From Carpediemonas membranifera BICM (taxonomy: Eukaryota; Protista; Fornicata): a stretch of DNA of 64,000 bases. The DNA lies in NCBI GenBank assembly GCA_019828565.1, contig JAHDYR010000066.1, positions 248,001-312,000 of the forward strand. Direction: 5' to 3'. The position numbers were made by a program, and so were the translations under genes. The notes below the pieces were generated by a model. It made no database searches, was not told the DNA's origin, and was given only the letters and a program-made list of their open reading frames with translations. Positions 1-64,000 of the stretch are shown piece after piece (within the stretch, counting starts at the first letter, position 1; each line of letters opens with the position of its first letter).

Positions 1-293
1 AAGAAATGAAGTTGCTCAGAGTGTACACCATATTGTCCTAGTTCCAATACTTTTTACCATTTTCTTCCAGCTGCTTTCGTTGGCGAGTTTCATTTTTTCT
101 TACCGTTACTTCCGCAGTATCTTGCAAGATTCAGGGGGAAATTCAAATTCACTTTTCCTTTGAGGGCAAAGCAGAATTGCGCAATAACGCATCAATGGGT
201 ATGAGAAGCATAGAATACGTATAAAACTCAGTGTAGTTGCTGCTCACAACTTTTTGGAGGAAACAGAGCAGCGGAAGCCCCAAACCAAAAATC

Positions 294-329
294 TTTCACA
301 AACTCTTGTGAAACTTGTGAAATGTGAAA
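294..329 (+). promoter_or_regulatory. 36-bp TTTCACA..TGTGAAA..TGTGAAATGTGAAA motif, copy 1 of 3
   Basis: Near-identical copies at 2995-3030 (inverted, 3 mismatches) and 10606-10641 (4 mismatches). Ends 25 nt before ATG 355. Confidence 0.6.
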
Positions 330-354
330 GTGACTTCAGCAAAAATTCCTGAGC

Positions 355-2903
355 ATGCACATTGTCATACAGACCTTCATTGGCACTGTCTACGACAATA
401 CTGGCCCTCCAAGGACTGCAGAGCGTATGAACTACATTCTCGCTCATACATACCTCTCCCTTGTTGGTATTGGCGGAAATACACAGGATCGAGGCCGCCA
501 GCGCCGAGAATTCCGTGAACTCATCTTGGAAATGGCTAACCAGGGCCTATTTGCGGACATGGAGGTCGATCCGAGATTTTTCGCCGACCCGCACGACTCT
601 CGACCCTTCTTGCGTGCAGTACGTTCCCATAGAGGAGTCGCCCCGACCTTCGATGTCTTCGTACGTGACCACGCGCGTATTGCTGTCACCCACGAACGCT
701 TGCGGAGACAGCACGAGGTCTCAACTGAGGAAACTGACAACTACAAGCAGATTTTGGAGCTTGTTTCTATCCTGATGTACATCAAGTCGGGTTGTAACGC
801 AACCCATGAGCTCTTTAAGCTCATCCGTAGTCTTTCTGCGCGACTTCATATGCCAATCATCTCCAGCAAGGCTGCTGATATCTTCGTGAAGCAGTTGCAG
901 GTCAATATCACCAAGATCAACGGCCTGGTTGCAGCGCTGACTAGACCAGAGGTTGCTTTCTTGGGTCATCTCGTCCCTGTGGAGTCTGTCACAGTCAACA
1001 CGACCTGGCGGTGGGGCAGAAATGGCACAAAGTCGAGACTCGAGTGCACCAATCGCCTAACGGTGGACGAGGGTGTCGATATCCAGCCCCTGACGGACGC
1101 GGAGAACGTCATTGACTTCAAGTGGGAGAAGCCAATGCTTGATCTTCACTACGAGACGAGCGATGAGGCCACAAGTCATCGCCCTGAGCTCAAGCAGACC
1201 CAGGGAGTCACCCTCGGCAAGCGGCTCAACAGCTCCACATGGGACAAGGTTGATCGAGTCTGGTTTGATGCCGTTCGTTACCTCAAGCAAGCTGTTCGCC
1301 ACCCGGAATGGCTCGAGTCGGACCAGCCCAACTACGTTCGATGCAAGAACGCCCTTGGCAACAGGGTTGGAGTCACGTTTAGCCCCATGAAGATCCTACT
1401 ATGGCTTGACGGGTGGAAAGGGGGTTCTGCTGCCTTCAAGCTCCGCATCTACGACCCCACAGGCTTCACATTCCCCAACAAGATTACTCCACCTTTCCGT
1501 ATAGTCGAGTATATGGGTAGCGAGGGTGATTTGTTGATGGAAGAGTCTCTTTCTCGCGTCGAGAAGGAGATTGAGCGCCTATACACGAGTCAGATACCCA
1601 TCAGAGACACTGGTGAGGTCACGATCTTCGACCATGTCATCGTCATGGGCGATCATGCCGCCCTCCGCCACATGCTGTCCAGAAAGTCGGGCCGGCCCAA
1701 CTATCCACACCCTTGCAACACGATTTACCACAAAAGTAAGGCGCTCCACCCGATAGCAGGCCGCCATCGTCTCACCATCAAGGACAACCTGGACGATAAG
1801 ACAGCATACCAGGCTGAAGTCGACGACCCGAACCGAGTTCAAGATGTACTTGCAATCTATGGCGATTTCACCAATGAACGCATGGTGTTCGAGAATTGTA
1901 GTGTCATCCCTCTTGAGAAGATCGTCATATGCCCTCCATTCATGCACGACTCGCACCGTTTACTCGAGCAGGTTGCCCATATCTGTGGTTCTTTCAAGAA
2001 GCATCCCACCACCCGCGGGTCCCGCGAGGAGATCATCCAGAATAAGCTCCTCAACCTCAAGCTTGGCCGTATGTCGTCCATGCGAAGCATCGATAGGACC
2101 GTAGGTTGTAACGAGCAGTCGTCCGCACGTGTAAGGATGGCTGCCACGACCAAGAGGACTACGTTGCTCTCCCTGAGTGCATTCAAGATATCATTCGGCT
2201 CATTGGCTACCTCCAGGCCATGTACTACTCGTCCGAACCTGTGACTGACGCGGCTGTCGCGTTTCACTTCATGGCTGCCGCAGTGGCCCACCTCATTCAC
2301 GTCACGATTGCGTTCATTCCTAACAAGGATAAGACTTCCATATCCCTGCTATCAAGCAGCGAAGCGAAGACGAAGGAGAAACCGTGCGCTGAGAACCTCT
2401 ACAGCATCAGCAGACTCACGACGCAGCCCCTGTGCCACAAGCATCTCAAGGTGCCGCTGTTCTATATCCTAGAGGAGTACTTTGAGCGAGAGTTCATCAA
2501 GAACCAGGAGGTAGCAGCCAAGTTGCACAGGAAGGCAGTCCTTGAGGGCATTTGCTTGATCGAGCAGACAACTCTCGCGTGTTCCTTCCTGACGGGCATG
2601 CGTTCTTTTGGTCGGCAGGACTACTCTGTCCCCCAGCTCCAGCGACTCAAGTGTGTGCGAGTTCACGACTGCTGTAAGGATGCGAAGCATTGGTTTGGTG
2701 TCCGCACACTGACCACCGTGACCTTCGAGCCAACTCGTGAGATGATCCAGACCTTTCAGGAGACTGTTGATGAAGTGTGGGAGTTTGTAGAAGAGCATAC
2801 GACGCTGACGTGGGGTGAGGAGGGCACGATGTCATGCAGTCTGGCGGACCATGGCATAGAGTTAGTTTGCTGCCTGTGTGGAGAGTGTAGCAGACAGAAT
2901 TGA
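355..2903 (+). CDS. Putative DDE transposase-like protein (RAG1/Transib/CMC-like), split by one frameshift (ORFs 355-2244 and 2220-2903)
   Basis: The order of motifs LWLDG, VMGDHAALRHML..YPHPC, PPFMHDSHRLL and a later LIEQ resembles RAG1/Transib-type cores. The second frame is open from about 2130, giving about 850 aa in total. Recognised by eye only. Confidence 0.4.
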
Positions 2904-2964
2904 GGCATCCGCGTGATATAAAGTGATGTAAGATGGTTCCGTGATAAATTCATTCATTTTTCAT

Positions 2965-3030
2965 ATGTGCCACTTTTTTTTCATGAATGGCACATTTCAC
3001 ATTTCGCAGGTTTCACAAAAGTTTGTGAAA
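2965..3030. promoter_or_regulatory. ATGTGCCA-N15-TGGCACAT hairpin motif abutting the inverted 36-bp motif, directly before the GNAT ATG
   Basis: The hairpin motif recurs inverted at 7959-7989, just before ATG 7995. Confidence 0.6.
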
Positions 3031-3987
3031 ATGAACCAAACGGGGAAAGAATCTTGGACAGAGGATACTCTTGCAGCCCATAAGGCTTATATACAGTACG
3101 TAAGACTTTCTGATAAGTCAGACATCATCCCCAGTGTCCGTACGTTTTTTAAGCAGGACGTTGCCACGAGAGGAGTTGATGACATCGATCATCGCTTCTT
3201 CATGTTTGTTCACCCAGTGTTGCCCAGGTATTTACCCAGATTGGTTGCGATTCGTGACTGCAAGACTGATTCCATCATTTCGGCCTTGTTGCTCACGAAG
3301 GAGTCATACAACACCGAAGCTACTGATGAAACCCCTTCCGAGCTGCGCCAGGACTTATATGTTGTGGTTATTCGCACGGCATTCTATGCCAGGGGCAATG
3401 GTCTCGCCACGATTCTTCTTTCGGTTGCCTCTGCCGGACAGAGGATCCGCCTGCAGTGTGTAAGTTCTCTTGTGCCAGCCTACCAGCGTATGGGGATGTC
3501 CATCTCCAAGCAAAAGTCCACGATGGAGTACCTGGATGATGCGAAACTGGTGACCATGGAGGCAACATACGGCCCGAACAAGTGGACGAAGCTCGGTGAG
3601 AGTCTCGTTGCTTGCCATGGATATGCCATGAAGTCCTGGAGGGCTCCCCCGTCCGTCGACTACGGTACGGCTTTCACTTCTGTGGACCAGGTCCAGCCTC
3701 CCCCAAAGAGAACCCAAGCCACCCAACCCACCCTGCCCACCAAGCCCTCGGACAAGCTCAACCGCTACATTAAGCGTCTGAGGAAGAGTGTTACCCCGCA
3801 CCCGACGCGCAAGAAGCAACGTGAGATAATCATCGCCCTTTACGACAGCAACCGAAGGGATTTGGTCCAAAAGATCGTGGATAAGAGATCAAAGATGCGT
3901 AAGGATTACCAGAAAGAGAACTATTTCGAGGAAGAGTGGTACCATCTGCTGTCTGAGAAGGAAGATGAGGAAGAGAATGAAGATTAA
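3031..3987 (+). CDS. GNAT-family acetyltransferase with basic/acidic C-terminal extension
   Basis: Acetyl-CoA motif A (YARGNGLATILL) and motif B (LVPAYQRMGM). Probable ATG at 3031. Confidence 0.65.
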   Translation: MNQTGKESWTEDTLAAHKAYIQYVRLSDKSDIIPSVRTFFKQDVATRGVDDIDHRFFMFVHPVLPRYLPRLVAIRDCKTDSIISALLLTKESYNTEATDETPSELRQDLYVVVIRTAFYARGNGLATILLSVASAGQRIRLQCVSSLVPAYQRMGMSISKQKSTMEYLDDAKLVTMEATYGPNKWTKLGESLVACHGYAMKSWRAPPSVDYGTAFTSVDQVQPPPKRTQATQPTLPTKPSDKLNRYIKRLRKSVTPHPTRKKQREIIIALYDSNRRDLVQKIVDKRSKMRKDYQKENYFEEEWYHLLSEKEDEEENED

Positions 3988-4007
3988 ATGAAGAAGCAGT
4001 CGATTTA

Positions 4008-4694
4008 TTACTCATTTGAGTTGACGTTAGCTGCGTGGAAGAGCAGGAGGCTCGCGTAAACGGGTATACGCAGAACATCACGAGCCTCTGCAGCGGCACG
4101 GGCAGCGTTCCTCTTCTCAATCACAGCGGCGAGGTCCTTGAAGGTCTTCGAGTGCTTCTTGAGGACAAGCTGCGGACGCTCGAAGATGAGCTTAGAGTCC
4201 TTGCGGCACACACTCTCCAGAAGGACCTCTCTGACCTTGTCGACAGAGATACCAAGCCTCTGGGCGACGAAGGCGTAAGCGCGGGGGCGGACCGACTGAG
4301 GGATGCCGTGGAACAGCTCGCGGTACTCACGGACAGTTGCCAAGAGAGGGCTGCCATGGTCGACCTCATCTCCTTCGGCGTCCAGGCTGATGAGGGCCCT
4401 GAAGCGCTTCTCCTTGGCCTCAGAAGACTCGCCCTTGTACTGCGCCATGATCTGCTCAATGCTATCGAGAGAACGGAACTCCGCTTCATCCCTAAGATCC
4501 TCCGGAACGAATGTGGGGAGGTCATTGGGGCGTCTGTCAACCACCTCATTGCAAATGCGGTTTCCGGTGGCGACATCGGCAGCGGAGATGCTTCCAGCAG
4601 CGTGCTCCTTCTCTAAGTAAGTAGAAATCATTTCCACAGCGTTTAGACGCTTTCTGCCCTTGCTCTTAGCAGTATTACTCCGTTTCGGAGGCAT
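4008..4694 (-). CDS. Hypothetical protein, 228 aa, with N-terminal NLS-like MPPKRS..KGRKR
   Basis: ATG-initiated ORF with coding-like composition; no family recognised. Confidence 0.55.
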   Translation of the reverse strand: MPPKRSNTAKSKGRKRLNAVEMISTYLEKEHAAGSISAADVATGNRICNEVVDRRPNDLPTFVPEDLRDEAEFRSLDSIEQIMAQYKGESSEAKEKRFRALISLDAEGDEVDHGSPLLATVREYRELFHGIPQSVRPRAYAFVAQRLGISVDKVREVLLESVCRKDSKLIFERPQLVLKKHSKTFKDLAAVIEKRNAARAAAEARDVLRIPVYASLLLFHAANVNSNE

Positions 4695-5220
4695 AACGTT
4701 TCTTCAAGGTGCACTTTATGCTCGCAACGAAATTAGAAAACCAAACGAAGAAAGGAGAAGAGTATCGATCCTCAAACGCTGGCAAGCATGTGTATATCAC
4801 TAAAACAACATCATGAGAGCTCTGTGGCCTCGAATGGCCTGTAATAGAACCTAAACAACATCAACAATTGTAACTCGTCGAGGAAGCGTTGAGATGAACT
4901 ATAAACGCGGGAATGGATCAAACAATGGATTTAAGAGTGGCATACAAGGCCAGAATACCGCAATTATCGTCCGTTGATCCACGTGACCTCCATCTTGGTC
5001 GGTATCCAGAGAAAGCCCTTCAGACGCTCGCAACACAACATTTAGAAGACTTATCGTGAATGGCTCCTTCCATGATGGACCTTCACCTGGACATGCCATC
5101 TCTGACATGTCCAATGGTCTCCATTGAGCTCGCATTCATCCCTCTGAGCATCCGCCCCATGGTCCAATCAGATGCCCAATCAAAATTCTGCACCGAAGTG
5201 CCCCGAGGACCTCCTCTGAG

Positions 5221-5391
5221 TTCATAAGGCTCTCAGAGCCTTATACACCAATTCGAAATCGTGTATAAGGCTCTCAGAGCCTAATGAATCTCCCGCGCGC
5301 CGTTGCCTACTGATACTGGTCATTTTTCCGCATGGTTTATTAGGCTCTCAGAGCCTTATGAATTTTTCATTAGGTCCTGAGAGCCTTATAA
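5221..5391. repeat. Cluster of four imperfect palindromes ATAAGGCTCT-C-AGAGCCTTAT
   Basis: Copies at 5224-5244, 5265-5285, 5339-5359 and 5369-5389. The first pair also forms a 68-bp inverted repeat (5221-5288). Confidence 0.85.
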
Positions 5392-5393
5392 TC

Positions 5394-6768
5394 ATGCAAT
5401 CGGTTTTCGACTTCTACATGCTCTTGAAGCGTTCGAAAACGTTTGGTAAGCAGTTCTTTATCTTCTATGACAGCGCTGAGATCAGTCAGGCCTCATCAAA
5501 CGCGCAGGAGATGATCAAGTGCTCACTTCTTCGTAAGTTCCTTCTGCCCGATGACAAGATCCTCACCGCCCTTCTTCGTGATCGTAAGTACTTTCCCCAT
5601 ACCTTTTTACACAGATATTGGCTGGAAAACGCTTCGCAAGCTCTTCAGGTCGCCTCACCTTATCCTGCACCTAAGAGAAACTGCCGAGGCTCAGCTTGAG
5701 CTGATCACGACATCGGCTGAGCTGAAGAAGGTCATGGGAGATCATGCCTACGACAGCCTTGTCCAGAAGGTCCGCCGAGAAGTGTCTTCGGATCACGAGC
5801 ACGACGTTGGAGGTAAGTACTCCAAATAACTCCTGCTTATTCAGTCCTTTCGCTGCTCCGTGAGCGCATAATGCGCAAGGTGAAGCCAGGAAGGTCGGGG
5901 GTCGTCCGTTCGTTCAAGAACAACGCCGAGCCTGAGCTGTCGGACCCGGTCGACGTGCAGTTCGACCGGATAAGGCACCTGGACGCGCTTCTGATGGACT
6001 CTCCCGTCCACAGAAGTACCCTGAAGTGGCACATCGCGCCTCCTGCGCCGCCATCTTGCCGTGGAACACAACGGTGCGATCCGTGATTTGAAGAGGGAGC
6101 TTTGGCGAGCCCGGGCCAAGATTGAAAAGCTCGAGACGGAGAAGCTTGTGCCCTTGAAGAAGGAGGCTGAGGTCATAGACCTGGATCGGGAGGCTTTGGT
6201 GGCCGCAGACCCCAAAGATGACGTCCAGACCATCATGGAGAAGACCGCTAAGAAGTTTAAGAACGATACAAGCTCTCTGAAGCGGTCTGAGGTGCCTGGG
6301 GATGGCTCATGCATTCTCAGCGCCATGCATCTCATCAGGACTGGGTCCCAGCCTACTGTTGGTGAGAAGCTTCAGCTGTACGAGGACATCCGATCCTTCT
6401 GTGAGGGCAAGGGGTTCGAGGGCGACCCGTTCTCTGAGATGCCTGGCTCCCCTTTCCCCTGGGCAGACCATGAGGCCATCCAGGCCAGTGTAGAGCTGAG
6501 TCACACTCCGGTAATCATCACCCAGATCGACGAGGACCTTACCTGCCTCTGGGTCCACAAAGGTTGGGAAGATTCAGAGTTCTTGCCCATCCAGGATGCG
6601 ACGCTGGACAAGATCTTAGGTCTTTGTGAGAGCATGAAGCTCACTCAGTTCATCGTCATCGAGAATCGTCATGCCTGTGTCTACAGTCTTCCGGACCGCA
6701 AGCGCAAGGCAGCTGCCGCAGAGCCCGAGAAGCGTGCTACTCGTCCGGAGGATGTCACCCGCTCATAA
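5394..6768 (+). CDS. OTU-family deubiquitinase-like protein (one 32-nt intron at 5813-5844, two apparent frameshifts)
   Basis: OTU Cys loop EVPGDGSCILSAM, WADHEAIQA and His loop NRHA in ORF 6061-6768. The GTAAG..TTATTCAG intron joins ORFs 5551 and 5871 in frame. Confidence 0.7.
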
Positions 6769-6798
6769 ATGATTGATTGAATTGATATCTCTTCAAGT

Positions 6799-7800
6799 TT
6801 ATTCACTCTTGCCTTGAGTCATGCGCGCAGTGTGGAAGCGCTTACGGGCGGGGTTGGACTTGGTCTTCCGCTTGCGGGGCTGCGGCTTGACCTGCAGTAT
6901 TTTGAACTGCTCCACCTTTCGAGCGAGGTAGTGAGGGTCATCTATGGCGAGACTCTTGAAGCGAGCAACCGGGTGCTCCTCTTCATCGGCCTCAAAGTAG
7001 GTCTCGCCATAATCGATGCGCAAGAACTCGCCGCGAACGATGTTGGCAGTGGCCCTGACCGATATCACTGGCAGGCCATCCACCAAGACGTCCACGAACT
7101 CACAGTTGACATCGTCAGGGCTGTGGTTAATCAGGTGGACACCCGCTGCGGCCGACATGGCATCGACGGCGACCTGACTGTCAGCGAATGACATGCTGTG
7201 TAATGGTAATGGAATATGCGAAACAAACACCATCTGGCCGTTGTTGCTGGCCGTCTCAGCATCGGGAATCAGCTTCCCGAAGTATATGCCGAGACATGTG
7301 CCAGCTGAGATATCCTCAGTGGCAATCATGCCTCGGCCGACGCTCTGCGTCCGATTGAGGAGCCGGATGGTCGGGCTCCTGGGTCAGACGGGGGTCGCAA
7401 CGGGTCTCGGATGAGATCCAGGCCGGAGCAGGAATGGCCTGAAGGCTTATCTCATCCGAAATCAGCCGCTTGACGTCCTGCAGGTCTGAACCCGGGTAAA
7501 CATGCGTCCACCTAGGGTGGACGTGCATGACGGACCCCTCGACGGAGTCCTCCTCGGCTTCAGACGAGCTGGATGAATGGGAAGGCGACTCGGGAGGCGG
7601 AGGAGGAGAGAATCTTGCTCCTTACCATCCTCGGGCGACTCGGGAGGCGGAGGAGGAGGTGATGCTGCCGTTACAGTCGTTTCCGCAGGACGTTGATCCT
7701 GCGGAGAAGCAGATGACTCAAAAGTCTTGTTGGGTGGATTTTGAGTCCTTCTCTTACCTACCGGTTGCTGCTTCCTTGCGGGCATCTTTCTTCTCGCCAT
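6799..7800 (-). CDS. SET-domain lysine methyltransferase (5' part frameshifted)
   Basis: GRGMIATEDI, GIYFG, INHS..NCEF and LRIDYG..YF SET motifs in ORF 6799-7329. Probable start MARRK at 7800. Confidence 0.8.
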
Positions 7801-7994
7801 ATCTTCGTTCTCTTTTTTTTCTCGCAACTCCCGATCCGAAGAACAGGCGCATCGCTGATCAGATCCGAACAATACTGCAGTAGCATGCATAAATAGTGTA
7901 GCAATGAAGGTATACCTCTTTACTTGGATCAAAAGCTTGTCCTTTGCTTCAAATCAAAATGTGCCATTCATGAAAAAAAAATGGCACATTGCAA

Positions 7995-8999
7995 ATGGAC
8001 GAGAAATACGGAGAATTCGGCACGCGACGCATCAGTAAGGACCAAGAAGTCTTTGAATGTGTCTGTGGTAAGGTTCAGCTCAGGCGTGGACATCGCGGGA
8101 TCGGTTTCAAGTCTTCTTCCTCTCACGAGTGTCCTTTTACAACAGAGAAGTTGATTAACCGACGGGTGCTAATCACCATCGAGCCGCTGCATGGTTTCGA
8201 GACCCCGACTCAGCCCTACCCCGTCTTCCGCGTGGAAAGTCTTGCCAACTCATCTGGCTATCATTTCAAGCTCAAGACGGCTCTAGAGCTCGTTGATGAT
8301 GAGTGGCTGACTGCCGTTGCCCGCACCTTTAAGTCTACGTCCCATCTGGCCGAGGTACTTGAGGAGTTGGCGTCGCAGTACTCTAACTTCGACACTTACT
8401 GGGTGATATCGGGTCATTCTGATACAGAAACGTCGCGTATGATCATTGATACGTCTACGAACGAGTTTCTGTATCACCATGATCTGGTCCAGCTCATCCT
8501 CAGGTCATTCGAGAGCCCTTCCTTGGTGAGATCGACGCGTGTGCGTCTGATTTACTTTGCCACCTGCTCCGGACTCGACAGATCTGAGGAGTCTCAGCTG
8601 TGCAGTGCTATTTCGACAGCCAAGTACAAGAACACATGCATTATCCTCACTCCTGAGAAGGTTCTGGCGCATGAGCTTGTTCTCCAGGACGCCTATTGGC
8701 TCTACCGCGTGACATGCCTCGACAATCCTCTTTTCTTTCTGACGAAGTACTTCTCTGGCTATCGTTTCGCGCCTGGCTCAGCAGGAAGACGGATTATAGC
8801 CAATGGTTCCTTGTCATTTCCCAACGAGGCCAGGGTCATCATGTCTGAGACTAGCTATGCCCGGCCCATTCCTCTTCCTGAAATGCAAGACATCGTTTCT
8901 GATGTCAACGAGTATGACCCGTTAAGAACCGACCAGAGAAGACTTATGAATGATCGATACATAAGCATGATGACCCGTGCGCTTGAGAGAGACGTGTAG
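7995..8999 (+). CDS. Putative CHAT/caspase-fold cysteine protease with N-terminal Cys/His motif
   Basis: YWVISGHS and LIYFATCSG resemble the His and Cys catalytic strands of clan CD peptidases. Confidence 0.5.
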   Translation: MDEKYGEFGTRRISKDQEVFECVCGKVQLRRGHRGIGFKSSSSHECPFTTEKLINRRVLITIEPLHGFETPTQPYPVFRVESLANSSGYHFKLKTALELVDDEWLTAVARTFKSTSHLAEVLEELASQYSNFDTYWVISGHSDTETSRMIIDTSTNEFLYHHDLVQLILRSFESPSLVRSTRVRLIYFATCSGLDRSEESQLCSAISTAKYKNTCIILTPEKVLAHELVLQDAYWLYRVTCLDNPLFFLTKYFSGYRFAPGSAGRRIIANGSLSFPNEARVIMSETSYARPIPLPEMQDIVSDVNEYDPLRTDQRRLMNDRYISMMTRALERDV

Positions 9000-9042
9000 T
9001 AAACAGATATATATACAATTTATGATCATCTCTCACTAAACA

Positions 9043-10266
9043 CTAAACAATCGGTCTCATGCCCTCTACTCGCTTATAGACAACCTTACATTTGCTGCAG
9101 AGGGGAACGATGTACAACTTGCCATCAATGGTGTACTGCACTTCCTCAGAGCAATGCTCACAGTACCACCAGTGACAGCCTCGGCAGCAAAGAAGAGTAG
9201 AAGCCTGTTCTTCTGCTTTCTTCGTGTTCTTGGATCTTAGGCCCTTTTTGCACGCCTGGCACTTGTTGCTAGAGCCGGTAATATAGCACGCGGGACAGTA
9301 GTCCTTCTTGCCCTTCGTCCTGACACATTGCTCGTGCAGGAAACCTTTGCAAGCACAGCATCTCCTGAACGTAGTGCCGTCTGGATTGAAGAACCACTCG
9401 GGGGTACCACACACAAGACATCCAAATAGCATTTTGCGCTGATGAAGGCTAAGGAAAGTCGTCTTACATGTCTCGGGTTCGGTAGGCGGGTCTCTCACAC
9501 GGGTCTCTGAGACAACGTCGTTGATCAGGACCTTAATACGGTCAACAACAGCATCGGACACGTTGTTAGACACCTGCTGCAGATCGTCGTCACCAAGCCT
9601 GGGTCGCTTGGCTTCCTCGTCGTCAAAGACGATCTTCTTCCGAACCGGCACCGATCGATCTGTCGTTGACTGAGGTGTGTCTGCTTCATCACCAACACCA
9701 AGTGAAGACAGTTGCGTAGTCGACCGTATCGGTGGGATCTCTGCCTTGATCATCGTAGTCGGGGTCGATTTGACCGTTGCCTTTTGCTTGACAGGCTTAT
9801 ATCTCACCCGGTTGATCACAGGCAAGTTCTCAAGGCTGATTGAGTCGGAAACATCGTTCAGTCCAGCATCTGAGAGAACTTCTGAGAGCATCTGGCGGAA
9901 CTCGGCATGGCAGGGCTGACTACGGACAGCAATGTGCTGCATGACAGAGCCATTGTACTCCGCAGAGGGTCTAACTGCTGTTATAAACGTAGTAACGCCG
10001 ACAACAGTCGTCCGCCTGACCTGTTCCCGGAGTTCAATTGACTTGAACCCAGGGCATTCGGCGGCGACCCTGCGCTGGACCTCCAGAAGTACCTTATGGA
10101 TGTCGCGTGCACTCAAGCCGAGGTCAGTTGCCTCGTCGTCCTCAAATACTGAAGAAACAACGGCTGTAACAAATGAACGACGGAGATTTGCGAGCTTACT
10201 GTTGCCATACTGTCTGATGGGGGGCGTAGCAGCAATAGGTTCTGGTACAGACACTTCTGAATTCAT
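9043..10266 (-). CDS. PHD-finger protein with a second C-terminal Cys-rich zinc finger
   Basis: C4HC3 pattern CLVC..CCAC..H..C..CPAC, followed by CQAC..CRGC..CEHC..CSKC. Confidence 0.75.
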   Translation of the reverse strand: MNSEVSVPEPIAATPPIRQYGNSKLANLRRSFVTAVVSSVFEDDEATDLGLSARDIHKVLLEVQRRVAAECPGFKSIELREQVRRTTVVGVTTFITAVRPSAEYNGSVMQHIAVRSQPCHAEFRQMLSEVLSDAGLNDVSDSISLENLPVINRVRYKPVKQKATVKSTPTTMIKAEIPPIRSTTQLSSLGVGDEADTPQSTTDRSVPVRKKIVFDDEEAKRPRLGDDDLQQVSNNVSDAVVDRIKVLINDVVSETRVRDPPTEPETCKTTFLSLHQRKMLFGCLVCGTPEWFFNPDGTTFRRCCACKGFLHEQCVRTKGKKDYCPACYITGSSNKCQACKKGLRSKNTKKAEEQASTLLCCRGCHWWYCEHCSEEVQYTIDGKLYIVPLCSKCKVVYKRVEGMRPIV

Positions 10267-10730
10267 GAGAATTTCTATCCAAGCTGTTTACGTTGTTACA
10301 TTTGTCTATTTACGTAGACTCCTGGCATTGACAATACCTAAAACTGCGACATTTGTCGATCATGATTCGAGCAACTAGCCACCAAAAGGTAGAAACGGTA
10401 ACGTCAGGGCTCGTGGAAGTTGCCAAAGTACAAGATTCTTACAAAATAATCCGAAAAACTGCTCAGGGCTTGCGAAAGGAAGAAGAAATCAACAAAAGGG
10501 TGAATGACACAGAGTTTCTGCTGCAAGAGATACGCGATTTGTTTATAGATGCCATACAGACGATGAGGGACAAGTAAAAATGACATTCACTAGCTTTGCT
10601 TCTCATTTCACATATTCTTGTGAAATATGTGAAATGTGAAACAGATTCTAGTGAATCTCATTTTTTCTTGCACTTTTTGGAGTATCTCCAGGGTATCTCC
10701 CGGGAGACTCTAGCCATTCTTACAGTATGG

Positions 10731-13685
10731 AGAGATGAACTCGTCCACAGCTGAGCGGGATACGCTCAACCCGTCGGCTCTCAGTCTGTCGATTGTCTGT
10801 CTTCTCGAGAAATGAGCGCCTGCCATCTCGTGTGCCTTCTTAATCTGATCAGTGGTCGCCTGGGAGCGTACGGTGAAAACTCTCGATAGTCCGTCGGCTC
10901 CGGCGTTGTTTAAACCTGTAACGTGCTCAATACCGAAGTCTAAGTCGGACAGGGTGTCAGCCCATCGCTTGACCTTGGCGTTAACGCTCCGGAACATGAA
11001 CAGGAGGTTCCTGTGGTCGGTCAGGATTGTGAAATGGCCCCAACTGAGGAACTTGCGCCAGCGTTGCACGGCAGCTATAATGGCGTACGCCTCCTTCTCA
11101 CTGGTAGACCATCTCGACTGCACCTCATTAAAGGCCTTACTCATATAGCATACTGGCCTACCCTCTTGGAGGAGTACTGCACCGTAGCCGAGCCCTGAGG
11201 CATCGGTCATAATAGTGTGCTCCTTAGTCGCGTCGAAGATGGCGAGTGCGTCCGCCGATGTGAGAGCATCCTTGATCTTCTTCAGCGCTGCGTCCTGTTC
11301 AGGCTGGCCGATAGGCCTGCGCCCGGCCATTGCCTCAGTCAAGGGGGAGGGCGATCTCGGCGAAACGGTCCACGTGATCTCTGAAATAGTTCAGAAAGCC
11401 TACTAAGCCCTGCATCCCACGGACGCTCTTGGGCAACTGGAGCTCTGCAATGTCGGCTACCCGGTCGGGGGCGATGTGTTTCTGCCCCTCGGAGATTACC
11501 CAACCTAGGAACTCGACCTCGGCACGGCCAAACTGGCACTTCTCCCTATTGAGCTGTAACTTTGTCTCGCGTGCGCGAAGGAGGACCTTGCGGAGATTCT
11601 GGAGATATTCCTCTTCGCTTGCCCCGAAGATGATGATGTCGTCAATGTATATATAACAGGCTGTGCCGACCAGCCCCCGGAAGGCGGACTCCATAGCCCG
11701 CTGGAAATGGGCTCCAGCATTGCGTAGCCCAAAGGGCATCCGACAGTACTCGTACTGCCCCAGAGCCGTAGTAAATGCGGTGTACTGGCGGCAGCGCTCG
11801 GTCAGCTCGACTTGGTGGTAACCGGCGGAGAGGTCGAGGGTTGCGAAGACCTTCTTCCCCGCTAGCTGGGAGATAACCTCGTCAATACGAGGTATGGGGT
11901 AGTTGAAAGGTTCGGTGATGTCGTTAATTTGTCTGAAGTCAACTACGAATCGGGACTTACCCCCTTTCTTGGGTACTGTCATCGCGGGCGAAGCGTAAGG
12001 CGATTGACAGGCACGGATAAATCTCTTCGCCAGGAGAGCGTCAATGTGCTCCTTGACGACGGCTACCTTCGCCGGGGGGAATGTAGTATGGTCGCGCGTT
12101 CACGACCCTGTCACTCTTCAGGATCAAGTCGTACGGTTCGAGCTTGCTTGGCTCGTTGCGATCTTCGAACACTGCGCTGAACTCCTTGAGAATCTTGGCC
12201 TGTGTATCGCTCGTAGTGGGGTTCAACTGGTAGACGGCAGCGTCGAACTTGGCGGGCGACGGAATGTCCAGCTCGTCGCTACCCTCCTTGTTCCACTCAG
12301 CCTGAGGGAGTATACCCAACTCAACCATATGGGGGTACCCTAGGATCAGGTCGAAGTCGGTGTCGAGTAGAAGTAGCTCGGCGTTAAATGTACAAGTGCG
12401 CGGGGTGAACGATGATGGTTGCAGCTTAATCGTAGCGTTGACTCGACCCTGTGACTGTTTCTCGCCGCCTGCTGTTGCGACACGCTCCTGCGTGGTGGAG
12501 ATGACCTCGAGCTTGGCTGCGTGGCGCGGGTGGATGCTTGACACGTTAGCTCCCGAGTCTAATAACGCTGTCAGCTTCTGCTTGCCTACTGAAACCGGAA
12601 CGAGTGGTAGGTTGATCTTGGACTTGGACTGATCTGCACTGATAGAGAGAGAATATTGCGGAGATTTATCCCGACAATATCTCTCCAGGTGACCAGTCTT
12701 CTTGCAGATCGAGCACGTGTGCTTCGGCTTGGGGCACTTGTGCCATGCGTGCTTGCCGCCGCAGTTCCAGCAGGTGTAGTCGCGCTTCTTGTCAGTGCTA
12801 CTGGGATGGGGCTTACGCTCTGACTTATCCCGGTTCAGCGTCTTGTTGCTTCCCTCCTCAGACGGCAGCGGCTGGCGATAAGGATGGCCGTTGCGGCCTG
12901 CTCTCTTCTGTTACCGCTAGGATGGCCGCCTGTCGGGTGAATGCTCTTGGGGTGCTTCTGTCCGTCTCCTAGGTACGCTTCTCTCAGCTCTTCGCCGTCC
13001 CGCAGCTCGGTGCTAATGGCGAGTACCTGAGGCATGGCATCACTCAGAGTGGAATCTTCGATCAACTCTTGAATGCGGTACATAGTTCTGCCTGTTCCCT
13101 GCTTGAAGCAGCGGGCGTACGTCTTACACAGTGTCTCCTGTGATGACTCGGGTTGCAGAATAGCCAGCAATGTCTGAAAGCGCTTGTTGATGCGTACCAC
13201 CTCGCTAGGCGTGAAGGATGTGGCGTTCAAGCGGAAGTATTCAAGCCTTGCTACCTCGTGGCGTGGTCTAAAGGCCTTGCCGAGACGCTTGACACAAGCG
13301 ATGTCTTGTTCGCGCCGGCGTGTAGTCTTGGTCTTGATGAGCGCCACGGGAGGATCGTTGTCGTCCGTGCCGAGTACTCCGTCAACGTAGTCACGGACGC
13401 AGCTGTCTATTAGGCGGTCTGAGCGCTGTTTTCCGCCGAGTGCTCGATAATCTTGGAGCGCTTCCACGAACGTGACTAATTCAGCCACGGACGTGCCCTT
13501 TAGTATCGGCGCTTTGGCCTTCCCGTATACCATGTTGGTGGGATTAGTACTAATGTAGCCTTATGGCTAGGGAAAGATTGTTTAATATAAGAAAACCCAT
13601 GATGTGGTGAATATGGTCAATACTATATAAATCTATGAAATGGTAATCCTATGTAACATTGGGTAAGACCCACTGCAGGACTACA
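10731..13685 (-). mobile_element. Ty3/Gypsy LTR retrotransposon A, 3'-truncated in the integrase and frameshifted
   Basis: gag 12835-13533 plus CCHC knuckles near 12670-12780, protease LLDSGA near 12550, RT YIDD in 11335-11982, RNase H TDAS in 10710-11342. The sequence breaks off after the integrase HH at about 10731. Confidence 0.9.
13554..13685 (-). repeat. 5' LTR of element A (132 bp, TGTAG..CTACA)
   Basis: TG..CA ends with terminal inverted bases, AT-rich, 20 nt from the gag ATG. No partner LTR in the window. Confidence 0.75.
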
Positions 13686-13902
13686 TGTGCCGTATAGACT
13701 TGAAGTCAGGGTACCAACAGGTAGGAATCAGACTGAAGGACCGCAAGCTGCTCGGCTTCATGATAGACGGGCGTCCATACGCTTTCCGCGTGCTTCCATT
13801 CGGCTGGTCAGCAGCACCGTTCCATTTCCAGATGATAATGCTAGAAGCTGCTCGCCTTGTTTCGGCCCGATGGAACGTCAAGATCGTCGTATATCTAGAC
13901 GA
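13686..13902 (+). mobile_element. 5' RT fragment of a DIRS-like element
   Basis: RIDLKSGY..LPFGWSAAP..VYLD; rejoins 30730 to give YLDDWAF. Confidence 0.9.
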
Positions 13903-15068
13903 TGTGGTCTGTCAAGACTTAGAAGAACTTTTAGTAAAAGCAAAGAAGAGAGGGTTTGACCCTGCTGTGGTAAATATGGCAATAATAAATATATCAACTA
14001 TGTAAACAATGGGTAGGACCCTGACACTGCCCCTCCATGCCAGCCTATAGGCTGACATGACCTCAAGGTGTCACCTTCACGGCCACTGCGCCACAGGCGA
14101 GTGGTGAGGATTTCCCGATGTTGGTCGATTGGATACAGCCCTGTTGGGTGCCACCCCAACGGCTGGACCACTCCTAGGACTTGGCAGGACCCAGAAGGCC
14201 ATAATCGGTAAGGATATCAAAACGAATCTGAAGATTCGAAAATATTCGAAATTGTCGCGGTACCGCTGTGTGAGCATGCTATGTTATGGGAATGGGGACT
14301 GCAGGTCTCCCTGCCCCTCCACGGCCATACCTCGGCCGTAAAGAACGCAAACATTTCAATGTGCACTTTTGGGCACATAACGAGTTCGGATCTCAGGAAT
14401 GGACAAGTCCTCGCGCTGATTGCGCCTATTCTTACATAGAGTCCAAAAAGACCTCCAATAGCCTCAGTAGGGCTTTGTTGGCGAGTTCTCGTGCTTTCTT
14501 CTTTCGGAGCTCCCTAGAACTACACGATCGCCACGAGTAAGCTCTTAATGCAAATAACAACATCAATCGCGCCATTAGGACATCAAATGTGATGGATTGA
14601 GGCGTTACACGGTAACGATTCCTTCAGTAGTACTGACTTGCCCGAAACATGGGTGTGCACGCACCGGTCGTCTTTTCGGTCCTAATAGACGCCAGCTACG
14701 TGCGCCAAAGGGTGTCATCTCGGCCAGTGACCTCGCGATGGAGGTTCAATTCTGGTCATCGTGGTTGCTTACTCCGCCACACCGTCGACGCATTTTTGGG
14801 TCGCCGTCAATCCATTTGACGTCGACAAACGATGCGTATAGTTCTCTTCACGGTGTAAAAGGCTGTAGAACCTTGTGCGTTCACATTAAGAAGACTGCTT
14901 GTTGTCTTACGACGGAAGACAGTGTACTATCTCGCTGGAAGCGATGACGTTGGTCTCCAGTATGCGCTCCTCTCGCCATTCAGTATGCAAAGCATCAATT
15001 AACAACATCATATGCTGTTTTCTAGAGGTTGTGGCTAACGAAAATGCGCAAATCAAGCAGAGCATGAT

Positions 15069-17484
15069 TTACAGACCGTCGATCTTGGCTTGCTCTGACT
15101 CTAGGTACTCAGTGAGCGCGGCCAAGTCTTTGACGAAGCTGTAATCCTGCAGGGTGGCTTCAGAGTCCTCGAAGCCTGTCCAGTGCACCAGATAGCGGCG
15201 TCTGGACATCGGACATCTCTTGCTACCGTCGGGACCCTCTGAGCGGCTGATCCGATCGACGTACCACTCCTCGGTAGCGGCTGCGGCAAGCTCCTTGATC
15301 TGAGTGTCGGACAAGGTGCCAGGGTTGAACCGTCGGACTCTGGCAGCGTCGACCTTGATCATCGGGCCGTCTCTCGGCTGCGACAGGTCCTGTACAATGT
15401 AGCCCACGGTGACACCGTCGCGCTTGACTGACTCGACTCTTCGCATTGGGCCACGCCACCCCGGCGACAGCTTATCTGGGGGTCTTTTGGCGTACTTGAC
15501 GAGCACGTAGCGACTGAGGATCTCTGAGCGGGTAGAGGACGCTCTGGCGAGCGCCTCTTCACGCATAGTTGAGATCCTGGACTTAGCCAGCTGTACCGCA
15601 GCCTCGGCGGCCTTACGGTGGGACTGGGTGATGCCTGCGGAGGAAGCGTCCGTGGTATAAAGCGTCGATGGGATAGTGATGTTGGCTCCCAGCATGATCT
15701 CGGCCGGGGACAGCCTCGTAGGGATTCTCGGCGTCGAATTGGCAATGAATCTTGCGACTGGCAGGTGTGTGAGCCAGTTGGGGTTTCTTAACTGGAACTT
15801 ACGGGCCTTAAGGATCCTCTCGACTTGTTGGTTCGCTCTTTCCACCATCCCATTGGCCTGAGGATGGTACGCGGTGGTGATATGCTGCTGGAACCCCACC
15901 TCTTGCGATAGTCGTCGGAATAGGCCATTGTGAAACTCAGATCCGCCGTCTGACTGGAGTACTTGCGGCGCTCCATATCTTAGGACCCAGGTATTGATAA
16001 AGGCCTCGGCTGCTTCTTTTCCGGAGTTGCTCTTGGCAGGGACTAATTCAGTCCAGCGAGAGCACATATCTACCATGACGGTAATATACGAGTACCCGTC
16101 ACAGGACGGCAAAGGACCCATCGTGTCGATTGCCACGCGTTGTAGTGGGGTGTCAACAGCTGTGTGGAGACCGTCGGGTTGGTCGACCGGCGGCCGATCG
16201 AGGACTTGGCAGATCGGACAGTCGGATACGACCCTATCAACTGCATCGCGTGAGACTGACAGTCCTTGGCCACGGAGGCGCTCGATCGTAAGACGTCTCG
16301 ACAGGTGGACGTCAGCGAACAAGTGAGCTTGGTGAATCTGTTCGGTCGTTGCTGTCTTCTTGGCCATGGCAAACACCCTAGACAAACCGTCAGCGGCACC
16401 GTTATCGAGGCCGGGAACGTGGGAGATAGTGAAATCGAGATCGGCGATAGAATCGGCCCAGCGCCTGACCTTAGCGTTGACCGACTTATACATATAGAGC
16501 AAGTTACGGTGGTCGGTCTTGATCTCGAAGCGCTCCCAGCACAAGAACTTGCGCCAGGCCTGGAGCGCGGACACAATGGCGTACGCCTCTTTTTCACCAA
16601 CACTCCACCGCGACTGTACATCATTAAATGCCTTCGATAGATAGCAGACGGGCTTGCCGTCTTGGAGGAGAACCGCTCCGTATCCCACGGCGGAAGCGTC
16701 AGTCATAACAACGTGTGGACGCGTGGCGTCGAAGATCGCGAGTGCATCCGCGGAGCAGAGGGCGGCTTTCGCGTCTTCTAGTGCTTTGGAGACGTCAGCG
16801 CTTGTAGAACTCGTCTTACCGGACATTGCATCCGTTATAGGCTTGACTCGCTCGGCGAAGAAAGGGATATGATCGCGGAAGTAGTTCAGGAACCCATGAA
16901 GGGCCTGGAACCCTCTTGTGGACTTCGGGACTTTCAACTGTGCTATATCTTCAACACGCTGAGGTGAAATGCGAACCGTACCATTGTGGATGATCCACCC
17001 CAAGAATTCAACTTCGGCACAGCCGAACTGGCACTTATCCCGACCCAGGTGGAGTCTCATCTTTTCGACTCGGGCCATCACTCGCTCTAGGTTATCCAGA
17101 TACTCTGCCTCAGAGTCTCCCATTACAATAATGTCATCAATATAGATAATGCAGGAAGATCCGACCAGACCCTCGAACGCAGTCTCCATCGCGCGCTGGA
17201 AATAAGCCCCAGCGTTCCGCAGGCCAAACGGCATGCGAGTGTACTGATACTGTCCGAAGACAGTTCGGAAGGCCGTTAGGTGGCGACAACGCTCGGTTAG
17301 CGCGATTTGGTGGTAACCTGCGGCAAGGTCAAGAGTGGCGAAGATCCTCTTGCGACTCAATTGTGCCAAGATCTCGTCAATGCGAGGAATCGGATAGTCA
17401 AACGGCTCGGTCAAGGAGTTAATTTCCCGGAAATCGACCACGAACCGCGTCTTCTCACCCTTCTTGGGGACAACGATCGTCGGG
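15069..17484 (-). CDS. Pol of element C (RT, RNase H, integrase, chromodomain)
   Basis: YIDD, TDAS, HHCC, D-D-E (IDTMG, SDGG, VER), KLSPGWRGP and YLVHWTGF. Continues upstream at 22293 (QSDYSSP|TIVVPKK). Confidence 0.93.
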
Positions 17485-20400
17485 TGTGGTGCAGCCAAGA
17501 AGAAGAGGAAGTGATTTAATAAGGAGTCAACCCTCGGTGGGAAAAAGGCCTAAACTAAAATATACCAATTAAACGCACTACACTGCCCCCATGATGCAGC
17601 TCAGCATCATCCTCAAATTGTGTCAGAAGGTACCAAAATCTTCGTCGATCGGTCGGGCATATGGTCTATGGTTCGAGGCCCCATGAACTCAACTTTTTGT
17701 TGCTCGACCCTAAAGTGCGAGACTCTAGGGCTGACTCGGCCATGAACGAACGTAAGAAGGGTCCCGGGGAGGGGAAAATGAAGCGTGTCCCAAAGTGATG
17801 CTTATGTGTTGGACGATTCGCACGTCGAGTGCGGGCGTCCATGGTAGCCTTGTTGCGGAGATCTAGGTGCGCGTGACGGAACGCCATGAACACGGCTCCG
17901 CGCAATTCAGGCTGATAGCGCGGGGAACGCTTGAGCAAGATGCAATGGAGAGGCTTTTGCATCGAAGGAGCCACAAGGGGCGCTGCTTGTACGTGAATCC
18001 GCGGAAATCTGCAAAACTAAGTGCTTGCATGCCTGAAACGGGAGAACGGCTGCACCATGACAGGAACGGGGTTTGATAAAGCAATTGGGCGCACAGCGCT
18101 GCTCCTCACGCAGGAATATCCATCGTTCCAGGAAGATCACCTCTTAGTGTGCGGGTTATGGAGTGATCAGCTGCGGCGATAGTAGGGCTTGCGTCTAGCT
18201 GCCTTGATCAGCGCGGTTGCTTCTGGGTGCTCGTCAAGGTAAATGTCGACGGCGGCCAGCTTGTCCAGGTCACGATTGAAAATCTCGTCAGTGGACTCGG
18301 CTTCTTCGTAACCCTGCCAGGAGATTCGTAAAACAAGTCGGCCCTGGTCGTCGAGACTGTGGCCGATGATCTTATCAACGATGTACTCGCCTGCCTGGGC
18401 GGCGGCGAGCTCGGCAATTTGGTTAGCGGTCAGTGTTCCAGGCAGGAACTTGCGCAGTCGTTCTTGATGGACGAAGAATGACTTGAGGGATGAGAGGTCC
18501 TGGATTTCGTAAACGTTAGGATCAGATCCTGCCCCCACGACAAGCAAGGGGCCGCGGACTGGTGCCTGGAGCTTAGGTACATGGCCAGTTGGCGTCAGGA
18601 GGACCCAATCGTTGGGCTTGAAGCTCTGAGCGCGGTCGTTGTTATCGTAGGCTTTGATGGACGCTAGCTTGGCTTGATGCCACTGTCTAAACAGTTTGAC
18701 TTGCGACTGGAGAGATTGAAGTAGAGCATTCTCCGTCTTACTGAGTTCGATGCCAGCGTCTGGTTGCAGCGGAATGCGAGTGTCACGGCCAAATAGGAGT
18801 TGGATAGGGGTGAGACCACTGAGGCTGTAGGCGGACTCGTTGATGATCCTCATCACATGATTAAGCAGTTGGGGCCAGCGGTCGGTTGCCATACGATTGT
18901 CGTGGAGAAGCGTTCTTAGATGCCGTACAATTTCGGCGTTAGCTCGCTCGACTATACCGTTACTGGCAGGGCGGTAGGGGGTGGAATAGTGGTGTGGAAT
19001 AGAGTAGGCTGCGGTCAAGAGCGCTACCAACTCGTTGCGATATTGAGACCCGTTATCCGATTGGATCTCACGTGGGCGTCCGAAATGTGCCGACCAGTCA
19101 ATGAGAGCCTCGACAGCTGAGTCAGCGTTGGTCGTACGGGCGGGATACAGTTTTGTGAACTTAGTGAAGGTGTCGACCGCTACGATGATGTACTTAAACC
19201 CCTCAGGGCTGATTGGAAGGGGCCCGAGGGTGTCAAGCTGGACCACGCCGAAGGGCTCCGTGGCCGCCGTCCGATGGTGTTGGTAAGGGGGTGGGCGGTT
19301 GGGCCTCTGAAGCTGGCATGTAGGACAGTGGGTAATGAATTCGCGTACGTCCTGTACCATGCCGCGCCAGCCGCTGTATTGATCGCGGATACGGCGAACC
19401 GTCTCCTTATAGCCTAGATGGCCCTCAGTGCCGCCATGTACAGAAGAAATGATCTCTTGGCGGTCTTCTACGGACAGAGTGAGCAGACGACTGAGTGTGT
19501 CGGCACATCCGTTGTCCTTGCCGGCCACGTGGAGGACCGTGAAGTCGTAAATATCAACGGCAAGGCGCCAGCGTCGGACTTTCGGATTCGTAGACGTCGC
19601 CATCCACACAAGGTTCCTATGGTCCGTGTGCGCTGTAAAGTGCGATGCCATTAGGTACTTGGAGAACTTGTCAATGGCACTGACTAATGCGAACATCTCC
19701 TGTTCTATCGTCGACCAGCGGCGTTGAGTCGCAGAGAGGGTCTTCGAAAAGAATTGAACAGGGAGGAATGTAGTGTCCCTCTTAACCATCAGGACGCCTC
19801 CTATACCAATGTCAGAAGCATCAGTAAAGAGGTGAAGGTCGTCGCCTGGTCTAGGGTGTGTCAGAATCGTCCCCGAGGTGAGTTGGCGTCGTAGCTCATC
19901 GAATGCGGCCTGCTGCTCGCTATTCCAGGCAAAGGGAGTGTCGGCGCGGGTAAGGGCGATGATGGGCTCTGCAATATCTGCGAAGGTCGGTATTGTGGGC
20001 CGGAAATAGTTAACCATGCCGAGCAACGTGCGGACCTCGCTAATGTTCGTCGGGGCGCGCATGGAAAGGATGGGCTCCAGACGATCGGGTGAGATGGAGC
20101 GACCAGTTGGAGTCACGTGCCACCCGAGATAGTCAATCTCGTGGGCGGCGAGGATCGTTTTCTTCAAGTTAACGCGGACGTTGGCGTCGTCGAGACGCTC
20201 GAGCACGCTGCGAAGGTTCTTGAGGAATTCAGAACGGGTCTTACCCATGACGACGATGTCGTCGATGTACACCAGGGCGGCCGTGAACAAGTCGGCGCCC
20301 ATTACCTTTTCCAGGGCACGCTGCATGTGGATAGCGGCGTTGCGTAGGCCGAATGGCATCCTGCAATAGTGGTACTTGTGGTTGTCGGCGATAAAGGCGG

Positions 20401-22287
20401 TGTACTGCCGGGATTCCGGGTCCAGTGGGACCTGGAGGAAGGCCTTCGACAGGTCGAGTGTGGCGTAGTACGCCGAGCCTTCGAGCTGATCGAGTAGGTC
20501 CTCGATAAGCGGCAGGGGATGCTCGTCTGGCTCCGTTATGTCGTTAAGACGGCGGAAGTCCAGGCACAAGCGGATGCTGTTGTCGCGTTTGACTACAGCA
20601 ACGATGGGGCTGTTGTAGGGGCTATCGGATGACTCTATTATGCCTAAGTCGAGCTGCTGGCTTGTCTGCAGGCGTATTTCATCCTGAACTGCCAGGGAAT
20701 AGCGATAAGGAGGCGTGTTAGTCGTTTTCCCCTCAGTTAGACGAATCTTGAAGGCTTCCAGGGCCGAAGGCTCACTGGACAGCGGTTCAAAGACCCTATG
20801 ATGTTCTTCGACGATTTTGGTGACCTCCTCGCGGAGGGAAGGAATCTGAACGTTGAGTTCAAGCGGCTCCTCTTCAAGCAGATTAAATTCCACCTCACTG
20901 CCTTCGTCGGGTTCTTCCGCGACAATGTCTGACCCCACGTTAAAAGTGATCAGGCCCAGCTCGAGGGAGGAGGGTAGGCCGAAAATGATGTCGTAAGGTA
21001 GGTGTCGCAGGACGAGGAACTGGTCAATGACCGAGAGTTTGTGGCCAGTTCTTGAGCGGCCAAGGCTCATCTCGATGGTGCAGATGGCCTCGACGTTGAC
21101 TACCTGTCCGCTTCCCACACGGACGCGGCCTGAGTAAGGTCGCATGGGCAGCCCTAGTGTCGTCACGAGTGCGTGAGACACGAAGTTCGCCGTGGCGCCA
21201 GAATCAATCAGTGCGCTGCTGTGTGATACCTGGTTATCGTGCGGGATCTCTACCTCGATCTCGGCAGAGGCAGAAGACTTCCGTCCCGCTCGATCAGTCG
21301 CCATAACGTGTAGACAATGCTCATACTTACCACTTTTACCCGCACGCTTCTTCGCGAAGCACTGTTCTGCGGAGTGGCCTGACTTATGGCAGTACGAGCA
21401 TGTCACTGTGTTCGTAGCCTTGCCCGGGGCGCGGCTGGTCTGGTGGTTAGCCGGGGGTGCGCGCGCCTCGTCGAGGTGTCGCGTCTCGCGCTGGGTCTGC
21501 TCAATGTGGCGCGACTGCTCGAGCGCCGCCTTGAACGCGGCTTGGAGGTCGTTGCGCGGAGCAATGGTGTTGACGCGATCACGGAGACGCTCCGGTTCAA
21601 GGCCGCCGATGAACTGCCTCACCAGGCGCTTAGTCGGAGGCTTGACATCAGCGCAGTTCTCCAGCTGACGTTGGTACTGGAAGACGTAGTTCAGGGCGTT
21701 TTGGTAAGTCGAACCACGCTTCTTGCAGGTAATGCGGGTGAAGGAGTCCAAGGCGTCTTGCTTATCAAGGGGCTGGAAGATGGCGTTAATGCGACAAATG
21801 ATAGCGACGCTTGCTTGGTCGTTCTCGAGGGCTGGGATTGGAACCGGGAGCTGCTCGGGAGCTTCATCTTCGTCGTCGTCGGAGTCATCGCTTGAGGAGT
21901 CGCTGTCGGTGCCGTCGTTGTTCGCGTCACCTTGGATAAGCAGCGGTACGTCATCACCGGCGGGTGCATCGTGATCGGGAACCTCGTACTCTTCGAGGGA
22001 AGGATCCCTCAGCTTGAGGACCTCCCATACGTCACGCGCGATGAGGAGACGAATGGCCAGGGAGCCACCGCGTGAGCGATACGCGTAATACTGCTCGCGA
22101 TGGTCCTGCCAGGCGTCGGCGGTCGGGAGCTTTAAATAGGGGGCTACGAAAAGGTCGGGAACTTGGAATTGCATGGATCCAGTAATTACTGTGGTGCAGC
22201 CAAGAAGAAGAGGAAGTGATTTAATAAGGAGTCAACCCTCGGTGGGAAAAAGGCCTAAACTAAAATATACCAATTAAACGCACTACA
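17485..22287 (-). mobile_element. Intact Ty3/Gypsy chromovirus-like element B
   Basis: Identical 98-bp LTRs at 17485-17582 and 22190-22287, 5-bp TSD TCGGG, PPT GGGGGCAG, single uninterrupted ORF. Confidence 0.97.
18167..22174 (-). CDS. Gag-Pol polyprotein of element B (1335 aa)
   Basis: CCHC knuckle, LIDSGA protease, YIDD RT, TDAS RNase H, HHCC and DDE integrase, C-terminal chromodomain. Confidence 0.97.
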   Translation of the reverse strand: MQFQVPDLFVAPYLKLPTADAWQDHREQYYAYRSRGGSLAIRLLIARDVWEVLKLRDPSLEEYEVPDHDAPAGDDVPLLIQGDANNDGTDSDSSSDDSDDDEDEAPEQLPVPIPALENDQASVAIICRINAIFQPLDKQDALDSFTRITCKKRGSTYQNALNYVFQYQRQLENCADVKPPTKRLVRQFIGGLEPERLRDRVNTIAPRNDLQAAFKAALEQSRHIEQTQRETRHLDEARAPPANHQTSRAPGKATNTVTCSYCHKSGHSAEQCFAKKRAGKSGKYEHCLHVMATDRAGRKSSASAEIEVEIPHDNQVSHSSALIDSGATANFVSHALVTTLGLPMRPYSGRVRVGSGQVVNVEAICTIEMSLGRSRTGHKLSVIDQFLVLRHLPYDIIFGLPSSLELGLITFNVGSDIVAEEPDEGSEVEFNLLEEEPLELNVQIPSLREEVTKIVEEHHRVFEPLSSEPSALEAFKIRLTEGKTTNTPPYRYSLAVQDEIRLQTSQQLDLGIIESSDSPYNSPIVAVVKRDNSIRLCLDFRRLNDITEPDEHPLPLIEDLLDQLEGSAYYATLDLSKAFLQVPLDPESRQYTAFIADNHKYHYCRMPFGLRNAAIHMQRALEKVMGADLFTAALVYIDDIVVMGKTRSEFLKNLRSVLERLDDANVRVNLKKTILAAHEIDYLGWHVTPTGRSISPDRLEPILSMRAPTNISEVRTLLGMVNYFRPTIPTFADIAEPIIALTRADTPFAWNSEQQAAFDELRRQLTSGTILTHPRPGDDLHLFTDASDIGIGGVLMVKRDTTFLPVQFFSKTLSATQRRWSTIEQEMFALVSAIDKFSKYLMASHFTAHTDHRNLVWMATSTNPKVRRWRLAVDIYDFTVLHVAGKDNGCADTLSRLLTLSVEDRQEIISSVHGGTEGHLGYKETVRRIRDQYSGWRGMVQDVREFITHCPTCQLQRPNRPPPYQHHRTAATEPFGVVQLDTLGPLPISPEGFKYIIVAVDTFTKFTKLYPARTTNADSAVEALIDWSAHFGRPREIQSDNGSQYRNELVALLTAAYSIPHHYSTPYRPASNGIVERANAEIVRHLRTLLHDNRMATDRWPQLLNHVMRIINESAYSLSGLTPIQLLFGRDTRIPLQPDAGIELSKTENALLQSLQSQVKLFRQWHQAKLASIKAYDNNDRAQSFKPNDWVLLTPTGHVPKLQAPVRGPLLVVGAGSDPNVYEIQDLSSLKSFFVHQERLRKFLPGTLTANQIAELAAAQAGEYIVDKIIGHSLDDQGRLVLRISWQGYEEAESTDEIFNRDLDKLAAVDIYLDEHPEATALIKAARRKPYYRRS

Positions 22288-24336
22288 TCGGGCTAGAATA
22301 ATCAGACTGACAGGCCTCTATGAAGCCTTTTGCAAGCAAGGTGTCAACGTGCTCCTTAACGATGGGGACCTTAGGAGGAGGCACGAAGTATGGACGGACG
22401 TTCACGACCTTGTTTCCCTTGATCACCAGGTCGTAGGGGTCTAGTAGGCTAGGCGCATCACGCTCTTTGAAGTTGGAGGCGTATCGTCGAAGTATAGACG
22501 ACTGTCGGTCGCGTGCCTCTTGGGACAGCTCGGACATGGCTTGTGCGATGTATTTCGTGGCCGGTGGGGTCTCTGGGGCGATTGGAATCGGCTTTCCGCG
22601 GAGACAGTAGCACCGAAAGCCCAAGGCAAACGCTGCTGACCAGTTTGCCACGGGAAATAGGCAGTACCCCGGGGCACTCAGCTCCAAGACAACGGGAAAC
22701 AAGCTCAGTCCGGGGTCAGAATCCAAGCACCATAAATTTCTTTCTTTCTTTCCTACGTGATAGACACTGCGTTCGACATCATCATCGGATTTCCTCAGAT
22801 GGTAAGTCTCGGACTCTTGCCAAGCGCCATTCCCAGCTCCTCCGACCCGACTGAGGACTCTAGTGAGACCCCTGCGGCCATCTCCGTGCAAATATGCTTT
22901 CCTGTCTCCCTGAAAGTCCGGCAACTATCCGGGGAGCCTGGGGGTCTGTCCTCGGGGCATTGACAGGCAGGATCGTCCTGCAGAACCTTGACTATGACAC
23001 TCCTTGCTTCCCTGCAGTCCTTGCAGAGCCGTTCAGCCACGGCACCCTCTCGTCTGTCCGGTTCCCCAATTCCATGCCCCCTCGACTCTGTTAAGAAGCC
23101 TACCCGAAGGCGGGGAAAGTGACTAAGTCCATGCTGTCTACCCCGGTTAGGTGGCGTGGGTCAGCGGCAGCCCCAGGCGCTAGGCCCGGTTGTCCCTGTT
23201 ACCCCTTACAACATTTCGCTTGCACTACATGTCCTTGGTTTCCCATGTCGTTAACAAGGGCGGCAGGGGCACCTGTGCCCCTCCGACCCCCGTGGCCAGT
23301 CCCTGCAGTTTCCTTGGGGTCCCAACGAGTGGTGCAACCATATGAATATGGATTTCCTTGACCTTATCCTTGCTCTGTCCTTGTCGCATGTCCTTTCTTT
23401 CTTATTTCTGGTCTGTCCTTCCTGTTATTTCCTTGCAGTCGTTCCTTCCCTTGCTTTGGTTCCTGGCTACCGGGATACGTGGGGCCTTTCCTCACTGATC
23501 CCAGGAGCTTAGCACCAGCGAGGGTGGTCCATGGCTGATTCCTTGTCCATCCCTTCCCGGTCCTGGAGTCAGGGGTTCATGACATGCTTCTATTCCACCT
23601 TGAAGCTGTTGTAAACCTTTGCCAGTTCCCGTAGTCCTGCCGTGAGGCCTTCCCAAATGTCCTCCGAGCCCCATATTATTAGTTGCTGTAATTCTAGGAT
23701 GGGTCTTTCCTGGTACCATTCGCCCTGGGGCCCTGCCTTACTTCCAAGTCCTTAGTTTGTGCTTCGCTGCTGTCCACAGCTTTGTCCAAGCTTCTCCTGT
23801 CTACTGCCGGGCATTCACAGATTATGTGCGCTGCCGATCCTAGCCTCGGCCTCTGCCCACTCTGATCATTTCCTGCTTCCTTGCTGGTCCTGGCTTTCCT
23901 AATGATCCTGTAGAACAGGCTCACCTCCGACTCCTCCGAGCATAGGGGCATAGTCTGCTAATTTCTCTCTTCAGGTCAGCGCCTTGGGCCAGCTCTGTGA
24001 TGGCTCTCATAGGTCCTGTTGCCTATTTCTGTCCATGGGGTTCGCTGGAGTTCGCTCCACACTCCGTTCCCGAACACTTTGTCCCTTGCCTTTGCTCCCC
24101 TGTTGTTCACTGGGTCGCCCATGCATGCTCTTATAGTCTCTTCCCATTGGTCCGAGCTCTTGATCCTGTTCAGCTTTGAGACTGTGACTGGCCCCTCCTT
24201 CTTTTCATGGGCCAGGTGTGCACCTCGGGTATGGCCAGAGCCACGTCTCGCTCACTTCTGCCATAGTACCGTTGTTCCTTCCATGCTAGTGTGATTCCAT
24301 TGTGTGCTGAGCCCCATACCCCGACCTTCTGAGACT

Positions 24337-25068
24337 CTACCACCTCAATCTCCGCCCCTGGATTCCTGGTGTTGTCACTGCAAAGTCCGGGGTTGATGTT
24401 CCTGATGTGAGCGTCCCAGACTTGGGTATGATGGCTTTGAGCCTGTGCTTCTCCATCATATCCTTCCACCGGGTGGATCTTTCCATCTGGCCTGGGTCGA
24501 TGTTCCAGTCTCCCATAATTATGGCCTCCATGCTCCCTTTCATGTCCATGATCTTCTGTATAGTGTCCCTGAATCCATCCTTCTCCTGCTTGCTGTGGCC
24601 GGATGGAGGGCCATACACGTTGATGACTAGTATGTCCCTGCCGGTTCTCATTATGCTGGCTTGCACTCTTCCCGATAGGCTGTCCGTTATGCCGATGTCC
24701 CACTTTGCAGTTGCGTGTGGGCTCACTATCGTGCCGATGCCTTCCCTTGTTCCCTTCCATCTTGGCGCAGGTTCGTCATTGCCTGCTATGCCTAGTTGTC
24801 GGTTGATGCGGTGCTGACTTTTGACATCCGCCTTTCGTTTTTCGTTGGCTAAGACCAGGTCCTCTTCCGTCTCCCTCCCTGCTAGTGCGTAGTCAAGGTC
24901 CATGAAGCAATGAACCCTCGTATTCGCCGTTCTCCATGTCTCTTGTATGAGTACTGCCTCTATGTCCTTCAACCTTAGCTGAATCGCCGTTGCCATAGAC
25001 GCCGTGAAGTCCTTTCCTCTTCCTATGTGTCCCTCTGTGTTCAGACTAAGTATCTTGTAGGTTACCAT
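24337..25068 (-). pseudogene. AP-endonuclease domain of LINE ORF2
   Basis: ILSLN, LIQETW, INVYGP, IMGDWN and PDF motifs; frameshifted afterwards. Confidence 0.88.
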
Positions 25069-25399
25069 TGCCTTTGTCCTGTTTCCTTATCCTGCGAATT
25101 CCCAGAATTTGGGAGCCCCAGCTTCCCGCTCCTCTCCTGCTATCCTTGTCCTGACAAGGGGCCTAGATGCCGGTCTCGGTGACCCTTGTCAGGCCAACCT
25201 TGTTACCACCTGGTGACCTTCCATTCTTCGGGCAGGGTACTTAGGAGGGGGACGATATGACGTGACCCCCCTTTGGCTGCCGCTACAGCCTACCGGCAGT
25301 GCATTTCAGCTAATGCCGGGCCCTGGGTGGGAGCCAGGGCTTGTGAATTATAAAGAAAATGTTGCTTGTTCCTTGAAAGAATACTGCTTTACCATGTCC

Positions 25400-28300
25400 T
25401 TACTCCTCCTCCGTGGACTCCCCACTGCCGCTGCAGCTGTCCTCGGCCTGACTCACTTGCTGTCCTTGTAGACTCTGCATTACCGTGATGAACTGGGTCA
25501 TCAGGTCCATGGGTGAGATCTGCTTGGCCTTCTTAGCCTTCTTGTGCTTGTGCCGGGGGATCGTGGGCTTCTCCTTGCTGGGCTTAGTCGCGACGCCGGA
25601 GAGCACCAACCTTCCGTGGCCTTGCTCTTGCATGAGTCGGGCAGCCTTGAGCGCTGAGATCTCTTGTTGCGCCTCTGCCAACTGCTTTCGGAGCCGCAGC
25701 TTCTCCGAGTCCATGCCGGTTGCCTGTCTGCTTCCAGACTCCCAGTCCATGTCCTCTTCGTGCCTGCTTCTCTTTCCGCTGTCCGAGTCCATGATCCTAC
25801 TCGTGCTGCCCTCCTTGCGCTTGAGCGTCGTGGAGGAAGAGTGATCCTTGCTGTTGTCCATGCCTCCCTCTGAGCCTCTACCGGCCCAGGTGTTCCCGCT
25901 GAACGAGCCTCTCATCTGCGTTCCCGTGTTGTCCTGTCTCTCCCTGTCGTCTCCTCCGTGGTTACGATCCGAGGTCCTGTTCATGTTACCAGCTCTGTCG
26001 CCGGTTCTGTCGTCAGCTCTGACACCAGCTCTACCGCCGGCTCCGTGTCCTACCCTTCTGTCCTCTTCCCTGTCTCCATGCTGGTCGTGATGTCCTTGAT
26101 CCGCGTCCTGGCCGAAGTGCCTGCCCACCATCCTGGTGCTAATCCGCCTCGCCTTTTCCTCCAGGCCGTTGTCGAAGAACCTACTTTGGTATGGCTGTTC
26201 GGACTTTCCGTCGATGGTGGGGACATACGTGATGCCTGGGACATTGACTGTGTTGGCTCTGGGCTCGTCCGGGATAGCTGCCGAGACTAGTCTGGCCCCT
26301 TCCTTGCGCATGCGGCTTAGGATGGTCCCAGCCTCGCTGACCCTGACCATGCCCCAGTCTCTCGGGATGAAGCTCGCCCCTAGGGTGATCCTACCCCTGT
26401 TCCTGGGGGCCTTGACGTTGACTATGACCTTCTCATAGTCCCTGAGGCTCTCTGCTAGGTCGTCGCAGCCCCAGACTCCTTGATGAGCCGTAGCCTCCTT
26501 CGAGGGCCACCACTCGTATAGCATGGCCATGGTTATGATGTCCTCCTCCCTTGCTGCCCCTAGGCCCTTCCTGACGCGTACCATGCGGAGCTGGTTAGCC
26601 GTGGCTCTTCCATGATGGTCCATAGCGGGCTTCTCTCCAGCACACCTTCGTTGTCCATGATTGTGAGGGGGGCCAGTAAGATGCCCTTCATGCCCAACAG
26701 AACCTCCCCGAACCCGAAGCCGATGCCGAAGCGGTGTCCGTTGTCCGGGACTACGAGGATCCTGTCGCCGACTTCCCTGCTGACGTCCCTTGCGTCCCCG
26801 ATCGGGTACGTGCCGAAGATCTCAAAGGTGTCCCTCCTTGTCGCGAATTCCGGGCCTCCCATGATATCCATGCCCGGCTCCGCCTTCCCGACTGCTTCCA
26901 TGGTCTTGTCGAGTGCCTTACCCATGTAGTGGTAGACGTCTGGGGTGCTCATCCTCTCCTTGCATAGGGCCCTGATCCTGGCTGTGAAGACTACTGTATC
27001 CGCCAACCCACAGTGGTAGCAACCCGCGGTGTGTCTGTGGTACGGACAGACTCCCTTGGGCTCGCTCCTGTTCTGCCATCCATTTGACCATGTTGTTACT
27101 GCTTCCAGGTAGTTGGCCTTGTCGAGGTTGTCCCTGAGGTTTTGGCCAGCCTCCTCCCTTGCCGTTGTTCTCCAGGATCTCTGGTAGCTTCTTCTCGTCC
27201 ACCAGCCTAGCTTGGAAGAATTCCCTGGTTCCTTGCTCCAGTCCATTTGTGGGGTTCGTGAGGAGGAAGCTTTCCATCTCCACCCCCTTTGCATACATGA
27301 TTATCTTCCAACCCTCCGACCTTTCGATCCTTGCCAGCTGAGCCGCCAGGCGGTTGGCCCAGTCCCTGAAAGTATGTATGTGCTTCTCATACTCGATCGG
27401 CGGCCGCCCCGTCCCGACCTCCACGAAGGTGGCCGGCGGCAGCCCCGTCACTGCCCATGCCGTGTACCTCGCTTGGTCCATGCTTGCTGCCGGTATGTCC
27501 TGGTAATACAGGCCATGCCCGTGTCCAAGAATGTCCCCAGTGCTGAGGTCAAGAGTACGATCCCGCCCTCAACCGGGATGGCAGGGATCCCTGCCTTCTT
27601 GACGCCAGGGTCTGCGCACTCGAAGTCGATGGCTCCGATCACCAGTCGTTTCTCCTTGTCCTTTCTAGGCATCCTCGGCGGCTGGCTGCTGACCTTGTTT
27701 GAGTCGACCTCCTCGTCCTGGTCGATCTTGCCTTGGTTGGCCCCGACCATGTCCTTGTTCACTTCCAGGAGGCTGTCGTCGAGGCTTCTTCTGCCGGGCA
27801 TGGTGGCCTGCTGGCGTCGTTCCTCCTTGTCCTTGACATGTTGCTCCTCGTCTCCGTCGATGACCGTGCTAGCGGACGACCTGTCCAGATCGGCATGTTC
27901 GTCCCTATTGCTGCGGACCGAGGTGGCCTTGAGCACTTCCAGCCTCACCTTCCGGAACGGCGGCTCGTTGCTAAGGGGGGTCTCCTCCCCTTCGCCCAGG
28001 ATATTGGTTCTGCCCTTCAGGTAGATCCCTGACTTGTTCCATGCTGCCTGCCATATGGCCGGGGCCTCCGGTGCCTGAAGCCTGAGGATGTCCCTAGCCT
28101 CCTCCATGAAGCGGCTGATGGACCATGCTGACGTGTCGCTTAGCTCTAGGATGACCCTGTACTTGCCGTCCTCTTGCTCGTAGGCCACTCTGGTGACCGG
28201 GCCTTGGTTTGCCGGATCCCATACCTTGTCGTAAGGCACGCCTTCTACGGCCTCGTCTCCATGAGCCCCTGATACCAGTATGAACGACCCTTCGGCCTTC

Positions 28301-28902
28301 TTGACGCTGTCCCTGTCTACATCCCATTCGATGGGCCCATCTTCCTTCGGCTTGAGGATCGCCGTCTCGATGTCCTTCTCAGATGGCCATCTTGCCATGC
28401 CAGTGAAGCCCGCTTTCAGCGTCTTGGGCTCCAGTGCCTGTGCCATGTCCTTTGCTTCCTCGTCTCTGGGGTTGAGCGCCTCTGTGAGCATGTAGAAAAG
28501 GTCGCGGAGGCCGTGGATGCCGCATGGGTTCCTGAGGATGATGTCCTTGTTGTCAGTGACGCCGGTTGCGAAGAGGATGCGTCTGGCGTTCATGATTACT
28601 TCCTTGCGTCCTTTGGAGTTCGCATTGAGCGACTTTCCTGTAAACTTGCCTGTTCTACGAAGAAGTAGAGTCCTTGAATCGTTCCTTTCAGCGAGGAAGC
28701 TGTCCAGTAGTTCCCTGATGTCCTCCCACTGCTTCTGCGTGGAATCCCTGATCCTTGTCGGTATTTCTACCTGCATTGTTGAGTGCAAAATTTCTCCCCT
28801 TTTCCTAGTCCATAAACTGGGTCGGAATTTTTGGGTCCGAAAGTCGGGCCACATGTACATATCCGGGTGAGGTCTCCGTCCAGGCCTTCCAGTTTCTCCC
28901 AT
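25400..28902 (-). pseudogene. Large frameshifted ORF1 region of the LINE
   Basis: Chain of overlapping same-strand ORFs (27448-28902, 26918-27481, 26560-27294, 25400-26623) upstream of the APE ORF. Confidence 0.6.
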
Positions 28903-29631
28903 TGTCCATGCTCCGAACTATATAGGCCATTCTTTCAAAAAGGCGCGGTCCTAAAAATGCGTCGCCCTTTTCTGAGTAGCGGGGCCTTTCTGTGTAGTTG
29001 TTGTTGCTTTGTTCGTAGTCTCCTTTTAGCCTCTATCGACGGCCCCTGTTTCCCTTTTGTGCTGCCCTTCCTTCCTTGTGGTCTTGACAAAACCATGTAG
29101 CCGCCGGTGCTAGCACTGGCCCTCGACGGTTGTTTTCCTTTTCCTTGTAAACATACGTTCCATGAAGACACTTTGATTCCTTGGTATGGGCGTGGAGCTC
29201 CCACTCGCGCCCAGCGGTATGCCCTGATAGCAACCCTTGAATGTTCAGACAGGAGGCCAAGGCCGCTCCTTCTGAGCTCCATGGGGCACTGCCCTATCCA
29301 TATAGGCCAGGCCTGTTGGTCCTTGTCCATCCATGATCGAAGTGTTTCCACTTTGCTGAAATCATTGGTGAACTGATCTATCACGTAGGCGCGGAGAGTG
29401 AGTGTACAACCATGAGGAGTGAACGGAGATGGATCCAGCTTGAGGGTTACTTCTACCTCGCCTTCTGCTTGACGGGTATCTCCGACGGTGTGGATTTGCG
29501 TGGGTTCTCTCGAGATCCATTTGCAGCGTTTCTCGTCGACTAGTCTGGGGCTTATGGTGGAACAGTTGGCACCAGAGTCGAGTAAAGAATTGGCTTTGCG
29601 CTTGCCGAGACGAGCGTTCACTACAGGGAGG

Positions 29632-30579
29632 TCACCCGGGGAAATCTCCTTCGGGGCATTCAGGGCCGCGACGAATTTTGAATCCGAAACAGAATGAACA
29701 CACCGACGCTGATTTACTCCCCTTCTTGGTAGGGCAGTAATCGGCCAGGTGTCCTGACTTGTGGCACTTAGGGCAGAATGCCTTCGGCTCAGCGCACTTG
29801 AAAGACGGATGCCCGGGCTTACCGCAGTTGTAGCACACGTACTGCTTCTTGGGCTTGTTCTGACGGTTGGGCTTCACTATGGGCTTCGAACCTTGGCGGT
29901 CGTGGCGCTCCGAGGGATCTTGGTGGTCACTGCGTGGCTCGCGCTCGTGAACATGTGGAGCTCTGGGACGGGCAGCAGCGGGGGAGAAGGAGTTCACCAT
30001 CTCTTGCGACTCCTGTAGGTCGCGTGACATTGCCATGACTTTCGGCATGATCGAGGGGATGTCGAGGCCTTCTGCGAGCTCCTTGACCTTGTACATGATC
30101 GTGTTGGATCCTTGCACGCGGAAGCATCTGCAGTACGTCTCTTTGAGCACATCCTCAGGTACATCTGGATTGACTAACAGCTGGAGCGCCTTGAACTTCC
30201 GATTGACGTTATTGACCTCGACGGGGTCGAAGGTCTTGGCGCGTAGACGGAAAAGATCGAGCTGAGCGGTGGATCTGCTGGGACGCAGTACGCTGCCTAG
30301 GCGCTTGAGGATTCGTAGATCGCTGAAGTTGCGCTTTTGACGGCGGCGCTCGGTAGTTGCCATCAGTAACGGTACGTAATCATCGTCTTCGGAGTTACCG
30401 GCCTCGTCGATGCATTGCGAGACATAGTCAGCGATAGATGGATCGACGAGTTCGGAGATATCGGCCTTACCGCCGAGGGAACGGTACGTTTGGAGGTGAA
30501 GGTAAAAATCAAGCAACGCCTTCATTGAAGGGTCGCGGAATAGCGGGGGAACCGCTTTTTCTTTGTTCTTAAATGTCAT
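29632..30579 (-). CDS. Gag of element C
   Basis: CYNCGKPGHPSFKC and CPKCHKSGHLADYC knuckles; resembles the gag of element A. Confidence 0.9.
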   Translation of the reverse strand: MTFKNKEKAVPPLFRDPSMKALLDFYLHLQTYRSLGGKADISELVDPSIADYVSQCIDEAGNSEDDDYVPLLMATTERRRQKRNFSDLRILKRLGSVLRPSRSTAQLDLFRLRAKTFDPVEVNNVNRKFKALQLLVNPDVPEDVLKETYCRCFRVQGSNTIMYKVKELAEGLDIPSIMPKVMAMSRDLQESQEMVNSFSPAAARPRAPHVHEREPRSDHQDPSERHDRQGSKPIVKPNRQNKPKKQYVCYNCGKPGHPSFKCAEPKAFCPKCHKSGHLADYCPTKKGSKSASVCSFCFGFKIRRGPECPEGDFPG

Positions 30580-31064
30580 GATGAAAGGGGAATACTAGTA
30601 TTGTGGTCTGTCAAGACTTAGAAGAACTTTTAGTAAAAGCAAAGAAGAGAGGGTTTGACCCTGCTGTGGTAAATATGGCAATAATAAATATATCAACTAT
30701 GTAAACAATGGGTAGGACCCTGACAACGATTGGGCCTTTCTCGCGCCGAAAGACTACCTGACAAGCTGCATGCCGCAGATTGTGCGCTTTCTGCAAAATT
30801 TGGGCCTTATCCTGAACATCAAGAAATCCCAGCTGGACCCCGCCACTGTCACCGTCTTCCTAGGGATGCTGATCGACTCCGCGCGCAGAACGATACGTGT
30901 AGAGAGCAACAAGGCGCACAAGTACTCTTCGCGAATTACCGACGCCCTAGCCCGCGGCTCCTCAGCGGCCGAGTGGAAGAGACTGACAGGCAACCTGTCC
31001 TTCGCGTCATCAGCAGTCCCGGAAGGCCGCCTTTGGCTCAGGCATCTCCAGTCCTGGGGAGCCC

Positions 31065-32111
31065 GTGGAGTCGCATCGAGTCAAGATCCCCGAGGAGCAG
31101 CGAAATGCGCTCGTCCATTGGCAGAAGCTTCTCAACAACCATACTCCACGTCCCCTGAAAGAGCTACTTTCCCTTTGGGGCACTTCCAGCAACCTAGACG
31201 TTACGATAGCCTCAGATGCTTCGAAATTCGCGGCAGGAGCCGTCATCAGCATCGATGGAGCGAAGAAGACGATCTCTGTACCAACAAGCACCAACAAGGA
31301 CCGTCATATAACGGAGCTGGAGTTCTTCGCTGCAATGGAGGCCATCAACTTCGTGCTGCAGGAGACAGCGGTCTCGGACCGGGAGATCCGCGTATTCTCG
31401 GACTCTACGGCGGCTGTGGCGTGGCTCAACAAGCAGGGCTCGTCCCGATGCCCTCAAGCAGTCATTGCAGAGCTCCATCGCATCCTCCCGCGCCTGAGAG
31501 CCAGAGGACTGCTACTCAGGGCGGTGCACGTGAGCGGGCACCTGAATGTACGCCCGGATCGGCTGTCACGGCTCAGCAAGGTCGATTGGGGCACGCCACA
31601 GGTGGTCCTCGACCATATCATCGACTCTTGGGGGCCTCTACAGGTGGACGTCACAGCACAGGAAGGCAAGACGCTGCAGATCGGGGCAAACCCGCTCATG
31701 CCCCTTACTCGCGCGCAGGATGGTCTCTCATCCCGGTGGGAGGGCCTCAGAGTCTACGCAGCACCCCCGTGGGCCCTCATCCCGGCCACTCTATCGAAGC
31801 TGGCCTCCATCACCACCCCCTCACAGGACGGGGATCCCTCCAGCTGGTCATCAATGGCAGTAGTGCTCGTGCCGGACATAGTTTCGGCCGCGACCCTCGC
31901 CCTCAAGCGCTTAACGCCACACAGGCGGTACTTCCGCCTCCCTCCGGGCTCATTCGATGGGACAGAGCTACAGAGGACGGCACGGGCCGATGGCACGGTC
32001 AGACTGATGGCTCTCGCGTTCCGGCTGAAGCCTTCAACACCCTCGTTGGACACCCCAGGCTCGGAGGCCTCTCAGACTCCTACAAACGCCACATCGCGGG
32101 TACTCTGGTGA
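31065..32111 (+). CDS. DIRS RNase H plus Dam-methylase-like domain (frameshifted from the RT)
   Basis: ASDAS, HITELE, FSDST, HVSGHLNVRPDRLSR, then WGPLQVD..W..YAAPPWALI. Confidence 0.88.
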   Translation: MESHRVKIPEEQRNALVHWQKLLNNHTPRPLKELLSLWGTSSNLDVTIASDASKFAAGAVISIDGAKKTISVPTSTNKDRHITELEFFAAMEAINFVLQETAVSDREIRVFSDSTAAVAWLNKQGSSRCPQAVIAELHRILPRLRARGLLLRAVHVSGHLNVRPDRLSRLSKVDWGTPQVVLDHIIDSWGPLQVDVTAQEGKTLQIGANPLMPLTRAQDGLSSRWEGLRVYAAPPWALIPATLSKLASITTPSQDGDPSSWSSMAVVLVPDIVSAATLALKRLTPHRRYFRLPPGSFDGTELQRTARADGTVRLMALAFRLKPSTPSLDTPGSEASQTPTNATSRVLW

Positions 32112-32965
32112 CATTCGTCGACTTAGCCTCAACAACACCCACGGTAGAGCAGGTAGCTACCTGGGTGCGGCAGCAGAGAGCCTCCTGCAGCGAGACCACG
32201 ATCATGCGGAAGGCCCAGCTCATCATCACTCATGGGCCAGACATCTTGGGCATCCAGCTCCCTGAACACTTCCGTCCGGCCATTAAGGAGGCCGCAAAGG
32301 GCGCAGCCGGCAAGCCGATCGGTCAGGCCCCACCCATAAGACTGCCACTCTTCCACAAAGCACTGTCAGAGGCAGCCGCCTCCGGGCCCCTTCCGAAGAC
32401 GTGGGTGCAAGCCTTCGCCTTCTCACTAGTGGCCTACTCGACGACCTCAAGACCAGGCGAGATCTTCGGATTGACAGGAGGAGACGTGAAACCCGCGGGC
32501 GCGCGCGGTATAACGATCCGTATTCAGGCGACTAAGACCGGGAGGTCTAACGTGCTCAAGCTCGTACCGGACGTGCGGGGACATCCGCTTTCCCCTGCGC
32601 GGTGGCTGGCCCGTCACATTCAGAACCTCCCTCAATCTGATCTGAACGAATCTATCTGGCGTGCGCCGCGTGTCGATGGCTCGCTCTCATCCACGCCCAT
32701 CTCCTTCGACCTACTTGGAGACTACATGGCTGGCGTCTTCCACAGAGTCAGCATCCGGGCTCACGGGCTTAGGCGCGGCTCAGCCGCCGACCTAGTCCTG
32801 GCTGGCGTTTCCCCTTACGTAGTCGCAGCCAAGGGTACATGGGCCGATATCAATTCGATGCTCCGCTATATCGACGACACGATGAGACTTGACCGCGCAA
32901 CGTCGGCAAAGTGTTTCACGCCCCACATGGCACAGGGGCTGCCGGACAAGATTGAGTTCGAGTGA
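31960..32965 (+). CDS. Tyrosine recombinase of the DIRS-like element (start uncertain)
   Basis: Catalytic set R (SRPGE), K (TKTG), HxxR (HGLRR), W (GTW) and Y (LRYI) in the C-terminal part of ORF 30770-32965. Confidence 0.9.
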
Positions 32966-33250
32966 AAGAGAGACTGCAAGAGAGCAGCAAGGGGCCCATC
33001 TGCCGGGGCGGGTGGTCTGGGGAGGCTACCTCGCCCTCGGCCGGGCCCTATCGCGTGGACCAAGTGTGGTCGCGATCAATTTTGAGAGAGTTATGTTGTT
33101 GGCGACCGGGATTCCCCATGGGTTCACATTCGACATACCCAATGTCTGCTTGTCAGACTTACTTGGGGGCGTCGGTGTGAGCTGGCGGCGCCAGCGAGGC
33201 TCCTTCAGGCGAGGTGGCACTTCGATCAAAGATGGGTCATTCGTGGCGAA

Positions 33251-33645
33251 TTACATTCGGGAGAAGGGGATTGAGGCCCAGACTGCAACGTTGCCGTTCC
33301 AGTGGGCGAGGGCGACATCGCGGCGGAGGGTGGCGGTCGCGCCTTCGGACAGGCCGCAGATGCCGGCGAGCGATGCGATCCAGCAGGGGCGCTCCTTCTT
33401 CGCGCCGCTGGTCTTCGTAACGGCCGTCTCGCCGTAGATTGACGAGATGGCTGGGAGGACCGTCACGCGGTAGTCACGGTAATGGCGTGTCTTGTCCGAG
33501 TACGCACTCGACCGGTAGTTGGTGACGCGCAGGTCGACGACGGTGGGCATGGCGTTTGGCGGGGTGATGAGCAGGTCGGCAGGGATATCGGCGTTCGGGT
33601 TGATGGGTGCGTCGACAAGCTCGACAGCCGGGAAGAGGCGATACT
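33251..33645 (-). pseudogene. C-terminal restriction-like endonuclease remnant of an RLE (CRE-like) non-LTR retrotransposon
   Basis: PADLLI..VVDLRVT..DKTRHY..LPAISSIYG..RRDVALAHWNGN matches the PD-(D/E)xK RLE tail pattern. Confidence 0.6.
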
Positions 33646-33953
33646 ATGATCGATTTTACTGTCGAGGGTGGCGAGGAGAGGGCGTGGGGGACCGAGCGCA
33701 AGAGCGCGAGGGTCCCAGCCAGAAACATGGAACTCGAGCTGGCGGAGCCAGCGAGGCAGCCACAGGCTGCTTGTGGATGGTGGGCGGGGGTAAAGTCAAT
33801 CACGGGGATTACGGTCGCCGGGAAGTCTCTGTAGTGTCTTGCTTTGTCAGAGTAAGCCGAAGAACGGTGGTTGGTGATCTTGAAGTCTACTACTGTGGGC
33901 TGGCTGCCGGGCTTTATTAATCTATTGACATGACTATTTACCTACAAACCAGC

Positions 33954-34985
33954 CTAGGCGGCCACCATCCCCCTGACGCTCCCGGGCAGACGGCCGACCA
34001 CGAGGGTCCCGTCGCTCCCCAGCACAGCCGCCACAAACGGGTCGACTGCACTCCACACCGTCTCTTCCACTCCAATTCCCTCGGGGAGCGGCATCTGGAG
34101 AGCCGCAAGGTGCCGGGCGCCGGCCGCATGGACGTCTGCGACCGCAACAGTCGACGAGTAGGCGCCCCCGACGAGGACGACCGAGGTGTACAGCGTGTTT
34201 GCCGAGAGCGCCGTGCCGAAGTGCGGCAGGGCAGTGTCGCTATGGGTCGGCGCGAGTGTGCCCGCCCCGTTGGATGCCCAGGCGGTGAGGCGCCCATCAG
34301 TGCCGGTGGTGTAGATGCGGTCGTCGATGGTCAGCGGAGAGACTCTGAGCGCGATGGAGTCCTCAACAGAGCCCTGGGCGACGGCCTTCATGGTCTTGAG
34401 GCTGAATACGATGACCCTGTGGCCTTCCCCAATGACGATGCGGTCGGGCACCGTCTCCAGCCACGCTGCTGTCCTGATCCTGCCGTCCGTGCGGTATATC
34501 TCCGTCCCCATGTCCTTAGGGGCGTCGGTATCCACCAGGCAAATGGAGCCAGGTCCCACGAGACAGAGGTTGTCCATCGTGGGGTGGGTCAGCAGTAGGA
34601 TCGACGGGTCCACGGCCAGACGCCACTCCTCGGTCAGCGCGGCATCGATGCCCATGCTGTACGCCATCAGGAAGGATTCGACTGGGTTCTTTGCCAGAAC
34701 GATGAGGAGGCTCTCGTTTCTCGCGAAGCCGAGGGACTGGACTTCTCCATCGATGTCCGTGGTGCTCAGGATGGCAATGCTGGCGTTAAGCTCGTCATAT
34801 TCGATCATTATCAGCTTGTTCTTCGACAGGGCATCCCCGGTGAATGGTGCGAGCGATGATGTACCCACAATGAAGCGGGGCAGCGGATGATCCTGAGTAA
34901 GAGCGGATGGAGGGATTCATACGCCTGGCACGTGCTTCAACGTGTTCCCGAAGGCCGGCAACCGGAACGTTGCACTGTTGTCCAT
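33954..34985 (-). CDS. EIPR1: EARP/GARP-interacting WD40 protein EIPR1/TSSC1 (intron 34893-34922)
   Basis: Spliced N-terminus RFIVGTSSL..NKLIMIEYDE and C-terminus WSAVDPF..GSDGTLVVGRLP. Confidence 0.75.
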
Positions 34986-35074
34986 CTCCTTGTTCTTGTG
35001 GATGACTCATGACGGGAGTCGAGCCAACCCAACGCCACCAGTGCCTATGTATCCGATTTACTCTGCCCTACACT

Positions 35075-35874
35075 CTATGCCGCGAAGAGCTGGGCGATCA
35101 TCCCCAGGACGGCCGTGTACTTGTCCATCTCCAGCAACCCGACGTGCGTGCGGTACTCGTGCTCGTCCGCATGTCCGGTGACGACGTGGCCGGACCAGCA
35201 GCACTGCGGGATGATCACCGAGTCCTCTGTCTGTGCGTATAGGACGTCGCCATCCCCCGTGGCGTTTGCCCTCTTGCCATGGTCCCCAACCTTGATAGCG
35301 GACTGCCCCACGACGATGATCTTGTCGTATGTGTACATGGCGGCGTCCTCGGCGTACTCCGTGCGGGAGTACTCGAGGTCCTGCTGCAGGGAGTCATAGA
35401 GCGGGCGGACCACGGTGTCCGGGATCCCCACGGCGCGCCTGCTGACAAGGACGCCCCAGTGCTCGTTGTCCGGGATGGCGGGGGCGGCGGCCTTGGAGAG
35501 AAGGGCCGCGAGGTCAGCCTTCCACTTGCCGTCGTGGAACTTGAGAGAAACGACAGACGAGATGCCGAGAGCGTCTGACTGTACCTCATCACCGTTCATA
35601 ACCTTGACGCAGGAGCCAACCTCGGCCTGGTTGGCGATGATAGTCGAGAAGCCCTTCGAATCAAAATCGTTAGTGCCAAGGAAGCCTGTAAGAATGCCCT
35701 CAAGAATGACCTGATCCTCGGGGAGCGGATCGTTGAAGCCGAACTCGAAGTATTCCATCTCATTGCCAGTCTGTGTCATAGCAAAGAAGCAGTGGGACAT
35801 ACCTGTGCGAAAATGTCTTCATTCGCGAATTCCTCGTCAACAACTTCCTTCTGCTGCTGCTTTCTCTTAGCCAT
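35075..35874 (-). CDS. BCCIP: BCCIP/Bcp1 ribosome biogenesis factor (intron 35771-35802)
   Basis: FEFGFNDP..D..ILTGFL..IIANQAEVGSCVK and GVLVSRRAVGIP..PLY. Confidence 0.8.
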
Positions 35875-36201
35875 CTCTCAGAGTCCCGTTCACGTGGAGA
35901 TGCCGCTCTGCGCGGAGAGGAATTACATGAGGGTACATAAATCGGCCAGAAGTCACTGGATTACGTCTATACGATGTTGCTTGTCACCTGGTCGATTTTG
36001 CGCCGCTGATTTTCATCTGTTTAGGATTCCGCATTTTATCTCCCTCACACTGTGGTTTAGAGGGTTTATGTGGAGGATTCATGTAAAGGTGACTTAGGCT
36101 GTCGACCCCCCTGGGATGAACTCCAGAGGGCTGAACAGGTTCAGTCTGACGGCCCACCTGTCGTACACCAGAAGGGTAGCGGACATGAGGGCGTCGGCGA
36201 T

Positions 36202-36238
36202 TGTTTAGACTCAACAATTCTAATCCTGCGCAGCACAC
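36202..36238 (+). repeat. Upstream direct-repeat copy of the NAA20 promoter/5'UTR flanking Fanzor locus 1
   Basis: Matches 37566-37603; the 3' 22 nt (ATTCTAATCCTGCGCAGCACAC) are identical. Confidence 0.9.
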
Positions 36239-36602
36239 TACCTCCACTCACCCACTTCAGCCCTCGTCTGTACCATCGGGCTGTCGTGCTTTCAGTCGTC
36301 GGTCTGCACGAAAAGATGCGTCGTCTGTCGTCCATCGTCTGTGTCGAACGCTGCTGTCTTCTTTCGCGTCTGTGCTCGTCTGTTACGCGCTCATCTGTCG
36401 TCCATTGCTGGCGTCTGAAGCTCATGTCGTCGTCGTCATCTTCGTCTGTTGTGAGAGAGAGACACTAGTGGTGGAAAGCGGTTGTAGCTGGTAGTAAAGA
36501 CGCTTTGTGTTTTATGATGCTGGTTTCTTGTGTTTTGAGGGATGCTGCTAGCTGATGAACCCTGAAAAGAAATGATCGATGCAGGCAGCTCAATAGACTC
36601 CA

Positions 36603-37489
36603 ATGCCTTCCAAGATATACACGGTGAAGGTTTCCGTTAACAAGGCCATTGGCGAGATTAACGGTGGAGGCGATAACAACGCGCCGCGGCGAGGAAATCT
36701 TGAACCCAGCATGCGTTCTTTCACGCAGGCTAAGTACACATTCACTTGCCTGCTTGCGTGCGTCTCTGCATCTGCGCACGCGTTGACCCCACCGAGGATG
36801 GTCAACCTGTTGCCACCCCCTCTTTCCGCGTGAATATGAGCGCAGCATCGTTCAAAACGACAAGTCTAGAGGCTCTCAAACAGTCGATTAGGTTTGTCCA
36901 TGAGAACATCGTTCAGATCATCAACGAGGGGACGAGAAAGTGTTTCCGCCGTGCGACTTTTGCCAATCACTGTCTGCGCCAGAAGCACTTCGCCCGGGCT
37001 GGACGTCAACTCCTGGATGATCTCGGCGGGCGCCCCCCGGAGCCCATTCACCTCGAAGTCGCGTATGGGGCTGCACTGTTTGGTTCCGCCGGTACTCCCT
37101 CCTGTGCTCCGTACCGCCACTTTGCTCGAGCTCTTCCTGGCATCATGCTCCGGCACAACGTCGTCGTGACTGTCACGATGGTCTCGGAATTCCGCACTTC
37201 CATCGTGTGCCCATACTGCAAAGCACACTTCAGACGTGTGGTGCACACACACCGCACCATGCTCTGCCAGAATCCCGCGTGCGAGGGAGCTCCATGGCGC
37301 GTTGAACGGCTACGTCGGCATCCCGAGCAGAGAGACATACTTCTCAATCTCTCTCACCGAGATAAGAGCGCCAGCGAGAACATCCTTTGGTGCACCTACG
37401 ATGCAACTTCAGATCAGACTGAGCAATCTCCTTTCCACTACGACTACGACGAGGTGCTCTTCCTCGCTATCATTAACTTGCCAAGTTGA
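36603..37489 (+). pseudogene. Fanzor1 copy 1, internally deleted (lacks RuvC-I)
   Basis: SFKTTSL..FRRATF..RQK, VAYGAALF, VSEFRTSIVCPYC and HRDKSASENI; clear paralog of 58184-59818. The short upstream ORF 36603-36833 may be the N-terminus. Confidence 0.85.
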
Positions 37490-37603
37490 GCCAGCACGCG
37501 CTGCAGCGCACGATTGATAGAGTATGATGAACCACACTGCGATCCTGATGCTGCTTGGATCACTGTGTTTTGGACTCAAGTATTCTAATCCTGCGCAGCA
37601 CAC
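37468..37603 (+). ncRNA. Candidate omegaRNA (scaffold plus guide) of Fanzor copy 1
   Basis: Nucleotide homology to 59774-59845 in a different reading frame. Hairpins at 37498-37509 and 37533-37567, followed by host flank. Confidence 0.5.
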
Positions 37604-37621
37604 ACACCACGGCCATAAGCC

Positions 37622-38216
37622 ATGACGCACCTTCGGATGATGCACGTAGACGACATGTTCACCTTCAACAATGTCAATTTTGACAGCTATACTGAGACAG
37701 TTTGTCGCCTTGCGCGTTTCCTAATGCAGTATCGTGTATCCTTCTATCATAACTACATCGCTCGCTGGCCAGGTATGTGCCAGATCGCACAGGCGGTCAA
37801 TGGATCAATTCAGGGCTACAGTATGTTTTCAGTTCTTCCCTCTTAACCCAGTGATTGGCAAGTCCGAGGACCTGTCTGGGGGAGCTGATCTCCCCCACTC
37901 TCTCCGCGGCCACGTGTCCGCTGTCACGGTCGACCCCAGATACAGGAGGAATGGCGTGGCATCCCAGCTGATGGACAACTTCGAAGCGGTGTCCGAGAAG
38001 CAATACAAGGGCTACTTCATCGACCTCTTCGTACGAGCGTCAAATAAGACTGCTATCGAGTTCTATAAGCGGCGCGGGTACATTGTTTACCGGGAGGTGG
38101 CGAATTACTACGGCGACGAGGACGCGTACGACATGCGGAAGGCGACAGCGCTGGACAGGGAAAAGGAGACACTTACCCCCAAGGCAACGAGGATAGCGCC
38201 GAACGAGTACGATTAA
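37622..38216 (+). CDS. NAA20: NatB catalytic subunit (introns 37700-37729 and 37821-37851)
   Basis: DDMFTFNNVNFDSYTET|Y, GHVSAVTVDPRYRRNG, FIDLFVRASN and EDAYDMRK. Confidence 0.93.
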
Positions 38217-38481
38217 AGCAGTGCGGCACGGTATTGTGGAGCTGACGGCGTCGAGGGTGTTGGGCGGAGAGGCTTCTTGGGAATGGAGCAGTCCAAGGGA
38301 ACGAAAGTGTTGGCGGCGTGAAGCGTGTCTATGAGTGATTGGACTGCTCCATCAGTTATTCACAGTATCCCCGTGCTGTCCGGATTGGAGCATGGCACTT
38401 AAAACTGCACCACCGGTGCTCAGAGTAATCGGAGAAAATCCCGAGCGCAAGCAACGTATGCCTGGTAATAAGATCTCCAGC

Positions 38482-41400
38482 ATGCGTATATCACAGCTAA
38501 AGTTCCAGGACTTTAAGAGCTACAAGGGAGAGGTCGTCGTTCCCTTCGATGAGCATCTCTCGGCCATTATCGGTCCCAACGGCTGTGGTGTTTGTTTCCT
38601 ATCCACCTCTAACATAGAAGAGCAATATCATGGACGGTATCTGCTTTGTTCTTGGCCTTCCCAAGAGCTACATGCGTGTTGCCACCATCGACAAGCTCAT
38701 TTGCTGGGACGCCGAGGACGAGAAGCGTGCTCTCGTTGAGATCACCTTCATCGACACGAAGCATCCCAGTCGCGAGCTCCGCTACTCCCGTTCTGTCCAG
38801 GTCGACGGCCGTACGCCCCGCAGCACGTTCCGTATCGGCAACAAGATTGTCTCTGCTGAGGAATACGAATCTTCCCTCGTCTCTATCGGTGTCACCGTCA
38901 CCCAGCCGACGTCGTTCCTCATCCAGCAGGGCAGCGTCATGCGCATTGCCGAGCAAGCATCTGTCGACCTCACAGCGCTGATCGAAGAGCTCTCAGGGTC
39001 TGGCAAGTTCCGCAAAGCGTTCATTGAGCGCCGCATAGCCCTCGAGGAGGCCAAGACTCGTCAGTTCAACGAGTCAGTGAACAAGCGGACCATGCAGGGC
39101 CAGGCCAAGGCTCTCAAGCACCAGGTTAACGAGCTCAAGCGCTACAATGACCTCAAGGAGAAGCGCAAGGACTGCCAAGAGGAGGCCATGATGCTCCGCA
39201 TCGGCCAGTCCCGCCACAGGCTCCAAGAGGCGACCGCCACGCGAGACAAAGCCAAGGCCGACATCGCCGAATGTGTCGCTCTCATCCAGAGCGCCGAGAA
39301 GACCCGCACCGCTGTCTTCAGAGAGGCCCAGGGCCTGAACAAGGCGATGATCGAGACGAAGGCCGAGCTTGCGGCGCTCGACTCGGCCCAGCCGGACACC
39401 GATGACCTTGAGGCGCGTGTGACCTTCCTGCGGCAGCGGGGCAAGGAGTACAAGGGCGCCCTCAAGGAGCTGGCTGAGCAGCTCAAGAAGGAGCAGGCCG
39501 ACAACGAGCGGGACGCGGGGCTACTCGACGAGACTGACGCGCACCTTAAGGCGCTGGAGAGCACCCCCGCCAGCATTCTCGACGGGGAGCTCGCAGACGA
39601 GTATGCCGAGCTGAAGAAGGAGTTCGAGCACAAGCACGCGGACCTCGTCGCCAAGGCCAACAAGGAGGCGGCCGTCGACGACCAACTCGAGGCCCTACTC
39701 ACGAGCGCCAAGGAACGGGTAGAGGAGACGGAGGCGTCGATACGGCGGCACCAGGAGCAGATTGGGGCCACTGAGACGAAGAGGGCCGGGCTACAGCAGG
39801 GTCTGTCCCGGATGGGGCACAGAGTGACGCACGCCAGGAACGAGGTCGACGCCCTGCAGGAGAGACTCAACAGCTTCGAGACGGAGAAGGCCGAGATCCA
39901 GCGGGAGCTGCGGACCGTCGACGAGCAGCTCGGGTCCAGCGCCGCGTCCCGTCAGATGAACAGGGCCGCCGAGAGGGCCCGCCAGACCGTAACCGAGCTC
40001 CGCAGTAGCGTGTTGGGCGTGTACGGGACTGTGTCGGACCTCATCCGGCCCAAGAAGGACAGGGAGACCGCTGCCGTTGTCGTCGGACTCGGCCGGCATG
40101 TGGACTCCATCGTCGTCGACACGCTGGAGACCGCCAACAAGTGCATGGAGCTGCTCAGACTCAAGACGGGCGGCCGCCGCAAGTTCCTGCCTCTGGAGAC
40201 GATCAGGGCCAAGGCAATCGACCCCGCTATTGCCGACCGGGTCAAGCAGGGCCGCGGCCGTAAGATGCTGTACGACGCGGTGACGTTTGAGGAGAACTTC
40301 AAGACGATCGCCCAATTCGTGTGCCAGAACACGGTGCTGGCCCCCACCATCGAGGACGCCCAGGCCGTCGCATGGCCCAACCAGGGCAAGCGGGTACGGA
40401 CAGTCGCCATGACCAAGCGGTGCGAGCTCTTCCTGAAGTCAGGCACGATCTCGACGAGCGGGAACCTGGCCGACCGCACCGCCAAATACAGCGAGGCCGC
40501 CATGGGCGAGCTGAGGGCCAAGAGAGACGCCCTCAACAGCCGTCTGGCCGACCACAGCGTCCGCCGCTACCACGAGATTAGCGAGGAGCTCCAGGGCGCC
40601 CAGGGCAGCTGTCAGGCCGCCCTCCGCAAGCAGGAGGCCGCCACCAACGAGATAGACCAGGCGCAGGCGGTCATCGAGGGCCACGAGTCGAGCTGCGAGA
40701 AGATCAGGCGCAGTCTCGAGGCGCTGGAGTCCGAGCGGGACAGCCGGCAGGCCGAGTACGAGGCGCACCACGACGTGCACTGCGAGACGCTGGAGAGGTT
40801 GAACAAGGAGGCAGACCGCTTCTACAAGGCCTTCATCAAACGTGTGCAGAAGGCCGGGCTCAAGGTCCAGAACGTCCGCGACCTCGAGGGCGACACGAAG
40901 AGCGCCCGCAGACGCCAGAAGGAGGAGCGGATGAGGCTGGTCGAGAGGCGGGAGCGGCTCAAGACGGCCATGGACATCAGGGCGAAGAAGCACACGGAGG
41001 TGCACGTCGCCAAGGCCGAGGAGCGGGTGAAGACGAACGAGGCCCAGCTGGCCGACAGCGAAAAGGCCAGCAAGGCGGCGTACGGCAAGTCCAAGACCGC
41101 CAAGAAGCAGCGGGAGGCACTCGAGGCGAAGCTGGGGGAGCTGACGGACAAGAAGGACGACCTGGTCGCCCGGAAGAAGGCCTCGACGGACGCTGTGGGG
41201 GAGAACAAGCGGCGACGGGACCGGGCGGAGAGCCTGCTGTCGTCCGCGGCCCAGCGTATCGCGGACCACAAGCGGACACTGACGGGGCACTTCAACACAC
41301 TCAGGATGCAGAACCTCGAGCTGACGGGCTACCGGTCCCAGGGCAAGCGGGCGAGGGCCCACGCCACCCAGACGTTCGGGCTGACGGCGTTTGTGTCCGA

Positions 41401-42286
41401 CACGCAGCAGACGGACGAGGACGTGTACGATGACATCGAAGCCTTCTTCGACACACTTAACTTCAAGGCGTTCAAGGACATCATCAGCAGCGACGCCAAG
41501 GTCGACGAGGAGCTCGCCCGTCTCAGAGGCGCCGTCAAGGAGACCCAGGCCGAGCTCGACGCGATGGTCCCGAACCACAACGTCGAAGGCGAGTTTGACC
41601 ACATCACGGAGCGGCTAGGGGAACACGAGGCACAGCTCAACGAGGTCGCGGCCGCCGTGGAGGAGGCCGAGCGCCTCTTCCAGGTTTGCAAGAAGCAGCG
41701 CACCGACCTCTTCGTCGAGACGGCCAACGACCTGTCTGCTGCCATCCAGCAGACGTATGCCGTCCTCACGGGCGAGGCGGGCAGCGTGCAGGGTAAGGCA
41801 GAGATCCAGCTCGAGTCCGATGATCCGTTCGTGAGCGAGGACGCCGCTTGCCAGCTGCGGGTGATGCCGCCCCGCAAGCGGTACATCTCGATGTCCGAGC
41901 TATCCGGCGGCGAGAAGACCATGGCTGCCCTCGCCCTCATCTTCGCCATGCGGATGGTAAGACCCGCGCCCTTCTTCGTCATGGACGAGGTCGACGCAGC
42001 CCTCGACCAGACCAACGTCACCCGCCTTGTCGACTTCATCACGGGGCTGCGGCACGAGACCCAGGTGCTCCTGGTCTCCCTCAAGACCGAGGTTTACGAG
42101 ACCGCCCAGCGCCTCGTAGGGGTCACCCGGCCGCCCAACATGAGCACGCAGGTGTACGTGCTCGACAACGACACCGGCTACGACGGCAGGGAGACCGACA
42201 CCGAGCTCGGGTCCGTGGCGCAGTCGAATCTTGACTCCATGGACGCCAGCGCCATCGAGGGCGGGTCCCTCCTCCACGGCTATTAA
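38482..42286 (+). CDS. SMC1: Cohesin subunit SMC1 (intron 38590-38617)
   Basis: FKSY, spliced Walker A GPNGCG|KSN, hinge, LSGGEKTMAALAL and PAPFFVMDEVDAALD. Confidence 0.92.
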
Positions 42287-42401
42287 TGGTAAATGTTGAA
42301 CGATGGCTGGATTGGGGGCTAGACGGCTCTTGGGCAGCTCAGCATTCAATCAGCCTCCGTTCTTGATGCGTGCACTTTAAAGTCATCGACGACGTTGCCG
42401 A

Positions 42402-45400
42402 ATGCTCATTGTTGATAGCATTCAGAAGCCCACATGGGTTCAAAAGGCAATTAGTGGCTCATTTTCTGCTCCGAATCAGATAGAGTTTGTTCTGTGTCGC
42501 AACAACACGCTGGAACTGTACAGTTTTGACGCTGAGCTCGACGAGCTTACTCTCACAAGCCGCACGCCGGTATATTCGGTTATTCGTGATATTGTGAGCT
42601 ATAATCTTCCCGAGACCGAGACTGATGTGATCTCCTTGGGCACAGACAGCGGCCGCTTCACAGTTTATGCCTACGACGCCGCTGCCGGTGAGTTCAAATG
42701 CCGGGCAAGCCACCCATACGGCCGCACAGGGTGCCGCCGCACTGTACCCGGCCAGTTCATCGCGGCCCAGCCATCCGGCGACATGGTGATGGTGGCGGCA
42801 GTTGAGGAGGCCAAGGTCTTCTACCACGTGTCTGCGGACGAGCAGTACACCCTGTCCGCAGTCCAGGCGTCCAACAGACCCCGCACCCTGACGTACGACG
42901 TCGCAGCTCTCGAGACGGCGCCGGGACAGCCCGCCCTCTTCGCCGCGATCGAGGCCACGTATGAGGACCCCGCGAAGAGGCTCGTCATATACAGCACGAG
43001 CCCAGGCCAGCAGGCCCCCGAGGTGCACATGCGGATGGATCCCCTGCCCCCGACGGCGCACCGCATCGTGCCCCTGCCAGCCACGGACGTCGTGGGGGCT
43101 TGTCTGGTCTGCTGCGAGGACGAGGTGCTCTACCTCGAGGAGTACAGTGCGGATCCCGTCCAATGCTTTATCCCCAGGAGGGATGTGTTCAAGCCCGCCA
43201 GCCCCGCCTTCGAGTCCCAGTCGACGGGGACCATCATCACGGGCGCCGTCGGACAGAAGATGAGGGCCACGGGCGAGGCCTTCATGCTCATCCAGACCGA
43301 GCACGGCGACGTCTTCCGGGTGGCGGTGGGTCCGTCCCTCACGGTGTCGTTCGTCCGGACCCTGCCGGTCGCCGCGTCCATGGCCTTCAACAGGGGCAGG
43401 CTGCTCCTGGCCGCCGAGAGTGGGCCGCACGGCATGTTCCTGGTGCAACCGGGCTCCCAGGCGGACGACAGCGCCGCCCAGCCGGACGTCCGCTGTTCAT
43501 CGGGCGAGCCCTGCCCCACTATCAGCTGGGCCGGCCCGAAGACGGTGCCTCAGTTCTACCTCGACCCCATCGACGTCACCCTGCCCAGCCTAGGCCCACT
43601 CATCAGGGCCGTACCGCTGGAGAGCAGCGGGTCGTCCGTGCTGATGCAGCTCGTCGGGCACCGCCACCACTCCCGCCTGGTCGTGTCGAAGCGGGGGGTG
43701 GAGTCGACGTCGGAGGTGTCCATCGCGATTGAGGGCATGTCGCCGACCGAGCGGATTGCGGACATCTGGGCTGTATCGACGAGCGCCCCCACGACAGCAG
43801 CGGAGGACGACATCGACGACCTCGTCGTCCTGTCGGTGTCGAAGGCCGTGGGCGACAGTCTGGTCTATCGCACCATATTCTACCGCCTGGTTTTCGTTGA
43901 GGACGAGGACGAGAACGTCTCCCTGTCCTTCTCACACGCCGACGCCGGCTGGGTGGAGGAGATGGGCTTGTCGACCGCCCACACCGTCCTGGTCCACTCG
44001 TACCGCACCGAGGGCCACACGTTCATCGCCCAGGTCACCGAGGCCGCCGTGTGCACCCTCGACATCGCCCCCAACCCCGAGGACGAGGAGGCCCCCCTCA
44101 TCACCAGGGGCTGCCTCACGACGGCCGCCGTGGCGGGGGGCACCGCGATCACCCAGGCCGCTGGACACGCGGGTAGGGTGACCCTCGTCTTTGGGGACAC
44201 TGTGCTGGCGTCGGTGGCCATGGAGAACGGCTTCAGCATCGTCCAGACCGCCCTGCCCGTGCAGATTAGCACGATCACGTGCGTATCTCTCGATTCGGCT
44301 GGTCTTATTATCGGATCTTTTGGATCTGCCGAGATCTTTGCTGTCCACTCATCCGGCACGCTCCGGCACATCTGCCGACTCCGGACTCCCGGCAGAGTCG
44401 ACTCAGTCATCCGGCACGGGTCCTCCCTCTTCGTGGCGACGAGCGCTCAGGTCGCCAGTGTCAGGCAGTTTATGATCGAGGCCGACGGGTCTGCCTCTGA
44501 ACAGTCGACCGCCCTCGTTGCCGCCCGCCGCCCCTTCCAGCTGAAGCGGCTGGGATCTGCCGTGCTGGCCGGGTCAGACCGGCTGTACCACGTCGGCATG
44601 GGCGGCGGGCTGCTGGACGTCCGCGAGGTCATCTGCCCCGTGGCCCACTGCGTTGGGGCCGTCAACATCGAGGGCAAGCCCATGATGCTGCGCGGGTCGG
44701 CTGGCCTCACACTGCTCTCGCTGAAGACGCACGACTATTTCGTCCCCCTCGCGGAGCTGCCCGTCAACCTGACCCCCAGGTTCGCCGTGCCCCTCGGCCA
44801 GCCCGTCGAGACCCCTGACAAGAGCACCATCATCACCATGGCCGTGGTGGAGGCTGATCAACGGGTCGCCCCCACGGCCGACAAGGACCTCGCCGAGCAC
44901 GGTTACCGGCCGGCGGTCGACGGCGTCGGGCTGACGAGGCTGAGACTGATCAGGGTCGGCATCAGATTCGGCATATCTGCGACAATTGAGACGATCAGCA
45001 TCGTGGACCTCACTGACATGGGCATGGCGGTGACTGCTGCCACCGTCGTCGGCCAGCACCTCGTCCTCGCGGCATCAAGGGCGACAGGCCCGTGGCTGGG
45101 CCGTAACGGCAGGGAAAACGCCGCCAAGGCCACCGGCGAGCTGATGCTGTTCGATTTCAACGGCCGGAAGCTGTCGATGGTCGAGACGGCGGCACCGCCC
45201 CGCTCGCTGGCGCCCTTCAGCGAGGGCGTCCTCGTCTCCGTCGGGCACTCCCTGGTCCATTACCAGGTGCGGGGCGGCCGGCTGCTCCGAGCAGCAGTGT
45301 CGCCGCCCCTGCCCGGCCCCCTGGGCACCGTGCTAGCTGACGGGGACGTCCGGGTCTGGGCCGCGACGGGGCGGGGGTGGTGTGTCCTGTCGTTCGACTC

Positions 45401-45983
45401 GATCGACTCGACATTCACCGTGGTCGCCCAGGAGCAATCCGTCCGCTACCCCATCGCCGGTGTCATCGTCGACAGGGACAGTGTGCTGGCCGCTGACCGC
45501 TTTGGCACGCTGTACCTTGTCACTGTGCCGGCGTTCACCGCCAGCAAGCTCAGGACGGGAGCAGAGGTCGTATCGACCACGGGGCATGACGTAGTCGAGC
45601 CTGACCTGCTCCATCTGACACACAGCACGAACATCCACGACTCGGTGACGTCCTTCTGCCCTGTCATCGTCGGAAAACGCTGCAGCTTCCTGTTTTCCAC
45701 GCTGTGCGGGCAGATCGGCTGGGTCCACCCTATCAAGACAGAGTCGGACGCTAACGTGCTCCACGCCATCCAAGCCGGGCTGCAAACGACGTACACGGAG
45801 TCGTATCGCTCCTCGTTCTTCCCGGCCCTAAACTGCGTCGACTTCGACTTGGTGAAGTCGGCCGCGCGGCTCACCGGGGACGACTGGGAGACCATTGGGC
45901 TGGGCCGGCATGAGCAGACTCGGGCTGTGACCCGGGGAGAGGCGCTGAGGCTTATTCAGAACCTGGCGCTCGAGGTCATCTAG
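42402..45983 (+). CDS. SF3B3: Splicing factor 3B subunit 3 (SAP130/Rse1)
   Basis: GSFS..Q.E, YGRTGCRRTVPGQF, ADRFG and YRSSFFPALNCVD. Confidence 0.88.
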   Translation: MLIVDSIQKPTWVQKAISGSFSAPNQIEFVLCRNNTLELYSFDAELDELTLTSRTPVYSVIRDIVSYNLPETETDVISLGTDSGRFTVYAYDAAAGEFKCRASHPYGRTGCRRTVPGQFIAAQPSGDMVMVAAVEEAKVFYHVSADEQYTLSAVQASNRPRTLTYDVAALETAPGQPALFAAIEATYEDPAKRLVIYSTSPGQQAPEVHMRMDPLPPTAHRIVPLPATDVVGACLVCCEDEVLYLEEYSADPVQCFIPRRDVFKPASPAFESQSTGTIITGAVGQKMRATGEAFMLIQTEHGDVFRVAVGPSLTVSFVRTLPVAASMAFNRGRLLLAAESGPHGMFLVQPGSQADDSAAQPDVRCSSGEPCPTISWAGPKTVPQFYLDPIDVTLPSLGPLIRAVPLESSGSSVLMQLVGHRHHSRLVVSKRGVESTSEVSIAIEGMSPTERIADIWAVSTSAPTTAAEDDIDDLVVLSVSKAVGDSLVYRTIFYRLVFVEDEDENVSLSFSHADAGWVEEMGLSTAHTVLVHSYRTEGHTFIAQVTEAAVCTLDIAPNPEDEEAPLITRGCLTTAAVAGGTAITQAAGHAGRVTLVFGDTVLASVAMENGFSIVQTALPVQISTITCVSLDSAGLIIGSFGSAEIFAVHSSGTLRHICRLRTPGRVDSVIRHGSSLFVATSAQVASVRQFMIEADGSASEQSTALVAARRPFQLKRLGSAVLAGSDRLYHVGMGGGLLDVREVICPVAHCVGAVNIEGKPMMLRGSAGLTLLSLKTHDYFVPLAELPVNLTPRFAVPLGQPVETPDKSTIITMAVVEADQRVAPTADKDLAEHGYRPAVDGVGLTRLRLIRVGIRFGISATIETISIVDLTDMGMAVTAATVVGQHLVLAASRATGPWLGRNGRENAAKATGELMLFDFNGRKLSMVETAAPPRSLAPFSEGVLVSVGHSLVHYQVRGGRLLRAAVSPPLPGPLGTVLADGDVRVWAATGRGWCVLSFDSIDSTFTVVAQEQSVRYPIAGVIVDRDSVLAADRFGTLYLVTVPAFTASKLRTGAEVVSTTGHDVVEPDLLHLTHSTNIHDSVTSFCPVIVGKRCSFLFSTLCGQIGWVHPIKTESDANVLHAIQAGLQTTYTESYRSSFFPALNCVDFDLVKSAARLTGDDWETIGLGRHEQTRAVTRGEALRLIQNLALEVI

Positions 45984-46118
45984 GCAGCGAGGTGGTGTTA
46001 ATGATATGTAAATGACCGGGTGTCGCAACGACTGTGGGTGTCGTTACGTGGACAGCGAACTAGGCTAATCAAACTTCGATTTGATCGATTCGCAGGATAA
46101 GGATCGACAGCTGAGAAA

Positions 46119-46349
46119 ATGGTCCGTGTGGAGGTCAAGAGCAAGTATATCTGCAGGAGTATGTCGTTATTCCGTTGTTATTGTTTATATAGGCTGTGGG
46201 CGCGAGACCGAGCTCGTTATCGAAGCTAACCAGCCTACTTCGATCCAATGCCCCGTTTGCCGCGGTAAGATCCTCTACAAGAAGCGTACTACCGAGCGTT
46301 TGTTCATATTTGTTCAAATCACACAGCTCTCGTCTTTGATTGCCGCTGA
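46119..46349 (+). CDS. RPB12: RNA polymerase I/II/III subunit RPABC4 (introns 46159-46192 and 46298-46326)
   Basis: Spliced product YICRSCG..IQCPVCRGKILYKKRTTEPLVFDCR. Confidence 0.9.
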
Positions 46350-46787
46350 TTGCGATCTTCATGACCCGGATAAATTATTGCATGCGCAGAATGGCGCTAT
46401 GATTGCCTGCGTTGAGGGAGATAAGGTTGTGTCCGCAGGAGCATCATCGGCTGGCAAGGAGAGAGGCTTTGTTCCGACTTTGCGATGATCGCAGCTTCAA
46501 CCCTGACCCAAGGATGGACTTCTCGAATGTCAGTCAAGGCATATACCCGCTGGACCCCGCCGAGGACACTGAGCTATGCCCGAACAATCGGCTAAATCTT
46601 TTTCTCTTTACATTCCCTCACCCTTGTTAACCACCCGAGCAACAGGCTAACTGACCACATCTACATACAACGCAAAGAAGCATGTAGGCCGGCACGTCCG
46701 ACTAATTCAAGTCCACAGCCAGAGCGACACCACACCATCGGCTAAATCCGGAGCCGCCAAAGCTGCAACAACAGCAATCGAACGAAA

Positions 46788-47327
46788 ATGACAGACGACG
46801 GCGCAGCGGTATACAGAAGGCTTGCACCAGACATACAGGACTACGAAGAGGAGCGATACATTGACGACCTAATCACCAAAGTGGAGAACCGCGAGACCGG
46901 CCTCGGCACCCGCTTCCTGAAGCTGGAGTCCGCGATATGGGTCTTTGCAGCTGTGGCGCTGCTCTTTTTCACACGCCCGATCCCCCGCATGTACACTGAC
47001 CCTGCAGTCCCGAAGCTCTATGCATACATCGCGACAGCTGCGGCGGCAGTGGTGCTCGGGATCACACTGTACTACTCCGTGTTCCTCAATATCGTCAAGC
47101 GGGACAGCAACTACCTCAAACGGTCTGAATTCCTCTTCACGGTGGCCGCCGGGGCAGTGATCGTGGCGTTCTTCGCCTTCCTCCGCTGCCTCTGGCCATT
47201 GTACGGCTGGCTCACCCCCGTCCTCATCTTCATCTGCTTTATGGCGGTCCTGCACGGGTCAAGCTTCCTGCCCTGGAAGGACAACTCTGGGGGCAAGCCC
47301 GAGGAGGAGGTCAAGGCCACTCAGTGA
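46788..47327 (+). CDS. TMEM128: TMEM128-like four-TM membrane protein
   Basis: Four hydrophobic segments; ESAIWV and LWPLYGWLTPVLIF..FM pattern. Confidence 0.65.
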   Translation: MTDDGAAVYRRLAPDIQDYEEERYIDDLITKVENRETGLGTRFLKLESAIWVFAAVALLFFTRPIPRMYTDPAVPKLYAYIATAAAAVVLGITLYYSVFLNIVKRDSNYLKRSEFLFTVAAGAVIVAFFAFLRCLWPLYGWLTPVLIFICFMAVLHGSSFLPWKDNSGGKPEEEVKATQ

Positions 47328-47494
47328 GGCGCCCAGCATTTGTTCAGCCTCGAATAAAATTTGACATGACAGATAGACCATTTAGGGGCTCCTGCACACA
47401 CTGGCAGGCGCTGCAGCGGCGTCCTTGGTTCTGACGCTAAACTGCGTCGGCACAAATTCCGCACCGAGCGCAAGCCGCAGCAACCCTGTAATTG

Positions 47495-50400
47495 ATGCAG
47501 ACAAGCGCGTGCATTGGGTTCAGTCTTGAATCAGCGCAGGTTGCCAACCTGACCGATTCCGAGCGCAGCTCAATTCTCTACATTGCGTCGAATACCGTTG
47601 TATACCATGATGTGGTGAAGGAGAAGCAATACGTCCTCCAGGGCCACACAAACAAGATCACTTCCCTTCGCATCTCGCCAGACAGGCGCAATGCGGTCTC
47701 AGCTGACGCCGGGCCCGATCCCCTCATCGTCGTGTGGGACACATACGAGCTCGTGCCCAAGCGGACGTACTTCTCCCCCTTCCCAGACCGCGTGGGCGTG
47801 AAGTGCCTGGATGTTAGTGCCGACGGCGAGTTCATTGTCGCGATCTCGGACTCGACGCCCCAGTATCTTGCCGTGTTCAGATGGACCGACGAGAAAACCA
47901 ACAGCGACGCCGCTGCCATGGTCGACGAGGAGCGCCCTATCGCTATGCTCCAGATCGAGGAGACAAACGAGCCGATGACGTATGTGGCGTTCGACCGGGC
48001 GGACCACAGCCGCGTCCTCACCAACGGGCAGACATCCGTCGTGTTCTGGCTCATGGAACCCAACCCCGACTTCGATCCCGAGTCGACTGAGCCCCAGGCC
48101 CCCTTTATGTTCACGTACCACGTGCCCGAGGCGATGACTGGGCCGCACAAGCTGACGAACTCGACATTCACGACGACACCGCCAGACCCGCTAAGCAACA
48201 AGGCCGAGACGATAGAGGCTGTCTCTGCTACCACCACGGGGGCGCTGGTGCAGTGGCTGTGGGACGGGACGGACTACCCCCTCGGGATGCGGAAGGAGAA
48301 GGTCGTGACGGGAATCCACGACCAGGCGCCCCGGGCCATCAACCAGGTCACCGCGGGGGACAACTGGCTGGCCACGGCGGGTGCTGACGGTTGTGTGCGG
48401 GTGTTCGACTTCAAGTTTAAGTCGCTCGCGTCGTACGAGTCGATCAACTCGGGCCCCATCACGGCGCTGTCCTTCGCCAAGCTCGACACGGAGCTGGAGG
48501 ACGACGAGGCCGTGCTGGACGGCACGGCTATCCGCCTTCCCGGCTTCATTGGCAGCACCACGCACGGCGAGATCATCGAGCTGAAGCTGGACGAGTCGTC
48601 GGACCTGCCGCTGGACGGGTCGGGCGTCCACGGCATCATCAAGGGCTTCTCCGCCCCCATAACGTGCATGACGGCCCGGGAGAATACGTATGAGGCGTAC
48701 GTCGGCTCACAGGACGGGCGGTTCCGGATCGTCAGCCTCAACGACCGTTCGTTCGTCCGGGAGCACCGGTTCCAGGAGACTGTGACCGGGACGGACATCG
48801 TGAAGCAGCAGGTGCACATCCCCATCACCCCCCTGTGCGTCGCCACCCACCCCACCGGCGAGCTCATCGCAGTGGGGCTGCAGAACGGCACGCTCAGCCT
48901 CATGAACCCGACGACGCTGGCGGAACTGTCGACGTACACCCACTCGACCCCGGCCATCACCAAGGCTGTGTTCTCCCCGTGCGGCAGGGTCCTGGCGACC
49001 ATCGACGACAGCAGGTGTGTCTCCCTCTACCGCGAGGACCCAACGAAGAAGAAGCCCGCGCTGGACGCGGACGGCCACATGATGAACACCAACCACTGGC
49101 AGTTCGTCGGCAAGTGTCGTGCCCATACCTCCGCCATCGTGGACATGGCGTTCATCCCGCCCCCCACAGATGACGAGGTCACCGCCTTCGGGTACACTGA
49201 GAAGCCCGGGCTGCGGCTGGCGTCGATCGGTCTCGACCGCCACCTGTCCGTGATCGAAGTCGAGCGGTCGAGTGTCACGAGCGGTCTGCTGCTGTCGACC
49301 CACATGATCATCGAGGACGGGGTCGCACCTGCGTTCATCCAGTACCTCCCGGCCAACCCCAGGGCCTTCCACAGCACCCCGGACGGACCGCAGCTGGCCA
49401 TGACGTCCGAGGGCCGCCCCATCCCGGTGTGCAGCGACAACCGACCCGCCCTCATCATCGGCACCCGGGACCATAAGCTGCGGCTGCGGGATGCACAGAC
49501 CTACGAGATCATGCGGACCGCCATCGGCCCCACGTTCGGCCTCTCCATGGACGGGCTGCTGCCGATCCCCCTCGGCGAGGACCAGACGCCGGCAATGGAA
49601 TCTATCCAGCACTCCGGAATCACGATGCCGGACCTGGCCCTGACGCTGCCCGCCTCAGCTCATGAGGGGCAGTACTACCTGTACAAGACACCCGAGAAGG
49701 TCATCGGGCTCGTCCGGTCGCCCTTCGACGGCGACCCCAACCGGGCGATTGGCATGATCGCCCATTGCGGCGAGATCACTGACATCGCACTCACGTTTGA
49801 CGGTCAGTACGCCCTGGCGTGCGGCCGCAACGACGGTGTCCTCACGGCGTGGTCGGTGGACCTCGCCGACTTCAACAACACCGTCGACGCCACCCCCAAG
49901 GGCATCGAGCCCTTCATCGACCTGATCGACGGGGGCCGGGAAGGCACGTTCTTCAACGACCTGCAGGACTATTTCGTATACGCGCAGCTGCGGCACCAGG
50001 GAGAGGACTACAGCCTTGCCCGCAACCCCACGGGCCGCATCCCGGTTAGCACCGTCCCTGACCTCGAGAGGGCGCTCGGCTTCTACCCGTCAGAGTTCGA
50101 CATCAAGGCTCTCGAGGCCGAGATCGCATCCCACACTACGAGAGCGGCCCTAGCCGCGGGCCGGCCGCCGGTCACCCTCGCGATGGCGGAGGTCGACCTG
50201 AATGCGTTCATCCGCCTATTCGTGAACCACAGGCCGCTGGCGCCGCTCGACATGTCCGATATCGCCAGTGCCTTCGAGAAGCTCGGGGCCGAGCGCCTGA
50301 CGGGCCTGCTCGACCGCGGTCTGCTGGCCGACAAGATCGCCGAGACGGGCGATAAGATGACCGAGCTGGAGTTTGCCCGGTGCGTGGCGGCGCTGGTCGG

Positions 50401-50509
50401 CGACTCTGTCGGTGATGCGGAGGCATACCTTGACAGTGTTCTCGGCGGCCAGGTGGCTGCGACGGACTTTGCTGCAAGGATCCTGGGCTTTGATGGACCC
50501 AGCAAGTAA
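47495..50509 (+). CDS. CFAP251: Cilia/flagella-associated WD40 protein CFAP251/WDR66
   Basis: LQGHTNKI, DGDPN..IAH, GGREG.FF..LQDYFVYAQLR.QG and LFVNHRP. Confidence 0.88.
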   Translation: MQTSACIGFSLESAQVANLTDSERSSILYIASNTVVYHDVVKEKQYVLQGHTNKITSLRISPDRRNAVSADAGPDPLIVVWDTYELVPKRTYFSPFPDRVGVKCLDVSADGEFIVAISDSTPQYLAVFRWTDEKTNSDAAAMVDEERPIAMLQIEETNEPMTYVAFDRADHSRVLTNGQTSVVFWLMEPNPDFDPESTEPQAPFMFTYHVPEAMTGPHKLTNSTFTTTPPDPLSNKAETIEAVSATTTGALVQWLWDGTDYPLGMRKEKVVTGIHDQAPRAINQVTAGDNWLATAGADGCVRVFDFKFKSLASYESINSGPITALSFAKLDTELEDDEAVLDGTAIRLPGFIGSTTHGEIIELKLDESSDLPLDGSGVHGIIKGFSAPITCMTARENTYEAYVGSQDGRFRIVSLNDRSFVREHRFQETVTGTDIVKQQVHIPITPLCVATHPTGELIAVGLQNGTLSLMNPTTLAELSTYTHSTPAITKAVFSPCGRVLATIDDSRCVSLYREDPTKKKPALDADGHMMNTNHWQFVGKCRAHTSAIVDMAFIPPPTDDEVTAFGYTEKPGLRLASIGLDRHLSVIEVERSSVTSGLLLSTHMIIEDGVAPAFIQYLPANPRAFHSTPDGPQLAMTSEGRPIPVCSDNRPALIIGTRDHKLRLRDAQTYEIMRTAIGPTFGLSMDGLLPIPLGEDQTPAMESIQHSGITMPDLALTLPASAHEGQYYLYKTPEKVIGLVRSPFDGDPNRAIGMIAHCGEITDIALTFDGQYALACGRNDGVLTAWSVDLADFNNTVDATPKGIEPFIDLIDGGREGTFFNDLQDYFVYAQLRHQGEDYSLARNPTGRIPVSTVPDLERALGFYPSEFDIKALEAEIASHTTRAALAAGRPPVTLAMAEVDLNAFIRLFVNHRPLAPLDMSDIASAFEKLGAERLTGLLDRGLLADKIAETGDKMTELEFARCVAALVGDSVGDAEAYLDSVLGGQVAATDFAARILGFDGPSK

Positions 50510-50759
50510 GAGTGCTGTGACATAAACTTTTGTTTCTAAGTTTTTAAATGTTAGGCTGGGAGGGAGTTTGGAGAGAGGTTTAGACAATGCGACCTTGGAG
50601 AGCCGGGGCATACAGACTGGGATGCGGCGCTGCTGCGGGCCAGACGCCATCTTAACATAGCCTCCCGATTTTTTCCTCCTCATTTTTTATCCTGCAATTG
50701 TGTCCAGATCTTGACGAGATCTGTTGGGATCTTGGCCCCATGCTCTGACCCAAACGTAT

Positions 50760-52567
<1,808 letters not shown>

Positions 52568-52629
52568 ACGATAATAGCGGAATTATTAATTAAGGTCAGC
52601 GGGCAAGTTTACTTCGGCGGTCGACTGGA

Positions 52630-53883
52630 TCAGATCTTCTTATGCTGGGCGATCTTGTAGAGCTTGTAGATGCCCGCTAGACAGAGGAACACGATGCCGC
52701 CCGCCGGGGTGGTTGCAAGGATCACGATGAAGTAGCCGTTGAAGAAGACGGCGCAGACGAACGCCGTCACGCCTGCCGTGACAGCCGCGGCGATGCATGC
52801 GAAGAGACAGAGGAACGCCACGCTGCGGGCCATGACTTGGATCGAGGCCACCTTCTTTTTGACATTGCGGACAGTGTCATCCCGCCCCTTGACGACGAGG
52901 ATCGTCAGGGCGGTGTGGTACACAGCCGAGACGAGGAACACGGTGAGGCCGATGCCCACGACAGCGAGGGCCGCGGACCCAAACAGGAGGTATACGTTCC
53001 AGTGGTTCAACGCGAAGCCGACGAGCAGGAATATAGCGACACCCGCGCCGAATCCGACGCCTGCTGACCATGCAAGGGTGCCGACGCTGTCCTTGTGCGC
53101 TGCAGGGACGCCGTAGGTGGCGTATATGATCGAGATGACCTGCGAGCCAACCCCGATGACGATGGCGCCGGGGATACAGATGCAGGCTAAAGCGATAGCG
53201 ATGTTGATGACGCGGAGGTTGAATATGATGCCGAGGGGCACAACGCCGATGAGGCTGATTACGGTAAGCACCACGCCGACGATGCCGATGCGGAAGACCG
53301 TGTTGATCAGCGTCGTCACCGGTAGGGCAGGCGTTTCCTTGGTCAGCATGAGCTTCCGTCGCCACGTCCCGGTGAGTATGGCGAGGAGCAGCCCGTCTCC
53401 CGTTGGCGGGGTCGAGGGAATGGTCACAACACGCACGGGCTCAGGCTTGGGCGGGACGACAGTGGCGCTGGGCTTGTCGGCGCCGTAGTCCGGCGCTGTG
53501 TGATTGAAGTGCTTCTGATCTTCATCGGATGAGGATGACGAGGAGTCTCGCCTGCAGTTCTTGCCTCTGCTGTGCGTGTCCCTAGCAGGTCCTGGCGGCT
53601 CCATGGCCGGCTCGGGGGCGAACGTAGGGGCCGACGGGGCCGTGTATGGGTTGGGACCGTACGGTGCTGCAGCGGGGCCAGGCGCGTACGATTGGCCGTA
53701 TGGATTGGAAGGCTCTGAGCCATACTGGGCGTATGTATAGTCTGTGGGGGCCATTCCACTGTCGCCTGCATTGCCGTAGGGATTATCGGGATAGCGATAC
53801 GCCTGTCCTGGCTGTCCCTGATTGTTTCCTCCCACAACATTGCCGTATGGACTGCTGCCGTATTGTGAATAGAACTCGCCCAT
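52630..53883 (-). CDS. Multi-pass membrane protein with Pro/Tyr/Gln-rich N-terminus
   Basis: Probable start MGEFYSQY at 53883; about six hydrophobic segments. Confidence 0.7.
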   Translation of the reverse strand: MGEFYSQYGSSPYGNVVGGNNQGQPGQAYRYPDNPYGNAGDSGMAPTDYTYAQYGSEPSNPYGQSYAPGPAAAPYGPNPYTAPSAPTFAPEPAMEPPGPARDTHSRGKNCRRDSSSSSSDEDQKHFNHTAPDYGADKPSATVVPPKPEPVRVVTIPSTPPTGDGLLLAILTGTWRRKLMLTKETPALPVTTLINTVFRIGIVGVVLTVISLIGVVPLGIIFNLRVINIAIALACICIPGAIVIGVGSQVISIIYATYGVPAAHKDSVGTLAWSAGVGFGAGVAIFLLVGFALNHWNVYLLFGSAALAVVGIGLTVFLVSAVYHTALTILVVKGRDDTVRNVKKKVASIQVMARSVAFLCLFACIAAAVTAGVTAFVCAVFFNGYFIVILATTPAGGIVFLCLAGIYKLYKIAQHKKI

Positions 53884-54295
53884 CGATTTCCCGAACTTGT
53901 GGCAACTTCTTCCTTGAAGACCCGATCTGACTCGAGGATTGTATCTCGTCGGGCAACCGGAGTACCCCACAGGGCACGAAGGAGCGGCAGCAGGGTGCCT
54001 ATGCGGCCAGCATGCTGTCGGGCTGAGGGATCCAAGGATTCCGGAGTCTGGTATGGCTGACCCCTGCCCTGCGGAAGGGGCAGACACAAGCTCTCCACAT
54101 GATGCTATCCAGAGGCTACGCACTACGTGTTATGTCAGGAGGTGGAATGATTGGTGGTGGGTTGACGCTGAGAATGAAGATCAATAACGGCATACAATCG
54201 TATGTCGCCACTCTGCAATCGATTCAGTGCGCCACTGGCGACAGTACAGCCCGGGTTCCAGACACCGCAGGTTTTGACAAGTGAAACCGACACTT

Positions 54296-55836
54296 ATGCT
54301 CAACATCCGCCAGGAGCTTGCTGCTGACCAGTTTGATGCTCCATCATTTGTAGATAAGCTTAGGTCTCAAGGAAATTTAGTTCTTTTGCGTGCTAATGTT
54401 CGTTTTATCCTGCTACACCTCTCACATAGGTAGAAACTATCAAGGACCAGGCCAACGACGAGCTTATTACTGCAATACACGAGCAATGCTCTGCGGTGAT
54501 TCACCCCATCACCAAGATTAACCCCAGAGACATCACCACCGTTCGGGAGAAGCTTGAGGCACTGACCGAGCCATTCACAGAGTACGAGCGTCTCATGGGG
54601 ACCCACAGGGCGAAGATAGACGCCACCAAGGCAGCAATTCACCACTCTAACGACGAGATCAAGCGAGCGATGTTTGCCCAGGCCCTCTTCCGCAGTGTCC
54701 ACACCCTCGTCGCCTCCCTGGATGCCCCCGAACCGGTGGACATCGACGCCGTGACCAGCGAATACTGCAAGCTCGCCAAGACTGTTGACCAGGCCACCCC
54801 GCGCCAGGGACACCCCCTGAGGGCAGCACTGCGGGACGGCAAGGGGACGCTGGTCGACAGGATCCTGGGCCAGACCATCGTGAAGGCCGACGTGTCGGAT
54901 GAGGACGCCGCTAGGGCCATACAGGCAGTGGTCCGGCTTGGGGCGGACGACCGGCTGTTGTCGACGCTGACCCAGGAGATCTCCGCGAGGATGGGCGATG
55001 CAGACACGATGCAGGATGCCATCAAGGCCATCACCCCGGTACTAGCGTCGCCCTGGTTCACTACCGTGGCCGCAGCCAGTGTGCGTCTGGCCACGACGGC
55101 CGACCCCGACATGTCTATCCAGTTCCACATGTCACACGCGATGCTAGCAGCCATGAAGGCGGTCAAGCGGGACAGTGCGCTGGTAACCGTGTCCACCGAG
55201 TCTGAGATGAAGCAATTCGAGCGGGACTACATGTCCGCCCACGCCTACCTCCAGACGCTGCATGGCATGTTCGCCCGTGCGGCCGGGACCGAGGGGGAGA
55301 TCGAGACATTCGTGCAATTCGCGATAGAGGACCGCCGGATGCATGACGCCTTCATGTCGTGTCTTTTGATCCCGAGGCACAGAGTCGACGCCTACTACAA
55401 GCAGAAGCAGCTCGCCGCCATCAGCGCATTCGAGAAGAAGCTCGAGATGAACGGCATCAAACCGACCAACAACACATTTATCTTTGACCTGAAGACCGAG
55501 GGTCCCCGCCTCCTCCAAGAGCAGCTCGAGCGCGTCTTCTCGGACCACATCACACCCGACCCGATGCGGGGCACGGCGCCGCAGCTTATGGCGCACTATG
55601 TGTCACTGCTGTTCGCTGTCGTAGATCAGTTTAGTGCATGGGCGCAGCGGCTGAAGGGGAGAGAGCCGGACGCCAAGCTGACCCTGGTCACCGACGACGT
55701 CCAGACGCTGTGCACTGCCGAGGGCGTTCTCAGTGTCGTCAAGGGCCGCATCGCGGAAGCATGGGGTGAGGAGTCGGCACGAAAGGTCGTTGAGGCGGCA
55801 AGGTCGAGGATGCTCAAGGGCGTCTCATTTTATTGA
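54296..55836 (+). CDS. COG2-like vesicle-tethering subunit (intron 54398-54429)
   Basis: Spliced N-terminus DQFDAPSFV..L..LR..ELITAI resembles the COG2/Vps51 N-terminus; helical protein. Confidence 0.55.
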
Positions 55837-56030
55837 CTTGACTGCCTGAGAAATGCATCTTGCGGCTGTATTAAATTCCATAGCAGACGGTGGGTTGCAT
55901 ATTGCCGTCGACTTCGCAATCTATGATCTATAGTTGAGCCCATGCAACCGTCAGACTGGCTTGGTCTCGTCATCTTTTTTTGTGCAAGTGATCTTTTTTC
56001 ATGAAAAAAAGAGAGACGATAGCAATTTCC

Positions 56031-56367
56031 ATGTCTGAGCTCGCCTGTGTGTACGCTGCTCTCGCTCTTGCTGACGCCGGTGTTGAGATCACCGCCGACA
56101 AGCTTGTCGCCATGACCAAGGCCGCTAACGTCGAGGTTCAGCCTGTTTGTTCACCATTGTTCAATTCTCATCCAGATCTGGGCTTCCCTCTTCGCCAAGT
56201 TCCTTGAGGGCAAGGACGTTATGGACATGCTCTCCAACGTTGGCTCTGGTGCCGCTGCTGCCCCCGCCGCCGCTGGCGCTGCCGCCGCTTCTGAGGAGGC
56301 CGCTGCTGAGGAGGAGGCCGAGGAGTCCGAGAGCGACTCCGACATGGGCTTCGACCTTTTCGGCTAA
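56031..56367 (+). CDS. RPLP1: 60S acidic ribosomal protein P1 (intron 56145-56175)
   Basis: [16 protein letters not shown]|[20 protein letters not shown]. Confidence 0.96.
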
Positions 56368-56580
56368 GGATTATCCTCAGTGTAAACCCAAAAATCATTG
56401 ATGACGCTGTCGTCTTCGTTCATGAGTTGATTTATAACTGATTAACGGAATAGGAATGTCTTGACGCCGGCCCAGCAAGCTTTAGCTCACGGCATGCATA
56501 GTGGAGCTACTACCAGCGACACCACCCGCCACTGCAGGGAGCCGAGGGCAAAAGTGCTCATCGACGTAGCGGAGGTGAAT

Positions 56581-57675
56581 ATGGTGAAGAAGCCCTTTAT
56601 CGATAAGAAGAGCGCTGTTCACTTCAAGCTGATGAATACGTCGTATCACGGCGAGAACGTCATTGCTGGCGAGCAGGCGAATTACTGGGAAGAAGTGAAT
56701 CCGCCAAACATGGCCCCCGAGGCCGCTGCTGCTCGCAAGGTCCAGAAGATCGACCTCAATGAGAGCGATGACGACGATCCATTCCGCGAGGTCGACGACG
56801 AGGGCATCCCCAAGGACCTCGATGTCGAGGAAGGCTCCGACGTTGAGATCGACGACGAGCTGCGCGAGGCTATGCGTGCCCGCATGGAAGAGTACGGCAT
56901 GGAGAGCGAGGATGCGTACGACGAGGAGACTTGCGATGACGACAGCGAGGAGGGCTTCGACTTTGGCGACGAGACCGAGTCCGACGATGAGGAGTACGAC
57001 TTCGACTTCCCCAAGGACCGCAACGCCAAGGTCGACATGGCCGAGCTGGGGCCGGCAGACCGGGGAGACTACGGCCAGTTCTTCGACGGGCTGTCTGACG
57101 ATGAGGTCGACGATGAAGAGGGCCTCGGCGACGTGCACGACCTTGAAGACGAGATCATGGCGGAGATGGCGAACATGGACGTGCGGCACGACGTGAAGCA
57201 GATCGCGGAGATGATGAGGCAGACGCCCGAGGACATCGAGAAGACACGGCTAATCGTCGCGCAGAAGGAAAAGAAGAAGAAGATCGCCATCGCGACGTCC
57301 AACATCGTCCGCAACGTCATGGACCGCGAGTTCGACCCCAGCAAGGAGCACAAGCCCGCGACCATCGGCCCCGCCATCCGCATCAGCAAGGGCGGCTTCC
57401 CCATCGGTGTGCTGCGCCGCAAGGGACAGGAGAGCGACGACGAGTACGATTCCGATGAGTCTGACGGAGCGCCCAAGGTCGACCTCGGCGTTGCCCGCAA
57501 CAAGGAGGAGACGGCCGAGGAGAAGAAAGCTCGGAAGGCGGCCATCAAGAAGGCCAAGGCGGAGGTCCGGGAGGGGAAGAAGACGGCTGCGAAGGAGCTC
57601 AAGAAGAAGCTGAGGAAGAAGGAGACGAGCCGCATGGGCAACGTGCTCCAGCCGCAGGGCCGCAAGCTGTACTAG
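56581..57675 (+). CDS. LTV1: 40S biogenesis factor LTV1
   Basis: KKPFIDKKSAVHFKL, G.PIGVL and R.KEETAEEKKARKAAIK..R..KK. Confidence 0.85.
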   Translation: MVKKPFIDKKSAVHFKLMNTSYHGENVIAGEQANYWEEVNPPNMAPEAAAARKVQKIDLNESDDDDPFREVDDEGIPKDLDVEEGSDVEIDDELREAMRARMEEYGMESEDAYDEETCDDDSEEGFDFGDETESDDEEYDFDFPKDRNAKVDMAELGPADRGDYGQFFDGLSDDEVDDEEGLGDVHDLEDEIMAEMANMDVRHDVKQIAEMMRQTPEDIEKTRLIVAQKEKKKKIAIATSNIVRNVMDREFDPSKEHKPATIGPAIRISKGGFPIGVLRRKGQESDDEYDSDESDGAPKVDLGVARNKEETAEEKKARKAAIKKAKAEVREGKKTAAKELKKKLRKKETSRMGNVLQPQGRKLY

Positions 57676-57990
57676 GGCCTCGGACTCTGTAAATACGCGG
57701 ATTAGTTCGCAGAGCGGGGCGGGGGGCTGCTATGGGATGGGGGGCGGGCCTTCTCGGTCCCGGGCCCGGGTCTGGGTTTGAGCAGATGAGTCTCTCTGAA
57801 GTTCCAAGCCCAGCAACACGGATGATTTAGATCAATCAGCACCTCAACTACTTCTACCCCAACGGCAGTGTCTCCACAACAACGGACTCGCAGTCACAGA
57901 TCCGCTTCGGCAGCTGAGCACCACCCCAACTGTGTCGGAGTGGCTGTGGCCACCGCACTTTAAGACACATCTCACCGTGCTATTGAAGGG

Positions 57991-58018
57991 TCGAACAATG
58001 TGTTTACACTGCGCAACA
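57991..58018 (+). repeat. Upstream direct-repeat copy of the eIF2B-beta promoter/5'UTR flanking Fanzor locus 2
   Basis: 26/28 identity to 59871-59898. Confidence 0.9.
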
Positions 58019-58183
58019 CTGCCCTATCTCCCTCCTACTCACGTCTTAAGTCGGTAGGGAGATCGTCTTCTCCAGGGCTTCCACAAAGCGTCTTCTTCGT
58101 GGACGTCAGCACAGCTGCAAACATCACAATCGCTCACACGTCGTCTCATTGTCTTCTATTCCACATTAAATTCACTTCTACAC

Positions 58184-59818
58184 TTGTATAGGCTGGTAAT
58201 GGTGTTCATCGTCGCATGCTCATGGCTCATCGTATCGTCGTATGGAGTGAGTCCCAGTCTCCGGGCGTGGTTCACCCGATACGCCAACTCTGTGAAGCTG
58301 TGGCTCGCCCGCACGGTGAAGACGTACCGTGACAGGCTACAGGGCAGCCTCGCCCGACTCGAAGAGGCTCTCGCAGGTGTTGGCTCTCCGGCCTTCTTCC
58401 AGCAGGAGTTGGCCGGCGTTCACGCCATCCTCGGCAGGGTCAACCCTGAGATCCTCGCGTGTCTCCCCTCGCTGTTCTGGGCGGCTCACATGGGTGAGAA
58501 CGACGGGCTCCCAGTCTCCGAGGCTGCCCCACGCATTCTCTCTTGCGTCTGGGCAATTGCAGACGGAGTGGAGAAGTTGAGTGGCCTCATCAGCCACTTC
58601 AACGGGGAGTACTCGATGTCGCTCCGCCAGCCTCGCCTCGTGCCGATCGTGCCCATGGCCCCCGTCCGACCGGGCTTCATGGCCTACCGTGAAACGATGG
58701 GCCTACTGAACGAGAACTTCTGTCATCGTGTGGGAATTAATCCCACACTCCCACACGCCACCAATCCGTTGACAGAAGAGCAGAAAAGACGCTACCGGGA
58801 CAACCCCAGGTCAATGGGCCGTCTGCTCAGCCTGAGCACCGATGGGGTCTGTGTGGCGGTGACGGTTAAGCGAGGCGGCCGCTATCGGCCACAACATGAT
58901 GCGAGCATGCCTGTTCGAAAGCGAGCGAGAGGGCGGGAGAAAGAGCGCCCCCGACTCGGAGAAAATAATGCCGATGCTCCGCCCGCGCCGGATCCTGATG
59001 CCCACCTCATGGGGTTCGACCCGGGCGCGAGGTCCATCGGAGGGTATTACATCAAGCACCCCGATGGCACCAGCTCCGGCGTCCTCCCAAAGTGCGGATA
59101 CACTAAGACGCCAAGTTTCGGCTTTGATATGACGGCCGCGTCGTTCAAGAGCACAGGACTAGTGAGTATCAACAACTCTATTAGGTTTGTGCTGGACAAC
59201 GCGAACGACATTTTCGAGGCTGGAATGCGTAAGTCTTTCCGCCGAGTGCGCTTTGCGAACCACATCCTTCGCCAGAAGCACTTCGCCCGCTGCGGCCAAC
59301 AGTTGGCTCGGGAGTTCGGTCGCCACCATCCCATCGCCACCCCCATTCGCCTGAAAGTCTTCTACGGGAGCTCGGGATTCACCACGCCTGCTGGTATGTT
59401 CATTCCTTGCGCGCCATATCGAAAGTTCGCGAGAGAGATAGTTCCCCATCTCAAGAGGTATAACATTGTCGTCGATCTTAACATGGTTAACGAGGACCGC
59501 ACCACCGTCGTCTGCCCTCACTGCCACGCCCCCTACAAGCGAGTTCGTCCGCGTGATGACCAGCACGTTCACCCACATCGTGTGATGCTCTGCGAAAATC
59601 CACAGTGCCGTGGTGCTCAGTGGCGCGCAACAGTTCCTGATGCTCTGAATGTTGATCATCGGGACAAGAGTGCTGCAGAGAACATCCTGTGGCGTTCTCT
59701 TGCCACGGAAGATGAGCTCGGTCACTCTCCGTTCAGTCGCACATTGATCCCACGTCTTCAAACATCATTCCAGTATCATCAATTGGCTAACCGCCACCAT
59801 TCGTCTGCTGACGGATGA
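58184..59818 (+). CDS. Fanzor1 (TnpB-family RNA-guided endonuclease), RuvC triad intact; first ATG at 58199
   Basis: STDGVCV, RuvC-I GFDPG, SFKST..FRRVRF..RQK, RuvC-II VNEDRTT followed by CPHC, LCENPQC, RuvC-III HRDKSAAENI. Confidence 0.9.
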   Translation: MYRLVMVFIVACSWLIVSSYGVSPSLRAWFTRYANSVKLWLARTVKTYRDRLQGSLARLEEALAGVGSPAFFQQELAGVHAILGRVNPEILACLPSLFWAAHMGENDGLPVSEAAPRILSCVWAIADGVEKLSGLISHFNGEYSMSLRQPRLVPIVPMAPVRPGFMAYRETMGLLNENFCHRVGINPTLPHATNPLTEEQKRRYRDNPRSMGRLLSLSTDGVCVAVTVKRGGRYRPQHDASMPVRKRARGREKERPRLGENNADAPPAPDPDAHLMGFDPGARSIGGYYIKHPDGTSSGVLPKCGYTKTPSFGFDMTAASFKSTGLVSINNSIRFVLDNANDIFEAGMRKSFRRVRFANHILRQKHFARCGQQLAREFGRHHPIATPIRLKVFYGSSGFTTPAGMFIPCAPYRKFAREIVPHLKRYNIVVDLNMVNEDRTTVVCPHCHAPYKRVRPRDDQHVHPHRVMLCENPQCRGAQWRATVPDALNVDHRDKSAAENILWRSLATEDELGHSPFSRTLIPRLQTSFQYHQLANRHHSSADG

Positions 59819-59898
59819 TATTGTACAGTTTGGCACTTTGATCGTTCCTTTCAGGCCCTGTCTGGGAGGTTCGAAAAATGTGTTTATACTGCGCAACA
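59774..59898 (+). ncRNA. Candidate omegaRNA (scaffold plus guide) of Fanzor copy 2
   Basis: Homologous to 37468-37546. Hairpins at 59798-59817 and 59847-59869 (10 bp including three G.U), followed by host flank. Confidence 0.55.
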
Positions 59899-59905
59899 GG
59901 CGAAG

Positions 59906-61024
59906 ATGTCGTCCGAGTGGTGCTTCGATGAGCGGACGATGAAGGACTTTGACGAGCAATGCATCAAAGCCATAGATAAGATCCGTCAACGGCGAGTTAC
60001 CGACACAGACGAGATCGCTGTCAGCACAGCGCGTTTCTTCAAGGAAATCATCTATGAGTCTCAGGGCGATGATATTGAGGCTCTTATCAACACTATTAGG
60101 CACTATGGGCACATGCTGCAACAGGCTAACCCCTCTGAGTACGTTATTAAGAACGTCATGTTCCGCGTTCTCTTCCTCATCCGCGACCAGTACCTTGCAG
60201 CCGTCCGCGGCACCACAAACGACGTTCAGTACTTCGCGCCGTCCCTGGACACGCTGATCAAGAACGCCGGGCAGCACACGGATGTCCCGTTCAATATTCC
60301 CGTGATCAACATCAAGAAGAGCGTAGCCGACCTCATCGAGCGGCCCAACTCAACCACCAACGCGGACGAGGAGAGTCTTGTCGACAGCATTCAGCGCTCC
60401 ATCGAGGAGATCTCCGCCTCGGCCCCCAAGCACATCCACCCCAGCGAAGTTGTCCTTGTGCACGGCTACTCCAAGGTCACGATCGAGTTCCTCCTGGCTG
60501 CTGCGGACGAGATGCAGGGCGAGTCGTTCGAGGTGATCGTTGTTGAGCGGGCACCGAGCATGGACGGCCATCAGACGGCAAGCGAGCTGGCGGACTGCGA
60601 CGGCATCACAGTCACCCTCATCCCAGACTCCGCCGTGCTCGCGTGCATGGCCAAGGTCGATATCGTGCTGCTCGAGCCCCGCGCGATCCTTGGGGACGGC
60701 ACACTTATGGTGCCCTCGGGCGGGCAGAACATCGCCATCGCCGCCCGGCGCTACCACGTCCCCGTCCTGGCCCTGGCCGGCGTCCATCGCCTGTCACCCC
60801 TGCATGTGTGCCGGGATGCCCCCGTCCGGCAGGGCGCGGCGGACACCCTGGCCGACGCGTCAACGGCCATCCTGGAGGATACGATCGTAGTGAGCCCCGA
60901 GCACGACATGATCCTGCCGTACCGGTACAAGATCCTGATCACGGACGACGGAGACCATGGCGTATCCTATGTGTACCGGTTGCTGACCGAGCTGTACCAC
61001 CACGTCGACTTCAGCCCGGTGTGA
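59906..61024 (+). CDS. EIF2B2: Translation initiation factor eIF2B beta subunit
   Basis: ANPSEYVIKNVMFRVL.LIR, HIHPSEVVL.HGYS, V.ERAP..DG and IPDSAV.A.M.KV. Confidence 0.88.
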   Translation: MSSEWCFDERTMKDFDEQCIKAIDKIRQRRVTDTDEIAVSTARFFKEIIYESQGDDIEALINTIRHYGHMLQQANPSEYVIKNVMFRVLFLIRDQYLAAVRGTTNDVQYFAPSLDTLIKNAGQHTDVPFNIPVINIKKSVADLIERPNSTTNADEESLVDSIQRSIEEISASAPKHIHPSEVVLVHGYSKVTIEFLLAAADEMQGESFEVIVVERAPSMDGHQTASELADCDGITVTLIPDSAVLACMAKVDIVLLEPRAILGDGTLMVPSGGQNIAIAARRYHVPVLALAGVHRLSPLHVCRDAPVRQGAADTLADASTAILEDTIVVSPEHDMILPYRYKILITDDGDHGVSYVYRLLTELYHHVDFSPV

Positions 61025-61095
61025 GGTGTAATAAACGGCTATCGGACGGTGCGGGTGGGAGCTGGGTCGTGGCCAGTCGAAGCCCCGAGAGAGTG

Positions 61096-64000
61096 ATGGT
61101 CGATGGCCAAATTCGGCAATTCAACAACCAAACCAGAGATCTCTCCAGAATGCAGGCTGCTGCCGCTGGTATCCTGCTGTATGCGGATGATACCGAACAG
61201 ACGGCCCCTAGATTCCAGATCAGCGGCCCCACGGTCGCTGTTGGGGACCAGCCGCCCGTCTCGTTCGATAACGTCATCGCAAACGACAATTCATCCGAGG
61301 ACTACAATCAATCGGAGGAAGCATACGTAGAGCTAATCGGACCCTGTGTCGACAAGCTGCTGAGGGGTGTTTCGTCCACGGTGCTGGTGTCATCTCCCGA
61401 ATCATTCGCCCACGGCCACATCCTGACGGCCTACCCGCCTCCCAACAGCAGCGGGCTGATGAACTTCATCAGTGATGGCCTATTTGCTGCCCTGAAGAAC
61501 CACATTTCGACAGACTCCGGCGAGCATAAGGTCCGCGTCAAGGTGACCATGGCAGAGCTCTTCAGGGACAAGATACGGGATCTCTGCCAGCCAAACGTCG
61601 CAGAGTCTGCCGTGGAGATGACGTTCGGGGCCAGCGGGATGATCTTCACGCCCGAGCTGATCTCCACCAGGGTCGAGAAGTCGTCCAAGCTCATCCAGCT
61701 CGTCAAGACGGCCCTCTCACGCAAGACAGAGGACAAGCCCGTGCATGTCGTCATCCGGGCTGACCTCTCCCTCGGCTTGGGGCCGGCCCTCGTCTCGCCA
61801 TCCCTCACTGTCGTCGTCCTGGCGCCCACGGACGGGCTGACGAAGGACCCCACCGACACCACCCGGGGCCTCCACATGCTGAAGTCGTACCTGGCTGACA
61901 TGGCGGTGGGCAAGGTCTCGTTTGTCGAGCACCCTCTGCTGTCGCTGATCCCCGAAGCCCTCCACGGGACCACCCGGATCGCCCACATCGCCATGGTACC
62001 CGCACACGCGACACCAGCAGCACTTGCCACACTAGAGCTGGCATCCATCATTCGTAAGGTGCGGTCGAATCCGATGGTCCATGACGATCTCCACAGGGCA
62101 TTAATGACGCGATACACAACGTTGATGGCGGTCGAGCGGGCTAGAGCAGGGATGTCTACTAATTTAAGTGTGATTAAGGAGGCCAACGAGGCTCAGAAGG
62201 TTTCCCTAGACCGGCTTCGGGAGGAGAAGCGGACACAGAATGACCGCATCGAGGCGCTCAATGGGGCCAATAAGGCCCTGGTCGAGCAGAAGAAGGAGCT
62301 CCAGGAGCGTCTGGTGGGCTCAGAGAAGGCCCGCGTCCAGGTCAGCCGTAAGCTGCTCGAGCTGCGGCTAGCGGGGACCAAGATGGTGGAAGCGGCCGAG
62401 AAGGAGAAATTCAACGCCCAAAACCAGCTGCTCGCGGTCCAGCGAGACACCGTCGAGCTCCAGAAGAAGTACGAGGAGATCACGGTGTCGGGCGCCGCGG
62501 CAAACGACAAGCTAGCAGCTGTCGTCCGGCAGAGGGACGATCTTGAGACGGAGCTGAAGCGTGTCCGGGGTGAGGCGGACAGGACCGCCAAGGAGCTCGG
62601 CGAGGCGAAGGAGCAGATCGATCTACTGAGCCTCGAGGTCATCAACGGGGAAAAGAGCCGCCTGGCCAGCGAGAAGGCCATGAAGGAGGCACAGGCGGAG
62701 GTCCAGGCCGAGAAGGCGGCTGTGGCCGACCTGGCGGTCCGGATGAAGACGCTGAGTGCGGATCACCGCGCCGTAACGGACGAGGTGCTCGACCTGAGAC
62801 GGCAGCTCGTGGAGCAGCAAGGCGAGGGGGACGCCGCCGCCGTGCACGCGAGGATGATGGCTGAGCGGAAGGATCTGGAGCTCCAGCTGAAGAACGCCGT
62901 TGCAGCCCTGGGTGCGAAGGAGCGCGAGGTGACGAGGGCCGCGGTGGCCGCGGAGGCCAGCAAGGCAGAGTTCCAGGTGCGCATGGACGCGATCGACCGG
63001 CTCGAGCAGGAGTACAGGTCGCAGATCGACCATAACGCGGGACACGTCGACGATATGGCCGAGGCGCTGACCAAGGCCGTCTCGGCCATCCACAGGAACG
63101 AGACAGACCGCATCGCCGTCGCTGCAGACCACATATCCGCCGATATCTACGCGCAGGTTAAGGAGAGTGCCGCGGGGCAGGTGCGGGCGATGGACATCAG
63201 GCTGACGAGCCTCGAGTCCGCCCTCAGCATCTCCCAGGCCCAGCGGGACGGGCTAGCGGCCTCACTGCAGCAGGCGGTGGACGTCATCGAGTCGGCCGGC
63301 CTGGGTAACGCCCTTGCTGAGAAGCCCAGTCACATGCTCGAGCAGTTTAAGGCCGAGATGAAGAAGACCGAGGGCGACCAGCGCATCGTAACGCTCAAGC
63401 AGCAGCTCGCCGAGCTTGAGGCGCAGAATAAGGGGTTGAACGGCCGCATGGCGACGTTGGCGGACAAGAGCCAGCGGGCATACCTTGAGCTGGAGGAGCG
63501 GTACAGCAGCGCTGTGGCCGAGCTGAAGGCCCTGCGGACCTCGTTCAAGGACAACAACGCCGGGGCCGAGCCGTTGCGGGAGGAGAACTGGCGACTGCGA
63601 CGGGAGCTCGAGGACCTCAGGATGCGGGCCAAAGGGGAGCCTAGGGCAGCCGCACAGCAGGAGGAACGGGCCCATGAGAGGGCTAGACTAACCAGACCAG
63701 TGCCGGCCAACGTCCTGGCAGAGCTGGAGGCCGAGTTGTCCAGCTGGAAGGTGCGGGCCGTCATGGCGGAGGAGCAGCTCGCAGTGATGACGACCCGCCT
63801 CCAGTCACAGGGCCGTGCTGTGCTGGGTGCGGTCAACGCGATCAGCTCCGTCCGCCGGGCGTCCGAGGCCTCACCCGTTGCGTCCAGGAGTGGGTCGGCA
63901 TCATCGTTGCCATCCCAGAGCATCCACAGCGCAGGCAGCAGGCCGCCTAGGAGTGTTCGGACGCCCGTGCGGACGGCCAGGAGTCTATCCAGCCGGGAAC
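61096..64000 (+). CDS. CCDC78-like (DUF4472) coiled-coil protein with degenerate N-terminal kinesin motor; open at the window end
   Basis: Read manually because it is absent from the ORF track (no stop). FDNVI, VDKLLRGVSSTVL and VTMAELFRDKIRDL without a P-loop; SEKARVQVSRKLLEL..EKEKF resembles DUF4472. Confidence 0.65.
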   Translation, partial: MVDGQIRQFNNQTRDLSRMQAAAAGILLYADDTEQTAPRFQISGPTVAVGDQPPVSFDNVIANDNSSEDYNQSEEAYVELIGPCVDKLLRGVSSTVLVSSPESFAHGHILTAYPPPNSSGLMNFISDGLFAALKNHISTDSGEHKVRVKVTMAELFRDKIRDLCQPNVAESAVEMTFGASGMIFTPELISTRVEKSSKLIQLVKTALSRKTEDKPVHVVIRADLSLGLGPALVSPSLTVVVLAPTDGLTKDPTDTTRGLHMLKSYLADMAVGKVSFVEHPLLSLIPEALHGTTRIAHIAMVPAHATPAALATLELASIIRKVRSNPMVHDDLHRALMTRYTTLMAVERARAGMSTNLSVIKEANEAQKVSLDRLREEKRTQNDRIEALNGANKALVEQKKELQERLVGSEKARVQVSRKLLELRLAGTKMVEAAEKEKFNAQNQLLAVQRDTVELQKKYEEITVSGAAANDKLAAVVRQRDDLETELKRVRGEADRTAKELGEAKEQIDLLSLEVINGEKSRLASEKAMKEAQAEVQAEKAAVADLAVRMKTLSADHRAVTDEVLDLRRQLVEQQGEGDAAAVHARMMAERKDLELQLKNAVAALGAKEREVTRAAVAAEASKAEFQVRMDAIDRLEQEYRSQIDHNAGHVDDMAEALTKAVSAIHRNETDRIAVAADHISADIYAQVKESAAGQVRAMDIRLTSLESALSISQAQRDGLAASLQQAVDVIESAGLGNALAEKPSHMLEQFKAEMKKTEGDQRIVTLKQQLAELEAQNKGLNGRMATLADKSQRAYLELEERYSSAVAELKALRTSFKDNNAGAEPLREENWRLRRELEDLRMRAKGEPRAAAQQEERAHERARLTRPVPANVLAELEAELSSWKVRAVMAEEQLAVMTTRLQSQGRAVLGAVNAISSVRRASEASPVASRSGSASSLPSQSIHSAGSRPPRSVRTPVRTARSLSSRE

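Follow-up and report, generated by a model that had tools for sequence, protein, structure and literature searches.

Two copies of a repetitive element carrying a Fanzor1-type gene lie in a 64,000-nucleotide window of Carpediemonas membranifera DNA, one upstream of a host GNAT (NAA20-like) gene and the other upstream of the eIF2B-beta gene (Table 1). An earlier sequence-only reading had described each locus as bracketed by direct repeats, and these pairs exist: 37/38 nucleotides at 36202-36238 and 37566-37603, and 28 nucleotides (26/28 identical) at 57991-58018 and 59871-59898. Their shared ending, TGCGCA[AG]CA, occurs in the window at these four places only. The distances it gave to the two ATGs, 18 and 7 nucleotides, were correct, and no transposase or poly(A) was found inside either locus, as it had claimed. 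Both loci stand at revised bounds, the start of locus 1 lying about 150 nucleotides further left than had been supposed. Locus 1 is 98% identical to a full-length copy (L008), barring a 1029-nucleotide deletion; locus 2 lacks about 350 nucleotides of N-terminal coding sequence (about 120 amino acids), so that its 544-amino acid ORF is a truncated form of a protein of about 640 amino acids. Both window copies are deletion derivatives.

Table 1. Features of the two loci and of the gypsy elements used for comparison (window coordinates)
Feature	Position	Strand	Remarks
Promoter motif, locus 1 left flank	36028-36038	+	Offset -23 from element end; 8.9 bits
5' TSD copy, locus 1	36046-36050	+	CACAC, 5 bp
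Locus 1 element	36051-37602	+	Subfamily C; TG...CA termini; internal deletion; ends set from 5 copies
Left LTR-like repeat, locus 1	36051-36237	+	Unique part 36051-36203; part shared with right repeat 36204-36237, holding promoter-motif copy
Captured C-terminal end of an ORF	36094-36201	-	In left repeat of locus 1; stop 36094-36096
Polypurine tract, locus 1	36238-36257	-	Adjoins left repeat; first 8 nt as PPT junction of L012 80-nt-LTR gypsy
Fanzor N-terminal remnant, locus 1	36603-36811	+	MPSKIYTVK...; tblastn and translation
Fanzor C-terminal remnant, locus 1	36812-37489	+	RuvC-II E, zinc finger, RuvC-III D
Candidate omegaRNA hairpin, locus 1	37502-37602	+	3' arm is right repeat; z about -1.5; no compensatory pairs
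Right LTR-like repeat, locus 1	37564-37602	+	39 nt; promoter-motif copy
3' TSD copy, locus 1	37603-37607	+	CACAC, 5 bp
Host GNAT (NAA20-like) ATG	37622		Downstream of locus 1
LTR fragment, 80-nt-LTR gypsy family	57796-57837	+	42 nt; 95% identity to L012 LTR; 138 nt upstream of locus 2
Promoter motif, locus 2 left flank	57952-57962	+	Offset -24, shared by all 7 subfamily A junctions
Locus 2 element	57976-59898	+	Subfamily A; N-terminal deletion; no TSD found flanking it; first base C instead of T
Left LTR-like repeat, locus 2	57976-58018	+	43 nt
Polypurine tract, locus 2	58019-58036	-	First 6 nt as PPT junctions of both gypsy elements in window
Fanzor1-type ORF, locus 2	58184-59818	+	Annotated start 58199, 539 aa; TDG near 58838, RuvC-I D near 59018, RuvC-II E near 59492, RuvC-III D near 59663
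Candidate omegaRNA, locus 2	59820-59898	+	About 80-nt hairpin after stop codon; 3' arm is right repeat
Right LTR-like repeat, locus 2	59859-59898	+	Promoter-motif copy
eIF2B-beta ATG	59906		Downstream of locus 2
Interrupted Ty3/gypsy element	13903-30725	-	124-nt LTRs; comparator
Autonomous Ty3/gypsy element	17485-22287	-	98-nt LTRs; 5-bp TSD; intact 1335-aa gag-pol; comparator, candidate helper type

At least 112 annotated copies are present in Carpediemonas, in three subfamilies (A, B and C). The true termini are TG...CA with an exact 5-bp TSD in 12 of 16 complete copies; no TSD consensus was found across copies, and a canonical TAM is thus not evident. Short inverted ends, which the earlier reading had not seen, do exist (2-6 bp: TG...CA, which in subfamily B extends to a perfect 6-bp TGAAGT/ACTTCA). 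Left repeats measure 43, 65 and 187 nucleotides in A, B and C, versus 39, 48 and 39 on the right, consistently across copies; the two sides have only 25-34 nucleotides in common, and the consistent difference lies in the outer-left part. A solo repeat with a 5-bp TSD is found at L004:15200-15264. The right ends of L002a, L002b and L011 consist of a 6-16-nucleotide terminal piece joined to shifted positions, that of L002b carrying the copy's own left-repeat allele; in L003 and L009, too, the right repeat contains left-type alleles. Internal deletions are frequent, deleted copies keep both termini, and no transposase or other mobilising enzyme was found in cis in the 19 loci read. The Fanzor gene may face either way relative to the host gene.

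The left repeat of subfamily C has captured the tail of an opposite-strand ORF, which ends about 45 nucleotides from the left terminus and is longer in some gene models. Its retained length differs among copies, giving at least six variants of the left junction with a single fixed inner breakpoint. Compared with a paralogous piece (L011:3502-3759), the tail has eight synonymous and one non-synonymous codon differences. No match to known transposases was obtained, and the left ends of subfamilies A and B have no such ORF.

Full-length gene models of the encoded protein range from 621 to 642 amino acids, in keeping with the enlarged size (about 600 or more) of Fanzor1 proteins. Published Fanzor criteria (PMC10711439) are a DPG motif and, 120-160 amino acids beyond it, an alternative RuvC-II glutamate that precedes the first CxxC by six residues. 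In our alignment the TDG motif (WED domain) is invariant, RuvC-I reads MGFDPG in nearly all copies and in all three subfamilies, and E-x6-CxxC is found in all, at a spacing from DPG of 152-158 in A and C and of 164, just over the published limit, in B. The second zinc pair is Cx4C, followed by an Asp (HRDK) after an 18-26-amino acid insertion, the TnpB criterion being CxxC with the Asp 4-8 residues later; hhalign puts the HRDK Asp on the TnpB RuvC-III motif, in a colinear alignment with the TnpB/Cas12f zinc finger and RuvC-III. The catalytic triad is invariant across subfamilies that are about 50% identical, and dN/dS values of about 0.16-0.23 between subfamilies and 0.5-0.7 within them indicate purifying selection. 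At locus 1 the RuvC-I DPG aspartate is deleted, so that its product would be catalytically incomplete. Searches of 1.8 and 5.8 billion proteins returned no significant match outside Carpediemonas; the weak matches were to Pfam Cas12f1-like_TNB (E=0.016), Cas12f (E=0.098) and, by hhalign, IS609 TnpB (P about 0.006). Foldseek placed PpFz at rank 2 (E=0.23), using a model with a pLDDT of 37, and the AlphaFold models are of low confidence. Judged by its sequence, the protein carries the published Fanzor1 fingerprints (TDG, DPG, E-x6-CxxC), in agreement with the earlier assignment, and RNA-guided cleavage is a prediction. These proteins appear to form a divergent Fanzor lineage that is invisible to standard homology searches. 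A very improbable alternative is that the protein derives from TnpB as some other divergent RuvC/zinc-finger branch, or that it is the enzyme which mobilises the element; the empty searches and low-confidence models would suit it, but the fingerprints at their expected spacing, the colinear alignment and a 3' hairpin at the usual place argue otherwise.

That hairpin, a candidate omegaRNA, is strongest in subfamily A (z from -4.3 to -5.9; 0/200 shuffles) and weaker in B and C (z from -1.5 to -2.1). No compensatory pairs were seen among five subfamily A copies, which are near-identical and too similar to show any, and no Rfam match was found.

The element ends look Ty3/gypsy-derived. A polypurine tract (PPT) adjoins the left repeat in all three subfamilies, with 12-13 of 15 positions being pyrimidines on the Fanzor strand (background 2.3% / 0.6%). 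Its leading nucleotides match PPT junctions of resident gypsies over 6 nucleotides in A (chance 0.0014) and 8 in C (chance 0.0002), and the terminal hexamers of B are the same as those of the L012 80-nt-LTR gypsy. The Fanzor gene is antisense to this retroelement polarity. The five resident gypsy families have LTRs of 80-127 nucleotides, TSDs of 4-5 bp and a 12-14-bp palindromic PBS next to the 5' LTR. None has an LTR equal to a left repeat, and at the PBS position the Fanzor elements have short imperfect palindromes only, which double as the hairpin apex. These LTR-retroelement hallmarks were missing from the sequence-only reading.

The link between insertion and promoters is real. A weight matrix for an 11-bp, bidirectional host promoter motif was learned from 83 element-free upstream regions. 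The motif is present in the left flank of 16 of 16 insertions and absent from right flanks, at offsets of -24 in A (7/7), -23 or -22 in C (5/5) and -20, reversed, in B (4/4), with its end 9-13 nucleotides from the element. Left flanks score a mean of 9.0 bits versus 1.7 on the right (p=7e-7; 0 of 5000 promoter-window resamples reach it), the motif window and matrix variant having been picked after the flanks had been seen. The exact offsets are kept even by copies whose Fanzor or hairpin is not intact. At seven autonomous gypsy insertions, which sit in TE islands, the motif is absent from the flanks (scores of 2.7 bits or less). Ten of 15 insertion sites are within 50 nucleotides of a host ATG; essential host genes as special targets, as the earlier reading had it, are not supported. 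The element repeats themselves match the motif strongly (10-12 bits), and the right repeat bears a flipped copy 2-6 nucleotides from the displaced position (shift -5 in A, -2 in C, +6 in B). Insertion is indeed keyed to a core-promoter-like motif, but that motif lies in the flank; similarly, a promoter motif is brought back near its original distance from the downstream host sequence, but the copy is the element's own.

We favour, with modest confidence, a non-autonomous gypsy-derived element that is integrated in trans and tethered to promoters in the manner of Tf1, with Fanzor as a homing passenger. The family, with its three old subfamilies, would descend from Carpediemonas Ty3/gypsy retrotransposons, each element combining miniature unequal LTR-like repeats with the antisense Fanzor1-type gene and its candidate omegaRNA. 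The ends are TG...CA with a 5-bp TSD and a gypsy-type PPT by the left repeat, no mobilising enzyme was found in cis, and deleted copies still move. A retro-sense RNA would be reverse-transcribed and integrated in trans by gypsy reverse transcriptase and integrase, both ends being rebuilt every cycle through short template jumps; the joined right ends, the left-type alleles in right repeats and the left-junction variants are indirect evidence for this. The left end lies 20-24 nucleotides from the start of the motif, with an offset and orientation specific to the subfamily. A host factor that binds the motif, which is present in the element repeats as well, may tether the integration complex in the way known for Sap1 and Tf1. 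The flipped motif copy in the right repeat would spare the downstream host gene, and the left copy could drive Fanzor. The host is haploid, probably sexual and without NHEJ (PMC8516963); Fanzor, guided by the hairpin and right flank, would cut empty alleles after mating and lead to conversion (non-restorative homing). Several points weigh against this explanation: the repeats are unequal, whereas canonical LTR reverse transcription gives identical LTRs; there is no matching helper LTR, autonomous gypsy flanks lack the motif and the PBS palindrome is degenerate; what is unique to the left repeat in subfamily C comes from a coding gene and is no typical U5; and the TSDs offer no consensus for a TAM, while neither sequence nor structure searches gave the protein a significant match among known Fanzors.

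A less likely alternative is a DNA transposon of the cut-and-paste type (Ginger-like, or a KolobokP-like composite) that ends in TG...CA. A DDE transposase would act on it in trans, perhaps the product of the opposite-strand ORF that left its tail in subfamily C; Fanzor homing would be restorative, and the many internal deletions would arise from abortive gap repair in the NHEJ-less host. The fixed left/right asymmetry would be natural for movement at the DNA level, as would deletions that leave both termini, and the ORF tail near the left end is under purifying selection. Every Fanzor carrier that has been classified is a DNA transposon (PMC13565253), and KolobokP is a precedent for such transposons with direct repeats (PMC9587614). 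However, the PPT junctions are identical to those of resident gypsies, the terminal repeats are direct with inverted ends of only 2-6 bp, alleles have been transferred from left to right repeat, and at least six left-end variants share a single inner breakpoint; the tail, moreover, matches no known transposase and has no counterpart in the left ends of A and B.

It is decidedly unlikely that Fanzor itself selects the site, reading the motif as an extended TAM and nicking with a 5-nucleotide stagger or recruiting an integrase in trans. This would fit the strict one-sidedness, with the motif always on the TAM side (16/16), the offsets and orientation that follow the three Fanzor subfamilies, the invariant triad and the autonomous gypsies' lack of such targeting. 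Against it, the motif end is too distant from the element for a canonical adjacent TAM, target-motif variants mismatch the subfamily's repeat, making RNA base-pairing unlikely, and copies lacking an intact Fanzor or hairpin would need trans action; repeat geometry per subfamily or helper integrases account for the offsets equally well. A shade less probable is a retroelement that recruited Fanzor as a targeting module, its RNP recognising the promoter motif and directing or making a staggered cut for gypsy-made cDNA. If true, CRISPR-associated transposons would have a eukaryotic counterpart built on a retrotransposon, one that also restores the promoter it splits. The original proposal was that insertion duplicates 28-38 bp of host core promoter as a long TSD, so that element and host gene have a copy each; in its favour are the strong motif match of the repeats and their ends 7-19 nucleotides from ATGs. 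It is refuted. The other copies, which that reading had asked to be checked, do have flanking repeats, but alignments of the window with copies from unrelated contigs run through both repeats, and the repeat is the same throughout a subfamily, so these are element ends; the real host duplication is a separate 5-bp TSD outside them, and the left flank retains the original motif.

The non-autonomous, gypsy-derived element that we favour differs from Fanzor1 in non-autonomous eukaryotic transposons, such as Spu-1 of Spizellomyces (PMC3627910, PMC10432273), in its direct rather than inverted terminal repeats, its 5-bp TSD, which varies where theirs is a fixed TA/TAM, its gypsy-type PPT and its targeting to a promoter motif. 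It resembles TRIM and non-autonomous Ty3-gypsy elements in its short TG...CA direct repeats, 5-bp TSD, PPT by one repeat, solo repeats and lack of its own reverse transcriptase or integrase; because the two repeats are not identical, we do not class it as a canonical TRIM. Like Tf1 of fission yeast (Sap1-directed; PMC7175516), it inserts at Pol II promoters beside a motif also found in its LTR; unlike Tf1, it is non-autonomous and strictly one-sided, its offsets are subfamily-specific, its likely helpers do not share the targeting and its host factor is postulated. KolobokP (PMC9587614) similarly has an internal nuclease gene between direct repeats with their own short inverted ends, and solo repeats, but its repeats are about 450 or 660 bp and its gene products are a DDE transposase and a His-Me nuclease, whereas the Carpediemonas elements have repeats of 39-187 bp, no transposase and a PPT.

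If the favoured origin is correct, this family of 100+ copies, with gypsy-derived ends and a Fanzor subject to purifying selection, would be the first exception to the view that retrotransposons never carry Fanzors, and a haploid eukaryote that can be cultured and lacks NHEJ would allow non-restorative homing to be tested. Whatever the origin, the elements insert with nucleotide precision on one side of a core-promoter motif and supply a replacement for it, which constitutes targeted, self-compensating integration and brings to light a previously unremarked promoter element of Carpediemonas.

The 544-aa ORF of locus 2 has paralogs in the C. membranifera genome only, and the adjoining eIF2B-beta protein maps to C. 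membranifera contig JAHDYR010000066.1. The proteins retrieved include at least 112 family members in three subfamilies (50 in C, 41 in A and 21 in B) with ~45-55% identity between them; locus 1 belongs to subfamily C and locus 2 to subfamily A. The catalytic triad and zinc finger are kept in 35 of the 112, and the N-terminus in addition in three of these 35. Family members make up ~1% of the gene models of the genome; most are recorded as 'hypothetical protein', and some are misnamed cytosine deaminase, Smc or transposase (protein records P0014 and P0019). Twelve Carpediemonas loci of ~21 kb provided a sample of 19 element copies or fragments, the two window loci included.

Re-reading of the window confirmed the repeats at both loci, their shared ending and their distances to the host ATGs. 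However, the repeats are not a duplicated host promoter, as the sequence-only reading had proposed: because DNA homology among copies on different contigs continues across both repeats, they are the termini of the element, and those of locus 1 and locus 2 are unlike solely because the loci represent different subfamilies. An exact 5-bp target site duplication (TSD) lies outside TG...CA ends in 12 of the 16 copies having both ends, with the first T substituted in three copies, and one solo repeat, flanked by a 5-bp TSD of its own, was also found. The left and right repeats of a copy have only 25-34 nt in common, the outer-left part being consistently different. At locus 1, the element is bounded by a 5-bp TSD, its left end lying at 36051, and 1029 nt have been deleted, including the RuvC-I aspartate. 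The neighboring gene is spliced, its main ORF piece gave a GNAT match, and we tentatively call it NAA20-like on this match and on its N-terminus. Locus 2 lacks a TSD, but its left junction lies at the usual distance from the target motif, so that a later change on the right side is likely. About 350 nt coding for the N-terminus are also missing, and two further copies at other sites share this deletion; truncated forms therefore still move. At locus L004, a subfamily A element and 800 nt of its left flank form a 3-kb inverted duplication (99.6%) that ends 4 nt before the right end.

Three kinds of search found no homologs of the family protein outside Carpediemonas, and none were present in viral or metagenome contigs, plasmids, NCBIfam or PHROGs. 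Matches in databases were weak: Cas12f1-like_TNB of Pfam at E=0.016, Cas12f at E=0.098, and an hhalign alignment to IS609 TnpB that is colinear but has P~0.006. Foldseek searches with two low-confidence AlphaFold2 models (mean pLDDT 37 and 41) gave no significant match, although a Fanzor1 structure ranked second. The published fingerprints, namely DPG, the TDG motif of Fanzor1 and a glutamate that precedes CxxC by six residues (PMC10711439), occur in all three subfamilies, with deviations in the second zinc pair and the RuvC-III spacing. In the RuvC region, dN/dS is ~0.16-0.23 between subfamilies, against 0.5-0.7 within them. Downstream of the stop codon in subfamily A, ~80 nt form a hairpin (z -4.3 to -5.9) in which the right repeat supplies the 3' arm, and folding at this position is weaker in B and C; no covariation was apparent among the copies compared, which are too similar to reveal any. 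Rfam and tRNA scans were empty, as was a sigma-70 scan, which is irrelevant here. We take the protein to be of a divergent Fanzor1 type and the hairpin to be a candidate omegaRNA.

In 83 upstream regions with no adjacent element, unseeded EM repeatedly gave variants of one motif, approximately TGYGCAGTTTA. Windows in which it scored at least 8 bits made up 37% of those upstream, 15% of those downstream and 0% of the coding ones, with both orientations equally frequent (15:16). In the upstream regions of host genes across the twelve loci, this bidirectional 11-bp motif lies mostly 20-60 nt before ATGs, and it is apparently a general core-promoter element of Carpediemonas. All 16 insertions have the motif at a fixed offset in the left flank: -24 for the seven of A, -23 or -22 for the five of C, and -20, with the motif reversed, for the four of B. 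Left flanks average 9.0 bits versus 1.7 in right-flank mirror windows (p=7e-7), and the left-flank mean was reached by none of 5000 resamplings of promoter windows, though such p-values are optimistic because the flanks had already been seen when the PWM variant and scan window were selected; the exact offsets are stronger evidence for targeting. A host ATG lies within 50 nt of 10 of 15 insertion sites, the distance being 36-44 nt for a facing left end and 7-32 nt for a facing right end. The motif also occurs within the element repeats (8-12 bits), there always opposite in orientation to the flank motif, and the copy in the right repeat falls -5, -2 or +6 nt from the former host-motif position relative to downstream sequence. 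The earlier intuition of promoter targeting and replacement holds. At locus L003, a C element sits in a B right repeat, at the standard offset from the motif there. The motif is absent from seven flanks of autonomous gypsy elements.

The termini also resemble those of the resident Ty3/gypsy elements, of which the window and the sampled loci contain five families; these have LTRs of 80-127 nt, TSDs of 4-5 bp and a palindrome in the position of the primer binding site (PBS). On the strand opposite the Fanzor, a polypurine tract (PPT) adjoins the left repeat in each subfamily (purines at 12-13 of 15 positions; background 2.3% and 0.6%). In subfamily A, the first 6 nt of this tract are those found at the PPT junction in both window gypsies (chance 0.0014), and in C the first 8 nt are those at the junction in the 80-nt-LTR gypsy of locus L012 (chance 0.0002). 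Subfamily B has no such junction match, but each of its two repeats begins and ends with the terminal hexamers of the L012 element. The gypsy palindromes, 12-14 bp long, overlap the LTR end in all five families, with no tRNA-type PBS there, which suggests tRNA-independent priming; similar palindromic sites occur in fungal GalEa copia elements (PMC5445492).

Junctions suggest rebuilding of the ends at every insertion. In three subfamily A copies, a 6-16-nt terminal piece is joined to a shifted position; in one of them this piece bears the copy's own left-repeat allele, and another of the copies encloses 260 nt of captured sequence. Left-type alleles occur in the right repeats of two C copies, and C left repeats have at least six lengths with a single fixed inner breakpoint. 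Two copies appear one-ended, with 8-9-bp duplications and filler DNA. An A element at locus L002 carries at its left end ~250 nt copied from a promoter that lies 8 kb off; a 9-bp duplication flanks the whole unit, and the junction has the standard offset of -24 from the motif. In C, what is unique to the left repeat is the tail of an opposite-strand ORF, which differs from a paralog by eight synonymous changes to one non-synonymous; searches with it gave no identification. The tail and 3' UTR of this repeated gene were also captured in one A right end. The tail could be a captured mRNA end or a transposase-gene remnant, and the repeated gene is a candidate for a helper or a transposase gene.

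Read most economically, the element would be a non-autonomous gypsy derivative, copied through an RNA intermediate and integrated in trans by a helper. Against it, canonical LTR reverse transcription would homogenise the outer-left parts, which differ here, and the LTRs of all five gypsy families compared differ from the left repeats, leaving no matching helper among them. Given the unequal repeats, the missing helper and the ORF tail in C, we stop short of classing the element as a canonical TRIM and retain a DNA-transposon route as a rival, which we consider rather unlikely. For the gypsy derivative, a host factor binding the motif both in the target and in the repeat would tether the element to promoters, which would account for motif-less helpers inserting elsewhere; such a tether resembles Sap1 with Tf1 (PMC7175516). 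That the Fanzor itself reads the motif is improbable in our estimate, but would fit the strict one-sidedness of the motif and its subfamily-specific offsets. The replacement motif would plausibly spare the host gene. Because retroelements, to our knowledge, do not excise, the Fanzor would bring its benefit by converting empty alleles after mating. In this scheme, the ends, TSD, PPT, motif offsets and deletions are observations, to which the RNA intermediate, helper, tether, promoter function and homing are added by inference. The host lacks NHEJ and is haploid and probably sexual (PMC8516963).

Several other schemes were rejected. A long promoter TSD conflicts with repeats common to several loci, and LINE-type target-primed insertion with precise ends, a fixed TSD length and the absence of a tail. 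RNA base-pairing to the motif was discarded, as target variants do not track the subfamily repeat sequence, and a TAM within the TSD, as the TSDs have no consensus. IS607, Helitron and Crypton-type movement was rejected because YR/SR elements leave no fixed 5-bp TSD (PMC3627910). Replitron movement was set aside likewise, as Replitrons are not known to leave one. The retroelement-type ends make the family more unusual than first proposed; among the matches listed, no paper mentioned Carpediemonas together with Fanzor or TnpB.

The first 33,000 nt of the window (1-33000) are a dense island of transposable elements. Inverted-repeat-bounded segments of the window contain unclassified ORFs (629 aa and 348 aa) and a SET-domain ORF, and might represent either an endogenous viral element or a DNA transposon of large size.

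Coordinates of elements and repeats in the window and in further Carpediemonas loci (L002-L012)
Feature	Position	Remarks
Nested gypsy elements	window 13903-30725, enclosing 17485-22287	TE island
LINE-like insert with endonuclease domain	window about 24170-28900	TE island
Further gypsy fragment	window 10710-13533	TE island
DIRS-like element with tyrosine recombinase	window 30770-32965	TE island
Inverted-repeat-bounded segments	window 294-3030, 2965-7989, 10606-10641	arms 36-54 nt and 33 nt
SET-domain ORF	window 6799-7329	
Four ~25-32-nt palindromic repeats	window 5217-5391	clustered
Gypsy PBS-position palindromes	window 22178-22191, 30591-30602; L010:9442-9455; L012:17876-17889	
Repeated-gene tail / 3' UTR pieces	L011:3502-3759; L008:12115-12158; window 36094-36201	
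Promoter copy and its source	L002:9527-9774; L002:17766-17998	
Inverted duplication with A element	L004:8643-11668 and 17318-20349	
~1-kb element	L010:1990-2966	110-nt inverted repeats
636-nt inverted repeat pair	L006:4628-5263 and 15375-16010	near-identical; adjoining promoter motifs
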